A DNA stretch of 64,000 nucleotides from Callorhinchus milii (lineage: Eukaryota), in contig NW_024704742.1 of the NCBI RefSeq assembly GCF_018977255.1, forward strand, positions 52,702,001 through 52,766,000, written 5' to 3'. Positions 1-64,000 of this stretch are shown here, piece by piece. Both the position numbers and the translations under genes were made by a program. Below the pieces are notes generated by a model. It was given only the letters and a program-made list of their open reading frames with translations. It ran no database searches and was not told where the DNA came from. Numbering within the stretch: the stretch's first letter is position 1; each line of letters begins with the position of its first letter.

Positions 1-68
1 TGAATTATCACTAGAATTTCTCTAAGGGCAGTACATTTTTCAGTTAGGGCAGTTGTCTATTGTCTTTA

Positions 69-425
69 ATAATAATAATCCTTGCATTTGATATAGTGCC
101 TTATAATAATAATAATAATAATCCTTGCATTTGATATAGCGCTTTTCACGTCGGGAGGACGTCCCAAAGCGCTTCACAGAATATACTGTAAAGTGAATTG
201 ACTGTATATTTGTGGGTGAACGCGGCAGCCAATTGTGCACAGCAATGTCCCACAAACAGTCGTGGATTGAAAATGACCAATTTATTATTGTTTTTGGTTT
301 TTGGAGGGATTATTATTAGGCGTGTGGACTAAGGAAACTTGCCCAAGGTTTCGCCCTGCCTGGAATTGAACTCAGGACTCTCACTTGCAAAGCGAGTGCT
401 CTAACCACTGAGCTACAGGACTCCA
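69..425 (-). mobile_element. Young tRNA-headed, L2-tailed SINE (short form)
   Basis: tRNA(Ala)-like head tggagtcctgtagctcagtggttagagcactcgctttgcaag...gagttcaattcc with A/B boxes; 3' end shared with L2; (TTA)n tail; extra tail copy at 69-102. Confidence 0.92.
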
Positions 426-1284
426 CAAATATCGACTCTTCTGGACGTCTCAAAGCGCTTTACAGAGTATACTGTAAAATTAATTGACTGTATATTTTGT
501 GGGTGAAATACGGCAGCCAATTGCCCACAGACGTGTCCCACAAACAGTTATGGATTCAAGTGAGCAATTTTTTTAGTTTTTTTTGAAGGAATTATTACAA
601 TCTGCTTAACAAAAAGGTTTACTTTAAATTGTAGTGAATTCTATATTGGAATAACATACAGGTAGTTAAAGTTTGTGATTTTCAAAGTGTTCCTTGTGTA
701 ATTTAAAGCTGGTATTTAATTAAAGCTGTAATTAAAGTTGGCAGCTCCTGTCAAAATGTGTGACTGTCCACCTTCTTGGGACGTCCTCCCGATGTGAAAG
801 GCGCTGTACAAATGTAATTTGTTGTTGTTGTTGGTATAAATGACCACTAGGTGGAAGTGAAGTACTCAGTAAATTGTGGCTCTTTCAGACAAGTTACTGC
901 TTTTGATTTCATTTTGAGCCAAAGTTAATATATTTTGTAAATTCTAGCTGCTAGAGTGGATGGTAACTAATCTTATGTTGTTAATTTTTNATTTCCTAGG
1001 CTCAATCAACTAGAGTAGTTGTGGCCAACTTATTTCATTGGCTACCAAAATCAATGTTTCTTGATTGAATATATCTTGATTTATGGTATAAATCTACACG
1101 ATTAATTTGCCATTCCCCTGGCTACATCATGAGGTTTGACTATATTTAAGATCATAGTTCTTGATTCTAAAGTTAATTTGGAGAGAGATATGACTAATGT
1201 TCATTGCTGATTAAGGAGTTCACAGACAGTTGCAGCTGAATTCACTCATTTTTTATATACCTTTTAATGTTAATGTTTTTATGC

Positions 1285-1644
1285 AATAATAATACTCCTT
1301 GCATGTCTTCAAGACATCTTAAAAGTGCTTCACAGAATATACAGTAAAGTGAATTGACTATATATTTGTGGGCAAAGCACAGCAGCCAATTGCGCACAGC
1401 AGGGTCCCACAAACAGTTTTGGAATTAATTGACCAATTTATTATTTTTTTTGAAGGAATTATTACCCCTGGAAAAGTGATCCATCAACCAACTAACAACC
1501 AAGTTCCTACTTATTGCTAGGTAAACAGAGGCGTGTGGAGTAAGGAAACTTGCCCAACATTTCGCCCTGCCGGGAATCAAACCCAAGTCTCTCGCTTGCT
1601 CTAGGCGAGTGCTCGTGCTCTAACCACTGAGCTACAAGACTCCA
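1285..1644 (-). mobile_element. tRNA-headed SINE (long form with ~60-bp internal segment)
   Basis: Same head and tail plus the ctgtttacctagcaataagtaggaac segment. Confidence 0.9.
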
Positions 1645-2431
1645 GTATACAAGTTACTAAGTAAACAAAACAATTTCAATATTTTGGGTTAGGCTTTTGG
1701 GACTTGCCTAAACAGGAACATGGATTTGGATTGTACAATGTACATAAAATTATGTTTGGTATTTAAGACAAGGTTGGTATTTCCATGATATTGCTCTCCT
1801 GGGAGACTTTGGGATATTCAGAATGGTATCAAATTTTTATTTATTTTTGATTATGCTAAACAGCATTATAAGCAAACTGAAAAACAGCTCGGTCAGTGAG
1901 TGATAACTTTCATTAATAAAGAGGATAATTTTTATGGGCCTGCATTCTTAATCTTCATTTTCAGATGCTGGAAATCAAGCTGGGAGCAGTGATTAATAGT
2001 AATAACTTTTGCATGAGAGTTGGTAGTGACAGCTGTGGTTTCGTATACTAACCATGATTTTGTGGTGCTCCTTTAACTAGACATTCATTTCTTTGTGATG
2101 TTACTGCAGCTTGAAATAGTCACTTTTGTGGTGCTCTGAATTATTTTTGTGTAAGACAATCCCTTTTAACTCAACCTAAGTAGGTATCTGGGGAAAGCAT
2201 CACTCAAATGCCATACTCCGTGCCTGGTAAAGATTGGAATTATATATAATAGTAATAATAATAATAATCCTTGCATTTGATATAGCGCCTTATCACGTCT
2301 TTGAGACATCTCAAGAATATACTGTAAAATGAATCGACTGTATATTTTGTGGGCGAAATGATGTGATCATCTCAAATGTGTCCAATTTTGCAGATTAGAT
2401 TCAATTGGATGCAGAAGCAAAGTATAAAATT

Positions 2432-2743
2432 AATAAATAAATAATCCTTGCATTTGATATAGCGCTTTTCACGTCTTCTTAACATTTCAAAGCGCTTTAC
2501 AGAATAGACTGTAAAGTGAATTGACCGTATATTTGTGGGCGAAACGCGGCAGCCAATTGCGCACAGCAGTGTCCCACAAACAGTCGTAGATTGAAAATGA
2601 CCAATTTATTATTTTTTTTTGGAGGGATTATCATTAGGAGTGTGGAGTAAGGAAACTTGCCCAAGGTTTCGCCCTGCCTGGAACTGAATCCAGGTGTCTC
2701 GCTTGCAAGGTGAGTGCTCTAACCACTGAGTTGCAGGACTACA
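2432..2743 (-). mobile_element. Young SINE (short form)
   Basis: Near-identical to 103-425. Confidence 0.92.
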
Positions 2744-2799
2744 AAATATGCATACAGTTAGAAGGATATGGAAAAACTGACAGAAAAATAGCAGATATG

Positions 2800-5462
2800 A
2801 ACAACAACAGCAAGATTCCATTTATAGAGCGCTTTTCACTTCGGGAGGACGTCCCAAAGCGCTGGACAGTTGGGTCAGGACCGAGCAGGGGGGAAATGGT
2901 CAGGGTGAGGGGAGGGAAGGGAGGGAGTGAGGAGGGGGGAAATGGTTAGGGTGAGGGGAGGGAAGGGAGGGAGCGAGGAGGGGGTAGAGAGTCGAGAGGG
3001 GAGCTGAAGGCACGGTCAAAGAGAAAGGTCTTGAGACCGGCCTTGAGTTCCAGAGCCTCGGGGCTGAGAGGCAGAAGGCCCGGCCACCGATGGTAGGGCG
3101 GTTGGGGCGGGGAATGTGAAGTAGACCGGAGCCAGAGGAAGGGAGGGTTCGGGCGGGTAGGTAGGGGAATAGTAGGTCAGAGAGGTAGGAGGGAGCGAGG
3201 ATGAGGATCTTGAATTCGATCCTCTGGGGGATGGGGAGCCAGTGGAGGCGAGCGAGGGTGGGAGTGATGTGGTCGCGAAGCCTGGTGCGGGACAGTACAC
3301 GAGCTGCAGAGTTCTGAATGACCTGCAGCTTGTGGAGGGAGGTGCCGGGAAGGCCGGCGAGGAGGGAGTTCCCATAGTCCAGCCTTGAGGTGATAAAGGC
3401 GTGGACCAGAGTTTCAGCCGCGTGAGGGGTGAGGTAGTGCCGTAGTCTGGCGATGTTCCGGAGGTGATGGAAGGCGGTGCCAGTTGTGGCGCAGATATGT
3501 GGAAGAAAGGACAGCTCAGGGTCGAACAGAACCCCGAGGTTCCTGACGGCTTTGAGAGGTGGAGAGTGCAGCCTTGGATGCTGATGTTGTCAGCGCCTGA
3601 GGTGCGGAGGCGCTGACGTGAGCCAATCAGGAGGGCCTCAGTTTTACGCACGTTGAGCTGAAGAAAGTTGTCTCTCGTCCAGGACTCGATGTCGGACAGG
3701 CAGCTGTCAGGACATCGGTGGTCGTGGAGTTGAGGGTAGAGGAGGAAAGGTAGAGTTGGGTGTCATCCGCATACATGTGGAAGTTAACCCCATGTCTGCG
3801 GATGATGTCACCAAGGGGGAGCATATAGAGGGTGAAGAGGAGGGGACCGAGGACAGAGCCCTGAGGGACACCGCACGAGACAGTGCGGGGGGTGGAGGAA
3901 AAGCCGTTTGTGGAAACAAAATGAAGACGGTGGGAGAGGTACGACCTAAACCACTCAAGGACAAGGCCTTGAAGGTTGAGGTGGGAGGACAAGCGGTGGA
4001 GGAGGATAGCATGGTCGACCGTATCGAATGCTGCCGATAGGTCGAGGAGGACGAGGAGGCAGAGGGAGCCCTGGTCGCAGATGGTCAAGATGTCATTGGT
4101 GACCTTGACCAGGGCAGTTTCTGTGCTATGGGCAGCACGGAAACCCGACTGAAGGGGTTCGAATAATGAATGGGTGGAGAGGAAAGAGCGCAGCTGGGAG
4201 GCGACAACTCGTTCAAGGACCTTGGACAGGAAGGGGAGGTTGGAGATGGGCCGGTAGCTTGATAGCTGCGACGCATCAAGGGAGGGTTTTTTCAAAGTGG
4301 GAGTGATGATGGCAGTTTTTAGGGGAATGGGAACAGAGCCAGAGGAGAGGGACAGGTTGATGATGTCTGTGATATGTGGGGCAAGGAGGTGGAGCTGAGA
4401 GATAAGGAGTGGAGTGGGGATGGGGTCAAGGGTGCAGGTGGTGGGTTTCAGGGATAGGATGAGTTTGGTGACAGAGGGTGGGGAAACGGGTACGAACGTG
4501 TGCAGGGGAGGATGGGTAGGAGTCGGAGTGTGGGAGGGAGGGGGTGGGGTGTGGGGGGTGGGTGGAAGTTGGAGGGGGAGTGACCGCAGAGCGGATTCCC
4601 TTGATTCTGGATTCAAGGAAATCCAGCATCTCCTTGCAGTGAAGGCTGGAGGAGATGACCTGCGCGGGGTGGCGGGGGGGACGGAGGAGTTGGGATGTGG
4701 TAGAAAACAGAAGCCTGGGTTTGTTCTTCGCCTCCAGGATTATCCTGGAGTAGAAGGACGACTTGGCCGAGGCTAGAGTGGAGCGGTAGATTTTGAGGAG
4801 GTCAAGTCAGATTTGTCGGTGGACCGTTAGGCCAGATTTGAGGCAGGTGTGTTCAGCGGCCCACACCTGGCTCTTCAGTGAGCGGAGGTGGGTGGTGAAC
4901 CAGGGGGAGGAGCGAGAGTAGGAGACAGTTCGGGAGGTGATGGGGGCAAGAGTGTCGAATGTAGAGGAGAGGGTGTTGTGGAGGAGGGTGAGAGGAGAAG
5001 AGGGGTCAGTAAGGGTTGAAGGCCAGAGGGAGAGGAGTTCAGAGGACTCCAAGGCAGCGGTTAGGTATTGTGGGGGTAACTTCTTCCAGGGGCGGTAGAA
5101 GATGGTGGTGGGTCTGGTGGAGGTAGGGAGGGAGGTGGATGTGGTGAATGAGATGAAGTGGTGATCGGAGACGGCCTTGTCGGTAATGGTGACATCCGAG
5201 ACACTGAGGCCCCAGGTGATCACCAAATCGAGTGGGTGGCCATGACTGTGAGTGGGGGAGTTGATGTGGAGGGAGAGGTTGAGAGAGGAGAGCAGGGAAG
5301 AGAAGTCCGAGGAGATGGAGCAGGAGGGGGTGAAGTGCAGGTTGAAGTCGCCCAGGATGATGAGGCGATCAGAGCTGAGGCAGAGAGATGTAAGTAATGT
5401 AGAAATATCAGAGATGAAGGTGGGAGAGGTTTTAGGGGGCCGGTAGAGGAGGAGGATTTTGA
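2800..5462 (-). mobile_element. L2-clade LINE, 5'-truncated, ORF2 disrupted (partial endonuclease plus reverse transcriptase)
   Basis: ORFs contain LYRPP, IILGDFN, GHPLDLV (APE) and [47 protein letters not shown] (RT); (GTT)n tail; frameshifts. Confidence 0.97.
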
Positions 5463-8400
5463 GTGAGCAAAAGCAAAAGAAAGGATAGAATATATAATAA
5501 TTAAGCATGCTTAATGTATCAAAGCAGAGGATAGACTTGATAAAGACATTACGATTATAAAAGGTTCAGAAAATTTGGATGCAAATAAATTGTTCTGCCA
5601 GATACAAAACTCAAAACAAAGAGACATAACTTCAAAATAAAGACAAAAGAGAATAGAAAAATCAATAAATGTATTCTTTAATAAAATGGAGAAAACCATG
5701 TAACACAACAACAACTTCCATTTACATAGCGCTCTTTGCACGGGGTAGGGTCCCAGAGCGCTACACAGACTGTGATACGGAACAAGACACTACAAAGGGT
5801 TTAAAGTAGAGCTAGAGAAGTTTTTATAAACTAACACAACAACAAATTATATTTATAGCGTGCCTTTCACATTGGAAGGACGTCCCAAGGCATTGAAACA
5901 TGATCCAGGGATGAAAGGAAGACTAGTTTAGATTGGCGTAACATGATTAAATTGTAAATTGAGACATATAGAAGAATGCAAATACTGTACATTTGTAAGT
6001 GAAAAGCAAACAGTTTGAATAAGGTTTGGAAGCAAAACACAATATAGGAAAGTGTACAATTCTGATGAAAGCTCACACCCAAAACATTAACATATCTTTC
6101 ATTTTTGCTGCTGATTTACCTGTTCTCCACTTTCAGTTTTATTTCAGATTTTCAGTGATCGCAGTGTTTCTGTTTTATTCCTATGCAGAAGACACTTTAC
6201 CGACTTCAGTCTTTATGCTCTATCCTCTCACAGGAGCAATGCACGGATAATAATTCTGCATCAGCATCACCTACTATTCAGCCCATCTATGCCAGTGCTA
6301 CTCCTAGCCCCTCGATGTTGCTATCTACCCTGATCCCTGCTCTTTTCCAGTACCCTTTTATATTGTTCATCTTCATATACTTATTCAATTCCCTTCCGAA
6401 TATTATCATCAGACTTACAGCCATTTAATTTGTCTCTAAGTGTGATTGAAATTGGCAGTACCTCACATAGACAAGGCAAAATGAGATATTGTACTTTAAA
6501 CAATACAGCAACATGGTTTTGTATTAATGGGAGAAATTTATCTCATTGCAGTTTATTTTTCAGGATGGAATAATTTCTGTGTTCTTTTCATTCTCTGTCC
6601 TAATATGTCATTTGATGTAAAATCTATGATCATTATCCATGATTTCCTCCCAACTTGAAAAGCACTATATAAATGCAATTTGTTGTTGTATTGTATGGAG
6701 TTTATACTCCTGAGACCTAAGAATTACAAACATTTATTTAAATTTGTAAGATCAGTGCTTATTTGAAAAGATAGGCTAGTGCTTTATTAAGGTGATGCTT
6801 CTAATGTAGCACAAGGGCGATTATTGCCAGTAATAATTAAGAAATTGAATGCTTTTAGGAATACAACAGTATTTCACTGGGCAGAGCTCAGAGATAAGTG
6901 GTTGCCAAACACTTTACATACCCCACTTCAGCAGGTTTTATTGTTGACATGATCTTTTGACAATCTGCAGATGTAAGATTTTACCAAGTATAATTCAGTG
7001 TTCAATTAAGAACCAAAGTTAAGCAATCTCATGGTAGGAATACGTTCACCTGAATTCTGGTAATCTATTTGAAAAGGGAGCTACAGTATTCTGGTTGTTC
7101 ATTTGTTTGATGTCCGATAATCCAATGGGGAGAGGTGTATTGTACAAAAAATCCCTATTTTAACCATCAACAAAGTCATTTTTTCAAGTTTGGTAAAGTT
7201 GTCTTTTTGAATTTGTGAAGCAAACGTTTGCATAGATTGTGTCAATTGGTTGTTACCAACAATATATAAATGCTTCATCAGCATTTTGTTACACAAAGGA
7301 CATCATTAAGTTCAAACTATTTTGGCTAACTGAGGACTTAAAATGTCATGGCCTTTTCAACATAAGAAGGGTACCAAGGGATTATCAACAGTCAATGATC
7401 CAACCTATTTTTGAGCAAGTTTAATGTGATATTTCCAATTTATGTTATTAGGATTCCCATTGTTCAATTTAATAACTGTATTTAGGAAGATACTGCTAAT
7501 CGTGCTCAAAACTAATTTTCATAATTGTGGACAAATATCAAATTATTTACCTAATATATACTGAAGATATTGACTTTATTTTGCTAACTGCTAAATCAAT
7601 TCTAAATCCCCTTTTGTTAGGTTTAGTAACTGTTATAGTGAGACAGATAATAAAGGCACATAGAGACAGAATTGATTCATGAATCAAACAGGTTATTAAC
7701 ATACAGGGAAATCTCCAGTGGTCCTAACAGAGATATACAAGCCTTGCTACCTCTAACATGCCCAAAGAGGTGAAGGCAGTTTCTTGCAAAACCTCTTAAA
7801 ACTGTTGTCACTCACAAGTTCTCTTACACCGATACACAGTACACACGCCTCTACCAATCTCCAAACATCTTCTCCACCATGTTTTCTGTGAAAGCCTGAT
7901 CGAACATGGGATCTTCTTCGAGATTAGAGCTGAGAGACTTGAAGGATATGGATAATTTACCTGCTCCTCCCACGACAGAGGACCGGATGACTATTTGGAA
8001 GGGGAACAAAGAAAAGAACGTCATAGGGCTAGCTCCAAACCAGATCCCAATTCCAAAATGATGCAGATTTGCTCCAATTTAAATACTTTAGCCTTGAAAT
8101 TGGTTGTGGTCGTGCAGAGGGTAGAAATGTCTTTCGAATTGTGAGTTCCAAGAGGTCTTGTTGAACAAGCCAGTTTATTTGCATAAAGGCTCCTGTATAG
8201 CATCGAATGGCTGGTGCCAGAATCGATTATTATGGAGGGCCTCACTGCGCCCCTCGCTTCAGTCCAGCGCAGGAGGTCACAGTGAGTTATCAGGAGTTTG
8301 CTGTAATACCGAAGCTGAAAACATGTGATTGATCAAAAACTAATCACTCTGCCGAGGGCATGCTCGTTCAATCCATAATATAGACATGAAAAATGCATAA

Positions 8401-9404
8401 TGTGCGTAATATCACATCCAAACCTCACATATTTCATCCCAATATTGTGACTGATTTTGGCTTTGTGTTTTATTGTAAACAAAACTAGTTCTATAATCAG
8501 TAAATTTATGCTCTAATATGTTGATATTTGCAGAGAGTGTAATAAAAGAACAAGTTAAAATCCATCAATTGGTGTAGAGCAACAAAAGATCATTGATCAA
8601 TACTCTTTAATTCATTCTCAGCGTTCTTGCTTTTCAAATTTTTTTTGCTGTTTCATTAGTTTATGTAAACTTTGCAGTTGTTTATGATGGAAGTTGTTCA
8701 TAACAACTTCACATGGGAAATAAAATCTCCATCCAATAAGCAGAAGAACATCACTGCATCCCATGAGAATTCTACTCCAGAAGGAGATTGCATCAGAGTG
8801 AAATTGCCATTAGTCAGAAGAATATAATTTGCTTATGGAAGGAGTCGCTAATCGCAAATCCGAGTCCATTACTAATATCTACAATTTAAACCAAATTATC
8901 CTAAAGGATTCATTAATATAATTAATATAAATGTCTGTGATGGTCAAAGGAATACAACCTGATACACATCTGATAAGTTTTCCACATTAATGTTTGATTC
9001 ATATCGGAAACATTTTAGTTGAAGTTAATGCAGTCAGACACAAGTGATTTCTATGATTAACCATTTTAGAAAACAAATGTTAATGATCACAAATTTCTGT
9101 TATTTTCCACTGTTAACAAATAAATGTTCCTGCAATCAATATCATTTGTTTATTGGCTTTGATAAATAAATATCTGCATATAGCCTTATAAAAAGAGGGG
9201 ATCAAGTTATGCTAGCCTGATGGAAACCAGATATTTTGCTTGATCCAGACTCTTGCCTCTCTCCAACTCTTGAATTGGTTGCAGCTCCAGACGTGCTCCC
9301 TACTTTTAGTCTTCCAAGGTGTCATGCAGAAAGTTATGGGCTCAAGCTATCTTGGGGATCTTTGAACATACATTTGAACAGTCTAGGTTGACAATACAAT
9401 GCAC

Positions 9405-9912
9405 TGCTGAAGGAGTGTTGCATTAATAATAATCCTTGCATTCGATATAGCACTTGATGTGAGCCTTTTCCTGAGCATAACATGAATAGCGCACAGCTGT
9501 GCCCCACAAACAGTCGTTAATTGAGTGACCAAATTAGTATTATTTTAAAGAAATTATTACTCCCGGAAAGCGATCCGGCAATCGACTTACAACCAAGTTC
9601 CTACTTATTGTTAGGTAAACAGAGGCATATGTCATAAGAAACCTTGCTGTAAGTGTTGCCCTTTGGATGAGATGTTAAAATCAAGGTCCTGTCTGCCTGT
9701 GGTACTATTCAAAAACAGAAGGGAATCTCTCCCAGTGTCTTGGCCAACAATACCCGAGATCAAATTAGTAATTGTCAGGCATTACTGTTTGACAATTGTT
9801 GCGTTCACCTACAAATTCACAGCTACCATACTTCACAGGATCAACTTGTGAAGCAATCTGAGTCTCGATGACATGAAAAGGCATGATATCAAATGAAAGG
9901 ATTATTATTATT
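9405..9912. mobile_element. Composite: Deu SINE (+) interrupted by a long-form SINE piece (-)
   Basis: Deu core split at about 9423 and 9655 around a minus-strand SINE fragment. Confidence 0.65.
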
Positions 9913-12347
9913 TTTAGTCCTTTTTCTTTATTTTCCCCCTTGTTTGTCACTTTTTTCTCCCTATTATGGAAAATACGATTCCATGGAGGTGATTCCATCA
10001 CAACATCAACAATGTTTATTTTGTTGGACCATTCATGTAGAGTCCTATCTATTTTCCATTTCACTATATTTGTTATCTTGCATTTGATATAGCATTTGAT
10101 ATAAGCTGATATCAAACCAGCAACTGGTAAATACTCTTGTTATCCTATGAAGTCCGATACAAGCAATAGCAGTACAATCACCAGTATAATTGTCATGGAT
10201 TTATGAAAAACTGTATTACAAACTTCTAGTGTGCTCGGGGAATAGATATTTTGACACTGTGCCATCTTTAGTGAAATTGAGATTGGATCAAACTCGGACC
10301 TACAATTGGCATTAATTGCATAAATTTGCTATTAATTCAGTGAGTACTATTCTCTGATTTGGTCCTGGTTTCAATTGCACATCCTCTGGTTTACTTTTCA
10401 TGCTTAGACAAATTCAACAGCAGTACATTAAGCTAAGTACAACTTGCATAAAATGCCATGTTCACTCAGTTGCTCTATTCAATGGTAAGTCTAGATATTC
10501 ACCACTGACCACCTACAAAGAACTAATATCATTAAATCTTCTAACTAGGTAAACTTGGTAATGATGCTACATTTCTTCTTTACTTTAAAGAAATTCTCTC
10601 TGAAACAAAGTGACAGTCTAAAGAAATTGGGCCTTAGGGCCAGTTTTAGGAAGAGTTATTTTTGGGCTGAATCCATATCTTGTGTATAATGAAAATAAAT
10701 TTGACACATGATAATTCTTTAATGTACTTGTGATTCCTGTAATATTATTATTAATATGAATTATGTTATTCTGCTTCATAGAATTTTGTATTAAATGTTG
10801 ATTAGTTACTAATGGGTTAGAAATTATATGTAAACCATACATACTCCTGTCAAAAGTATAGTATATCTCCTGCACCTGCAGGTAGCAGTAAGTTTAATCA
10901 GGAACTACATATTAATGAGTGTCTTGACTCAACATGATAACTTACTAAAGGAATACTGTAGTTGATGAAAATTATTGCTTTCCGTTCACTTCGAAAATAG
11001 ATACAATATTGACTACACTAATGAGAAGCGCTAATGTTTCTTGAAAATTTCAAGGCTTTGAAAACCTTAGAGAATAGAGCTTTCATCGTCATTTCAGGTC
11101 CCACTCTCAAACATAATACAACTTTATCTATGATAGTGCTTCTTAACTAACATTAACTAATATTGATTTTGCAAAAGGCATGAAATAGAGATCCAGCTAC
11201 TGCCTTTAACCTCCTCAAGTTATTTATGTTAATGCATTTGACAATAGCATAAACAACAGTTCTGAACCAAACTTGAGCAACTTAAATATCTGCATTCAAT
11301 GTTAATTATTTCTGGTTATAATTATCTCAATTTTCACAACATCAACCATCCTTCCAGGTAAGCCATTCCAGTCATTAATTATCTTCCAGGTAAAAAAAGA
11401 TGTCTTGGTGTCTGTCCTGAAATTAAATTGATATTACACAAATCAGTTCTGAATTGCTGAGATCTGTGAGTGTTAGGTTCAGACCACCCATGGATCCCAG
11501 GCTGCCTCCATGGCTCCTCCAGCTTGGTCTGTCCAAAATGTTGGGAAGGTTTATTCATCAAAAGTACTACTAACAATTTTAGATGAGAGATCCTTGACCC
11601 TTATCATGACCACAAGCATTTTATAACAATGCCTCATCATATATAAAAGCATGCATGGTCCACTTTATGTGGAGCTAGATATATAACACAATGGAATAAG
11701 CTCAGTAATTAGTAAATTAATACTGCAGGCAGTGCTTGCAAAGCAAAATCTCAATGTAATATCTAAAAAATAAGGATTTAAGAGTGAAGTGCCCTTTGAA
11801 TGAAATTGGTGCATTTGAGTTGAGATGCATTTCAGTAAGTCATTTATTGAGTCATTCTCTAAAAATGTCAGGATAAATGTGGATGATATTGTCTTGTTGT
11901 CATTACAGATATGACAAATATATCTGTTTCCTGACATCCGTCACATTTATGCTAGAAAGGTTCTCCTTATTCGCCAAAAGTGCATCAGAACAGATTTTCA
12001 TATTGATGAAATTCTACTCATTTTTTCTCAGTGCAATGGATTAAAAAATGTCAGTTGAACATCCACACAGCTGTGCTGAAATTGAACAGCTGGAACTCAA
12101 ATAGAAATAAGGGTAAAGTCCAGAAATTCACTATAAAATCTAATCTTTTGTAAAGAGTTGTTGTCCTTCCTAATGATCTCATTCGAAGATAAAACACATT
12201 TGTGTTACAATGTAATAGGATCCTATCAAAAGTTATTTTAGAAAAGATTCAAAAAATCACTCTAGTTAGTTCTTCAAAGATGGTAACCCTCTCCAATAAC
12301 CCTCTGATATCATAGCTGCTCTACTTCACCTTTATATCTCTTCTAGT

Positions 12348-12695
12348 GTGTCAGCCTGCCTCAGTTGGTTGTGGGTTCAATCCCCACGTCGGGACATGAA
12401 CCCATATAGACTAAGATGTTGGAGGTGCTGTTCTTCGAATGGGATGCAAAACCGAGGCCCTGTTCCAGTAGACATTAAAGATCCCATGACGCTACTTGAA
12501 AAGAGAAGGGTTATTCTCCTACTATACTGGCTAACAATCCACTGATAAAACTGGTCATTCACTTCATGGCTGTTTATGCACAAATTGGCTGCTATGCTTG
12601 CCCGGAAAACACATCGTCACTTTACTTTATTGTATATAGCGTTGTAACTCTGTCCTGACATGAAAGATGCTATACCAAATGTAAAGATTATTATT
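12348..12695 (+). mobile_element. Deu-domain SINE (internally deleted)
   Basis: Head, Deu core and tail recognisable. Confidence 0.75.
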
Positions 12696-14044
12696 GCCTT
12701 GGGGGTGACGTCCTATTCCAAACTCACACTGCTAACCCCTGTGGTGAATTTTCTGCTTTATGAAGGATTTTGAACAAATCACTTACTATTCCCTGAGGCC
12801 ATGTGAATTCCTTTTTAGATGCATCATCGCCTTTTCACTGTGCTTTGGACCATTGAGAATTAAATTCAACTTCTCTTTACAACCCTTCTGAAATTGTTCA
12901 TCAAATTCCAAATTAGTGACTCCTTTGGAGATTATAATCCAGACATAGATTCAAGTCTCTGCAGTTGATATGGTAGATTTCCAAATTGATTGCCCAGAAC
13001 ATATTATAGTAGTTTGTTGAAATGTGTTTCTCAGATCCATTTGACACACTTATCACTTATCACTTCATGAAATTATATCACATCCAATAGCACCCTTTTA
13101 TATACATTCGCATATATCAAATATCTTGCTGGGGGGATCATCATAAAGACACCAACTAACTTCTAATAGATTGTCTTAATTTACTTCTGGCTTTAAAATG
13201 CCTTTTATTGGAATTTACAATGTACTTGCTTGGGCAGGAAATAGTACATTACTGTCTGAAAAGCCTGAATATGTAAAGGTCAGATTTTCACCCTCCTCAG
13301 AGTTCTTAAACATCGTGTTTTCATTCTGTCAACTAGTCCTATCAATAAGTTCTGTTTACTGCCAACTGCAGTGCTCAGTATTTCATTCCAACTGGCTGAT
13401 ATTTCATTCCATGTTACAGATAATTCATACAGATTGATTTATATTTTCTCATTTTGCCTGCATACTTATTCATTCCCATTGCAAAATATTGAATATTTAG
13501 AATATTTTTATTTTGTTGTGATTTTTCTGTTTTTCATCGGTCACCTTATTCAAGCACCGTTGCACAAACAAACACTTTCAAAACGTCAATTTCTGTCAAT
13601 TCTGTGGTTGCAGCTTATTCTCAGAGACAGCATTGACCTTATTAGTATGGTGGAATGTCATGGAAAGATTTAAAGTGCTTTCATTATGTCAATCCTTTTG
13701 CTATGGGATTTATGTGATGAGATTGGAGGACAGTTCATTAAAGTCAGAACAGTATCAGTTAAAGGAACTTTCAGCTTGCTGAGGGAAGTCACTTCTCTGA
13801 TTGATGCTCCAGTTAGGACTTGTACTTATTAAACTTTTGTAATTAGAAATTTCAGTTGAGATCAGATCAACATGTTACCAAAAACCACAAAACTGGACAG
13901 CAGCCTCCCCTCGAGGGAACCAGAATTTCCCCAAGTTTTAAGACTTTGTCTTGAACACAGACTGTTCAACACTTTTATCTCAATATACTTCAATTTAGCA
14001 GGACACAATATATTGCAGGAAACTGCCTGAATTGGGTAATATGT

Positions 14045-14459
14045 GTATCAACCTAGTTCCCTTCGTAGGACTCTCACCACTGGGTCAGAAGGGGACGTCG
14101 GGTCTTGGAACCTGTATATTCTATGTGGATACTACAAAGCAGTGCTAGGGCTGTGCTGCATTGTTGGAGGTGCTGTCCTTCGATGAGATGTTAAACCGAG
14201 GCCCTATCTGCCTGTTTAGGTGGACAGACACTATTCGAAAAGGGAAGGGAGTTTCTTACCGGTGTCCTGGCCAATAATTCCCCAAATAAATTTGGCCACT
14301 AACTCCATGGCTATTTGTGGAGCATTGCAAATTGGCTACCGTGTTCACCCACATACACACAGTCATATGGCTTTGCAGTATATCCTGAGAAGTGCTTTGA
14401 GATGTCTCAACAACATAAGGTACATCAAATGCATATCAAATGCAAGGATTATTATTATA
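14045..14459 (+). mobile_element. Deu-domain SINE
   Basis: Deu core at 14150-14280 and tail. Confidence 0.8.
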
Positions 14460-15409
14460 ATATCCGAATATGAATTTTAGACACGTTTGCTTATCAGCAT
14501 CTCATCTCACTCAGAAGGCAGTAAATTCACTGATAGAGGACAATGTTTGAAAGTTAGAAAATACTTTACTTGTAGAAAGTTCAGTAAACAGTTGTCATTT
14601 ACAGAAGATGTAAATTAGTGGACAATTTGCTTAGTTACATTTCCGAAATAATCTTTGCAGATTAGTTTTCTGACCAGAGATACCCATCTTCATTACGATG
14701 GATTTCAAGTCTTTTCCCTGCTTCCAGCTTCTGGTTTGCTCCGACTCCAATAAGCACTCAGCGACACTATCCAGCATGAAGGGCACTATATAAACGCACG
14801 TTGTTGTTGGTCCTTGAAAATCAAACACTCAGATATTCATTTTTGCTCTTGTCCTGTGTTCCTCTCCCCTTACTGTGTTAACAATCACTCTTTATCTTCT
14901 CTTGCCCCTAAACAGTGTGAATACACACCTGCCTGTCCTTCCTGAACACGTTACAGAGTCCATCCGAACATTTCTAAAAAGATGGCCTAACTTTAAAGGT
15001 AGCTCAAAGCACCTAGGTCTTAGCCAAGCCACTACTTCATTCCTCTGCAGATGTCAAACAGATATTTAATTAAAACATTCAAATCAATTAGACATGGGAC
15101 CATGTCAGAAGACCATTTCCTCTGCACAATGCAGTTATTTTGTAATGTTTCATTTATGCATGAAGTGGCGTTTTATTTCCATAGGCTGTAAGTCCACCCT
15201 GTTGTAAATTTTAAGATTGAGCAGAATTGTGAAAAATTATTGAATTTTGTCTTAATTGGGTGACAGTCATTTTATGAACTGCAGAAATTAAGACTGAATG
15301 TAAAGTGTATTTACAATTCTGTGCAATCTTAAATGTACAAGAACTTGATCAAAGACTAGATGGACCTTTGGATCTCTGATTGCAAAATACTAGACATGTG
15401 GTTCCCTAT

Positions 15410-15870
15410 ATCTTTTGTAACATCCTCCCTCAATTTTTCCAAAGCCTTCCTTGCCAGTCTTCCTAGCTCCACCATTAAAAAATGATTAATTAAAAACTCC
15501 ATCACCCATATTCTCACCCATACAAAACTCTGCACACCCATCACCGCAGTCCTTGCCAGGCTCCACTGCCTCCTTTTGCAGAATGGATTGATTTTAAGAT
15601 TGTCATACTCACGTACAAACCACTTCATGCCCTGGCATCTCCCTACATCTCTGACCTGCTTCATACCCCTCTCACTCCTCTACTCGCTCTCTTCGCTCAG
15701 CTGGCTCCAACCTCCTGCAAGTCCCTTGTCCCCTCCTTTCCATCAATGGCAATTGTGCTTTCAGCCAATGCCCCCCGAGCTCTGGAAGCCTCTGTCTCAA
15801 TCCTTCTGCCCCCTCCATTCCCACCTTCAGATCACACCAAGACATTTTCCTCTTCGATCGTGCCTATAGT
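15410..15870 (+). mobile_element. Degenerate L2 fragment
   Basis: Similar to 34020-34470 (cccatcaccgcagtccttgccaggctccactg). Confidence 0.7.
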
Positions 15871-16173
15871 CTCCATATAAATTGATCATTTGCCTCATGG
15901 AACCTAGCTGTGTGAAAATGACTGCTGTGTGTCAGTCATGACTGTCAAGTGATTTTGTAAGGAAATGTATATATATAAGCTCTTTATTAATGTAAACACA
16001 TAAAACATAATTTATTCTTCTTTATCAGAGATGTTAAGCTACAACACTGTTTTAATACTAATCCTTGCATTCGATCAGTGCCTTATTATGTCAAACCATC
16101 TCAAAGCAGAAGAGATGAGCAAATTTATTTGACTATTTCTAAAACATTTCTAGCTGTTTATTCATTTAAGTAC

Positions 16174-16179
16174 TTTATT
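16174..16179 (-). terminator. Candidate polyadenylation signal (AATAAA) of the CNBD2-like gene
   Basis: First AATAAA about 140 nt past the stop codon; further copies near 16157 and 16124. Confidence 0.5.
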
Positions 16180-16318
16180 TAAGTCCAATCATCAATGTCA
16201 GAAAGTGCCTTAAAGTGACATTAATAACTGCTTAAAATAATTACTTCCTTGAACACCCAATTGCTTATTCAATAACCTCCTACACACAGAATTATTGTGT
16301 TCTTCTTGAATAGAAGCC

Positions 16319-16561
16319 CTAAAAAGTCATCTTTCCTAGATTTGCAGAAGTCGGCTGAAGCCTAGCTCTGTCACCCAGCAGTTGACCAATGAGCCTAGTC
16401 TTGTAGCAGTTCCATTCCTGCTGTCTGGCATAGCTCTCTCTAATCCTCCGCTCATTAGGGTAGGTTTTCACTAGCTCCAGTGCTATTTGTCTGGACTTAA
16501 CTGGTGCCCCCTCAAGAAACAGCTTTTTGGGGATGAAAATGCATTCTGCTCCCTCACTAAC
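16319..16561 (-). CDS. CNBD2-like terminal coding exon ([15 protein letters not shown]...KMTF*)
   Basis: ttttctgtctgcAG acceptor; 80 codons plus TAG; C-terminal YP....I...Y..Q..W..YK motif resembles CNBD2. Confidence 0.92.
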   Translation of the reverse strand, partial: VSEGAECIFIPKKLFLEGAPVKSRQIALELVKTYPNERRIRESYARQQEWNCYKTRLIGQLLGDRARLQPTSANLGKMTF

Positions 16562-19500
16562 CTGCAGACAGAAAACAAGGATGTCCCATTATTATAACAT
16601 ACAATTTAAATGGTTAAATTGAGCTATATGCACATGTGAATTAAAAAGATTTACAGCAAATGAAGTAAATGATCACTTTTATCTGGGACATTGTTGGGCA
16701 GGACACGGGGAGAAACTCCCTTCTCTTTTCAGGTAGTTTCCTGAAATCTTTAACATCCACCTGAACAGGTAGACGGGAGCCACTGTCTCTATTGTGATTC
16801 ATTGTGTAATAGGCTGCTTCTTTTATAATTAAACACAGATCAATGTAACGTTATGCTGTATATCATTCACTTCTTGGTGGAAAACTATGTGAAAGCTCTT
16901 TTGAATTATTTTTTCAATCAATGGCACAGAGTTTTATGTACCACAGGAATATCTTAAACCCAGCAAATGATGAAATAATAAACATATACACCTGGTTAGG
17001 ATGAGATTATTAAAATTTACATTGTGATCAAATTGGATTAGACGACAGTTCAACGTCTCGGTATGAACACAATCTAGTTGCATCAGAGCAGAGTTCCCAC
17101 AGTTAGCATGATGTATTTCCATTTTCTTTATTAAGGAATCATTTGAGAAACTGCTACATGTTAGACACCTGTATGGGTGACAATTAGCCAGTATGAGTTA
17201 CTGTCTTCCTCTTTGAGTAGATTTAAAAGTTTGATAATCATCCATTTACTCTTCTTTGGAAGCTTCATGTTTTCTATGTTATGATGTTGGCCACAGTTAC
17301 TATTTTCAGTTTTCATCTTTGGTGCATTTGAAGTGATTGATGGACTTGTGATAGCTCTGTGTAGGTTGTGAATATAGGTTAATGAATTTGTTCCTAGTCA
17401 TTCCGAGAAGATATTTTAATAATTTCAGCTAATACCTGAGGTGTCAATGTTAATGTTTGCAGGAAACCCAAATGTAATAAAAGTTGGATTCAAACTTTTT
17501 TCTAAAAAATATCGGTCTCCAGAAATACGAGTGGGGAATAAAGGAAGGAATGGCTAAAGTAAAATAAAATCATTATTACCCAAAATTTTACTCAATCGTA
17601 GCCTGTAGATGATTTTGTCTAAATAAGTAACATTGTGCAGTACTATGGAAAATTCTTAAATTCAGTCTTAATTTGAAAGTACATCGCTTTTGAAGAACTG
17701 TGTAAAACTGGCTTTCAATTTAAAACCAAATTTAAGAATTTTCCACAATTCCGAATCATTTTATATTTCATATAAATTTTATATATTTTTATATATAAAA
17801 AATTCATATATATTTTATATGGTCTAAACAGGCTACAGTGGACATTAAAGATCCTTTGGGACTATTTGAAAAAAGAAATGAATTTCTCATAGTGTCCTGG
17901 CCATCAATCCTCCAAATAAAATCAGTTCATTCATTTCATAGCTGTTTGTGGGATATTGCTGTGTGCAAATTGGCTACAGCATTTGTCACCAATCACTATA
18001 CTTTACAGAAATGCTTTGAGACAATCTCAACATATGTGTAATATTGCTATTAATTTTCTAATGTTAGTAAATCTAATTATTAGTAGATGAAATTGATGTT
18101 TAAATAGCTTCTCAATGTCTGTATTTTCAGTGTTACTAGAAACAGATGACAGTACTTCCATTAGGAAATTTCACCCAGTGGTATATTTGTTATTAAATAG
18201 TTCAATGGAATTTTGATCATGATATTGTATTAATCCCGTTTTTAACACTGTGCAAATTTTCATTCATACCAGACTCAATCGCAGGTCGCAGAGACTGCCC
18301 AAGATATCTGTCAGCCCCTGTGAACAAAAACATCAATACAAAGCAATTAATAAGATTAAAAGCAATAAGTGCAAATGGCAATAAAAATTCCTAAATTGCC
18401 ATTCCTAAATGTATCCTTTTTTCCTGTTTGCCAGGAATATTAAATAAACTTATCAACTTATCAAGCGCTCCCAGATGCTACCCTAATTGAGGGATACTAT
18501 ATAAATGCAAGTTGTTGCTGTTATTGCAATTTTTCTTCAGGAAAGAACACCTCCCCCCCACCCCCCACCCAGCCTGACTTTCAGAGAATAGGTTCTCAAT
18601 CCAAGTCTTGGATTGAGGCAGAGTGACTGGGGGATGGAATTCCAGAGGTTGGGGACAGAGTGGCTGAAGGCTTTCCCGCCAATGGTGGGGCAGTTGGGTC
18701 GGGGGACGTGGAGAAGGCCGGAGCCGGCTGAACGGAGGGAACGGGCGGGTTGGTCCGGGATTAGGAGGTCGCAGAGGTAGTGTGGGGCGAGGCCATGGAG
18801 GGCTTTGTATGTGAGGATCAGGATCTTGAACTGGATCCTCTGAAGGATAGGGAGAACAGAATTGAAACAGCACCAACTTTTTTTGTAATGTAGAGAGAGA
18901 ATCATTTTTGCAGATTCCTAGCCACTAGAGCTGTATTTTTACTTTTAAAATTATCCTGGGTCACTAACTATTGAAGACATGCAAACTACGTGCTCTCTAT
19001 AGGCTGATTAAAGACTTCCTTGATTATTGTAGATTGGTGTAAATGATATGTTTATATTGAAGGTAATGTGAATGGGTGATTTCACAGTTCTTATATACTT
19101 AAATACATGCAGGAGAAGCAAATAGAGTGTTGTGGGATTAGGAGGGTATGGTAATTCATGATGAATAAAAACACTGCCACAAACAAGTTGAGCCGAATGT
19201 CAGCTTATAAATTGACCATATTCTATGTAATTCTATATAATATTGGTGTACTCTAAATGTTAGGGTTTTGGCTTGCACATCATGTATAGTTACGGTACCC
19301 TCATTAGTATAGTAATCCTAACTCTTGCGTAATGCTATGTTTTGTGGGCTGATTGCATATGTTTTATTTATCATAGTACAGTATAAATTAAAAATCTTAA
19401 ATTGTACTTAAATTAAATAACTGCCGCCCACTATATAATGAAAAATGCCATAGCCCAAAGTGCGAAAGTTGAAAGAGTTTCTTTATACCTCTGATTCAGA

Positions 19501-22500
19501 TGCCCTTATGTAATTTATTAATCCACTATGAAATAATATCTACAGCTACATTCATTTCCATAGCTACTACGGAAATTAAGGATTGCACAGACAATGACTT
19601 GACTTGTTTATAACTGCACAGTCACTACAGTAAATCCTATAAAGCATTTTGATGATATCATAAGCTATTCAAATGCAAGGATTGTTTTTTATTATTACAA
19701 TCTGCATATAAAGCCTGAAACCTGAATAAAAGGGTTTTGATATAGAACAAACGTCAGATCTACAAACTGGTCATAGAGTATATCATTGAAAACCAATGAA
19801 GTAGCAATGAGGCAGAAACTAATGATTTGCTGATCCAACACAAGGAAACGGCATACATTTATTTGGATGTATTACCTGTGGGTGGCAGAACTCAATGGAA
19901 ATTAATGAAGCTAAGGCATGTGGGACATTGATACATCATAAATGAATGTGCTAGCTGCATTTTTGAGGTGATGTGATGTTGTAATGGCTATGACTCAAAT
20001 AAACTTAATACAATCATCAAAACCTTAGCAGCAGAGGACTGAATTTATAATAATAATCGGTCCATTTGATGTAGCACCTTTCACCTCAGGAGAACATCCC
20101 TCAACCAAACTCCCAAACAAAGCCATATGGGCATAACCTAAGTCATTTGTCTTCAAATTTCAAATCATGCATAACGTTGGAAAATAATCTTCAATTCAAT
20201 CTTAATTTAAAAGCCCTTTTCTCTGCAGTTATTGTAAAACAAGATTTTACATTTTGGGACAATAGCCTTAAAGCTAATAATCATATGGAAATTTGGGTCT
20301 TATCTTGAAATCTCATTTGGACTGCCATGATCTTAATTCGGCGTTAAACATTCCCTCATCCTCAGCCAGGCTACTGAATAGAGCACTTATTATGCTGAAC
20401 ATTCCATATTGAAGAAGGAAGAGTTATGAGGAAGGAACTGGAAGGACTACCATAAATAGCACTTGCATTATAGAAGTTGTGGTAGATGTATATTCAATTT
20501 GTCTCTCTTTTCAGTCACTGTGAGAGGTAGTGCGACATTGCCGGATCCTGGTACTATCACTAGACAGCAGTGTTGGCTGGAGAATTAAGGTATGTAGACA
20601 TGATGTGAGCTACTTCAGTAGCACATTCAATAGGAAATGGAAGGTGAAACCCTCTGAGGTGAAACCCTATTAAAGACAATTAACTCTTAGATATTGCTAG
20701 ATAATGCTGCATGTTCAAGCCCTACAGACAAAGAGATATGAGAAAATTAGATGATGCAAAGGGAGCGAGACTCACTGAGAGGAGCTATTTTGCTTTCATC
20801 GGTGGTGTTTAATTGTTGACAATGTTAGAAGATAAATAATACTAATAATAATCCTTGCATTTGGCATAGTGCCTTGGACAAATTCCTCCCAAAGTGCTTC
20901 ACGGGATTTACTGTGAAGTGGAGAGACTGTATTTGTGGGTGAATAATTTGTATTTGCCTACAAAATACAAGTCCACTACAATTTACAGTAAATCCTATGA
21001 AGTGGTTTGAGACATCCACTTGATATGAAAGGAACTATATCAATGCAATGATTATTGTTACTTGTATTATAATTTTTATTTTATTATAATTATGTAAAGT
21101 AAAAATTGGATGCATTTCTCAGATTGGTTTAAATATAGTAGAGTTTAGTTTGTGATATTTCTTAACGGATTCCTCAATAAGGAATCTGAGTTGGGAAAAT
21201 GAAGGCTATTTCCAGTAACCACCAACAACAACTTGCATTTACATTGCGCCTTTCACGTCGGGAGGATGTCCTAAAGCGCTGAACCAGAACCACATCAACG
21301 ACAACATGCAGGAACTTTGCTCCAAAGCTATCTACTTTCAGATGGAATTCTTTTGGGTTCCTGTCAGAATTCCAATGGGATTCCTTGTTCATGAATCTTC
21401 TTAAAAAATACTATTTTGGGGGGAGGAAACCGGCGTCTCCTTAGGGTTGAACTGACTCCATGTTGACATGCTTGGCCACACATTGTCAGAGTCGAGTAAG
21501 ACCTCTGTGGTGGTCGCCGTAGTCCTGTTCCTGAGCCAGGCAAGTCTACAATACAATGCTGATGGCAGCTCAGCCAGCCTGGCTCATCAGCAGAACTTGC
21601 AGGGATAGACCAGTCCCTGGCATCAGGGACTCTTCCCTCTCAGCTACCTGCAAGTCAAAGCCATAACAAGTATGGTGGCCCTAGCTGGATAAGTAGTGGG
21701 AAAGCTTACCAGACAGTAGCAAGCAATGTGATTTCAGCTCCAGTAGTATTGAACCCTCAATCAAGTTTAGATAGTCTTAAGCACGATGATGCATTTCCAC
21801 ATGTTTTGGACAGTTGAACTCAAAAAAGTGTCACAATTTTGATCCCATTACTACAAACTTTTGAGGTACTTTATATTCAAGAAGAAATTATGGTTATGTT
21901 GGTATAATCCTAAATTCTAACATTATAATTACAATGGAACTACAAATTCAAACTGTGAATTCAAACTGTGTTTGAAATACAGTGATTAATGTGGGGCTAT
22001 ACTTTTCCGTAATATTATTCTTTCATATACTTTATGTTTTAACAAAATCATTGCATCAATGAACTTGGGAGAAGATTTTTAATATTTATATTTCATAGTA
22101 TTCAATTACATTTATTTTACAGGTAGAAGAGATGGAATTCAGTCTCCCTTGAGATACAATTTCTTTTAAATGTCCTCTGTTACTAAGTAATGACATAGAA
22201 ATGGAATTAAGTTATGTGGGCTCGCTCACAGCTCTATTGCATGTTGGCATAAGTTTAAATTGTTGAAATCACTGGTGTGTATGTGAGGTAGGCGTGAAAG
22301 GGAATATGTTTGTCTGAAAGATGGAGAAAGACATTGAGTGAAGGAGAGAGTATGTGTTTAATGAGAGCGATGGAATTATTCTCTGACTTTTGAGTGAGAA
22401 AGAACTTTTGATCATTTTTAGACTCTTGGTAGAGAAAGTCTATCAGTAGTTATCTGCACCAGATTGTGTAATACAATTACAAAATCCTAATGCCAGAAAA

Positions 22501-25500
22501 ACATCCAATCATTCTGTAACACAACTTATTACAGTTAAGCATCAGAACAAACCAAAAATTAACATCCTTGAACCCAGGAATTTATTCTTTACCCAGAGGA
22601 TAATTACTGAAACATGAACCAGGAAGGGTAGTTGAGGCCAGGACACTGGATTCATTCATAATAATGAATAATAACAATCCTTTGATGTAGAGCCTTATCA
22701 CATCATTGAAATGCCTCAAAGCACACGGAACAAAGCACATGGAATATACTGTAAAGTGGATTGACTGTGTATTTTGTGGGCGAATCACGACAGCCAATTG
22801 AGGATAGCAGTGTCCCACAAACAGCCATTGAATGAGTGACCAATTTTATTTGGGGTAATGTTGGTTAGGAGACCAGAGAAAACTCCCATCTCTTTTCAAA
22901 TTATGCCAAGGGGTGTTTAACATCCATCTGAACAGGCAGATGGAACGTCGGTTTAACATCTCATCCAAAGGACAGCACCTCCCAACAATGCAACACCCCC
23001 CAAGCACTGCATCAGAGTGTTAGTTTAGATTATGTGATTCCAAATCCAGACATAGGGCTTGTGGGGCCACAACCTAATGATTCAGAGGAGAGAGTGCTAC
23101 CACTGCACCAGGCTGACACACTTTTATAAAGCAGCTTAATGTTGTGATGGAAGGATTTGAGGGTGGTTATTCTGGAAGGATAAGATCAGTTGGGCTGAAG
23201 GGCCTTCTTCATCCAAACCAATCTTGTGATATCTTGTGATAACCTTCTGACTCAGAAGAGCAAGGCTGCCAACAATATGCTAATGCCGTAAACAAAGTTG
23301 TTGAAATTGAATGGAAAATAAATGAGATGCTGTTTCTCAGTCTGAGTCTGATGTCTTTGGGCTCATTGAATACAAAAAAAGGTCAGTGTCACTTTTACTA
23401 AATTGTTACATTCAACTCAAATTGTTATTGTTTGCATATTTCCCTAGCCAATACATCAATGCTGAAGCCGATTGTAGAAGCTTCTTCTGTTGGTCTGTAT
23501 CTATGGCACTACTAATGAGGAGCTAGTCTTGTAGGAGACTTTATGCCCTCCCCCCATTTGAAATAAGAATATAATAGGATCAACAGAATAGTTTATCATT
23601 TTGGAATAAAACATCAATTTTATTACCTGCCTGGGAACTATTGAATCAGTATCTCTCCCTCCTAGTCTGCTTCATTTAAATTACCAGCTAGAGCTGCTCT
23701 AAAGAAACATCACGGGGCTGCTGCTTTACACTGCTCTAGGAAATGCTCCCGAATATTATGTATAAACAGCATGAATAGCAGGAGGCTTAGAATGTCACTG
23801 GTCACTACTTTTCTTACTAATCAACATCTACCATTGCTGAACCAGTTTTCAAACCAATTGGGTAATTTGCTATTGATATTGATCCCAAGGATTATTGATT
23901 CCTTGGGACTTAGTTTTCTCTTGTACAATCTTAGCAAATGATCCCTGAAATTTGTGTGAATTCTATGCATTGCCCTCTCATCCCATTTAGGGTACGTTGA
24001 AAGTGTAGGACATTGGGATTAGGATGGCTGGCTTCTTGGAGGAGCAAACACAAACGATGAGCTAAATAGCATCTTGTTGTTTCATATATTTCTATGGGTC
24101 GATGGTTCATCAACTCATTTAGTTACCTCCTCAAACAATTAGTATTGATTTGTGATTCACAAAGCCTATTGTTTCTAGATCAATGCAACTCTTCCTTATG
24201 TCACCTGCACTCTTTAGATGAGCATTAATACCACTGTATAGAATGCCTTAAACTGTATTACTTTCAAAGTTACACTGGCTCAATTGCCAAGTGAATATAT
24301 TAGCTCTTCTCTGGTTATCAGTATGGGAATTGCTATCTTCTATCTCAAAGTATTGAACTAATAAAAATATTAACCAATTCCTCACTCATTCATTATGAGG
24401 TGTTTTGAGATGTTTTGAACTAATAAAAATATTTTTTTATTATAAGGTGCTATGTCAAATGCAAGAATTGTTATTGTTATTTATGGTCTCTACATATATG
24501 AAGATCACCCTAAGAGTATTGAATTGCTTCATTCTTTCTTTTGTTTCTAGTTCACGCTACAACTTTGATTGACAGTGAATTTCTAATCTCAAGTTGTACA
24601 TGATTTATTGCCATCTTCTTAATTTTTCTGTCACTTTCCTGACTGCATTATACCTATTATAAAACAAATGTGAAAAACTTTGAAATAATCAGGGTCTCTT
24701 ATGAAATCGGCAAGGCTGTTCGATATGTGAATAATCTCATAATATAAAATATTTGCATATCTCAGTAGGTTACTGTTAACAACAAAAACAACAAGATTAC
24801 ATTTGTATAATGCCTTTCACGTCGGGAGGACGTTAAATCTTTGACAGGCACTTTTATGGCCCACAAATACAGTCAATCCACTTTACAATATATTATGTGA
24901 AGCGCATTGAGACATCTCAATGATGTGATAAAGCGCTATGTCAATTGCTAGGATTATTATTATTATTATTATTATTATGACAACGGCTTAATGCTACCCT
25001 TGCTAGTGCATAAAGTAAGGCCATCTGTGAAGTCTAGAGGCCAATAAATAAGATGGACTAACATTAGTGTGTCATGAGACCTGTCTCAGGAGGCCACTGT
25101 CACTCTCTCTTGCTCGAAGTTCTTTACCACTATGCAATTCTTTCCAAACAATCTGTTCTGTAGTTTTGAATCAGCTCACCAATTCACTCTGTTGTGACAT
25201 TGCAATGGATGATATCTTACCATTACCAAAATGCTTGTACTAATTTTACGAACAAATATGCTTACATGTACAAGCCAATGATTCATTGTATATTGTCATA
25301 TTAATTATTTCAGTTGTTACCAAGAACCACCAATATCAATTCTAAAATGTTACTTTATGTAATCTATAGATGATGTTACAGAATATGATACACTAAATAG
25401 AGAATTAAAATTTGGTAAAATTATTTTTTTTAAAAACTTACAAAAACACCTCCTTGTTCCAAAACTCCTATTTTCAAAAATTTAAATTGAGAGGACTCTG

Positions 25501-28500
25501 TCAGCTTTACCTTTGGCGTACAAGGATCCTTTGAAAGATAAACAAATTATTTGTATATAAGCACAGTACATAAATACTAAAGCAACCTGTAAGATAATAT
25601 GGAATAGCTTCCCCAATGCCCTTGTACATAAAGCCACAATCCCATAAAGCACAAGGCTAAACAGATCAGAACATGGCACGTTTGTGCTCAGTTAGCAGTC
25701 TGGGTGCTCTAAGTGGCTTCTGCTATCCGGGGTTAGAGAAGGTAAATCCAGCCAAGACTCCTGTCCTGATGGGTGTCCAGTGACTTGCTCGAATGTGCAA
25801 GTGTGGATCTTTGGTACTAACGGAATCTAGTTCCATGATGATTCTCCCTAAATCGGTTTCTCCTCACTTCAAGGTTTTTTCACACACCTATAATTGATGC
25901 TTGGAAAAGGTACTGGAGGGTGACAGATCCCAACAGTGATATCAAAATCCTACAGTAACTCATTGATGGTGCTCTACTGCTTAAAAGACCAAACACAGGA
26001 CTAAAAATCACATCTTTCCAGATTTTAGATTCACTTTGAAATATTCAGTTGGTTCATTTTAAGATGTCTACAGGCTTTTAGTTTGAGGGAATTGCATGTG
26101 CTCCCAAAATGGTGCTTGTGACCGATGCACCTCCTCAACAAAATTGACCTCCTGCTCTTCAAAATGTTTCCTTTATGCATCCTTCAGCCGTGTGGTAAAT
26201 GAATTAGTTAATTTCCAATTAGTTATACTATTTAAATCAGTTAGTAAAAAATATTTTTGATTTGCTAGCTTAATTTGCCATTGATAGGAAATTACCAGTC
26301 AGGATATAGCAAATATTGTCGCAAAAGATTGGTGGTAAGTTTACATGATGAATCCATAAAATTGCACCAAAATAGCCTTTGTGCCCTTATGAAGGATGAT
26401 TTCAGCCAATATCACTGCAGTATGAGTCACATGGGGCATCATCATATCAGTTTGTTATAGCAGCAGAGCCATCCACCTGATCCAAAGCACAGAATTTGAT
26501 GAGTGTACAAATGTAATTGAAGGTTGAATGTAAGCAGACCTCAGCTTCATTCTAACCCCTGTTTGTCAGTGTAAACAAAGTATAAGGCTTTTATCCATTC
26601 TAAACGGCCTTTGGATCAAACCTCTACTGTTGTGCACATTCCCTGTGTATCAATTAATAATTTAGTGATCTATTCTTCAGCACATTTTGCAGACATAATT
26701 CATTCAGAAGTAACCCACAAAGACACAATGGAAATTACCTTTTCCTAAATGAATTGAGTTTTTATGTTGCTTTTGGGTGCACCGCCTGTGTAAGGATTTT
26801 GCATTGGAGTTCATTGAAGTGAGTACAGTGTAATTGGACCAAGTGTTAACTGACTGACGGCGAGACCTTCACTCACATCCAATGGCTAGGAATCTCTGTC
26901 CCCTCAAAAGAGGATTCTTGCCTCTATTTTCTTCAGGAATCTGGTCATGTTGATATTTAATTATGTTGCTAGCAAATCTTAACTGAACCTTGTTACAAAT
27001 AATCCAGTAAAACTAGAGATTCTATCAATAATTTGCAAACTTTAAAAACCAAACATTTGCCATTTAAAAAAAATTAAAAACTTGCTAAATGCTCAGAGAT
27101 CTATTTGTCCATAATATGAATAGATAAATAAAAGAACTATCAGGATTTGTAGCACAATAATTTGGTTCCTATCATCTCCCTAATTAAAATATGTTTTGTT
27201 TGAAATATGTGGAATCTATAATATACAGAATGCAGAAATGGTGAAAAGATAATTGAGAAGATGGAGGGCAGTAGACATAAATTAAACTAGCTCATTTGGA
27301 AAGAACATATAAAGCATTACCTTTATTTTGTGCAGTTCTTTTCAAGGTATTAAATATACAATTAATGGAATATAATAATCCTTGCTTTTGATTTCACACC
27401 TTTCCCATAAGGAGGACATCTCACAGTTCTTTCCAGAATATTGTACTGTAAAGTGTACGTGACTGTCTATTTTATAGGTGAACATGGCATCCACTTTGCA
27501 CACAGCGAAGTCCCACAAGCAGTCATAAAGTGAATGAACAATTATATTTGGGGAAGTGTTGGCCAGGATACCAAGAGAAACTCTCTTCTCTTTTCAAATA
27601 GTGTTATGGGATGTATAACATCTACCTGAACAGTAGACGGACCTCAGTTTTAATACCTTATCTGCAGCATGGCACCTCTGACAATGCAGCACACTACCAG
27701 CTCTGCACTTGAGCATTACCAACTGACCCAGGCTGACGCACAATATTGACAGAAATCAGGAACTAACTAATGGCCCATAAATGTGTCTCACCGGCTGAAG
27801 GAAATTGTGAGTAGGACTTGATGGAACAAAGTGAAAAAATCTTTCTGTGATATAGTAAATGAAAAAGAACTAGTGAATAGCACATATCAAAAATGCATGC
27901 ATTTTGTCCCAGAATTTTTCAAGCAAAAAATGTTTTGTTTTGTTTTGATGAATTTGAATCATTTTCCTGAAAATATCAAGCAGAACATCAACGGAGGAGT
28001 ACAAGTGGCATAAATGTGCAAAACAAGCATCTTGACCCATATAACATCATCCACAATGAATGCTTTTTCACAAGCTGTTTATTATGTTTTTTAATTTTTA
28101 ATACGCTATCTGTTTAAATTCAGCTTAACTCACTTGCACGGAGTTGAGCACCACCGAGTGCTGTGGTCAGATTTTTACTCATTGGAACGATGCCTGACTT
28201 TACCAGAGATGAATGCTATAGAATAGGATTCTGAATTCAGGCATTGTACTGAAGTGCATGAATTATGTGCACTTTCAATCTACAGCACTCTGAATATTAT
28301 GTTCAATGTATTTATTCACTTTATAGTCATACAACTACATCATTAACTTTGTTTGTTTCCAGCAAAGAATTCATACTTGTTGCACATTTTTATTCAACTG
28401 ATAGCAAATTGCAATAATAAGAAAATAAAAACATAAGAAAAGTCAGCATGAGAAAAGGCTATTCAGCCTACTGGAGCTTATCCCTTCAGTACATTATCTC

Positions 28501-31500
28501 TTCCATCATAGCACCTAATTGTATTTTGAATAACCACAGTTTCTGCTTTCACTGTTCTTGATAGATTATTCCAAACAGTTTGGAATCATTCTTTGAGTAA
28601 AAGCATTTTCCTGTTATCTGTTCTAAATGTACTTTTCTCTCATTTCAATATATATCCCGTCTTCCTTAATTCATACTGCGCTAAATTAAAATAGGTTTCA
28701 CATATCATTAATCAAATTATTAATATGTTCTTGCCTTTTTTGGTTCTTCCTGCTGCCTGTCTTCTTGTCCCTCTTTGCGACCTGCAGATTGGCACAAGCA
28801 AAACAATAGGTATTTTTGGTAAACCAGACTTCCCACAAGAGAGCAAGAAATCTATGTAAACAAGCAGTGGTGCAGCAAAAAGCTTCACCTTTCTGCTTTG
28901 TGCAATACAAGCTGCCAAGGGCAAGGTGCCCTATTTGGCGGGCAGCATAAGCAATATGTTTGTGTTTCACTTCCAGAAACTTTTCTGGAACATAACATTT
29001 CCAGGTTATTGAGGATGAAAGGACCACTCTGGTAATAGATGAAAGGAGACTGGAGAAATTGTGGTTGGGCACATGGAGTCTGTTCAGTGGTTTTGATCCC
29101 ATTTGGTGTCTGAACTAACTCAGTACAGTGTCAAATTTTTGTTGTTATGTTTTTCACACTTATGGTTAGTATCAGGGGAGTGGAGTCTGAGAGGGGCGAG
29201 TTCCCATAACAAAAGAGAGTTCCAAAAACAAGGAGGAGGATGCAAAATAAAGGGGCTAAAGAACCTGGCAGGAAGACTATTTGGGAAGTCTGTTCTAGGA
29301 ACTGGGAGAGATTCAAGACCTTTCAAACGAAGCTGTGAATCAAGACCTTTCAAACGTAGCAGTGAATCAAGATCTGAAGCTACAACACCTCTAACTGTAA
29401 CACTTATTCTTTTTCATTCAAGCATTTGTATCAAAGACACACTATAAAATCTACCATCTCTGTAAATATCTGTGTGTTCCGTTAATTAAAATTCAGTGGA
29501 AAATCACTGACTATTCAGTCTTCAAATCACAGCAGCCTATGAATTAGACCGGAACTGCAAAAAAGTACTCAATCACGTAGCAGTAATATCATCTGCCCAG
29601 ATGCCCAAAATGAGCAAGACAGTGGGTAGAACTTGTCCAAACCCAGGAGACTCAATTTGTGGCACAAGGATCACAGCTTCTCAATGTACATTTCAGTCTA
29701 TTCTACAATGTGTAAAAAGGAATAATGCCGTCATTTTAATCTTCCTGGATTTCAAAAATGTGTTGAAATATAAGGTGATTTTCTTTTTATTCTGAGAGGC
29801 AGTTTGTTGTTCTGAATCTCATGACGGAAATGAAATTATTCCTATTAAATAAAATTCTTCCTCATTGATTTTTGAGTGCACTGGAAATCAATTGGTGCCA
29901 AAGAAAGATGCGCCAGAAAGAAAAGTTCCCATTAAGAGTAACTCTATTAAATAACATCAATCGTAACATCAGATAATTGAGCATTTTGTGTTGCATTGCT
30001 CTTATTGTCAATTTCGTACAGTGAAAAGTACCTTCAGGTAATAACATGGCCACTTGGGTCTTCGCAGCTTCATGACCGAGGTCACGAAAACAGCTTCCCA
30101 TGAGTACAGACGGAGAGGAGGCAGGCATCGTCTATGAGACAATTAACACATCTTGAAATGTCTAAATTCTAAATTACCCTGAAGCCTTTTCTCTTTGACC
30201 GTGCCTTTTTCCCTGGCTCAGCATCAAACTATGCCATTGTTAAGTGCTCTGAGACACTTCCCTGCGTGAAGGGTGCCATATAAATGCATGTTGTGTAAAG
30301 AGATATTTTCACTTTAATTGCTCAAAGATTCACATTTCTTGCATTGCATTTGTAGCAGCTATTAGCTTAGCTTTATGCCATACAGTATTTCATCTTGTTC
30401 CAATTTAGAAAATAAATTGTACGATATAATCAAAACTTCCAAAATAAATTTTCTTAATTATACTAAATAAAACTCAGACAATGGTAGTGTCAAATCAAAC
30501 AATAATTGATTCTGGTGTGAAATCTTGTATCTTTGTAAAATGTCGTGATTCTACAAGTCAACCACAAAATACAGTCACTACACTTTACAATATATTCTGT
30601 GAAGCATTTGAGACAGCTTAATGCTGTGATAAGGCACTATATCAAATCCAACGCTTATTGTTATTATATTTTAAAATTAATGTAATTTCCTAGAATTACC
30701 AATAATAATTATGAAATCATATATGACATCACTCATTGGTAGAGAAAATTATAAAGTAAGAATATATTTAAACAGCAATTTAGGCAAAGAAATGTTAAAA
30801 TGTGATTCTTACTTGCTCAGGGAATAAGTGAGAGGAATTTCCCAGGTGATGAGATATTAAAATTGTTGATGGTTTCCGTTGTGCACACACTCGTATTTGA
30901 TTTGTTTTTGTACCAAACATCTTAAATTTTATGCGCAATTAAAAAATTCTGCTTGAGCTATGTTGGGTGCTCAAGACGTTTCATTAGCGCTCCTCACTGG
31001 TCTCCCTCGTTCCACCATTCACAAGTTGCAACTCATTCAAAACTCATCCTCATCCACAACAAACTCTGTACTCTGCATCTCCCCTGTCCTCACCAGTCTA
31101 TACACGTGTAATTTTGTTGTTGTCTTTCCTAAGCTACTGTTCTTACTGTAGGTCTCAGTTTTCTTTTCTGTTGAGCTCTTGTGGCTTCTTGTCCACCCAT
31201 AAGTGGAAAACGTGGAGAGGTAGCTGGTCCTAGAAAGAAAATGAACTATTTATATTCATGGAATACTATATTTTATATTACTTCCAATAAAATCCAATCA
31301 GTGCTGAATCCTGGCTATCAAAAAATGAATTGTTTTCTTAAAAGAGATTATATTTGCTCTGTTGGAAGTGAGAATTACACATTGAACGGACATAAATGCA
31401 GCATTATAATTCCAAAAGGATTCCAATGTTCCAGAATAACTGCAGTGGCACTGAAATATATTCACAAAAGATAACTCTTGAATGAATTGCACTTGTGTTG

Positions 31501-34500
31501 TGTGCAGTATATTTTCAGAAAATTTACAATATACAATAAACTCCTGATCACTCAACCCTTGCTTAAAGTGTAACTACCACACATGTCAGCATGCAGTCAA
31601 TATCCTGGCCACATTTATTTTTGTATTTATATATATGCCTAGTTCGACATTCAGCCCTTTCGCTTGGAGTGATGAGTTTTCAGGAGTTTATTGTAAAATA
31701 AATATGAAAGAAAATGAAAAATTGTTTGAATCCATAAACACATTTACTAGAGGTTTAAAAATCCTCGAAAGTTGGTTCAATATCCACCTCGAAGGTATGA
31801 ATTGGCAACACTCTCACTTCTCAATCTAAAGGTTGTGAGTTCAAGCCCCATGTCAGGACTTTGAGCTGAGTCAAGGCTGACACGCCAATGCATTGCATTG
31901 TTGGTGTTGCCTTTCTTTAGATGTCACATTAAACCAAGATCTTTTCCCCCTGTTCAGGTGGACATTCAAGATCCCCTTGTGCAACTTCCATCTGGCAAAC
32001 TAGTAATTCAATTGAAATGAGAGGAATTATAGCTCAAAGCAATTAATATTAACGTAAAAAAATTAATTTAGGAAAAGGATAAGAAAAAACACAAGCAACC
32101 AGTCAATGATAGAATTGAAAGCCATGAATGCTATCCTAATAAGTCAGAAAAATATCCTTCACCTTTTGCGATATATTGCGATTTTCACAATCTGTGGGGG
32201 AGAGATTCCATTGAAATTTAGCTTGATTCTATTTATGTAACATTTTAAAGTGGTCCAGAATTTGGCAATTTTTTTTAATTCAGTCTCAACTTGACGTTGG
32301 CTTTTTGTAGTTCTTAAACTTATGGAAAACCAGCTTCAAAATTAACAACAACAAACAACAAATTGCATTTATATAGCACCTTTCATGTCAATAGGATGTC
32401 CCAAGGTGCTGAATAGTCAGGGATTTGAATCCAAGCAAGAAATTAGGATCAGGAGGGATGAATGGTAGGGAGAGTAGGGGTAGGAGGGTGACCGAAGGTG
32501 CAATCGAAGAGGAGGGCCTTGAGACCTCCCTTGAAGAAGGCAAGGGAGGGAGCAAGGCAAAGACACCGTGGGATGGAGTTCCAAAGGGTGGAGGCAGAAA
32601 GGCTGAAATGAAAACTGCAAAATTAAAACTGAATTTGCCAAATTCTGGATGCTCTGAAATGCTACATAAATAGATTAAATCCGGACACTGGTGAAATTCC
32701 ACTCCACTCCCCCCCTCCTCCCCCCACCCCCCACCCACCCTCATTTCATTATTTGTGATAGCTATGACTTCTGCCTACCAAGAATAGGATTAGACTTTTC
32801 ACAGTCAGTAAATCTCACATTCCAAGTAGGAAAGTATTCAACATGTTGAAGGGTTGATTACATAAATAGGGTAAAATTATTTCCACTGAACACTGAATCA
32901 TAAATTTTAGGTCAGCACCAAAAAAAAAGGTTAGATGAATTATTCTGCACAGAGGATTATTAGGGCATAGAGTACCTGAGCTCAATTTCCCTTGGGTGGA
33001 AAGGTTAAGAGAGAGGAAGAATAGAGGGAAGTTAATTCTGCTCTGCAATTGGATTTTCTGAAACTTCTTGACAATCTACACAGTAAGTTTCAACAGGATC
33101 CATAGAATCGCAAATGTTTGCCCAAGCAGATAAAATTGGTGGTTCATAAAGTTACCTTCAACTACACTTAGTGGAGTCTAATTGATGGAAAGAATGATTG
33201 GCTGTAATTTGCAGAAATGAGGGCACCTGTCATTTCCTCTGTACACATATTTTGCTCAACTCACAAATTAGCCCCTACTGAGTCATTCAGGGCAGAGTGA
33301 GCTAGCTACAGTACAATGTGCAGTCGAAGATAGTCTAGATGTCAACCAATTTCGTTGAACTGCTAGCAGCATTCAGTGTAGGCAGGATAAATAAAGATTG
33401 AAATGACTAAATTTCTCCTGAAAGGTTGCCTTGTTTCAGTCATCTTTGGTGTTCAATCAAGACTGAGACCAGTTGATCTCAGTAGCCAGCTACCAGAACT
33501 GTTACTATACTACTTTATTCCAATTGGTACACTATGATTCACACCATGGATGAAGATCACAAAATCATTCCATAATCCTTCTCTTAAAATCCTTCAGAAC
33601 ATGTGGCACAGTGAATACCAGAAGTGTGTGGCACATATCACACAGATCTGTCATATGTTCTCAGGGTAGCAACAACTTGCATTTATATTGCACCCTTCCA
33701 TGTTCTATCAGCTTGTCTGGCAGACATCAAAGCTTGGATGTTTGTAAATTTCCTTCAGCTGAATAAGGACAAGACAGAAGCCATACTCCTTGGCTCCTAT
33801 CCATGTCTTCACTCCTGCAGTTCTAAACTCCTCAACCTCCCTGGGCTCTCCCTCAGACTCATCGAACCAGTGTGGAACCTGGGCATCCGGTTCAACCACC
33901 AGTTGTCCTTCCTCTCCCACAACTGGTCCCTGACCAGGACTGCCTTCTTCCATCTTCACCACATTGCCCGCCTCTGACCGTACATTACCACAAATGCAAC
34001 CGAAACCCTCGTGCATGCATTAGTCACCTCCCGCTTGGATTACTCCAACGCACTTCTCGCCAGTCTCCCCAGCTCCACTATTCATAAGATCCAACTCATT
34101 CAGAACTCTGCTGCCCACATTCTGACCTGGACCAAACTCCGTACCCACATCTCACCAGTTCTGGCCAGGCTCCACTGGTTCCCCATCACCGAACCGATCG
34201 ACTTCAAGATCCTCACACTCATGTTCAAATCCATTCACTCCCTGGCACATCCCTCCCTCTCCAACCTCCTCACTTCCCAATCCACCATCCGCTCGACTGG
34301 CACTGGCCTCCTACTTGTATTCTCGAACCCTCCGCCCCACCATTAGAGGTTGTGCTTTCAGCCACTACACTACAAAACTCTGGAACACTCTCCCTCAATC
34401 CCTCCTGCTTGCCCCCTCACTCCCCTGTTTCAAGTCCCGCCTGAAGACTTTCCTGTTCGACCGTGCTTACGGCCATCTGCCGCCTCCCCCTGGCTCAGAG

Positions 34501-37500
34501 TCAGGCTCCACCACTTTTAAGCGCTCTGAGACGCTATCCTGCATGGAGAGTGCTATATAAGTATACGTTATTGTTGTTGTTCCAAAGTTCCTTTAGCATA
34601 GTGGCTGAAAGCAAGGCTGTGATAGGGTAGTACTGAACTATACAGCCTCAGTTCAATCTATGTATTTAAATGCCCTCTATTGTAGTGCATATTGACAGCT
34701 ACATATCATTTTATATTTCTTTAGCAAACATTTAAAACACGGAGTCACCAGTGAAAGTTTCAGTCTTCCACATACCCAAGTCTTGTATTACATTTCAAAC
34801 CTCCTCCAAGGAAGGACTCTGAGCAGATATTGTGTCGATCGGGAACTGCTGAGAACAAAATAAAGACTTATGTGCTCAGCACAAACTCCCTGTACATATA
34901 ATCAATCAAAATTCTTTTTTTGTTTCAGTAAATGATTCCAGCCAGTGCAGGCGCACGTATTTCTAACATGTGTGCAATCAAATGCACTGAGGAAACCAGG
35001 AGTGTTACAAAAGACCTTGTTCTTACAAGATAATAGAGATAACTAATTACTCGACTCTCCAATACAGCCAAATTAAATCAATATAGTTACCCACCGATGC
35101 CTATTTCAAAACCAGTATGGTGTAAGGGAACACAGTAGCACAGATATAAAAAAACGGTTGCGAAGGCAGATCGTAAACTTTACTAACGTTTGACTCATTG
35201 TCTAAATTTGTCGCAGTTTCCAAATATAAATGTAGAGCGACCCCTTTAAGTTTTTAAAAAATGTTTTATTGGTGAGCGAGGTTAGGACTGCTCACCCCCA
35301 TGAACCCAATTATATCCAATCACGTTCCATTAGGGAATGAGCATTGTCCTGGCAGACAAGCCCCAATCCTCCCCAAAGGCTCATTTAGACCATCAAGCTT
35401 CCTTATCAATTCACTCTATCATATACTCTCCAAAATTGTCAAAGGACAACTCGGCTCTGATGCCCGCCTTCACGACCACCCAAGCAAGTTCAGGTGACCG
35501 GCTCTCCTCTCTGGCAGTACAAACCCAGCCTGAGCCTAGTGACCAAGTGCTTTGTATTCCAGTATCTCTGCTTCATCTTTGTGAGAGCAGATCAAACTCC
35601 TCAGATTGGAAGTAATATCGATCCCAACCAGGCACAGGAGCAGCTTGGTGCTCAGTAGTGCAATTCTTCCCATAAGAACCCTTATGTTATGGGTAAGATT
35701 CAGTCACGGCAGCATATCACAAGCAAATCTCAACAGGAGAACATTTCTGGTAGGTGCCAGAAGGAGTAACTGATAAAAACGCATGCTACACTTGACCCTA
35801 GCCAAAAGGCAGAGAAGCGATCACCTTTATAATGTGATCATTGGAATTCAATATATTAGAGTCTGTCTTATAAAGAAGAATGATAAAGTACATGGATACC
35901 AGTGTTAATGTCACTTCCTGTGAGTTGAACGCCTGAACAATAGTATGCATTCGCAGCACACAGGAAGTGACGTTAGCGGTGACCTGATGACATGGAGATC
36001 AGTCATTTTTTCACAGTGACAGGATTTTGAGTGGCATGATTTGGATTTTCAGGTAAAATAATTATTGCCATTATAGCAAGGCATATTCTAATGAAGAGCT
36101 GGCACATCTGGAAATACATTATATATTTTAATAAATTATTTTTGGTGTTCTTTGCATTTCCCCAAGTATTGCTATAAGGACTACAATCTATTCTTAACCT
36201 GTCCTTCCCACTCCTAATATGCAGTATATACATACATACATGTATATATATGTATATATACACACATACACAAACACACACACACACACACACACAGAGT
36301 TAACATTAAGGGAAATGCGGTGCAAATTTCCCTGGCCAACTCCAATAAATAGAATAATTTAGAGGAAATAGAGTGTAGAAATAATTTTAAAACTCATATA
36401 CATTTCTTTAAAATTATTAAGCCAAAAAAGTGTGTGGAAAGCAAAGTCTTAGGTTGAACAATAATAAAAAGGCAGAGCTTCCTAATAAAAATAATAAAAA
36501 AAGAGTTTATAAAACAATTGAAAATTACTGTGCACACGATTGCAAAAAAAGAGCAGAGTCTATGTTATACAGAGACTGCCTGTGTGTCCAGTGCTCAATC
36601 CTTTGGGTATCAGTAGCGTTAATTAGTTAGTAGTATAGTGCTGCGCTTGAAATATTGTCCAATTTACCATTTAAATTTTAAACACTCTGCAATTTGTGTT
36701 ACTATATTGCAATACATCAGAGTACTCTCAAGGTAGAATTAAAGTTATACGCTCTCTTCGGTTTCTCCTATTGCTTATCCAGCAAAATTTGCATTTGTTA
36801 AGATTTTATAGAGGTCTGATCCAGTCATTATTATTCAGCGTGTATATTGCTTTTAAAAATAGTGTCTTCATGGTGATTACATTATATGGCTGTATTCCAG
36901 AAAGGCAGGTTGAAATTTTAAACTAAATTTCACTTTCTTTGTATTCTCATACTTTAAATATTAATTGAATTTTCATCTGCTGTCAGTCCCATATGATTCT
37001 AAGCTCCATGGGCTGGCCACTTGTCTGCATGTATGATTCCTGTTTACATCCAGTAATGATGTCAGAATGTTTTATTGCTGTAATATTAATATCATAGTAT
37101 CAATCTAAAATGACACTGCAGTGCAGTGCTGGGAGAGTGCTGCATTGTCAGAGGTGCTATCCTTTCAGGGAGATGTTAAACCTAGGTCCAGTCTGCTTGT
37201 TCAGGTGGACGTTAAATGTCCCACACCACTATTCAAAAGGAGAAGGGAATTTCTCCTAATGTCCTGGCCAACAATCCACCCAATATAAAATTAGTCAATC
37301 ACTTCATTGCTGCTTGTGGACATGCTGTGTGCAAATTGGCTGATGAGTTCGCCTACAGATACACAGTCACTGCACTTTACAGTAAATCCTGCGACGTGCA
37401 TGGAAACATAGGAACATAGGAACAGGAGAAGGCCATTCAGCCCCTCGAGCCTGCCCCGCCATTCAATTAGATCATGGCTAATCTTACCTAACTCCAAATG

Positions 37501-40500
37501 TTTTTTCCAAATGAGACATTTCAACCATACGATAAGACACTATATTAAATGCAAGACTTGTTAAACTACTACAATATAGTGTTCAGGCTCTAGTTCTGTC
37601 TTTTTATAACTTTGGCCTATTCTTTCTACCTTTTCCTAGTCTTTAAGGCAGTATATCGCCGTCAGCATTCCAACACACTTCACCATGAATCCAACTAAAA
37701 AAAAAAATTCTGAAATACTATGAGGGGAGGAACATAACTAATGATCTGATAATTAAGGTGACACTTGCCACATGGACAAAAAATTTGTTCAAAAATAGTC
37801 TTTTGAACCCACCCATCCCCACCCCATCTGAATTCTAAATATTCACTGCTGTCATCTTTATGTTTAGCCAGTTGCCATTGATGCCAATCACGGGTTCATA
37901 TTTCAATCTGTTCCATAACAGACTGGTTTAGAATGACTAGTTGTTTCTTTCATCTCATTCTGATAAATAGGAAGTTTCTCACGGTCTCCGGTGTTCTGGC
38001 CAACAATCCCTCAAAAAAAATTGTTCCCTTTATGGCTGTTTGTGGGAAATTGCTGTGCACAAATTAGCTGATGTGCTCACCCACAAAAAACATAAAGTAA
38101 CACCACATTATGGTACATCTTGTAGAGCACTTTGAGACGGCTCGATAACCCGATAAGGCACTATATCAAATGCAAGGATAATAATAAATTTCCACCCCAC
38201 CAGGCTCTTACTTTGCAACAATGGTCCTTTGCATTTCATTTTCTCCTCCGAAAGGCTACGTGAGGGAACATCCTTCAGGATGACTACATCCTTTTGTGCT
38301 GATCGCTGAGCCCAGTCCTCTCTCTGTCGGCCCATCCTCAGATTTGTGACAATGTCACATCGGCCCTGATAAGGTATGAACAGCAAACAATTAAATAATG
38401 GTAATGCTCAATAAGATGAGACCATCAGTGAAAGCTACCTCTTCTTACTATCTATCTTTCAGAATAGCCTCAAAAATTATAAAAATCTGTAGAATCATAG
38501 AATTGTACAGCACATAGGAGAGCACTTGACCCTTGTACCCGTGCTTGCTCTCTCCTCTGCCCTTTTCCCACATGCTTTTGAATTTTGTGGAAATGCATGA
38601 GTGTGTTATTCTCATAAGTATCTGATATTGCTTGACACTGTTGGGAGGGTCAAAATCCTGGTAGGCAAACATTGTTAATCACAGTTAATAGCTTTTTTGT
38701 ACTACTTCAGATATACTCAGCTATTCCAGCGGAGGCACTTATCTTCCCAAACACTATTCAGCAAGTATGAACTACACAAAGGGGAGAAGTTTTTAAAGCC
38801 TGGAGCACAGAATTATCTATTCCATCAGAAACCAGCATGGTAAGCTATGTGGTTTTAGCTAGTTGAATTCCAGCAGTATTCCAACACACAGGGTCCGTAA
38901 GCCTTGGTTTTTGCCAACCTCTGCCTAATACTCTCCAGAATTTGGTAACCAGGATGCATCCCTCTGGAGAAACATTCAAAACATGGAAATTTTCATGGAA
39001 TTTTGTGAAGCACTGAGACCCTCCTGACATGAAAGGTTTTATATCAATGATTATTTGTATTATTATTTGAAGGTATAATAATAGAGACAGGGATAAACAT
39101 TCCATTGTCATTGAACTGTGAAGGTGGTTTCCTGCTATCCTATCCAAATCTATATGATTTCTGAAGTTTGATTTCAGGCATTTAGAAGAGCTGGTCTGGG
39201 ATTAAAGCACATGAGTGTGTATTGTATCAAGGCAGGTTTTCTTAAAGTGGCTTCTTGCAGAAGAGTTTCAAGAAACAGTAATATTTCTCTAGATTGTCAA
39301 AATCCTCCCGATGTGAAAGGTGCTATATAAGTATAACAACAACAACTATAAATTGGTATAAAGCATAGCAAATCTGAACTAACATCCTATAATGCAATAT
39401 ACACATGCACACACTTTAATGTTAATGGATCTGAACAAGCATAAGCGCTCTGAGACGCTACCCTGTTTGGAGGCAGCTATGTAAGTGCAAGTTGTTGTTG
39501 TAAGGACAAATGCACTGGTGTGTATAGCCCTGATAAGAATATGTGGTAATATAGTTACAAAGGTCCTATTAAGAACACAAAGGCAAAATACACATGGATT
39601 AATTGTTATTATGGCAATGAAGACTGCAGTAATGTTGCAAGCCTATGGAAGTTCATATAGTACTTACCGATTTGACAACCACGATGAAAGAAGAGTTGTG
39701 GCTTTCAGGAATGACTGCTGTTCCTGATCTGTGAGAGAGACCGAAACGTGACTGCACAAACTGTGCAGGAAATAATGATGTACAACTAATTTCCAGATTC
39801 TCTGTGGGTAAAATTGTTTTTATTGACTGTGCAGTTGAAATTAATTCTGTAGCTGCCGCTCAGAGAAGGATAATGACCCCCTTCTCCACATAAGAGGGCT
39901 GAGGGATTGCTGTGCTATACTGTGTCATGCTGTCAAGCCACACACTGTTTCCTGCACCTTTACGTGTGTGGGAAACAGGTATTTGATGATATACAATATT
40001 TCACGTTCTTGCCTGTAATAATCAATAAACTGCATCTCCGAAGTGACTATCTTTCAGCCATTCTGCCCTCACTCTCTGGAACTACATCCTTGAATCTCTC
40101 TGATTTGCCCGACCAACCCCATCTTCAAAGCCCATCCATAGCTCATTCTAACTCTTTGATCATGCTTTTGGTCATCCCCCACTACACCACTACACTCTTC
40201 AGTTTACCAAGCCCACCCCACCCGCTTTCCGCCTCCTCACTCCGGCTAAGGTGCTCAGTCAGTTGGATAAAGCACTTTGAGACATCCTCCAATTTGAAAG
40301 GCACTAAAATTGTGTTGTATTATTGTATCTGTCACATGAATGTAAGCTAAAAAATGAAATTCCTGTCATTATTATTATCCGTGTTATGTCCTATCCTGTC
40401 TGTATTTTGGGCACGCATTCTGAATATAGTACTATTTCAGATTTATACATTCCATAATCTGGTAATAAAGATGCTGTTCACAGCCCCTAGCATTTTTCAC

Positions 40501-43500
40501 GTCTGATCTCATTTTTTCTAATGTTCTCCTTTCTTGATGCTAATAAATCACACAGGGAGCAGCCGTACTCCAGTACTGCACCCAAATTGTCCATTCTTCA
40601 TGCATAGGCTAGACATTGAGTGTTTGAAGGGTATTGAACCGTGGGGAGAGGTTAATCAGACCCAAGCTTATTCCTGTGCTCACCCAATACTTGCACAGAC
40701 ACACATTCCAGCAGGAATCACTGAATTCCTACTCCAGTGGCCTCAGGTCAATTGTAGCACTCCAACTTCTGCCCTAGTTCAGCACATTACCAATGATTTC
40801 TTGGAAAATCACAGGTTTTTGTCTGGCCAAAATCCATGTTTTGTTGTCTATGTTCAGAAATAATTAAAAATGTATTATTTACCTTCAACTGTTAAAATGG
40901 CTGAACCGTGGTGCAGAGACACTACAGAAGGAAGGGTGAAAATGAAGAAACAAGAGAAACAGGAAGGAAAAGGAAAAGGAAAAGGGGAAATAAACATGAA
41001 ATGGAGTGAAAACAGAAAGAGGAAAATGAACCAGCAGAGAAACCAGAGCAGAAATAGGAATTGAACAGGAAGAGGCGGTGGAAAGGGAACACGAATCTAC
41101 AGGAAGAGGAAAAGAAAGGAAGAAGAGAAGGAAGAAGACAATAAACAACAACAGCAACAACTTGCAATTATATAGCGCCCCTAAACATTTGCATGGACCC
41201 AGTTTATTACAATAAAGAGCTAAAGATGCTTCTAACCTGTAATGTCGCAGCAAACAACTGTGGGAAAGAAGCAGGAGCTTTTCCAGGGACCAAGGGGTGA
41301 ATATTGGGAGGGACCTGCCAGGAACATTGAATTAAAATCAAATGAATATTTACATACACTGCAGTTAATCTTTTAAGACTTGATAAATGTTTTACTGTGT
41401 CAACAAACTTGTTCAGTTTTATTTCCTACTCCTTCCTATATTATAAGAATTGCTAATAGGTATATACAGCATATGGGAAAATTGGTCCTGTGATACTATC
41501 ATCAGTGATATAATATGTGGGTGCATGGATTTTTATTGCAATATGCGATTATTGCTAAATGTCTTGTAATTCCAATATTTATGGATACCAGCACAAAATA
41601 AACAACAGTAATTTGAGTTTACTATTTATTCTATCTATTAGGAAAGCACACCCTGATAACCTACACCAGATTTGTGCAGTTACTATCATAGAAAAGTGTA
41701 CTGCAATTGTCTGCACTGATTATCTTGCATTGTACTGCACTGAAAAAGAAAAAGGCACTTAAACTAGAGAAATTTAAAGAAACAAAAAGATTTTTCAGCT
41801 CCTAATAGCTTCAGTCAGGTTTCGAATCAATGTTGAAATAATATAACAAGATTATAACTTTTTAAAAGTTTGTTCCAATATTATTCCAGAAAATATTGTT
41901 ATTTATTTTCTGTGCATTTCCTGAATTTTACTTGATATAATAATAATCCTTGCATTTGAAATAACCCCTTATCACATTGTTGAGACATCGCAAAGCATTT
42001 CATAGGATTTTACTGTGAAATATAGTGAAGTAACTGCACTTAGTTCATCAGCTATTCTTTTGAACACAAGATTTGTGTGCTGTATTTTGAAAACTGAGAT
42101 TTTTCCACTGCTGCAGGGAAAAATAGGCTTGCTATTTAATCAGATTTTCTCAAGGACACATGTAAAGGATATATGTTAATCATGCCTCAAGATTTGATCA
42201 ATTCTGCATTTCTGAAATTTGGGGAGGTTTGTCCATTCAAGTCTATCGGCAGCCTGGCTCAGTTGATAGCAATCTCATGTCTGAGTGAGAAGGTTGCAAG
42301 TTCAAGGCCGATATCAAGACTTGGAACTCATATAGTCTAAACAGACCAATACAGTGCTAGGGGCCATGCTGCATTGTTAGAGGTGCCATTCTTTAGATGA
42401 GACATTAAACCAACATCTTTGCCTGTCAAGCGGATACTAAAGGTCCCATGGTACTATCTGAAAAGAGAAGGGAGTTTTTTCAGGGGTTCTGGCCAACAAT
42501 TCCCCAAATAAAATTGGTCACTCACTTCACAGCTGTTTTTGGGTTGTTGCTGTGCACAAATTAGATGCTGTGTTCATCAACAAAACACAGTCACTGCACT
42601 TTACAGTAAATCCTGTGAAGCACTTTGAGATGTCCTCCTGACGCTGAAAGGCACCTTATCAAATGTAAGGGTTAAAAGTCTTCTGGTATAAATCTAAAAT
42701 GTCATGATTTTGGCTAACCAATATTAATCTGCTTCCGAAGGACTGTCTTAAATTTTTGGAAACACGGTGTAACTTCTCTTTGCTCAAGCCATTTCCAAGC
42801 ACCCTCTTGTGGATAAAAAATAAAAATCACGCTGTAAACACAGTGAGAACCAATGTATAAACTCTATGTGGCACCTGTTATAAAGAAAGAGAATAGTAAA
42901 GGGTGTGGGGAGGCAGAGGAGACTGTGATTACCTAGACAGTTCCTATGTTGAAAACCACCAAATATGATGTGATTAGTCAAATGGCTTGTCCTTTTGCTG
43001 TTTCATTCTATGAATGTATGTTATTAATCAATAACAACAAGATTACATTTGTATAGCGCTTTTCATGTTGGGAGACGTCCCAAGGAGCTGAAACATACTT
43101 TCCATAAAATCCAATTGACAAAACGGGTCACGTAGAGCAGTATAATCCACTCTAAACTTCATCCCTTTCTCTGGGTTCATTACTTTCCATGGACTAAGTG
43201 CTAGTGACTGGGAGCCAAGAACGAGAATAGAAATATCCATTTTGTATGGCCAAGTGCCCTTCATGTTCACAGGAATAAACCCAGGTTGACAATTGGAATA
43301 GTTTTGGAAATTGCAATTAGCTATTTTGCAAAATCACAAATTGGACAGCTCCAGGTACAGTATTTGCAAATGGAAGTCACAACTAACTGCATGAGTTCTG
43401 TTTTCGCATATCACAAATCAGATCTCAGAGCTACACAAATGCTGTCCCTTTTGAGACATTTTGAGACACCAATGATCCCATAGGAAATTGTCCATGTGAC

Positions 43501-46500
43501 CTTCACTCCCACAACAGATGAAGGTGCTACCCATAGCCTGATATATTAGCTCCTCATAGCATTGGCAGCACATGACTGGTTCCAATTCACCCTTTTAGGA
43601 ACCTTTCACTGCTTAGTGCTAAATCCTCAATCCGTCTGTTAGAAAGTGATGCACTTGTGCTTCCATTTCATCTGCTAAGAAAGGGGCCAACACCATTGAC
43701 ACCAGAATTGGTTCCCTCGTGACTTGTCTATTTCCATAGCCTTTCAGATTTCCACTTCCCTTTGGATCCGAAATATCAAGTGAACAACACTTCTTTTTGT
43801 AAAATATTGATGTTACATTGTATTTCATTGCCATCTAGTGGTCATAAATGTATTGTTGTCTAAGTGCGTTTCAAAATATTTTCATTTCTTCACTACTACC
43901 ATCTCATTATAAATGTACTTTATTTCTGCTTTTATGGGGAAGCTCTGGGGTGCCATTTTCTTGATTCTGATCCTAAGAAATAGAGGTGGTGAAGGATCCT
44001 ATTCCCTTATCTCCCAAACTGTTCATACTCCCACTATATCTGTCGATTGCTTTGACTTTTACCCTATATGAAAAACACTTTAAAAGTCCAAATTGTGCTG
44101 TTGATGTGGCCACTAGGCAATGAACAAGACCAGATTAGATGACTCGCCTTGTCTCCTTTCCTATTTGTGGTATGTACCTTCACTCATGCCTTTTGCCAAC
44201 ACACAAGCAATTATTGGAAACTAAACGTTGAGGCTTACAGGGTGAACCCATGTACCACCATTCTGTGTTCCCACACATGATGCCTGCTGCACTAAAACTT
44301 TGCAGGATAGTAATGTCCCACAAACAGTCATCAAGTGAATGATCATTTTTTGGTCTCCGAGGGATTGTTGGCCTGAACACCAAGAGAAACTTTCTTTTCT
44401 TTTTGAATAATGCCAGGAGATCTTTAACACCCACCTGATGTTAAAGACATCCAGGGAGACAAACCCTGGTTTAATGTCTCATCCCATGAACAGCACCTCT
44501 AACAACTCAGTGCTCCCCACAGGACTGTCAGCCTAGTATGTGTGCTTAAACTATTGCTTGTATAGGAAAACAAGCAGTCATTTTATGCACAGCAAGGTCC
44601 CATAAAAGCAGATAAGATAACTCAGAATTATCAACTCATCAATGGCTGGACGCATCGTCAAAGAGGTAGACCCTTCAGGTAGGAATTGAGAGAGGAGAGG
44701 GATTTTGGGAGGCAGTTCCAGAGGTAAAGCACAAAGTCTCTGAACCAGCACCAAAGGTATAGTAGTGAGAGTGAGGCATGAAACAAGCTAAAGTTAGTAG
44801 AGTGGAAGGAGTGGATAGTAGAGTAAGGTAACAGACAATCACAGAGATAGGACGATGCAGAGATTTGGAAGTGAGAACAAGGACCTTAAGGATCTCCATT
44901 AAGGGATAAGCAGCCAGTGAAGCCAGGTGAGCCAGGTGAGGATTCACGTGAAGGGCTCACAGAGAGGATATGGGCGGCAGAGTTCTGTATGACCTGGAGT
45001 TTGTGGAGAATGGAGCTGTTTCACAGGATACACTGGAAAGTGTAATGACTGTGCCTTCTATAGCCACACATGGCAGCCAAATTTCCCACAGCACCAAATT
45101 GTGATCAGGAGCACAAAACATGGTGCTGAGGCCTATTGGCACTCCAGTTCAATCTTCAATTTTTCGATTGTCATTTGCTTAATAAAAATGTCAAAGACTT
45201 TTAAACTGCATGAATTGTTGGCTATGTCGTCAATGTAAATAAGTAATGATTTCATTTAGCAAGGTGCACAAGTAGCAAGTGCCAAGCTGGACAAATTCAA
45301 GGCCTTTGGTTAGAATAATGCTTAACAATAATCCTTGCATTTGATATAGCGCCTTATCACATCGTCAAGATGTCTCAAAGCACTTCACAGAATATGCTGT
45401 AAAGTGAATTGACTATATTTTGTAGGCAAAATGTGGCAGCCAATTGTGCAAAGCAGTGTCCCACAAGCAGTCGTGGATGGAGTGATTTATTTATTCGTTT
45501 TACTTAAAGCAGTTGACTGCACATTGTCATTCATTTCTCTCTTACACAAATTTACATTCTGGTATCTGCAGATTTTTCAATAATATTTTAAGATAATGAA
45601 GGTGTCACCTTGTATCAGTTGGTACCACTCACAACTCTAGACCAGAAGATCTGTTGTTTGTTTATGTTGTAGGAATAATGTTTTACAGTACCTCAATAAA
45701 TCAATGACTCCGTTGTATCGTTGCTGAAGAAATTTGCCCAATGTAGATCCAAAATCCTGAGAATTAAAATCAATAGAATGTAGTTAAAAACATAGCTCTA
45801 CCAATAGTGTAAAAAAAATCAGCAGACGACATAAGTGTGCCAGCCTCATTTAGTTAGCAGCACTCTTACCTCTGAGTCAGAAGGTTGTGGGTTCAAGCCC
45901 CAACAACAAGATTTAGAATCCATCTAGTCTATCCTGACACTCCAATCCAGTGTTGGGGGAGTGCTGCATTTTTGGCAGTGCAGTCCTTCCGATGAAATAT
46001 TAAACTGAGGTATCATTTGCCTGTCCAAATGGATGTTAAAGAACCCATGGCATCATTCAAAAAGAGAAGTGAGTTTCTCCCGGTATCTCAGTCAACAATC
46101 ACCCAAATAAAATTGGTCACTCACTCCATGGCTGTTTGTGCAACACTGCTGTACAGAAATTGGCTGATGCAGTCGCCCACAAAATACACAGTACATCACT
46201 TTTCAGTATATCTTGTGAAGTGCTTTGAGACGTCTCAATGACAGGATGAGGTACTATATCAAATGCAACGATTATTATTATAAATATCATGGTGTACAGT
46301 GATTGTACCATCTCTCTCCCTATCCTTAGCCCCTCACTGGCTACCTGTGAATCTCACAAAAGAATTGTCTTTCTCTTCAAGGCTATTATAATACACAATG
46401 ATTTTTGAATGCTTTTTTGTTGGTTATTTTACTCACAATTTTCCACATTAGGATATATTTAACAGGAAAAGGCCTTAAACATCTACCTTGGATGCTGAAC

Positions 46501-49500
46501 CTCATCAGGGAGTTGGCAGGAATTTGACATTTAATATGACACCTAATATGAATATGAATTTAAGCATAAAACTGAGGAGCTAACTTTCAGCTTCAAAAAC
46601 TGGGTTTGAAAACCACAGCTGCTTCCACAAGAAACCTGTTCTACAGTATTACAAGGTGCTTTCCATGCTTGTTTATAGGGAAGTGGAAAAGTGATTCAAA
46701 TTCGGAGAGAAATTTTTATAACTGTCAACCCAATCCAAAATGGTTGGATTACTGCATTTGCATCAGTTCTGGGTAACTACACCCATTCATTGTTATAACC
46801 TGGCAAGTAGGTTCTTGTAATCGGCACCTTTGGTATTGCTCATGACCTTGACACTAAGAGATTAACAATTGTGGTGTTAGTGCTGCACATTCAGCTCAAA
46901 AATAACTTGCCTTTAATTAGTGGGAAATTCCATAGCCTGATTATATTAAAAGGATAGAATTGGTAGAACATACAGTAGGTTAGCGTGACCTGTGGAATAC
47001 TTTACAGAGAGGAACAATACAGTACAGATTTACATTTGTGTAGCCCCTTTCATGTGGGGGGTGGGGGAGAGTCTCAAAGCACTTAACAGAATTGCTGGTT
47101 ACCCGAGCTTTGGTTGCTTCAGTGGCCTCACTCGCCTGGATTAGAGAGAGGTAAGATAAACCAGGATTCCTACTCCTGAGTGCCTGAGTGAACCCTGCTG
47201 GAAAGGTAATTTGTGAATGAGTGTCAGGATTCAATTGGGATGTCATGCTCATGGTTTTTCTGGATTCATAGGCTTCTGACACATATTTTCCAGCTTCATA
47301 TTTAAAGAATAATTACTAAGCCAAGATAATGGAGCAACTTATATGTCAGGATGCATCAACATCTTCAGGAGAGGAGGAAAGGATACCGGAGGACAAAACT
47401 ATCTAAATGTCCTTATACTTGTTTAGTCAATAATGTTTTCCATTGTTACTATATGTATCCAGGAAACCAAACAATATCTTATATCTCGATAGCGTGGAGT
47501 ACCCTGTAAAATGTCAAACTCCGGTTCAGATACTGAATACTTTTTCAGTTAAGTAAACTTTAATGGTTCAGTAATATTACTCTAGAGTAATAGTGACACA
47601 TAGTACAATGCTTATGGATAATTGCCAACTCTGGTAACCATAGCTCCCCTACTCAAACACATACCTCCTTGTTTATCAGTAAGAGCTCCACATCAGTCTT
47701 GCAGACAATGGTAGCAGGACGCTTTTTGTTGGTCAGAAGAGTAGCTTCCTGAAAAATATAAATTTGGGAAAGTTGAAACAGTCAGTGGCAACATGAAAGA
47801 ACATTAAACCGACTCTGGCTCTTAGTAAAATTGTGAAGCAGAAATGGAGCTCACCCCAAACAAATCACCTTCCTCAATTTCATGCAGAAATTCTGTTAGG
47901 GGGCTTCCAACTTTGGCAGAGATTTCATTTGATTTTGCTGCCATTTTACCAGTAAGTACAAAATAACACGATTCAGGTTGGTGGCCTTCACGCACAATGA
48001 CTGTTTGTGTTTCATATCTAAAATTAAGGGAAAGTACATTGAATAATTAAGTTACGCATTTGGAGTCTCTGATTTCTCCCCATCTCCAATAACTGGTGAA
48101 GTGTCTGTAGGGAAATACATGAACACACAAATTTACATTTTATAACTATAAAATGTAGAAGACACCAATAATATGATCTGTTTGATTATTTGACTATACA
48201 CAGGGACATAGTCATATGCAGAATTGGGAAAGACCATTTCCAATTACTGAGTTAAGCTGCTATCTATGAAATATCACTGAAATACCACTCTTCGCAGTCG
48301 GCAAAAACAATGGTGCTTAATAGTAGCATGAAAAATGAGCATGATGAAACTCTCTAACCAGCTTCAAACTCAAACACTGTACCAAATTTGGGGTGAGTTG
48401 GGGATCAGTCTTTAACAGTTGTTTTTAAACACATTTGTTGTGATCGCATCAAATCTGTATGAGTCAAATTGAGTTTGCTGTACTTTGTTCTCACACCCAT
48501 AAACAATCCTTGCATTTGATGCAACGCCTTATCACATCTTTGAGAGGTCTCAAAGCGCTTCACAGAATATACTGTGAAGTGAATTGACTGTATATTTTGT
48601 GGACGAAACGCGGTGGCCAATCGCGCACAGCAGTGTGCCACAAATAGTCGTGGATTGAAGTGACCTTTTTTTNGAGGGGATTATTACACCTGGAAAAGCG
48701 ATCCGCCAATCAACTAACAACTGGGTTCCTAGTTACTGCAAGTAAACAGAGGAGTCTGGAGTAAGGAAATTTGCCCAACATTTCAGCCGGAAATCAAACC
48801 CTGGTCCTCTTGCTTGCGAGGCGAGTGATCTAACTACTAAGCTACAGGACTCCAAATTCAAGTTTTGCTCTCAAAGAACAGATTTAACAATAATCAAAGA
48901 ACATGTGACCTATTGCAATTGGCAGATGCATTGTTGATTAAACTATTTCTGCATGTTGTTTCACTTACTGTTGGTACACTGCAGCTTGGCAAACCTCCAA
49001 CTGAACATTATGGGGTAGGACTTGAAAAGTTTGGTTCTTGCGTAAGAGTGATTGTATCTTTAAAACAAAAGATGTTAAAATAACAATATTTTGAATTAGA
49101 ACCAGGCAATAAAATATTTACAGTACATAATCACAGCTACCAAAGCGACAAATAAAGACACACGCAGAGCTCCAGTCTCTTTGCTATAGTTGTGCTGACT
49201 ATTTTAATGGAGAAAGATAGTTGAAGGACACAGGGTTAGAGTGCAAACGTTGAAAGGTAGGGTAGGGCGAGGCCATGGAGGGCTTTGTAGGTTAAAAAGA
49301 GAGACACTGAATCGAAAATAATGCAAAGACAACTAATGACAGAGCACATATATGATTAAACGTTAACTGATATTTGTATCAGTAAAATATCTAGAGTTTG
49401 TACAGACAGTTAAAGAAATGGTTAAAAATAATGAATAAATCTCATTCACCATTAACTCAATCAATATTACCATTAAAAGTTGCATCCTGATAACAGTGAA

Positions 49501-52500
49501 TAGTTTATTAACGTTTGTTGGGAAGTCTGTCAGAAATCACTTTGTGCTATTACCAGTGCAAGTTCCTGTTTGCTTCGTAGCAAAGGAGAAACATGGAGCA
49601 GGCTCTTCAGCTTTGTAGAGTCTCTTTCCTGCAATAAAACGAAGGGTGGATAAATTTTTTTACTGGTAAGCAAAAGAGCTCAGTCAATATCTTTTCATAG
49701 GCATTTTAATATAACTCTGAAAAAACGATCTAACACAGAGCTAACTGATAGATCGAATATAATAATAATAATCCTTGCATTCAGTATCACAACAACAAAA
49801 TTACATTTGTATAGCGCCTTTCACGTCGGGAGGACGTCCCAAGGCGCTGGACAGTGTACAGCATTTCAGACCCGAGCTGGGGTCAGGGTGGGAGAAGGGA
49901 GGGGAGGGGGAAGGGGGTGGCCGATGGTATGGTTGAAGAGGAGGGTCGAGGCGGGACTTGAAGAAGGCTAAGGAGTCGGCGAGGCGGAGTGATTAGGGGT
50001 TGGGGGCAGAGTGGCTGAAGGCTCTCCAGCCAATGGTGGGGCGGGTAGGTCGGGGGACCTGGAGCAGGCCGAAGCCGGCTGAGCGGAGGGAGCGGGTGGG
50101 TAGGTAGGGGGTTAGGAGGTCACAGAGGTAGGGTAGGGCGAGGCCATGGAGGGCTTTGTAGGTGAGAACCAGGATCTTGAACTGGATCCTCTGAAGGATA
50201 GGAAGCCAATGGAGTCAGGCGAGAGTGGGGTAGATGGGGTCACAGAGTTTGATGTGGGAGAGGACACGGGCTGCAGAGTTCTGGATTATCTGCAGCCTGT
50301 GGAGGGAGGAGTTGGGAAGGCCGACACACAGGTGTTTGCATAGTCGCGCCTGGAGGTGATGAAGGCATGAACAAGAGTTTCAGCGGCCTGAGGGGTGAGG
50401 TAGTGGCGGAGTCGGGCAATGTTACGGAAGTGAGGGAAGGCAGAGCAGGTCATAATAATAATAATATAATAATAATAATAATAATCCTTGCATTTGATAT
50501 AGCGCTTTTCACGTCGGGAGAACGTCCCAAAGCGCTTCACAGAACACACTGTAAAGTGAATTGACTGTAAATTTGTGGGCGAACACGGCAGCCAAATGCG
50601 CACAGCAATGTCTCACAAACAGTCGTAGATTGAAAATGCCAATTTTATTATTGTTTTTGGTTTTGGAGGGATTATTATTAGGCTCTGTGTGGAGTAAGGA
50701 AACTTGCCCAAGGTTTCGCCCTGTCTGGAATTGAACTCAGGTCTCTCGCTTGCAAAGCGAGTGCTCTAACCACTGAGCTACAGGACTCCATAAGTCATGG
50801 CTTGTATGTGGGGAAGAAAAGACAGTTGAACGTCGAACAAGACATCTAGGTTCCTGACTGGTTTGGTGAGTTGTAGTGAGCAACCATGGAGGTTGATGCT
50901 GCAGAACCTGAGGTGCTGAGGCGCTGGCGAGAGGCAATCAGGAGGGCCTCGGTCTTGTTCACATTCAACTGTAGGAAATTTGCCCTCATCCAGGACTTGA
51001 TGTCTGACAGGCAGTCTGTCCTGGAGTTGAGGAATGGTAAAACAGCAGGAATGGAAAAGAGTAGTAGCCAACAGAAGATAAAAGAATGAAGTAGAATAAA
51101 TTAGCAGAGCAAAAACATAAAACAGGAAAATAAACATAACCCGATTTACAATCATACAGGAATGAATACTAAATAAAATAACACCTTATTTAGTATTCAT
51201 TCCTGTATGATTATAAATCTGGTTATGTTTATTTTCCTGTTTTATGTTTTTGCTCTGCTATTCTATTTTACTTTATTCTTTTATCTTCTGTTGGCTACTA
51301 CTCTTTCCCCTTCCTGATGTTTTACCACACCCCAAATATTACAATTGCAAATGACTATATTCACACAAGAGATTACAAGAAAGGTTTGGAAGAAGAAAGC
51401 CTTTTTGCACATCTGATCTCATCGTTCCAGAATACCCACCCTACCATCATTTACAGCGGAATGATACAACCATTTGGCTGCTAAGAGCTGGGTGCCCTAT
51501 TTGAGAAATATCTGCGGGCCACATAAGCAATATTTTGTGTTTCCCTACCAGAATCATAACATTACTGATTATATGGATGGAGCAGGTGGACCAGATGAAA
51601 TGGAGGATGAAATCAGCCCATGGCCACCAGTTGGATCATTCTGATTTACAACATCAAGCTGTTCCTTAAATGAACAGCTATGTATCGTTTTCTGTGTAAA
51701 CAAATACTTTCTAGTTCCTGTCCTAAAATTATCCTTCTCAATACTGAGAATGTGGTATTCTTTGTTTGAAAATGACTAATGGGAGGACATAGTAATAATA
51801 ATAATAATAGTAATAATAATACAGTACTAACATTTTTCTTCTTTGTAAAGCTGTGAATGTTAAACAACAGCTCCTTGTCAAGGTCTGCCTGCTTTTTTAG
51901 AAGGTTTGCCACCCACTGTGTCACCTTAGTCTTGTGTATATACCTGAGAAACAAAATATTAATTCAGCATCTTAATACTTTTTTTATTGTTATTTTCTTA
52001 TGGTTAAACAGGGTCATAAGGCAACTCATGACGAGGGAAAAAAAGACATTTAAGGCCATGAAGGAAAATGGCACAGAGGAAAGATGGATTAATTACCAGA
52101 AGGCATACCATGTAAAAATGGTATCAGAATGGCAAAGAAACATTTTGAACTGAACATGGCAAGATATGTGAAGGATAACAATAAAAAGTTTTCCCATTAT
52201 ATTAAGAGAAAAATAAAAACAAGGGATGGAATAGGGCCATTGAAGGTGGAATTGGGTGAGGATAAGACAAATAATGCTACACAATCTGCAGAAGTACTAA
52301 ATAATTTTTTTGCCTCAGTTTTTACTAAAGAGGAAATGCGATTTTCAAGGTAAAGATAAAAACAGATTAATTTAAAGTCTGCACATGTAATTACTCTCAA
52401 GCGTAGTGACTGTTTTTCTAGATATACACAGCAATTATTTGCATCAACAAGATCCTACAACACCCATAAGGCTGTTAATCTAAAGAATTGTTGAGCTGGA

Positions 52501-55500
52501 CACCAGGAGAAATGCCCTTCCTGATTTAACATCCACTTATCCCATTTATGCCATAAATCAAAAAATATTCATAAGAATATAAGAGTTTTGCCAGGTGAAA
52601 GAAATTAAGGTCCATCCAGTTCATCTTCCACCATCCTGGCAGTGACAAGACAGGTCATGTCCCAAACTATATATTGTAACCAGAGATATTATTTCCTAAA
52701 ATAAATCTATCTAATTTCTTCTTCTATTCAATCAAGAAAAACCTAGAAAAACACTAGTAATCAACCACAAACTTACCTAGACTCGTGATAATGTTGAGGG
52801 GGTGTTTCTTGATGGCTCTGTGGACCGGAACAGGCCCATGGGCTCTAGTTTGGCCGGCACTAGTGTAGAGTGTTAACCTAACTATGAACTCAAGTTGCTA
52901 TATTGAGCTTGAACCCACAACCTCCCTGACCCAGCTGCAAGAGTGCCACCAACTGATCCAAACTGTCACACGTGTACTATTTAAATATTTTCCAAATATC
53001 AGTTCAGTATTATATAAGAATATTAAAACCATTCAAGTATTTTCTGGTTCTCAATGTACTAATGCTGGAAGTGATAAAATATATCCAGAACCAGAACTTC
53101 ATTAGCAAGGATAACTTCTCCACTCAACAGTAGTACTTTAGAGGAAAGAAGGACCAAATTGTGGTAGGTTATTGATCACACTGAAAATGTTTCTTTGGTT
53201 AAGCTCCATTAATCAAAAATAAAGGAAGATCTTACAAAATATGATGAGAGACTACCATCAGTGCAGTACGTCAGATTATGTAATCACTTGCAGTGAAGTA
53301 CTTTGCTTGTGCCCTAAAATGTTCCCTAAGTGAGCAAATTACTTTAATCCTTTAAAACACAACCAAATATTGTTAACAAAACATTTTCTTGTCCATGATG
53401 AAATAAATTACTTCAGCATGTTATTGATGATTTAATTATTCATAGTAGCGGTAATCCTAAGAAGCTATGCTCTTTACAAAGAGTGTCTCCAAGTTTCCCC
53501 ATTACTAACCTCTTTATATCAGTCTGATTTGACAACTCTGGAGACAATAGATAGATTTTTGAAAATCCATGGTGAATTCCCTATTTTCCCTTTTTACAAC
53601 TAGTTGTTTTAACATCTAATAATATTATAAGAACAGTAGCTAGAACATTTCTATCAGAAATGAAATGAGACATTTTCCAGAAATAACAACAACTTGCATT
53701 TATGTAGCATCCTTTACACAGAGGTCTGAGAAGATAAACAGTTTTGATAATAAAAGAAGACTTTTCAGTGTTGTAAACAACCACACAGCAGCACACCAGT
53801 TTAACACTGACTGCTCTGAAAGTCCTCCTCATTGCTACAGTTAGCCATCTTACCTGAACCTTACGACTGAAGATATACTCTGGTGGAGTCGGGGGGATAA
53901 GTGAGGTTTCCTTGGAGATGAACTGGCAAGCTATGCAATTTTTAACGTTTAGCTGGTTAGAATCCAACAGTACCCCAACGCACACTCTGGAGTCCCCAAA
54001 CCTTGTTTCTTGCTAACCAGCACCTAATACCTAATCTGGAATTAGGTAAGTAGGATGCGTCCCTCCGAGGAGAGAATGTGCATTCCATTCCAATAAACAT
54101 CTCTGGAATTTCCTTGAACAGGTGGGATGCATGGAACTCTCAGGTTGGTTTGGATACTCTTAATCATAATGATGGGTTTCCACATGTGTCATATCCTCCT
54201 TGGGGGTCGATGAACAGCGGCTCCTTGGAGCTGAACTGGCTCCAAGTTGACATGCCTGGCAACGGAATGTCGGAATCAAGCCAGCCCTCTGTGGTGGTCC
54301 AGTTCCTGAGCCAGGCAGGTCCACAGTATTCCAGGGTACTGCTGATATAATACAAAATTCCATTGCCTTTCACATCGGGAGGACATCCCAAGGTGCTGAA
54401 TGACAGCACAGCGAGCCTGGCTCATTGGCAGGACCTGGAAAGGCAGACCAGTCACTGGTGGCAGGGAGTCATCCCACTCAGTTCCTGTTATCCCTGCAGA
54501 CCTAAGCCCTGATGAGTAGGGTGTCCTAGTTGGACAAGCAGCAGGAAAGCTTGCCAGACAGCACTACCAGTGGCAAGCTATGCAGTTTCAGCTGGTTGAA
54601 CTCCAGCAGTACCCCAACCTGCACCTGATCCTTCCCCGAATTAGGTAAGCAGGATGTGACTCTCTAGTGAGAGAATGCACATTCCATTTCAACAATCTAT
54701 CTCTGGGATTTCCAGGTGTAGGTGGGATGCATGGAAATTGCAGCTTGGTTTGGATACTCTAAGCATGGTGATAGGTTTTCACATGTGTCAGATACCCGGC
54801 TGACCAAAAAACGAATTGAGAAAAGGGCAAGTAAATGGTAATAAACATACAGCACCTTCAGAGAGCTGGTACAACAACAATAACAATAACAATTCAGTTC
54901 CAGGCAGGGCGAAACCTTGGGCAAGTTTCCTTACTCCACACGCCTAATAATAATCCCTCCAAAACAAAAAAAACAATAATAAATTGGTCATTTTCAATCC
55001 ATGACTGTTTGTGGGACATTGCTGTGCGCAATTGGCTGCCACGTTCGCCCACAAATATACAGTCAATTCACTTTACAGTGTGTTCTGTGAAGCGCTTTGG
55101 GACGTCCTCCCAACGTGAAAAGCGCTATATCAAATGCAAGGATTATTATTATTATTATAACAACAACAACAACTTGGATTTATATAGCGCCCTCCACACC
55201 AGACGGTGTCTCAATGGGTAGTAATGATCTTCTGTGCTGTTCCCTCCAACATGCTCTCCTGTGTTAAGCAATATAAGTGCAGATTGTTGTAAAATTCTAT
55301 GATTCTTTGTCTATCATACACCAGAGAATAGGAAATCCTACAAATCCCTCCAGTATTGTCACTGCCTGTACTCTAATATAATTTCCTGGGTGAAGAGGAG
55401 GGGAAGAGACTGAATGATCTGCTCTTTTGGTGGCAGCCCTCTGCCCCTGACATTCCATGTGAGGAAGTGGTCATCTTCTACTCCCTGTATCTCCAGCTAT

Positions 55501-56773
55501 ATAACTAAGATTGAGAAATTATATGGATTCAAAGTTTCATCCTCCTACAGACCATTGCAACTCACCATTGTACACCTTTCCAATCAATAGCTTCCTTTTA
55601 TTTTCTAACTATAATAACGACTTGCATTTATATAGCTCCCTTCATGCAGAAGTCAATGACGGACCATGTGGATTTATCCCAAATTAACAGTTTAAGGGGA
55701 AAAAAGAATGTATCAGTTTGTGGGGGATTTACAAATCAAGCCAGAGCGCTCCATTTTAGCTGGAGCAAACAGTGAAGAAGTGGTTCTAGGACAGAACTAG
55801 GTCGTTATTGTTGTTTTGAGAAAGAGAGACACACAACTCTCTTACACACATACATTCAAAGGGTTACAAACCCACAATGTTTGACATCTTATTCTGGGGT
55901 TAATTATTTCCTCTTCAGAAATATACAGCCAATCTATGAGGATAATAATAATAATAATCCTTGCAATTGATATCATGTCTTTGAGACATTTCAAAGCACT
56001 TCACAGAATATACTGTAAAGTGAATTGATTGTATATTTTTGTGGACAATACGCGGTAGCCAATTGCATACAGCAGTGTCCCACACATAATCGTGGATTGA
56101 GTGATCCAATTATTATTATTATTATTATATTTTTTGATGGGCTTATTATCCCCAGCAAGCGATCTGCCAATCGATTAACAACTGGGTTCCTATTTACTAC
56201 TACGTAAACAGAGGCAGGTGGAGTAAGGAAGCTTGTCCAACATTTCGTTCTATGCCGGGATTTGAACGCAGTGCCTCTTGCTTGTGAGTGGAGTGTTCTA
56301 ACCACCAAGCTACAGGACTCCACTTGATATTGTTTGAACCAGTGACTGAAACATGTTTTCCTAATGCAAAGTTATTAATCCAGTTTTGGTTCACTTATTG
56401 TTTAAAAGTTTAATTTAATAAACATCGACGTACAGACTATTTTGTTAGATATTTTACCCATGTGCATACAAATCTGGTTGTTGCCTTTCTGATATTGACC
56501 ACAGCTGCCAATTTAAATCACTTGGCTGGTACTGTATGTAGTTGCTATATAGGCTTGTAAATAATAATAATCCTTGCATTTGATATAGAGCTTTGTCCAG
56601 AAGTCTCACAGGAAACACTGCAAAGTGATGTGACTGTGCATTTGAGCTGTGAACTTTTTCTTGCTGTTCTGTGTTGAATAAATTACAAACTAAATAAAGA
56701 CTCACCTCTTCAGAGCCAGGTTCAACCCGCAGATAGTTTTTACAATCCTGGCAATTCTTTGGAAAGTTCCCAT
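16319..56773 (-). CDS. Cyclic nucleotide-binding domain-containing protein 2-like (CNBD2/CRIS family), 16 coding exons, 520 aa
   Basis: Manual splice join 56773-56706, 51943-51832, 49628-49554, 49057-48969, 48017-47855, 47748-47665, 45756-45692, 41314-41237, 39728-39668, 38365-38212, 31229-31147, 30131-30032, 27844-27792, 25528-25442, 18317-18270, 16561-16319. All introns are GT-AG with compatible phases; total 1563 nt, no internal stop. Motifs: [90 protein letters not shown]. Motif order and several intron positions resemble CNBD2 as recalled. Orthology not established. Confidence 0.9.
18270..18317 (-). CDS. CNBD2-like coding exon 15 ([16 protein letters not shown])
   Basis: tttttgttcacAG acceptor, GTATGA donor, 48 nt. 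Confidence 0.87.
18590..18852 (-). mobile_element. L2 fragment
   Basis: [26 protein letters not shown]...GGKAFS. Confidence 0.85.
21430..21760. repeat. Second copy of the unclassified ~600-bp repeat
   Basis: Colinear with 54217-54615 (gttgacatgc, ctctgtggtggtc, gttcctgagccaggca, gcctggctcat, gaaagctt.ccagacag). Confidence 0.85.
22660..23121 (-). mobile_element. Full-length Deu-domain SINE (SacSINE1/AmnSINE-like)
   Basis: tRNA-like head tgtgtcagcctgg...; Deu core gttgcattgttgggaggtgctgtcctttggatgagatgttaaaccga; 3' part shared with the young SINEs. Confidence 0.85.
25442..25528 (-). CDS. CNBD2-like coding exon 14 ([29 protein letters not shown])
   Basis: tttatctttcaaAG acceptor, GTAAGT donor, 87 nt; the CNB-B barrel resumes here (I..LE.G..FG). 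Confidence 0.87.
27372..27742 (-). mobile_element. Deu-domain SINE
   Basis: Deu core at 27560-27705. Confidence 0.8.
27792..27844 (-). CDS. CNBD2-like coding exon 13 ([18 protein letters not shown]), insert region
   Basis: tttttcatttactatatcacAG acceptor, CCG|GTGAGA donor, 53 nt; the only candidate found that restores phase 1 to 0. Confidence 0.6.
28428..28690 (-). mobile_element. Degenerate CR1 3' end
   Basis: aacataagaa...aaggctattcagcc pattern, the reverse complement of a CR1 tail. Confidence 0.55.
29143..29582 (+). mobile_element. Candidate solo LTR
   Basis: TGTTATG...CGTAGCA imperfect terminal inverted repeat, internal 27-bp tandem repeat, ATTAAA near the 3' end; no TSD seen. Confidence 0.4.
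30032..30131 (-). CDS. CNBD2-like coding exon 12 ([33 protein letters not shown]), insert region
   Basis: ttgtctcatAG acceptor, AG|GTACTT donor, 100 nt, phase 0 to 1; GC-richer than its flanks. Confidence 0.7.
31147..31229 (-). CDS. CNBD2-like coding exon 11 ([28 protein letters not shown]), insert region
   Basis: cattttctttctAG acceptor, GTAAGA donor, 83 nt, phase 1 to 0; supported by splice signals and phase, not by homology. Confidence 0.7.
32343..32610 (-). mobile_element. L2 3' end fragment
   Basis: Tail and 3' UTR similar to 58238-58500. Confidence 0.8.
33704..34581 (+). mobile_element. L2 LINE 3' fragment, older subfamily
   Basis: [41 protein letters not shown]; (GTT)n tail. Confidence 0.92.
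35251..35821 (-). mobile_element. U2 snRNA-headed chimeric retroelement (SINEU-like)
   Basis: 35821-35768 matches U2 nt 1-54 at 47/54 positions; about 500 bp of non-U2 body ending in a hairpin, AATAAA and an A-rich end. Confidence 0.65.
35768..35821 (-). pseudogene. RNU2: U2 snRNA 5' fragment (nt 1-54)
   Basis: atcgcttctctgccttttggctagggtcaagtgtagcatgcgtttttatcagtt vs U2 ATCGCTTCTCGGCCTTTTGGCTAAGATCAAGTGTAGTATCTGTTCTTATCAGTT. Confidence 0.9.
36226..36296. repeat. (TA)/(CA)n microsatellite
   Basis: Directly visible. Confidence 0.95.
37112..37560 (+). mobile_element. Deu-domain SINE with a nested CR1 tail (about 37401-37495, minus strand)
   Basis: Deu core; inserted cataggaacataggaacaggagaaggccattcagccc. 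Confidence 0.8.
38212..38365 (-). CDS. CNBD2-like coding exon 10 ([10 protein letters not shown]...KCKGPLLQ)
   Basis: ccttatcAG acceptor, GTAAGA donor, 154 nt, phase 0 to 1; KS|GRC junction resembles CNBD2 SK|GSC. Confidence 0.85.
39668..39728 (-). CDS. CNBD2-like coding exon 9 ([20 protein letters not shown])
   Basis: tctctctcacAG acceptor, GTAAGT donor, 61 nt, phase 2 to 0. Confidence 0.88.
40540..40790 (-). repeat. Old interspersed repeat (related copies at about 25670-25930 + and 47085-47255 +)
   Basis: Shared motifs ggttagagaaggtaaa..agccaag..tcct.tcctga, cctgctggaa, ggtactggag. Confidence 0.55.
40925..41140. repeat. Purine-rich low-complexity tract
   Basis: About 215 bp dominated by A/G on the + strand. 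Confidence 0.85.
41237..41314 (-). CDS. CNBD2-like coding exon 8 ([26 protein letters not shown])
   Basis: tgttcctggcAG acceptor, GTTAGA donor, 78 nt; LP.F..W..EKL start of the second CNB domain. Confidence 0.88.
42246..42672 (+). mobile_element. Full-length Deu-domain SINE
   Basis: Same architecture. Confidence 0.85.
44300..44540 (-). mobile_element. Deu-domain SINE fragment
   Basis: Deu core, reverse complement. Confidence 0.7.
44560..45010 (-). mobile_element. Degenerate L2 fragment (different family)
   Basis: [23 protein letters not shown] C-terminal RT remnant. Confidence 0.6.
45692..45756 (-). CDS. CNBD2-like coding exon 7 ([22 protein letters not shown])
   Basis: ttaattctcAG acceptor, GTACTG donor, 65 nt, phase 0 to 2. 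Confidence 0.87.
45836..46282 (+). mobile_element. Full-length Deu-domain SINE
   Basis: Same architecture as 22660-23121. Confidence 0.85.
47665..47748 (-). CDS. CNBD2-like coding exon 6 ([28 protein letters not shown]), phosphate-binding cassette
   Basis: tatttttcAG acceptor, GTATGT donor, 84 nt; FGE..LL....R.AT cassette across the exon 5/6 junction. Confidence 0.95.
47855..48017 (-). CDS. CNBD2-like coding exon 5 ([23 protein letters not shown]...IEEGDLFG)
   Basis: CNB beta-barrel motifs; ttaattttAG acceptor, GTGAGC donor, 163 nt. Confidence 0.93.
48500..48854 (-). mobile_element. SINE (long form)
   Basis: Matches 1285-1644. Confidence 0.9.
48969..49057 (-). CDS. CNBD2-like coding exon 4 ([29 protein letters not shown])
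   Basis: cttttgttttaaAG acceptor, GTAAGT donor, 89 nt, phase 0 to 2. Confidence 0.88.
49554..49628 (-). CDS. CNBD2-like coding exon 3 ([25 protein letters not shown])
   Basis: ttttattgcAG acceptor, GTAATA donor, 75 nt; P..R(S/T)..E motif that precedes the CNB domain. Confidence 0.85.
49789..51033 (-). mobile_element. L2 LINE 3' fragment interrupted by a SINE
   Basis: L2 C-terminal peptides ([26 protein letters not shown]) and tail; SINE inserted at 50453-50790. Confidence 0.92.
50453..50790 (-). mobile_element. Young SINE (short form) nested in L2
   Basis: Full length; GTCAT duplicated on both sides (candidate TSD). Confidence 0.93.
51035..51327. repeat. Long inverted repeat (142-bp arms, 9-bp loop)
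   Basis: 51035-51176 is the reverse complement of 51186-51327 with 9 mismatches and no indels (hand count). Confidence 0.97.
51832..51943 (-). CDS. CNBD2-like coding exon 2 ([37 protein letters not shown])
   Basis: ttttgtttctcAG acceptor, GTTAGT donor, 112 nt, phase 2 to 0. Confidence 0.85.
51995..52350 (+). mobile_element. CR1 LINE ORF2 linker fragment
   Basis: [32 protein letters not shown]...[16 protein letters not shown]. Confidence 0.85.
53924..54796. repeat. Head-to-tail partial tandem (~1.4 units of ~600 bp) of an unclassified interspersed repeat
   Basis: 53924-54195 resembles 54571-54796; the middle portion also matches 21430-21760. Confidence 0.85.
54891..55159 (+). mobile_element. 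Young SINE (short form), 5'-truncated
   Basis: Reverse-complement match to 50453-50740. Confidence 0.92.
55942..56322 (-). mobile_element. SINE (long form)
   Basis: Matches 1285-1644. Confidence 0.88.
56706..56773 (-). CDS. CNBD2-like coding exon 1 ([23 protein letters not shown])
   Basis: Acceptor tcctgttctgctcccaacAG puts the exon start at 56780; ATG at 56773; donor AG|GTGAGT; phase 2 matches the next exon (LKR-Y). Confidence 0.8.
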
Positions 56774-57079
56774 TTTCACACTGTTGGGAGCAGAACAGGA
56801 TGATACCAATATGCAGTAAATATTCAGTAAAAAGATCGGTATTCTTAAATGCAACGTGTGATAAGTCCTTTTACAATCAACATTTAAGAGTACTGTATCC
56901 AGAAACTACCTTTGCAATGAGGTTAAGACTCGCAGTAAAAACCTGCACCGACCTGGAACTTGTCGAGGGACATAACACAGTAGTTCAGCACCAGATGTCA
57001 GCAGATCCCCAGAGCTAATGTACAAAATGATCCATCCGCTGCCCATTCCCTTCCGCATTATTCATCCAGAGGCACTCAC

Positions 57080-57300
57080 AGTGAACCCTGTCTCATGGGC
57101 ATCAGTCACTGTGATCCCACCTGAGGGCAGATTTCACGAGTCCCCCCGTGTGACCCATTCCACAACATAGGAACAATGTCAGTCTGACAGCACCTGATTT
57201 ACAGCTGAGCTGAGGGGAGGGGAGGAAGGAGGGAGGAGGGAGGAAGCTGTGCCCCATTGCTCCACTTGGGTCCCTATGGCTGAACCGTGCAAAGATCGTT
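57080..57300. promoter_or_regulatory. Probable promoter / upstream exon region of the CNBD2-like gene
   Basis: Locally GC/CpG-richer unique sequence; GGA-rich tract at 57212-57245; minus-strand donor ACT|GTGAGT at 57079-57074, upstream of the 56780 acceptor. Confidence 0.45.
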
Positions 57301-57838
57301 CACATTCCCCACTCAATCCCTCGACTCCTCGTTTTGCAAACGAACACCTTCATTCCCCAGATATGGAGAAACGAATGCATTTTTTTTTATTGCGTTCGAT
57401 ATTCCTTCTGCACGTTGTGCAAAAACTGCTGTCGGTTAATTAAAACACACACACACACACACACAATGTGTCTTACTCTTTACCAAATAGTATCCATATA
57501 AGATGTCAGATCGATGTTGAACTGGCATCCTTCCTTGCAAGGGTGAGATCAAAGGATGTGAGGTTTACAGTGTTGCAGTAGCAATAGGTAGGTTTGCATT
57601 TAATAAGTGTCAGTGTGCCACTGTGCCCTCCCCGCGTTGTTTCTACCAGAGTTCCAGTTTAAAAATAAATGTTTTTTTTCTTACTCTCCCTCTAAAAGCA
57701 CTATTCACATGGGGAGTGTTGAGCGCCCCTATGCTTGTAGGGAATTGATGTCTCTACTCTCAGTGCTTCCCTTTGGCAGTATTACTGCAATCAGGAAATC
57801 AACTGGGTGGCTATATTCCTGGATAGTATCAGTGCAGT

Positions 57839-58160
57839 TAATAATAATATTAATCCTTGCATTTGATATAGCACTTTTCACGTCTTCTAGACGTCCCAAA
57901 GCGCTTCACAGAATACACTGTAAAGTGAATTGACTGTATATTTGTGGGCGAACGCAGCAGCCAATTGCGCACAGCAATGTCTCACAAACAGTCATGGATT
58001 GAAAATGACCAATTTATTATTGTTTTGTTTTTTTGGAGGGATTATTATTAGGCTCTGTGTGGAGTAAGGAAACTTACCCAAGGTTTTGCCCTGCCTGGAA
58101 TTGAACTCACATCTCTCACTTGCAAAACGAGTGCTCTAACCACTGAGCTACAGGACTCCA
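57839..58160 (-). mobile_element. Young SINE (short form)
   Basis: Near-identical to 50453-50790. Confidence 0.92.
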
Positions 58161-58237
58161 TGTTACATGTTGTATGATCAGTCCTTTTTTTTTACAAAAT
58201 AATGCTCCTTGCATCATTGAGACATCATTGAGACATA

Positions 58238-58500
58238 TCAACAACAACAAATTACATTTATATAGTGCTTTTCACGTTGAGAGGACGACCCAAGGCGCTG
58301 GACAATCAGGGATTTGGACCCGAGTGGGGTTGGGATCAGGAAGGGTGGAGGGCAGAGAGGGCAGCAGTAGGAGGGTGGCCAAAAGCACGGTTGAAGAGGA
58401 GGGTCTTCAGACGTGCCTTGAATGAGGCAAGGGAGGGAGCAAGGCGAGGGGACTGTGGGATGGAATTCCAAAGGGTGGAGGCAGAGAAGCTGAAGGCACG
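58238..58500 (-). mobile_element. L2 3' end fragment inserted in an old SINE
   Basis: L2 tail; SINE pieces on both sides (58195-58237, 58501-58550). Confidence 0.8.
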
Positions 58501-58883
58501 TCACACAATATATTGTAAAGTGGATTGATTGTGTATTTTGTGGCGTACAATGAACTGAAAGAGAATGTTAACCAGTTGCTTCCTGAGAAGGAATAAAGGT
58601 TGTTTTCAACAAGTGACCTTGGGCACCAAATGTTTAGTTGCTCAGTTCAGTACCCAGTTTCTCTTAAGACCAAAAACACTAAGTCTATCAGTGTTTCTAA
58701 CAAATAGCTTACCACATTCCTTCCAATAAAGTGTAAATTGAGAACAAACTGATGCATTACAGGCCATGTGACTGGATAGGTTTTGAAAGGAGATTGTATC
58801 TATCAGCATTGCCTCTACGGCCTTAAATGTTATGGAAGGAAACATGCACAAACCTGATGTCTTACAGTCGGATACCCCACTCT

Positions 58884-59292
58884 ACAACAACAACAACAAC
58901 AAGATTCCATTTATAGAGAGCCTTTCACGTCGGGAGGACGTCCCAAGGCACTGTACAGTTGGGTCAGGAAATGGTCAGGGTGAGGGGAGGGAAGGGAGGA
59001 GCGAGGAGGGGGTAGAGAGTCGAGAAGGGAGCTGAAGGCACGGTCAAAGAGAAAGGTCTTGAGCCCGGCCTTGAAGGAGGAAAGGGAGGAGGCGGCGAAG
59101 GCACTGGGGGATAGAGTTCCAGAGCCTAGGGGCTGAGAGGCTGAAGGCCCGGCCACCGATGGTAGGGCGGTTGTGGCGGGGGATGTGGAGGAGACCGGAG
59201 CCAGAGGAATGGAGGGTGCGGGCAGGTAGGTAGGGGGATAGTAGGTCGGAGAGGTAGGAGAAAGCAAGGTCGTGAATGGCCTTGTAGGTGAT
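58884..59292 (-). mobile_element. L2 LINE 3' fragment (same family)
   Basis: Matches 60250-60675. Confidence 0.93.
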
Positions 59293-59718
59293 TCTATGTG
59301 ATTTGTCTTTTCAAACTGATGTTTAGATGTACCCTCAGAGCAGGCTCTTATTCCATCAGTCTGGGCAGTATTAAAACCAAGCTGTGATGAGATGAAAGCG
59401 AATGTTCTATCCACAAGGGAAATTGATGTTATAAATATATGTTGCACTTGGCTATTGAACAGCTTTCCAAACGTAACCTTTTCAACATGTTATTACATAC
59501 TGATTGAGTGGCTTTGTTTAAAGCTCTTCAAAGCTCAAATGTTTTCACCAGTGCATTGTTCACTTTCTTAGAAGAACAAGAACAACAATTTGCATTTATT
59601 TAGTGCCCTTCATGCTGGACTGTGTCTTGGAGCGCTTAACAGTGGTGGAGCCCGATGCTGAGCCAGGGGGAGGGGGAAGGTGAATGTAGGCACAGTCAAA
59701 GAGGAAGGTCCTCAACCA

Positions 59719-60108
59719 TTGATCTTATAGAAACATATAAGATTCTTATGGGGCTCGACAGAGTAGACAGTGCAAGACTATTTCCCCTGGTAGGAGAATC
59801 TAGAACTAGGGGTCACAGTTTTAAGATTAAGGGACCTTCGAACAGAGTTGAGGAAACACTTCTTCACTCAGAGGGTAGTGAATTTGTGCAATTCTCTACC
59901 CCAGAAGGCTGTAGATGCTTAGTCCTTGAACATATTCAAGACTGAGCTTGATAGGTTTCTAAAGGATAGATGGTCATTAAGGGATATGGGGATAAGGCGC
60001 GCAGATGGAGTTAGGTTAGAAAATCAGCCATGATCTTATTGAATGGCGGGGCAGGTTCAAGGGGCCAAATAGCCTACTCCTGCTCCTAATTCCGATGTTC
60101 CTATGATC
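59719..60108 (+). mobile_element. CR1 LINE 3' end, inserted in an old L2 fragment
   Basis: DLIETYKILMGLDRVD...SRTRGHSFKI; CR1-type 3' UTR and gttcctat tail; L2 pieces at 59575-59715 and 60110-60235. Confidence 0.9.
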
Positions 60109-60249
60109 TGAAAATGGGGAGAGAGGGCAAGGTTAAGGAGCTGTGATTCCACAGTTTTGTAGTATAGTGGCTGAAAGCACGACCGCCGATGGTGGGGTGG
60201 AGGGTCCAGAGGACAAGGAGGAGGCCAGATCCAGTCAAGTATATTCTGT

Positions 60250-61241
60250 GAACAACAACAACAACAACAAGATTTCATTTATAGAGCGCCTTTCACGTCG
60301 GGAGGATGTCCCAAGGCACTGGACAATTGGGTCGAGACCCGAGCAGGGGGGAAATGGTCAGGGTGAGGGGAGGGAAGGGAGGGAGGGAGGAGGGGGTAGA
60401 GAGTCGAGAGGGGAGCTGAAGGCATGGTCGAAGAGAAAGGTCTTGAGACCAGCCTTGAAGGAGGAAAGGGAGGAGGCAAGGCGAAGGCACTGGGGGATAG
60501 AGTTCCAGAGCCTAGGGGCTGAGAGGCTGAAGGCCCGGCCACCGATGGTAGGGCGGTTGTGGCGGGGGATGTGGAGCAGACTGGAGCCAGAGGAATGGAG
60601 GGTACGGGCAGGTAGGTAGGGGATAGTAGGTCGGAGAGGTAGGAGGGAGCGAGGCTGTGAATGGCCTTGTAGGTGAGGATGAGGATCTTGAATTCGATCC
60701 TCTGGGGGATGGGGAGCCAGTGGAGGCGAGCGAGGGTGGGAGTGATGTGGTCCCGAAGCCTGGTGAGGGACAGTACATGAGCTGCAGAGTTCTGAATGAC
60801 CTGCAGCTTGTGGAAGGAGGTGCCGGGAAGGCCGGTGAGGAGAGAGTTCCCATAGTCCAGCCTTGAGGGGATAAAGGTGTGGACCAGAGTTTCAGCAGCG
60901 TGAGGGGTGAGGTAGTGCCGTAGTCTGGCGATGTTTCAGAGGTGATGGAAGGCGGTGCCAGTTGTGGTGCAGATATGAGGAAGAAAGGACAGCTCAGAAC
61001 GCCAAGGTTCCTGACTGGCTTTGAGAGGTGGAGAGTGCAGCCTTGGATGCTGATGCTGTCAGCACCTGAGTTGCGGAGGCGCTATCGTGAGCCAATCAGG
61101 AGGGCCTCAGTTTTGCGCACGTTGAGCTGAAGAAAGTTGTCTCTCGTCCAGGACTCAATGTCAGACAGGCAGCTGTCAGGACATCAGTGGTCGTGGAGTT
61201 GAGGGTAGAGGAGGAAAGATAGAGTTGGGTGTCATCCGCAT
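60250..61241 (-). mobile_element. L2 LINE 3' fragment (same family as 2800-5462)
   Basis: Near-identical to 2800-3770; runs from the RT ADD motif to the (GTT)n tail. Confidence 0.95.
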
Positions 61242-62601
61242 GCTGTGAAGTGCCATGAGACATCCGAAGATGTGATAAGGCGCTTTATCATATGTAAGGA
61301 TTATTATGTATAAGCACTGAATATAATAATAAGTGTACAACCCAATACTTCTCCAACAATGACCACAATATCCATTCAGTTTGTGGCTTGCAGTGCTGAG
61401 TATAGGTTTATACTGTACCTCCAAACTTGCCACTTTCACATGTTAATCAGTGTGGATCTTGGCAATATATTTGTCCATTTTTATATTGCCTCTGACTGCA
61501 TCCTGATATGCACAGTTTAATATATCTTTAATATATCTTTTGAATATATTTTTTAAATATGTACTTGACTTTGCTGATTCAGGCAGAATCACTAATAGTG
61601 ACCTCAGCACCATGGGTTACTGAAAGAAAAAATCAGCTTGGGTTTCTATCGCTATCCAATGATCTCTTCAGGAAAGTTCACGTCGTTGGATGATTATAAG
61701 GAACAAGTGGAACTCAGCTTGGATGCTCCTCAGAGTCAAATAGCCCAATGGTGTTTATTTTCTATTGTCGACTGGCTCCATGAGTGAGATGCCAGGGGTT
61801 GCTGGCTCCCATGGAATTGTCACCCAACAAGAGGCAGGATCTTCAGGGTTCGAACAGCAAAAAAATAGAAAAAATAGTCCTCACATCTTTACCTGCAACT
61901 CTGAAAACAATTATCTGAAAACTTCAGAATCTGAAAATAATACTATATTGCACAAAATATAACCTAGTCCATGAATACAAATCAAAAGAACAGAAAACAA
62001 TTTGTATGCACTTAAAAATATATAGTGGTTTTGCTCAGGCCCAGGTGAATAAAAACATAAATATTGTATAGCGGATAGCAGAATAAGGATTAATATTGAA
62101 AACAATGTCAACATGGTCCACTGACTAAAGGTATGGCTTGTACAATGGTTAACACAAAATAAGCTTGCCAATCCTTCTTAAGGTATTCATATCATGTGAT
62201 TAGGTAAATTAATGGGCTAGAAATGTCTCAAGTTTCCCGCAATATTTACTTCAAATCTAATAACAGATTAAAAACTGATAAACAGCTCCTTCTTGTTTTA
62301 AATCGAGTTCCCTAATGGATGATGCACAAATCAATATCTCAACCTGGCTTTAGTAACTGTAATGGAATCTGTATGGATTGTAAATGACTTGGCAGACATA
62401 ACTCAGGGGAACTATACAGCAACAAGATTGATTGAAACTCCAATCCAATGATTTTTGTGTGTGATAGTGTTTAATTCCATTGAAGCTTCACTTGGATCCT
62501 ATTATGCAGATTGAATACATGATATCTTCTGAATTGTGTTCATAGGCGTTGAACAAAGTAAGTTTGTTAAATGTTCCACACCTGGAGGTCTGCTTAAAGA
62601 G

Positions 62602-62728
62602 ATGTCAGCGATACTGAGAAATGAGTTAAAGAAGAAAATCTTTAAACCAAATGGGGATCGGCTGTTTGCTGTGGTAGAAATAATAACATCAACACAGGAA
62701 GATGCAAGATATTACCTTTGTAATTCAG
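62602..62728 (+). CDS. First coding exon of an exocyst component 1 (EXOC1/EXOC1L, Sec3 N-terminal PIP2-binding domain) family gene; the gene continues beyond the window
   Basis: MSAILRNELKKKIFKPNGDRLFAVVEIITSTQEDARYYLCNS resembles the recalled N-termini of EXOC1L (..LEKKLFKP...IEI...Q.RYYLCVS) and EXOC1 (IFTPNDERLLSIV). Acceptor catAG at 62545; donor AG|GTAATA in phase 1 before the expected Val. Confidence 0.85.
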
Positions 62729-64000
62729 GTAATATTAGCACTTATACATAGTAGCATGTTGTTCCCATTATCTATTATTTGTGAATATATATTTGACAAG
62801 CTGCAAGAAATTTAATTTTAATTTACTTTGATGAGTCGAGAGCAAGTAAAGAATGGGCATGGTTATTTTCTCAATACACTAAAATTAATCTTTAAAGGGA
62901 CTCCAATAATTATAAAACAAGGTTGAATAGTTAAATAATTAAACTAAGTTTAAACACTACAATAAACCAATTCGTTCATAAACAATCACCTGGTTTGTAA
63001 GCACAATGATTGCTGCTTTAAGTCTGCATGGACTTGTGATATTTCACATTTTACTTTTGCTGTTTATGTATGTGCTCATTGCTTAATTTCTGATCTTCTC
63101 GAACTGATGGGTTTGCAGAATTTAGCTTGAAAGAGTGATTACTTCCGTTTGTCTGAAGAATTCTAGAAGATGGTCTCGGCTTCTCAACCTTGTATCATCT
63201 AACTAAATGAAATACGTTTTATACTAATTTGAAATAAGGAGCAATTTTTATTATCTCTTTTGCATGCATGATACTTTCCACTAATTCAGTGCCAATTAGT
63301 GGGATGATAGCTTCTCTCAATTGAAGTTAAGTCACTAGCTCAAAAAAAAATTGGTCACCAATCCACAACTCTTTGTGGGACCCTGTTGTGCACAATTGGC
63401 AATACATTACAATACATTCACTTTACAATATATTCTGTGAAGTGCTTTGAGATGTCTTAACAATGTGATAATCCTTGCATTTGATAAGGATTATTATTAG
63501 TAGTAACTAGCATGAGCCACTGTGGGCTTGCAGTTCTCCCAATTCACAAGAATTCTGTCTGTCCAGTGTCTTAGGACGTCCTCCCGAAAGGCGCTATACA
63601 AATGTAATTTTGTTGTTGTTGTTGCGGTTGCCTTGAGTAATCTTTGTGCTCAACAATTTGCTCACTATTCAATAAAGAGAAGGGAGTTTCTCCCAGTGTC
63701 CTGGATAACAATCCCTCCAAATAAAATTGGTTACTCCCTTCATGGCTATTTATGGGATATTGCTGCGTGCAAATTGGCTGCCATGTATCCTTTTGAATCA
63801 TTTTGAAATGTCCTCACAATGTTTATATCAAATGCAAGAATCTTTTATTATTATTATTTTGACAATGTTGGGATGTGGTATTTACCAGACGCTGACAGTC
63901 AGGGATTTGGGCTCGAGCTGGGTGTTGGGATCAGGAGGGGTGGAAGGCAGGGAGGGCAGGGGAAAGGAGGATGACAGAAGACACAGTCGAAGAGGAGAGT

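Follow-up and report, generated by a model that had tools for sequence, protein, structure and literature searches.

An ancient, uncharacterised paralog lineage of the CNBD2/CRIS family in Callorhinchus milii

Do the CNBD2/CRIS-like exons scattered over a 64,000-nucleotide stretch of the Callorhinchus milii genome (NCBI RefSeq assembly GCF_018977255.1, contig NW_024704742.1, positions 52,702,001 to 52,766,000; hereafter the window) form one intact gene, and is that gene CNBD2 itself or something separate? CRIS is one of few cAMP effector classes. The mouse protein binds cAMP and not cGMP (PMC3854790, Krahling et al. 2013). It alters the control of bending by Ca2+, and IQCB1, calcineurin and CaMKIV co-precipitate with it, calmodulin itself being missing from the partner table; its cyclic-nucleotide-binding domain (CNBD) has been called 'the only functional motif' (PMC3854790). 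Human CNBD2 is listed without a paralog in the available excerpt of one further source (PMC7436996).

The gene is real, protein-coding and intact. Sixteen minus-strand exons, separated by 15 introns that all have GT-AG borders, run from an ATG at 56773 to a stop at 16319 and join into 1563 nt, or 520 codons plus the stop codon, uninterrupted by any other stop (Table 1). A tblastn search with the sevengill-shark homologue (P0003) matched 14 exons at E<0.05, colinear and on the minus strand; exons 30131-30032 and 27844-27792 were added to give the full chain, which without them encodes 469 aa with the frame kept. The first-pass annotation had described 16 GT-AG exons encoding 520 aa without a stop, and our independent reconstruction arrived at the identical span and length, linker exons 12 and 13 being the weaker part. 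A profile built from 43 orthologues, from which the window's own sequence was excluded, matched 12 of the 3809 six-frame pieces of the window at iE<0.01, all on the minus strand and in order; as a control, none of 4082 pieces of the reversed window matched the same profile at iE<2. Ten of the 15 junctions fall exactly where a gap of one or more whole exons starts or ends in gene models built independently for shark, skate, turtle, skink, alligator and pika. Gaps entirely within the linker were filtered out, so that the junctions of exons 12 and 13 lie outside this comparison, and two further junctions matched no gap edge in the independent models. In a skate, the orthologue (P0010) reads as one ORF of 527 aa in a Logan contig of 1842 nt; the contig has no introns and therefore points to a spliced mRNA in this relative.

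Table 1. Gene model and flanking features, in window coordinates
Feature	Position	Strand	Description
Exon 1 (aa 1-22)	56706..56773	-	N-terminal helix, basic and amphipathic; consistent with 1-5-8-14 and IQ-like calmodulin motifs
Exon 2 (aa 23-60)	51832..51943	-	N-terminal helical region
Exon 3 (aa 61-85)	49554..49628	-	Helices before CNBD-A; absent as a unit from two homologue models
Exon 4 (aa 86-114)	48969..49057	-	CNBD-A begins
Exon 5 (aa 115-169)	47855..48017	-	CNBD-A beta-roll to F168-G169; Pfam cNMP_binding E 4.4e-5
Exon 6 (aa 170-197)	47665..47748	-	Phosphate-binding cassette, E170 and R179; Pfam cNMP_binding E 4e-4
Exon 7 (aa 198-218)	45692..45756	-	Helix joining CNBD-A and CNBD-B
Exon 8 (aa 219-244)	41237..41314	-	Degenerate CNBD-B begins
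Exon 9 (aa 245-265)	39668..39728	-	Strands of CNBD-B
Exon 10 (aa 266-316)	38212..38365	-	Final strand of CNBD-B first half; disordered insert begins
Exon 11 (aa 317-344)	31147..31229	-	Insert, RPxT/S motifs
Probable exon 12 (aa 345-377)	30032..30131	-	Insert; weakly homologous, with weak splice sites
Doubtful exon 13 (aa 378-395)	27792..27844	-	Restores frame after exon 12; next to no homology
Exon 14 (aa 396-424)	25442..25528	-	CNBD-B second half begins
Exon 15 (aa 425-440)	18270..18317	-	Degenerate CNBD-B phosphate-binding cassette: L426 for Glu, L436 for Arg
Exon 16 (aa 441-520 and stop)	16319..16561	-	CNBD-B end and C-terminal helix
AATAAA	16179, 16162, 16129	-	Downstream of exon 16
Candidate upstream exon	57121..57158	-	ATG 57158, donor 57121, phase 2; would add 15 residues in frame; without homology
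ATG..GT exon of neighbouring gene	62602..62728	+	Divergent; 127 nt

By homology, fourteen of the 16 exons are fixed, exon 12 is likely and exon 13 is doubtful. Exon 12 shares 9-12 of its 33 residues with four sharks, and its acceptor takes ranks 1-3 among 177 candidate exon/frame combinations. Exon 13 has 1-3 identities in 18, and in run X2 one contig (depth 7.9 of 16.9) carries a one-base insertion in an A-run of this exon that would shift the frame. Because of this insertion and the poor support for exon 13, both the number of exons (16) and the length (520 aa) may be in error within the linker. At the other end, an additional exon upstream of exon 1 is probable, as the ATG at 56773 lies 7 nt inside an acceptor at 56780; exon 1 itself (22 aa) had no sequence match in the PDB. 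No RFX, FOXJ1, CRE or MYB consensus sites occur in 56645-57835 or 61331-62600, and a clear CpG island is lacking too, the o/e ratio of unique sequence not exceeding 0.6. The divergent neighbouring exon is one that we presume to be EXOC1L-like. Its 42-aa translation matched no family in Pfam, PDB or Atlas, yielding a lone chance PDB match at E 1.4 and a top Atlas score of 0.90 to unnamed clusters. A neuromedin-U motif was not found in six frames.

The encoded protein has the architecture of its family, an N-terminal helix, a CNBD, a split degenerate CNBD and a C-terminal helix, and can be aligned end-to-end with CNBD2. Its fold was read from structures predicted for two homologues, P0003 and mouse CRIS (P0312, recognised by the FGE starting at 277 as in PMC3854790), with pTM of 0.59 and 0.63. 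In these models there are two cyclic-nucleotide-binding folds, one intact and one degenerate and split by a long insert. In the predicted shark orthologue the two CNBD folds lie in tandem and the insert in the second is disordered; CNBD-A superimposes on Epac2 (1o7f) with Z 19.1 and rmsd 2.2 over 139 aligned residues, and residues 260-541 on PKG CNB-B (4qxk) with Z 15.8 and rmsd 2.7 (126/127 aligned). The predicted mouse CRIS has the same hidden second CNBD fold, also split by an insert. An internal repeat is found with hhalign (96%), with the changes of E to L and R to L in register. The tandem layout and fold are those of the PKA regulatory subunit, PKG CNB-A/B and Epac2 CNBD-A (5j3u, 4z07, 4qxk, 1o7f), Epac2 being the best match to CNBD-A plus its preceding helices. 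Unlike those proteins, the window protein has no detected kinase, inhibitor or GEF part, and the B domain of its lineage is split by the insert and lacks the binding Glu and Arg. The insert is 100-200 aa long across the lineage (40-66 in mammals), and the 130 aa in the window protein compare with 146-200 aa in full-length shark and ray rows. An RPxT/S motif occurs in 23/40 rows and in 0/7 mammal rows.

Does the protein still have a nucleotide pocket? Exons 5 and 6 match Pfam PF00027 separately, each alone under the curated cut-off, and orthologues reach 57-70 bits where the cut-off is 27.5. F168-G169-E170 and R179 have the spacing of mouse F277-G278-E279 and R288, and L217 and S220 stand where CRIS has its purine contacts F327 and N330. 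Across 44 rows, the binding residues of CNBD-A are retained as Gly in 43, Glu or Asp in 42 and Arg in 41, whereas at the equivalent CNBD-B columns (L426 and L436 here) Glu and Arg are present in 0/44. This contrast, which extends from shark to bat, suggests selection on the A pocket. An unlikely though by no means negligible alternative is that CNBD-A no longer senses nucleotide and that the protein is a structural or scaffold component of the axoneme or spermatid. It would fit the replacement of Glu by Asp in 19/44 rows, including every fetched elasmobranch row (the window protein keeps Glu, in contrast to these), the Cys or His in place of the cassette Arg in two crocodilian models, the Phe of the FGE motif being kept in 16/44 rows only, and the long branch (0.6) that leads to the vertebrate clade. 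Because of the Asp rows and the crocodilian Arg changes, some parts of the clade may bind ligand weakly or no longer; the near-constant Arg and acidic residue argue against a loss of binding from the lineage as a whole.

The N-terminal helix offers a further lead, and only a lead. Using the definitions of the 1-5-8-14 and IQ-like calmodulin motifs in PMC4076516, the helix of the window protein has anchors F4, A8, V11 and L17 and a net charge of +3. The strict 1-5-8-14 pattern is found in 22 of the 37 orthologue rows that cover the helix, and in 34/37 if Met is allowed; the net charge is at least +3 in 36/37, the best of 474 columns. By chance, the calmodulin pattern arises in 42% of shuffles of the protein. 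The conserved basic helix is a putative calmodulin-binding site.

To place the gene, a tree was calculated with IQ-TREE under LG+G4 from 53 rows and 370 columns, with no mixture model, no independent root and no CNBD1 sequence among the rows. The window protein and 16 vertebrate rows form one clade (support 100/100), within which the branching follows the vertebrate tree, exon edges are common to members, and the window protein is sister to all shark and ray rows. The clade groups with seven sister rows at 100/99 (four of them named: Ciona, Glandiceps, Mizuhopecten and Patella); these sister proteins, from tunicate, hemichordate and mollusc, indicate that the lineage is no quirk of Callorhinchus milii. 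The 15 CNBD2 rows cluster elsewhere (100/99), and we place the split from CNBD2 before the protostome-deuterostome split. A Ptychodera clade (P0187, P0207, P0166, P0190), considered as a route to CNBD2, was dropped, being a separate lineage in the tree.

Could the gene be the orthologue of CNBD1, the other mammalian CNBD gene of testis? CNBD1 is a poorly characterised testis-specific gene in the excerpts available (PMC7436996, PMC3639114). The name CNBD1 is absent, however, from those listed for clade members, the opossum, tammar, bat and pika ones being 'uncharacterized LOC' or 'CNBD2-like'. Dog CNBD1 is reported to adjoin CNGB3 and MMP16, whereas the neighbour here is presumed to be EXOC1L-like, and we regard CNBD1 orthology as improbable.

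Could the copy in Callorhinchus milii be decaying or unexpressed? The contigs of X1, X6, X8 and X2 over 15900-31400 include no exon-exon joint among the matches listed, all of which lie at repeats. Run X1, presumably RNA, gives short low-depth pieces in introns and the last exon alike, and no RNA data set is listed as matching 15950-16600. These observations are neutral on expression. In favour of decay one may cite the frameshifting insertion in exon 13, seen in a single contig, the many orthologue models that are fragmentary or split in two (crocodilians, leatherback, lungfish, skate), and the lack of any protein more than 70% identical to the window's model among those compared. Against it, 14 conserved exons have neither stop nor frameshift, core identity to shark is 71% with a short end branch (0.2), and two substitutions in conserved exons are synonymous, both in contigs of depth <5. 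Decay or silence is, in our judgement, very improbable.

The comparison with CNBD2 answers our second question. The core of the window protein is 21% identical to mouse CRIS and 43-45% identical to the opossum and bat orthologues; within opossum, it is 23% identical to CNBD2 and 43% to the other protein. In opossum, axolotl and pika, which carry both genes, CNBD2 is not the closest relative by blastp bits (clade member vs. CNBD2: 228 vs. 135, 377 vs. 112 and 197 vs. 74, respectively). Both genes are recorded in six species, opossum, pika, axolotl, lungfish, Lerista and gavial, on contigs of unequal length in 5/6. In AU tests, forcing the two vertebrate groups together gave p 1.8e-59, and forcing the window protein with CNBD2 gave p 3.6e-31. 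A plain CNBD2/CRIS orthologue that diverged in cartilaginous fish is thus extremely unlikely, notwithstanding the 'CNBD2-like' name on 7/13 matches to the last exon, the green and loggerhead turtle members of the clade's cluster named CNBD2 outright, the overall architecture shared with mouse CRIS, and the absence of a shark CNBD2 among the best 120 of 257 matches. Because it has its own clade, the AU rejection, lower identity to CNBD2 and coexistence with it in six species, the gene belongs, on sequence grounds, to a separate paralog lineage and is not the CNBD2 orthologue. The first-pass annotation had proposed such a lineage and a tree with CNBD2 and invertebrate homologues as its check; the tree, the AU test and the species with both genes agree with it.

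The same annotation had supposed the lineage to be absent from mammals, which is not the case. Orthologues are recorded in Monodelphis, Notamacropus, Artibeus, Phyllostomus, Glossophaga and Ochotona, some of them full length with both domains. The gene survives in sharks, amphibians, reptiles and marsupials and, of the placental mammals, in some (bats, pika); among the sequences compared it was not seen in teleosts or birds, and it is apparently without human annotation. Several uncharacterised 'CNBD2-like' LOC genes are orthologues (Heptranchias XP_067858001.1, Monodelphis LOC103097375, Phyllostomus LOC118501910, Ambystoma XP_069487728.1), auto-annotation having labelled orthologues 'CNBD2-like' or 'uncharacterized'. 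No paper on them was found in a search for 12 of the LOC identifiers. In Atlas, all clusters matched by the bat orthologue were cNMP_binding ones, with taxa given to phylum level.

The gene adds an uncharacterised member to a known family and does not represent a system of a new kind. Like mouse CRIS, its product is soluble and without a catalytic domain, has a first CNBD that is intact, FGE and cassette Arg standing at the same spacing as in CRIS, a predicted hidden second CNBD split by an insert, and a basic N-terminal and a C-terminal helix. Unlike CRIS, it has an R-P-A-T cassette, lacks the two purine-contact residues and has no C-terminal tail past the last helix. The best reading, by analogy, is a soluble cAMP sensor or adaptor of sperm or motile-cilium cells. 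In the mechanism that we propose, micromolar cAMP would quite likely bind CNBD-A through G169, E170 and R179. Binding would then, with somewhat less assurance, move the hinge helix of exon 7 and act on CNBD-B as a docking or allosteric domain; CNBD-B would be no second sensor, since the Glu and Arg are missing there. More tentatively, the N-terminal helix might bind Ca2+/calmodulin and the insert carry kinase sites, joining cAMP and Ca2+ signals. By family analogy, the protein probably acts where CRIS does, in developing sperm or in cells with motile cilia. Taken together, an intact gene for a soluble, kinase-less cyclic-nucleotide receptor, from an ancient paralog lineage of the wider CNBD2/CRIS family and working as proposed, is the best explanation, in which we have slightly better than even confidence.

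A bolder reading, which we hold to be doubtful, is that this is a third, unnamed vertebrate CRIS-family gene, older than the protostome-deuterostome split and patchily lost, and that the whole family, CRIS included, consists of tandem-CNBD proteins in which one cAMP pocket is live and the other is a split pseudo-pocket, with an N-terminal calmodulin-binding helix, serving as direct cAMP/Ca2+ coincidence detectors for flagellar and ciliary beat. If true, coincidence detection would be the molecular link that has so far been lacking for the Ca2+-bending defect of Cris-null sperm. Two statements about CRIS itself can be tested: that it has a second, split, non-binding CNBD fold, and that a candidate calmodulin helix is family-wide. 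The conserved sister lineage, from sharks to bats, stands in databases as 'CNBD2-like', 'uncharacterized' or, wrongly, 'CNBD2'; because of this labelling, paralogs may be mixed in the published maps of where 'cnbd2' is present or absent and in expression data that carry its name. In an echiuran and a hemichordate, the ciliary bands of the larva are marked by genes labelled cnbd2, according to the available excerpts (PMC10380512, PMC13554239), and the label may cover either paralog.

The gene is a real, conserved and uncharacterised paralog of a known kind, lying on the minus strand of a window that is AT-rich, full of repeats and vertebrate-type in composition. Its last exon has 13 relatives among 116 candidates, at 59–69% identity, from sharks, skate, turtles, frogs and one skink; seven of the 13 are named 'CNBD2-like'. 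Using tblastn with these relatives, we placed 14 exons in order, and with splice sites taken from the sequence the chain reads as 469 codons in frame. Adding the two linker exons (12 and 13) gives 16 exons and 520 aa, with GT-AG boundaries at all 15 introns, so that the intact in-phase gene of the first-pass annotation could be rebuilt. Of 3809 six-frame pieces, 12 matched a profile of 43 orthologues at iE<0.01, all of them colinear and on the minus strand; in the reversed window, used as a control, none of 4082 pieces matched. In models from other species, with linker gaps filtered out, gaps that span a whole exon start or stop at 10 of the 15 junctions, and no exon overlaps window-internal repeats.

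The linker exons and the start are the weaker parts of the model. Exon 12 ranks first of 177 candidate exon/frame combinations for likeness to the shark linker and has the same end residues. Exon 13 was included mainly because it restores the frame: its identities are 1–3 of 18 and its likeness ranks 13th of 177, with splice sites that are the best among phase 1-to-0 candidates. In one contig of sequencing run X2, the six-A run at 27833 within this putative exon is one base longer; a second AG at 27840, four bases further in, would preserve the frame for that allele. In the conserved exons there are two substitutions, both synonymous and both from contigs with depth <5. The first ATG follows an acceptor by 7 nt; the shark proteins begin a few residues earlier, and a further exon may lie upstream in frame. 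The best identity of any of 349 fetched proteins to the model is ≤70%, so the window's own product is not among the records returned.

Features of the window and their coordinates
Feature	Position	Strand	Remark
Gene, exons 1–16	56773–16319	minus	
Candidate upstream exon	57158–57121	minus	in frame
Exon 12	30131–30032	minus	linker
Exon 13	27844–27792	minus	linker
Exon 16 (last)	16561–16319	minus	
Neighbour exon	62602–62728	plus	ATG..GT, 127 nt, 42 aa; head to head with the gene
Broken LINE	2900–5565	minus	Exo_endo_phos_2 endonuclease and RVT_1 (E 2.7e-31) pieces in separate frames
Rfam tRNA match	351–422	minus	within repeated sequence
Rfam tRNA match	1562–1641	minus	within repeated sequence
Rfam tRNA match	50716–50787	minus	within repeated sequence
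Rfam tRNA match	58086–58157	minus	within repeated sequence
Non-repeated stretch	7735–8332	both	several overlapping open frames of 50–103 codons

Our next concern is the relation to CNBD2 (CRIS), which was reached through a platypus protein (P0201) and a profile search, with 120 of 257 matches listed. A 53-row tree was built from 17 rows of the vertebrate group formed by the window protein and its orthologues (the clade), 15 CNBD2 rows and 21 others hand-picked from the 349 fetched; the linker was removed, leaving 370 columns, and LG+G4 was used without a mixture model or outgroup. The clade is supported at 100/100, with the window protein as sister of all shark and ray rows (100/99), a placement suggestive of a chimaera. 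It joins Ciona, Glandiceps, Mizuhopecten, Patella and three unnamed rows (100/99), and the CNBD2 group stands with other, unnamed relatives (100/99). The AU test rejects clade plus CNBD2 (p 1.8e-59), and the idea that the window gene is a CNBD2 orthologue is rejected by the same test (p 3.6e-31 for window plus CNBD2). The separate paralog lineage proposed at first pass is thus upheld. Since the mollusc proteins are closer to the clade than CNBD2 is, the clade/CNBD2 split would predate the protostome-deuterostome split, unless the tree should be rooted within that small set of rows. Both genes are on record in opossum, pika, axolotl, lungfish, Lerista and gavial, and within species they share 14–22% identity (four pairs measured). 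Database names and gene neighbourhood suggest that the clade is probably distinct from CNBD1. The dog CNBD1 adjoins CNGB3 and MMP16, according to an excerpt of PMC3639114. Proteins from anchovy (P0200), Prochilodus (P0188) and sturgeon (P0256) fall inside the true CNBD2 clade, in contrast to the statement that CRIS is missing from fish such as zebrafish (PMC3854790).

A search of a shark orthologue against 1.84 billion representatives returned 4581 matches at E≤0.001, of which 150 were listed; membership was defined by a first tree of 153 rows and by names looked up for 30 proteins. Members come from reedfish, bichir, gar, sharks, rays and lungfish, from axolotl, frogs, turtles, lizards and crocodilians, and from opossum, tammar, four phyllostomid bats and pika, the last group contradicting the suggested absence from mammals. 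Teleosts and birds were not represented among the named proteins, a minority of the 150 listed rows, in which clustering at 50% hides close relatives. In two crocodilian proteins (P0090, P0228) Cys or His replaces the phosphate-binding Arg, and crocodilian models are short (206–381 aa); gene decay in archosaurs is possible. Hits outside the vertebrate clade fall into numerous deep branches that share its architecture (P0073–P0208), mostly unnamed, the named ones being invertebrate, and the CNBD2-like family appears much larger outside vertebrates.

In the AlphaFold2 model of the sevengill-shark orthologue (P0003; 64 rows, pLDDT 75, pTM 0.59), N-terminal helices are followed by a confident first cyclic-nucleotide-binding domain (CNBD-A) and a helix that links it to the first half of another beta-roll (CNBD-B); after a low-confidence stretch (345–459) come the second half of the roll and a long C-terminal helix. 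The CNBD-A model matches Epac2 (1o7f, Z 19.1, rmsd 2.2, 139 aligned), and single CNB domains are covered over their full length by residues 260–541 (4qxk, Z 15.8, rmsd 2.7, 126/127); Pfam detects the first domain only. CNBD-A conserves Gly (43/44 rows), an acidic residue (42/44) and Arg (41/44); at those columns CNBD-B has mostly Leu, and Glu or Arg in 0/44 rows. In the window protein the insert splitting CNBD-B is 130 aa long; full-length rows of bony fish, amphibians and reptiles have 88–117 aa and mammals 40–66 aa. Of 40 rows, 23 contain an RPxT/S motif there. Mouse CRIS (P0312, so judged from residue numbers) has the same predicted fold, its residues 316–569 matching PKA CNB-B (5kjy, Z 15.5, rmsd 2.8, 135/140). 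Pfam misses this second domain, and the CRIS paper, in which one CNBD counts as the sole functional motif, leaves it undescribed (PMC3854790, section 6). At the start of the domain fall F327 and N330, which the paper models as contacts of the purine.

Residues 4–17 form a basic helix matching 1-5-8-14 and IQ-like calmodulin motifs, as defined in a table excerpted from PMC4076516. The motif is strict in 22 of 37 orthologue rows (34 if Met is accepted), the site is the best of 474 columns, and 31 of 49 rows carry the motif family-wide, a pattern that is weak alone, being present in 42% of shuffles.

The residue after the phosphate-binding Arg of CNBD-A is Pro, whereas cGMP-selective domains carry Thr or Ser there, which would make cAMP the likelier ligand. 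By established CNBD chemistry, the Gly-Glu pair would grip the ribose, with the Arg holding the cyclic phosphate (PMC3854790). S220 occupies the position of CRIS N330; Arg is absent there, which has been linked to micromolar affinity (PMC3854790). As the protein has no catalytic part, its output would have to be altered shape and partners, via the hinge, pseudo-domain B and the C-terminal helix, and the N-terminal helix could bring in a Ca2+/calmodulin input. Our best guess, by analogy only, is that it acts in sperm or motile cilia, because CRIS knock-out alters Ca2+ control of flagellar bending (PMC3854790), because IQCB1, calcineurin, CaMKIV, IFT172 and KIF2A co-precipitated with CRIS (PMC3854790, sections 10 and 11), and because genes labelled cnbd2, which may belong to either paralog, mark ciliary bands of echiuran and hemichordate larvae in excerpts of PMC10380512 and PMC13554239.

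Orthologues are already auto-annotated as 'CNBD2-like' or 'uncharacterized'. Misleading names (P0052, P0058, P0026, P0005) include 'CNBD2' on sea-turtle clade members (twice) and 'SS18-like protein 2' on a Platysternon member (once). A literature search covering main texts found no publication on clade orthologues. PMC7436996 lists human CNBD2 without paralogs, which would fit loss or non-annotation of the clade gene in human.

Elsewhere in the window, the 42 aa of the neighbour exon, which we take to resemble the start of EXOC1L, have no match in Pfam, PDB or Atlas, and the longest open frame of the non-repeated stretch has no Pfam match. Repeat fragments like the broken LINE are numerous throughout, internal repeats making up ~25% of the window, and the four tRNA matches probably mark the heads of tRNA-derived SINEs rather than genes for tRNAs.

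What the first reader, a model, noticed from the sequence alone, without database searches (positions are those of the whole stretch)
35251..35821. U2 snRNA-headed retroelement with a 3' hairpin and AATAAA (SINEU-like) inside an intron
Seen: it begins exactly at U2 nt 1, matches 47/54 nt, switches to about 500 bp of non-U2 sequence and ends in a GGTGAGC..GCTCACC hairpin (35296-35271), AATAAA and an A-rich end; weak TSD c(c/a)ccttta. Known: U1/U2-headed SINEU families are described from crocodilians, and Keno (Tx1) and Utopia LINEs target U2 near nt 37-38, whereas this junction is at about nt 54. Inference: an independent snRNA-headed SINE family or a U2/LINE template-switch chimera. It is sense to the host gene, so its AATAAA could truncate transcripts after the functional CNB-A domain.
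Basis: partly seen in the sequence, partly recalled or inferred. Interest (0 to 1): 0.7.

Follow-up and report, generated by a model that had tools for sequence, protein, structure and literature searches.

The report
U2 snRNA-headed retroposon family outside crocodilians
This is one decayed copy of a multicopy repeat, likely in a chimaera (cartilaginous fish) genome, that starts with the first 54 bases of the spliceosome's U2 RNA, carries a second U2 piece in its sister copies and ends in a hairpin, a poly(A) signal and an A-rich tail; it likely spread as a passenger of LINE retrotransposons, a design that the papers searched describe only from crocodilians.

Summary
Minus strand 35821-35768 is U2 nt 1-54 (47/54; E 7e-11 in the window). 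Hairpin, AATAAA, A-rich end and a weak TSD are as described, in a sense intron of a cNMP-binding-domain gene. No genome was held, so copies were read from contigs of four public runs. 30-42 other contigs per genome run match the body. About 20 end at the same AATAAA with unrelated flanks. Several join body to U2 head, and one spans the same junction. New: sister copies carry a second U2 block, stem-loop IV (18/19 or 17/19 to U2 nt 158-176; chance maximum 16), with two stem pairs changed on both sides; this copy lost 5 nt of it. So the body is not wholly non-U2. No LINE protein was found in it. Best reading: a SINEU-like non-autonomous retroposon family moved by a poly(A)-priming L1/Tx1-type LINE (0.7). 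A junction at nt 54 does not exclude a Keno/Utopia origin. Intronic polyadenylation has no support. Repbase and Dfam could not be searched. New variant of a known kind; interest 0.55.

The parts
35768..35821 (-). U2 snRNA-derived head, U2 nt 1-54 (47/54). T4 at nt 15-18 and T5 at nt 43-47 would stop Pol III.
   Evidence: sequence
35717..35767 (-). Post-junction block shared with other copies; small hairpin right after the junction (z -2.5, 5 of 200 shuffles)
   Evidence: 35751 T>C in 5 X1, 3 X4, 2 X7, 1 X5 contigs; X7 record 31 spans 35717-35808
35631..35716 (-). Spacer. 35631-35700 is matched by no other contig at 80%; it is not significantly U2-like.
   Evidence: table 2
35604..35625 (-). 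Second U2-derived block (stem-loop IV, U2 nt about 156-176). Intact in sister copies; a 5-nt deletion between 35615 and 35614 removes the loop core in this copy.
   Evidence: table 7 (12 X1, 13 X4, 5 X7, 1 X5 contigs)
35297..35603 (-). Non-U2 body of unknown origin. Most often matched at 35491-35614; no LINE protein found; indels among copies are not multiples of three.
35271..35296 (-). 3' hairpin (9 bp), the most often matched part of the 3' end
   Evidence: tables 2-3
35250..35270 (-). AATAAA (35270-35265) and A-rich tail; the common 3' end of the family
   Evidence: table 7 (loose ends before 35264: 21 X1, 19 X4, 7 X7 contigs; agreement 0.45-0.48)
35236..35248 (-). 3' copy of the target-site duplication; its last 5 nt equal U2 nt 2-6 (microhomology)
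35816..35829 (-). 5' copy of the target-site duplication, overlapping the first 6 nt of the head
34849..38211 (-). Host intron of a cNMP-binding-domain gene (CNBD1/2-like; name inferred)

Best explanation
It is one decayed copy of a multicopy repeat family that has a U2 nt 1-54 head, a second U2 block (stem-loop IV) in sister copies, a non-U2 body and a hairpin-AATAAA-poly(A) end, and it likely spread as a non-autonomous passenger RNA copied by the reverse transcriptase of a poly(A)-priming L1/Tx1-type LINE. Shown: the anatomy, the many copies, the common 3' end with unrelated flanks, and head-body linkage in a few other copies. Inferred: (1) One or a few master loci were likely transcribed by Pol II. 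There is no tRNA, 5S or 7SL head, and T-runs in the head would stop Pol III. Starts at U2 nt 1-3 suggest an upstream U2-type promoter at a U2 locus, with read-through to the AATAAA. (2) The RNA was likely polyadenylated just behind the hairpin. (3) A LINE ORF2 protein likely nicked A/T-rich DNA, primed on the poly(A), and joined the 5' end through the short U2-like microhomology in the target, leaving the TSD. (4) Daughter copies would lack the external promoter and be dead on arrival. (5) Stem-loop IV would have bound U2B''/U2A' (or U1A) in the master RNA; two stem pairs changed on both sides suggest selection, but this is untested. This copy has lost the loop and is probably inert.
For: Head. 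Copies: other letters at 35586 in 42 X1 and 40 X4 contigs, and at 35302 in 31 and 33. Most laid records are under 90% alike (140 of 241 in X1, 132 of 231 in X4; these totals include the separate repeat at 35946-36015). Common 3' end: 21 X1 and 19 X4 contigs leave at 35264 into A-rich then unrelated sequence (agreement 0.45, 0.46). Head-body linkage: 6 of the 15 joint rows shown (10 hidden) join 35551-35616 to 35718-35793 (6 X1 and 4 X4 contigs); 3 of the 6 rows reach into the U2 head. X7 record 31 spans the junction (35717-35808, 14 differences, 3 gaps). Second U2 block: the first 11 letters of the loose-end consensus behind 35614 plus the 8 adjoining window letters match U2 L023 nt 158-176 at 11/11 + 7/8 (X1, X7; one letter fewer in X4). 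The best 19-column match in 594 random 520-nt window stretches was 16. No coding signal: Pfam found nothing credible in 6 of 6 frames; phmmer on one sense frame gave 1 hit, an unrelated S-layer repeat protein; a word search on a second sense frame gave 0 of 2422 candidates; difference positions show no codon phase (8/6/5 of 19). The architecture parallels SINEU-1 and SINEU-3 (PMC4494074).
Against: Only a handful of contigs lie on the head (depth 43 at 35771-35805 against 435-773 at the body peaks and 8 on the flank), so a fixed head for the whole family is not shown. 5' truncation, divergence, or the tool's silent removal of human-like (U2) contigs could each cause this. Two of the three head-reaching joints start at U2 nt 29 and 36 with short sides (26, 35 letters), so they do not prove the same junction. 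Contigs are not loci and depth is no copy number. The stem-loop IV reading rests on a tool consensus (agreement 0.66-0.77) and was found post hoc; the spacer between the two U2 blocks is not significantly U2-like. The internal block is matched more often than the 3' end, which a single 5'-truncating family does not predict. The TSD is weak. The third sense frame was tested with Pfam only. No partner LINE was identified; the L1/Tx1 assignment is inferred from the poly(A) end and by analogy with SINEU.
Confidence: 0.7

Rival explanations
1. The body is the 3' end (or an internally deleted form) of an autonomous Tx1/Keno- or Utopia-type LINE. The U2 head is either the 5' flank of an insertion in a U2 gene (nt 1-38 plus a 16-nt TSD) carried along in a co-transcript, or is added repeatedly by template switching.
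For: Reptile Utopia TSDs are 20 bp and 3' flanks start at U2 nt 39, as for Keno. Some crocodilian Tx1 families have U1/U2 heads. Turtle Utopia ends show AATAAA, a T-run and then AAA, like this copy's tail. 17 of 58 metagenome U2 loci leave U2 after about nt 36-55 by a crude rule (what follows was not identified). Few contigs carry the head.
Against: No LINE protein was found. The 3' flanks are heterogeneous and not U2 nt 39 onward (table 7, though U2-bearing contigs may be filtered out). Contigs that keep the post-junction block mostly continue into U2 (depth 52 then 43). A second U2 block inside the body, in U2's own order, is not what independent chimeras give.
Confidence: 0.15
2. The copies are processed pseudogenes of a divergent U2 variant gene whose 3'-extended read-through transcript was polyadenylated about 340 nt downstream. 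They would not be a self-propagating retroposon lineage.
For: Both U2 blocks lie in U2 order, the start is at nt 1, and stem-loop IV keeps its pairing through double changes. T-runs argue for Pol II.
Against: The middle shows no significant U2 similarity (1 of 18 tests at 10 of 500 shuffles, the rest 63 or more). No clear Sm site by eye. Indels shared by 2-3 contigs suggest subfamilies (table 4).
Confidence: 0.12
3. A one-off truncated U2 pseudogene happens to abut an unrelated repeat.
For: Tailless U2 retropseudogenes are common in vertebrates (PMC5322556 passages).
Against: Other contigs join head and body, and one spans the same junction. One TSD brackets the whole unit.
Confidence: 0.03

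Closest known systems
SINEU-1 and SINEU-3 of crocodilians (Kojima 2015, PMC4494074; parts 1-4 of 5 of the text read, figures and supplements not available)
   Same: U2-derived 5' head, poly(A) end, no internal Pol III promoter, T-runs in the head. A 3' body with no identified LINE source (SINEU-1). Two separate U2 fragments in U2 order (SINEU-3: 5' 32 bp plus 83 bp).
   Different: Likely a holocephalan, not a crocodilian. Head is U2 1-54 and the second block is only stem-loop IV. Length is 571 nt against under 500 for SINEU (except SINEU-1D). Tens of copies seen against about 140-7,700. No Mariner target seen at this copy. Sequence homology to SINEU could not be tested.
Keno (Tx1 clade) and Utopia, LINEs that target U2 genes (PMC4640811 sections 6 and 8 and supplement 1 parts 4, 5, 6, 8 of 8; PMC6136364 passages)
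   Same: U2 5' sequence sits directly upstream of the element; a TSD can extend it past nt 38; AATAAA near the 3' end.
   Different: They are autonomous and followed by U2 nt 39 onward or a TCTG-like remnant. Here there is no ORF, and the 3' flanks are unrelated A/T-rich DNA.
U1/U2-headed Tx1-Mar LINEs such as Tx1-11_Crp (PMC4494074)
   Same: U2 head on a non-LTR element that inserts outside U2 genes.
   Different: Those encode proteins; this unit is 571 nt with no detectable ORF remnant.
snRNA/LINE template-switch chimeras and tailless U2 retropseudogenes (PMC4494074 discussion; PMC5322556 passages; PMC4476161 search listing only)
   Same: 5' piece of an snRNA starting at nt 1, flanked by a TSD.
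   Different: Those are one-off events. Here the head-body arrangement recurs and the body holds further U2 sequence.

Membership tests
SINEU (Kojima 2015) | 5' head derived from U1 or U2 snRNA | tested here: met
   U2 nt 1-54, 47/54, E 7e-11
SINEU (Kojima 2015) | 3' poly(A) tail | tested here: met
   AATAAA followed by A-rich sequence in this copy and in 21 X1 / 19 X4 contigs
SINEU (Kojima 2015) | Multicopy unit with shared structure, not a sum of independent chimeras | tested here: inconclusive
   Body multicopy; head-body linkage in 6 X1 and 4 X4 contigs and one junction-spanning X7 contig; fraction of headed copies unknown
SINEU (Kojima 2015) | No internal Pol III promoter head; oligo-T inside | tested here: met
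   No tRNA, 5S or 7SL match at E up to 5; T4 and T5 in the head. A/B boxes were not scanned separately.
SINEU-1 | No LINE in the genome shares the 3' end | not testable with these tools
   No genome held; no LINE protein in the body
SINEU-1/-2/-3 | Sequence homology to the crocodilian consensus sequences | not testable with these tools
   Figures and supplements not readable; no Repbase or Dfam
SINEU-1/-2/-3 | Preference for Mariner-N4_AMi-like targets | tested here: inconclusive
   Both flanks of this copy are at single-copy depth; other 3' flanks agree poorly, 0.45; flanks were not read one by one
SINEU-1/-2/-3 | Crocodilian host | tested here: not met
   tRNA-Ala-headed SINE sharing its tail with an L2, as described for a holocephalan; organism inferred, not sequence-typed
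Keno / Utopia | 3' end followed by U2 nt 39 onward | tested here: not met
   This copy's 3' flank is not U2; loose ends of sister copies are not U2 (U2-bearing contigs may be filtered)
Keno / Utopia | Encodes RT and endonuclease | tested here: not met
   571 nt, stops in all frames
Tailless U2 retropseudogene | 3'-truncated U2 directly followed by the TSD | tested here: not met
   The second TSD copy lies about 520 nt past the U2 break, behind body and tail

The most novel reading that the evidence does not exclude
A vertebrate retroposon that was selected to keep U2's protein-binding stem-loop IV, so that its RNA recruited U2 snRNP proteins (U2B''/U2A', or U1A) for stability, trafficking or control of its own poly(A) site, launched from a U2-promoter master locus. 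In the boldest form it shares deep ancestry with the crocodilian SINEU-1/Tx1-Mar ends (one 13-nt match of the hairpin's 5' arm to an alligator flank). That would make snRNA-headed retroposons an old gnathostome class and not a crocodilian oddity.
Probability: 0.15. Interest if true: 0.78.

Novelty: new variant of a known kind. Interest (0 to 1): 0.55.

Why it matters
PMC4494074 states that no SINEU family was detected outside crocodilians and leaves open how such elements are transcribed. A second lineage, likely in a slow-evolving holocephalan genome, would show that snRNA-headed passengers arise repeatedly or are ancient. It also offers a direct test of the transcription question: find the master copy and look for a U2-type promoter upstream. 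A U2 protein-binding loop kept through paired stem changes would be a concrete lead to why U2 pieces are retained. The effect on the host gene is probably nil.

Tried and rejected
No whole genome was held, so the genome-wide BLAST could not be run; the body is single-copy within the window. Whole divergent U2 or duplicated nt 39-54 model for the spacer: not significant (local alignments). A second loop-like 10-mer near 35666: 8/10 only; dropped. Tx1 ORF2 C-terminus in the body (a recalled resemblance): no Pfam hit in 6 of 6 frames apart from a chance Tissue_fac at E 0.083; phmmer gave 1 hit, an S-layer protein whose three repeats sum to the score, rejected as chance; word search 0 of 2422. A language-model look-alike search of the body was not obtained. 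Whole-element folding is not unusual (z -1.66). snoRNA and miRNA matches at E 0.3-6.6 were taken as chance. The element body gave only short chance hits (E 0.34 or worse) in the 58 metagenome U2 loci; their records could not be extended. Expression: no RNA holder listed. Run X7 is only guessed to be RNA; it holds one contig identical to this copy (35442-35597), and contigs cannot show ends or levels, so this is not used as evidence. No empty-site joint among the 15 joint rows shown (10 hidden); both junctions are present in X1 and X4. A host-gene protein search found nothing (3 candidates, none at E 0.001). 12 of 14 candidate exons or ORFs had no cNMP-binding hit, so 'CNB-B' and 'functional CNB-A' are inferred. 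The alligator-flank match occurs once in 152,514 characters of supplement and may be chance. Not-in-print claim: searches listed no snRNA-headed retroposon from cartilaginous fish; subscription journals, Repbase Reports and Dfam were not searchable. Supplements of PMC4494074 and PMC5499810 could not be read and bear on homology to SINEU and on the host species.

Full report
Setting. The window is vertebrate DNA rich in L2 fragments and a tRNA-Ala(TGC)-headed SINE whose tail matches the L2 3' end. That fits the description of the holocephalan CmiSINEs (PMC5499810, passages). Genome-run contigs total about 0.89 Gb, against 0.77-1 Gb quoted for the elephant shark (PMC5381603, passages). The organism is therefore inferred, not typed by sequence. 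The host gene runs on the minus strand. Exons 48017-47855 and 47748-47665 match Pfam cNMP_binding (E 4.4e-5 and 4e-4, fragments below the cut-off; 2 of 14 pieces tested). A downstream chain of five AG/GT exons (39760 to 28134) is open for 179 codons. The element lies sense in the intron 38211-34849. The name CNBD1/2-like is my inference; exons between 47665 and 39760 were not resolved.

Observation. The head is real: U2 nt 1-54, 47/54, the only U2 hit in the window at E 7e-11 (Rfam 38.3 bits, E 6.4e-6). The U2 references came from a scan of metagenome contigs (58 loci; 33 full-length by the rule; L023 and L031 confirmed by Rfam). The hairpin beats shuffles when cut tightly (8 of 1000; 0 of 200) but not in 86 nt (z -1.6). 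The strict TSD is weak (2615 of 20000 random pairs do as well). Counting the first six head letters gives 12 of 14 columns (326 of 20000), so the target resembled U2's 5' end over five letters, a likely 5' microhomology.

Copies. I laid contigs of 4 of the 24 listed runs on 35001-36050 at 80% likeness. The flanks sit at depth 6-8. The element shows peaks at 35281-35315 and 35491-35614, and 35631-35700 has no other contig. The tool warns that depth is no copy number, so I rely on contig counts. Other letters appear at 35586 in 42 (X1) and 40 (X4) contigs, and at 35302 in 31 and 33. 21 and 19 contigs end at the AATAAA and go on into A-rich, then unrelated DNA (agreement 0.45, 0.46). Haplotypes and contig breaks can inflate these counts, so 'tens of loci' is the safe statement; most are under 90% alike. 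Six of the 15 joint rows shown (10 hidden) link the body to the head side, and three of them reach into the U2 head (35761, 35786, 35793; sides 30, 35, 26 letters). X7 record 31 is another copy that spans the junction (35717-35808, 14 differences, 3 gaps). Against a fixed head: few contigs lie on it. The tool drops human-like contigs without notice, and U2 is such a sequence, so the share of headed copies is unknown.

A second U2 block. Contigs that stop matching behind 35614 (12 in X1, 13 in X4, 5 in X7, 1 in X5) continue with five letters that this copy lacks and then rejoin its sequence. I checked the table's position convention at 35312, 35490 and 35551. On the sense strand the sister copies read like U2 stem-loop IV: 11/11 plus 7/8 against L023 nt 158-176 for the X1 and X7 consensus, and one letter fewer for X4. 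The best 19-column match of 594 random 520-nt window stretches to U2 nt 55-190 was 16, and this copy's own body gives 14. The 10-letter core occurs in 9 of 58 loci. L023 folds this stretch as a 5-bp stem with a 13-nt loop. By eye, the sister-copy consensus keeps the 13-nt loop, changes two stem pairs on both sides and gains a sixth pair. This is a post hoc reading of a tool consensus (agreement 0.66-0.77), not a covariation test. Stem-loop IV is the U2B'' site, and U1A binds similar loops and can inhibit polyadenylation (PMC9977717, passages). The spacer between the two blocks is not significantly U2-like.

The body is not a recognisable LINE remnant. Pfam on six frames, phmmer on one sense frame (one hit, an S-layer repeat protein, rejected) and a word search on a second found no LINE protein. 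The third sense frame had Pfam only. Differences among copies show no codon phase, and shared indels of 1, 2 and 5 nt occur. A purely untranslated LINE tail cannot be excluded.

Mechanism. Best reading (0.7): a non-autonomous retroposon with a U2-derived front, transcribed by Pol II from one or a few master loci, polyadenylated behind the hairpin, and copied by an L1/Tx1-type LINE through target-primed reverse transcription. The anatomy, multiplicity, common 3' end and some head-body linkage are shown. Promoter, polymerase, partner LINE and the role of stem-loop IV are inferred. Rivals: the remains of a Keno/Utopia/Tx1 LINE with a U2 flank or repeated template switches (0.15); retrocopies of a read-through U2 variant (0.12); a chance neighbour (0.03). 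Intronic polyadenylation has no support: 16 sense AATAAA lie in 28216-47664, and one is upstream in the same intron.

Comparison and novelty. It works like SINEU (PMC4494074, parts 1-4 of 5 read). It cannot be filed in SINEU-1, -2 or -3: the host is not a crocodilian, and homology could not be tested. It fails the Keno/Utopia tests (no ORF, no U2 3' flank). Nine literature searches listed no such element from cartilaginous fish. The SINEU paper says none was found outside crocodilians, and a 2017 review mentions snRNA-headed SINEs only for crocodilians in the passages seen. PMC5786205 and PMC7245038 were seen as passages only. The 2004 Keno paper was not read; it is known here only through PMC6136364. 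Repbase and Dfam were out of reach, and I put the chance that the family is already named there at about one in three (judgement). Verdict: new variant of a known kind, interest 0.55.

Noticed in passing
window 35906-36015: A separate small repeat just upstream of the element: a 22-nt inverted repeat (35906-35927 / 35954-35975) with many contigs laid at 35946-36015; MITE-like, unclassified.
   Followed up: no
L005, L006, L007, L017, L018, L025, L028, L035, L038, L041, L042, L045, L046, L048, L050, L052, L057: 17 of 58 metagenome U2 loci are 5' fragments that switch to other sequence after about nt 36-55. Several share related downstream sequence and look like 5' ends of U2-targeting elements; not identified.
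   Followed up: partly
PMC4640811 supplement 1, row AKHW01000780 (alligator), against window 35300-35288: The flank of an alligator Utopia copy ends in 13 letters identical to the 5' arm of this element's 3' hairpin. It occurs once in the supplements; chance, or a related crocodilian 3' end.
   Followed up: partly
window 35378-35430: Some sister copies have only 10-14 letters here (table 5c), so this copy carries about 40 extra nt. Part of it recalls a CR1 3' motif (recalled, untested).
   Followed up: no
window 351-422, 1562-1641, 50716-50787, 58086-58157: The four Rfam tRNA hits are heads of the tRNA-Ala SINE, not tRNA genes.
   Followed up: partly
L023 219-411 and 787-900: A U2 gene and a U5 gene lie about 375 nt apart on the same strand.
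   Followed up: no
window 56780-28134 (minus): The host cNMP-binding-domain gene found no relative in the protein word search; it may be a fast-evolving or unannotated CNBD-type gene.
   Followed up: partly
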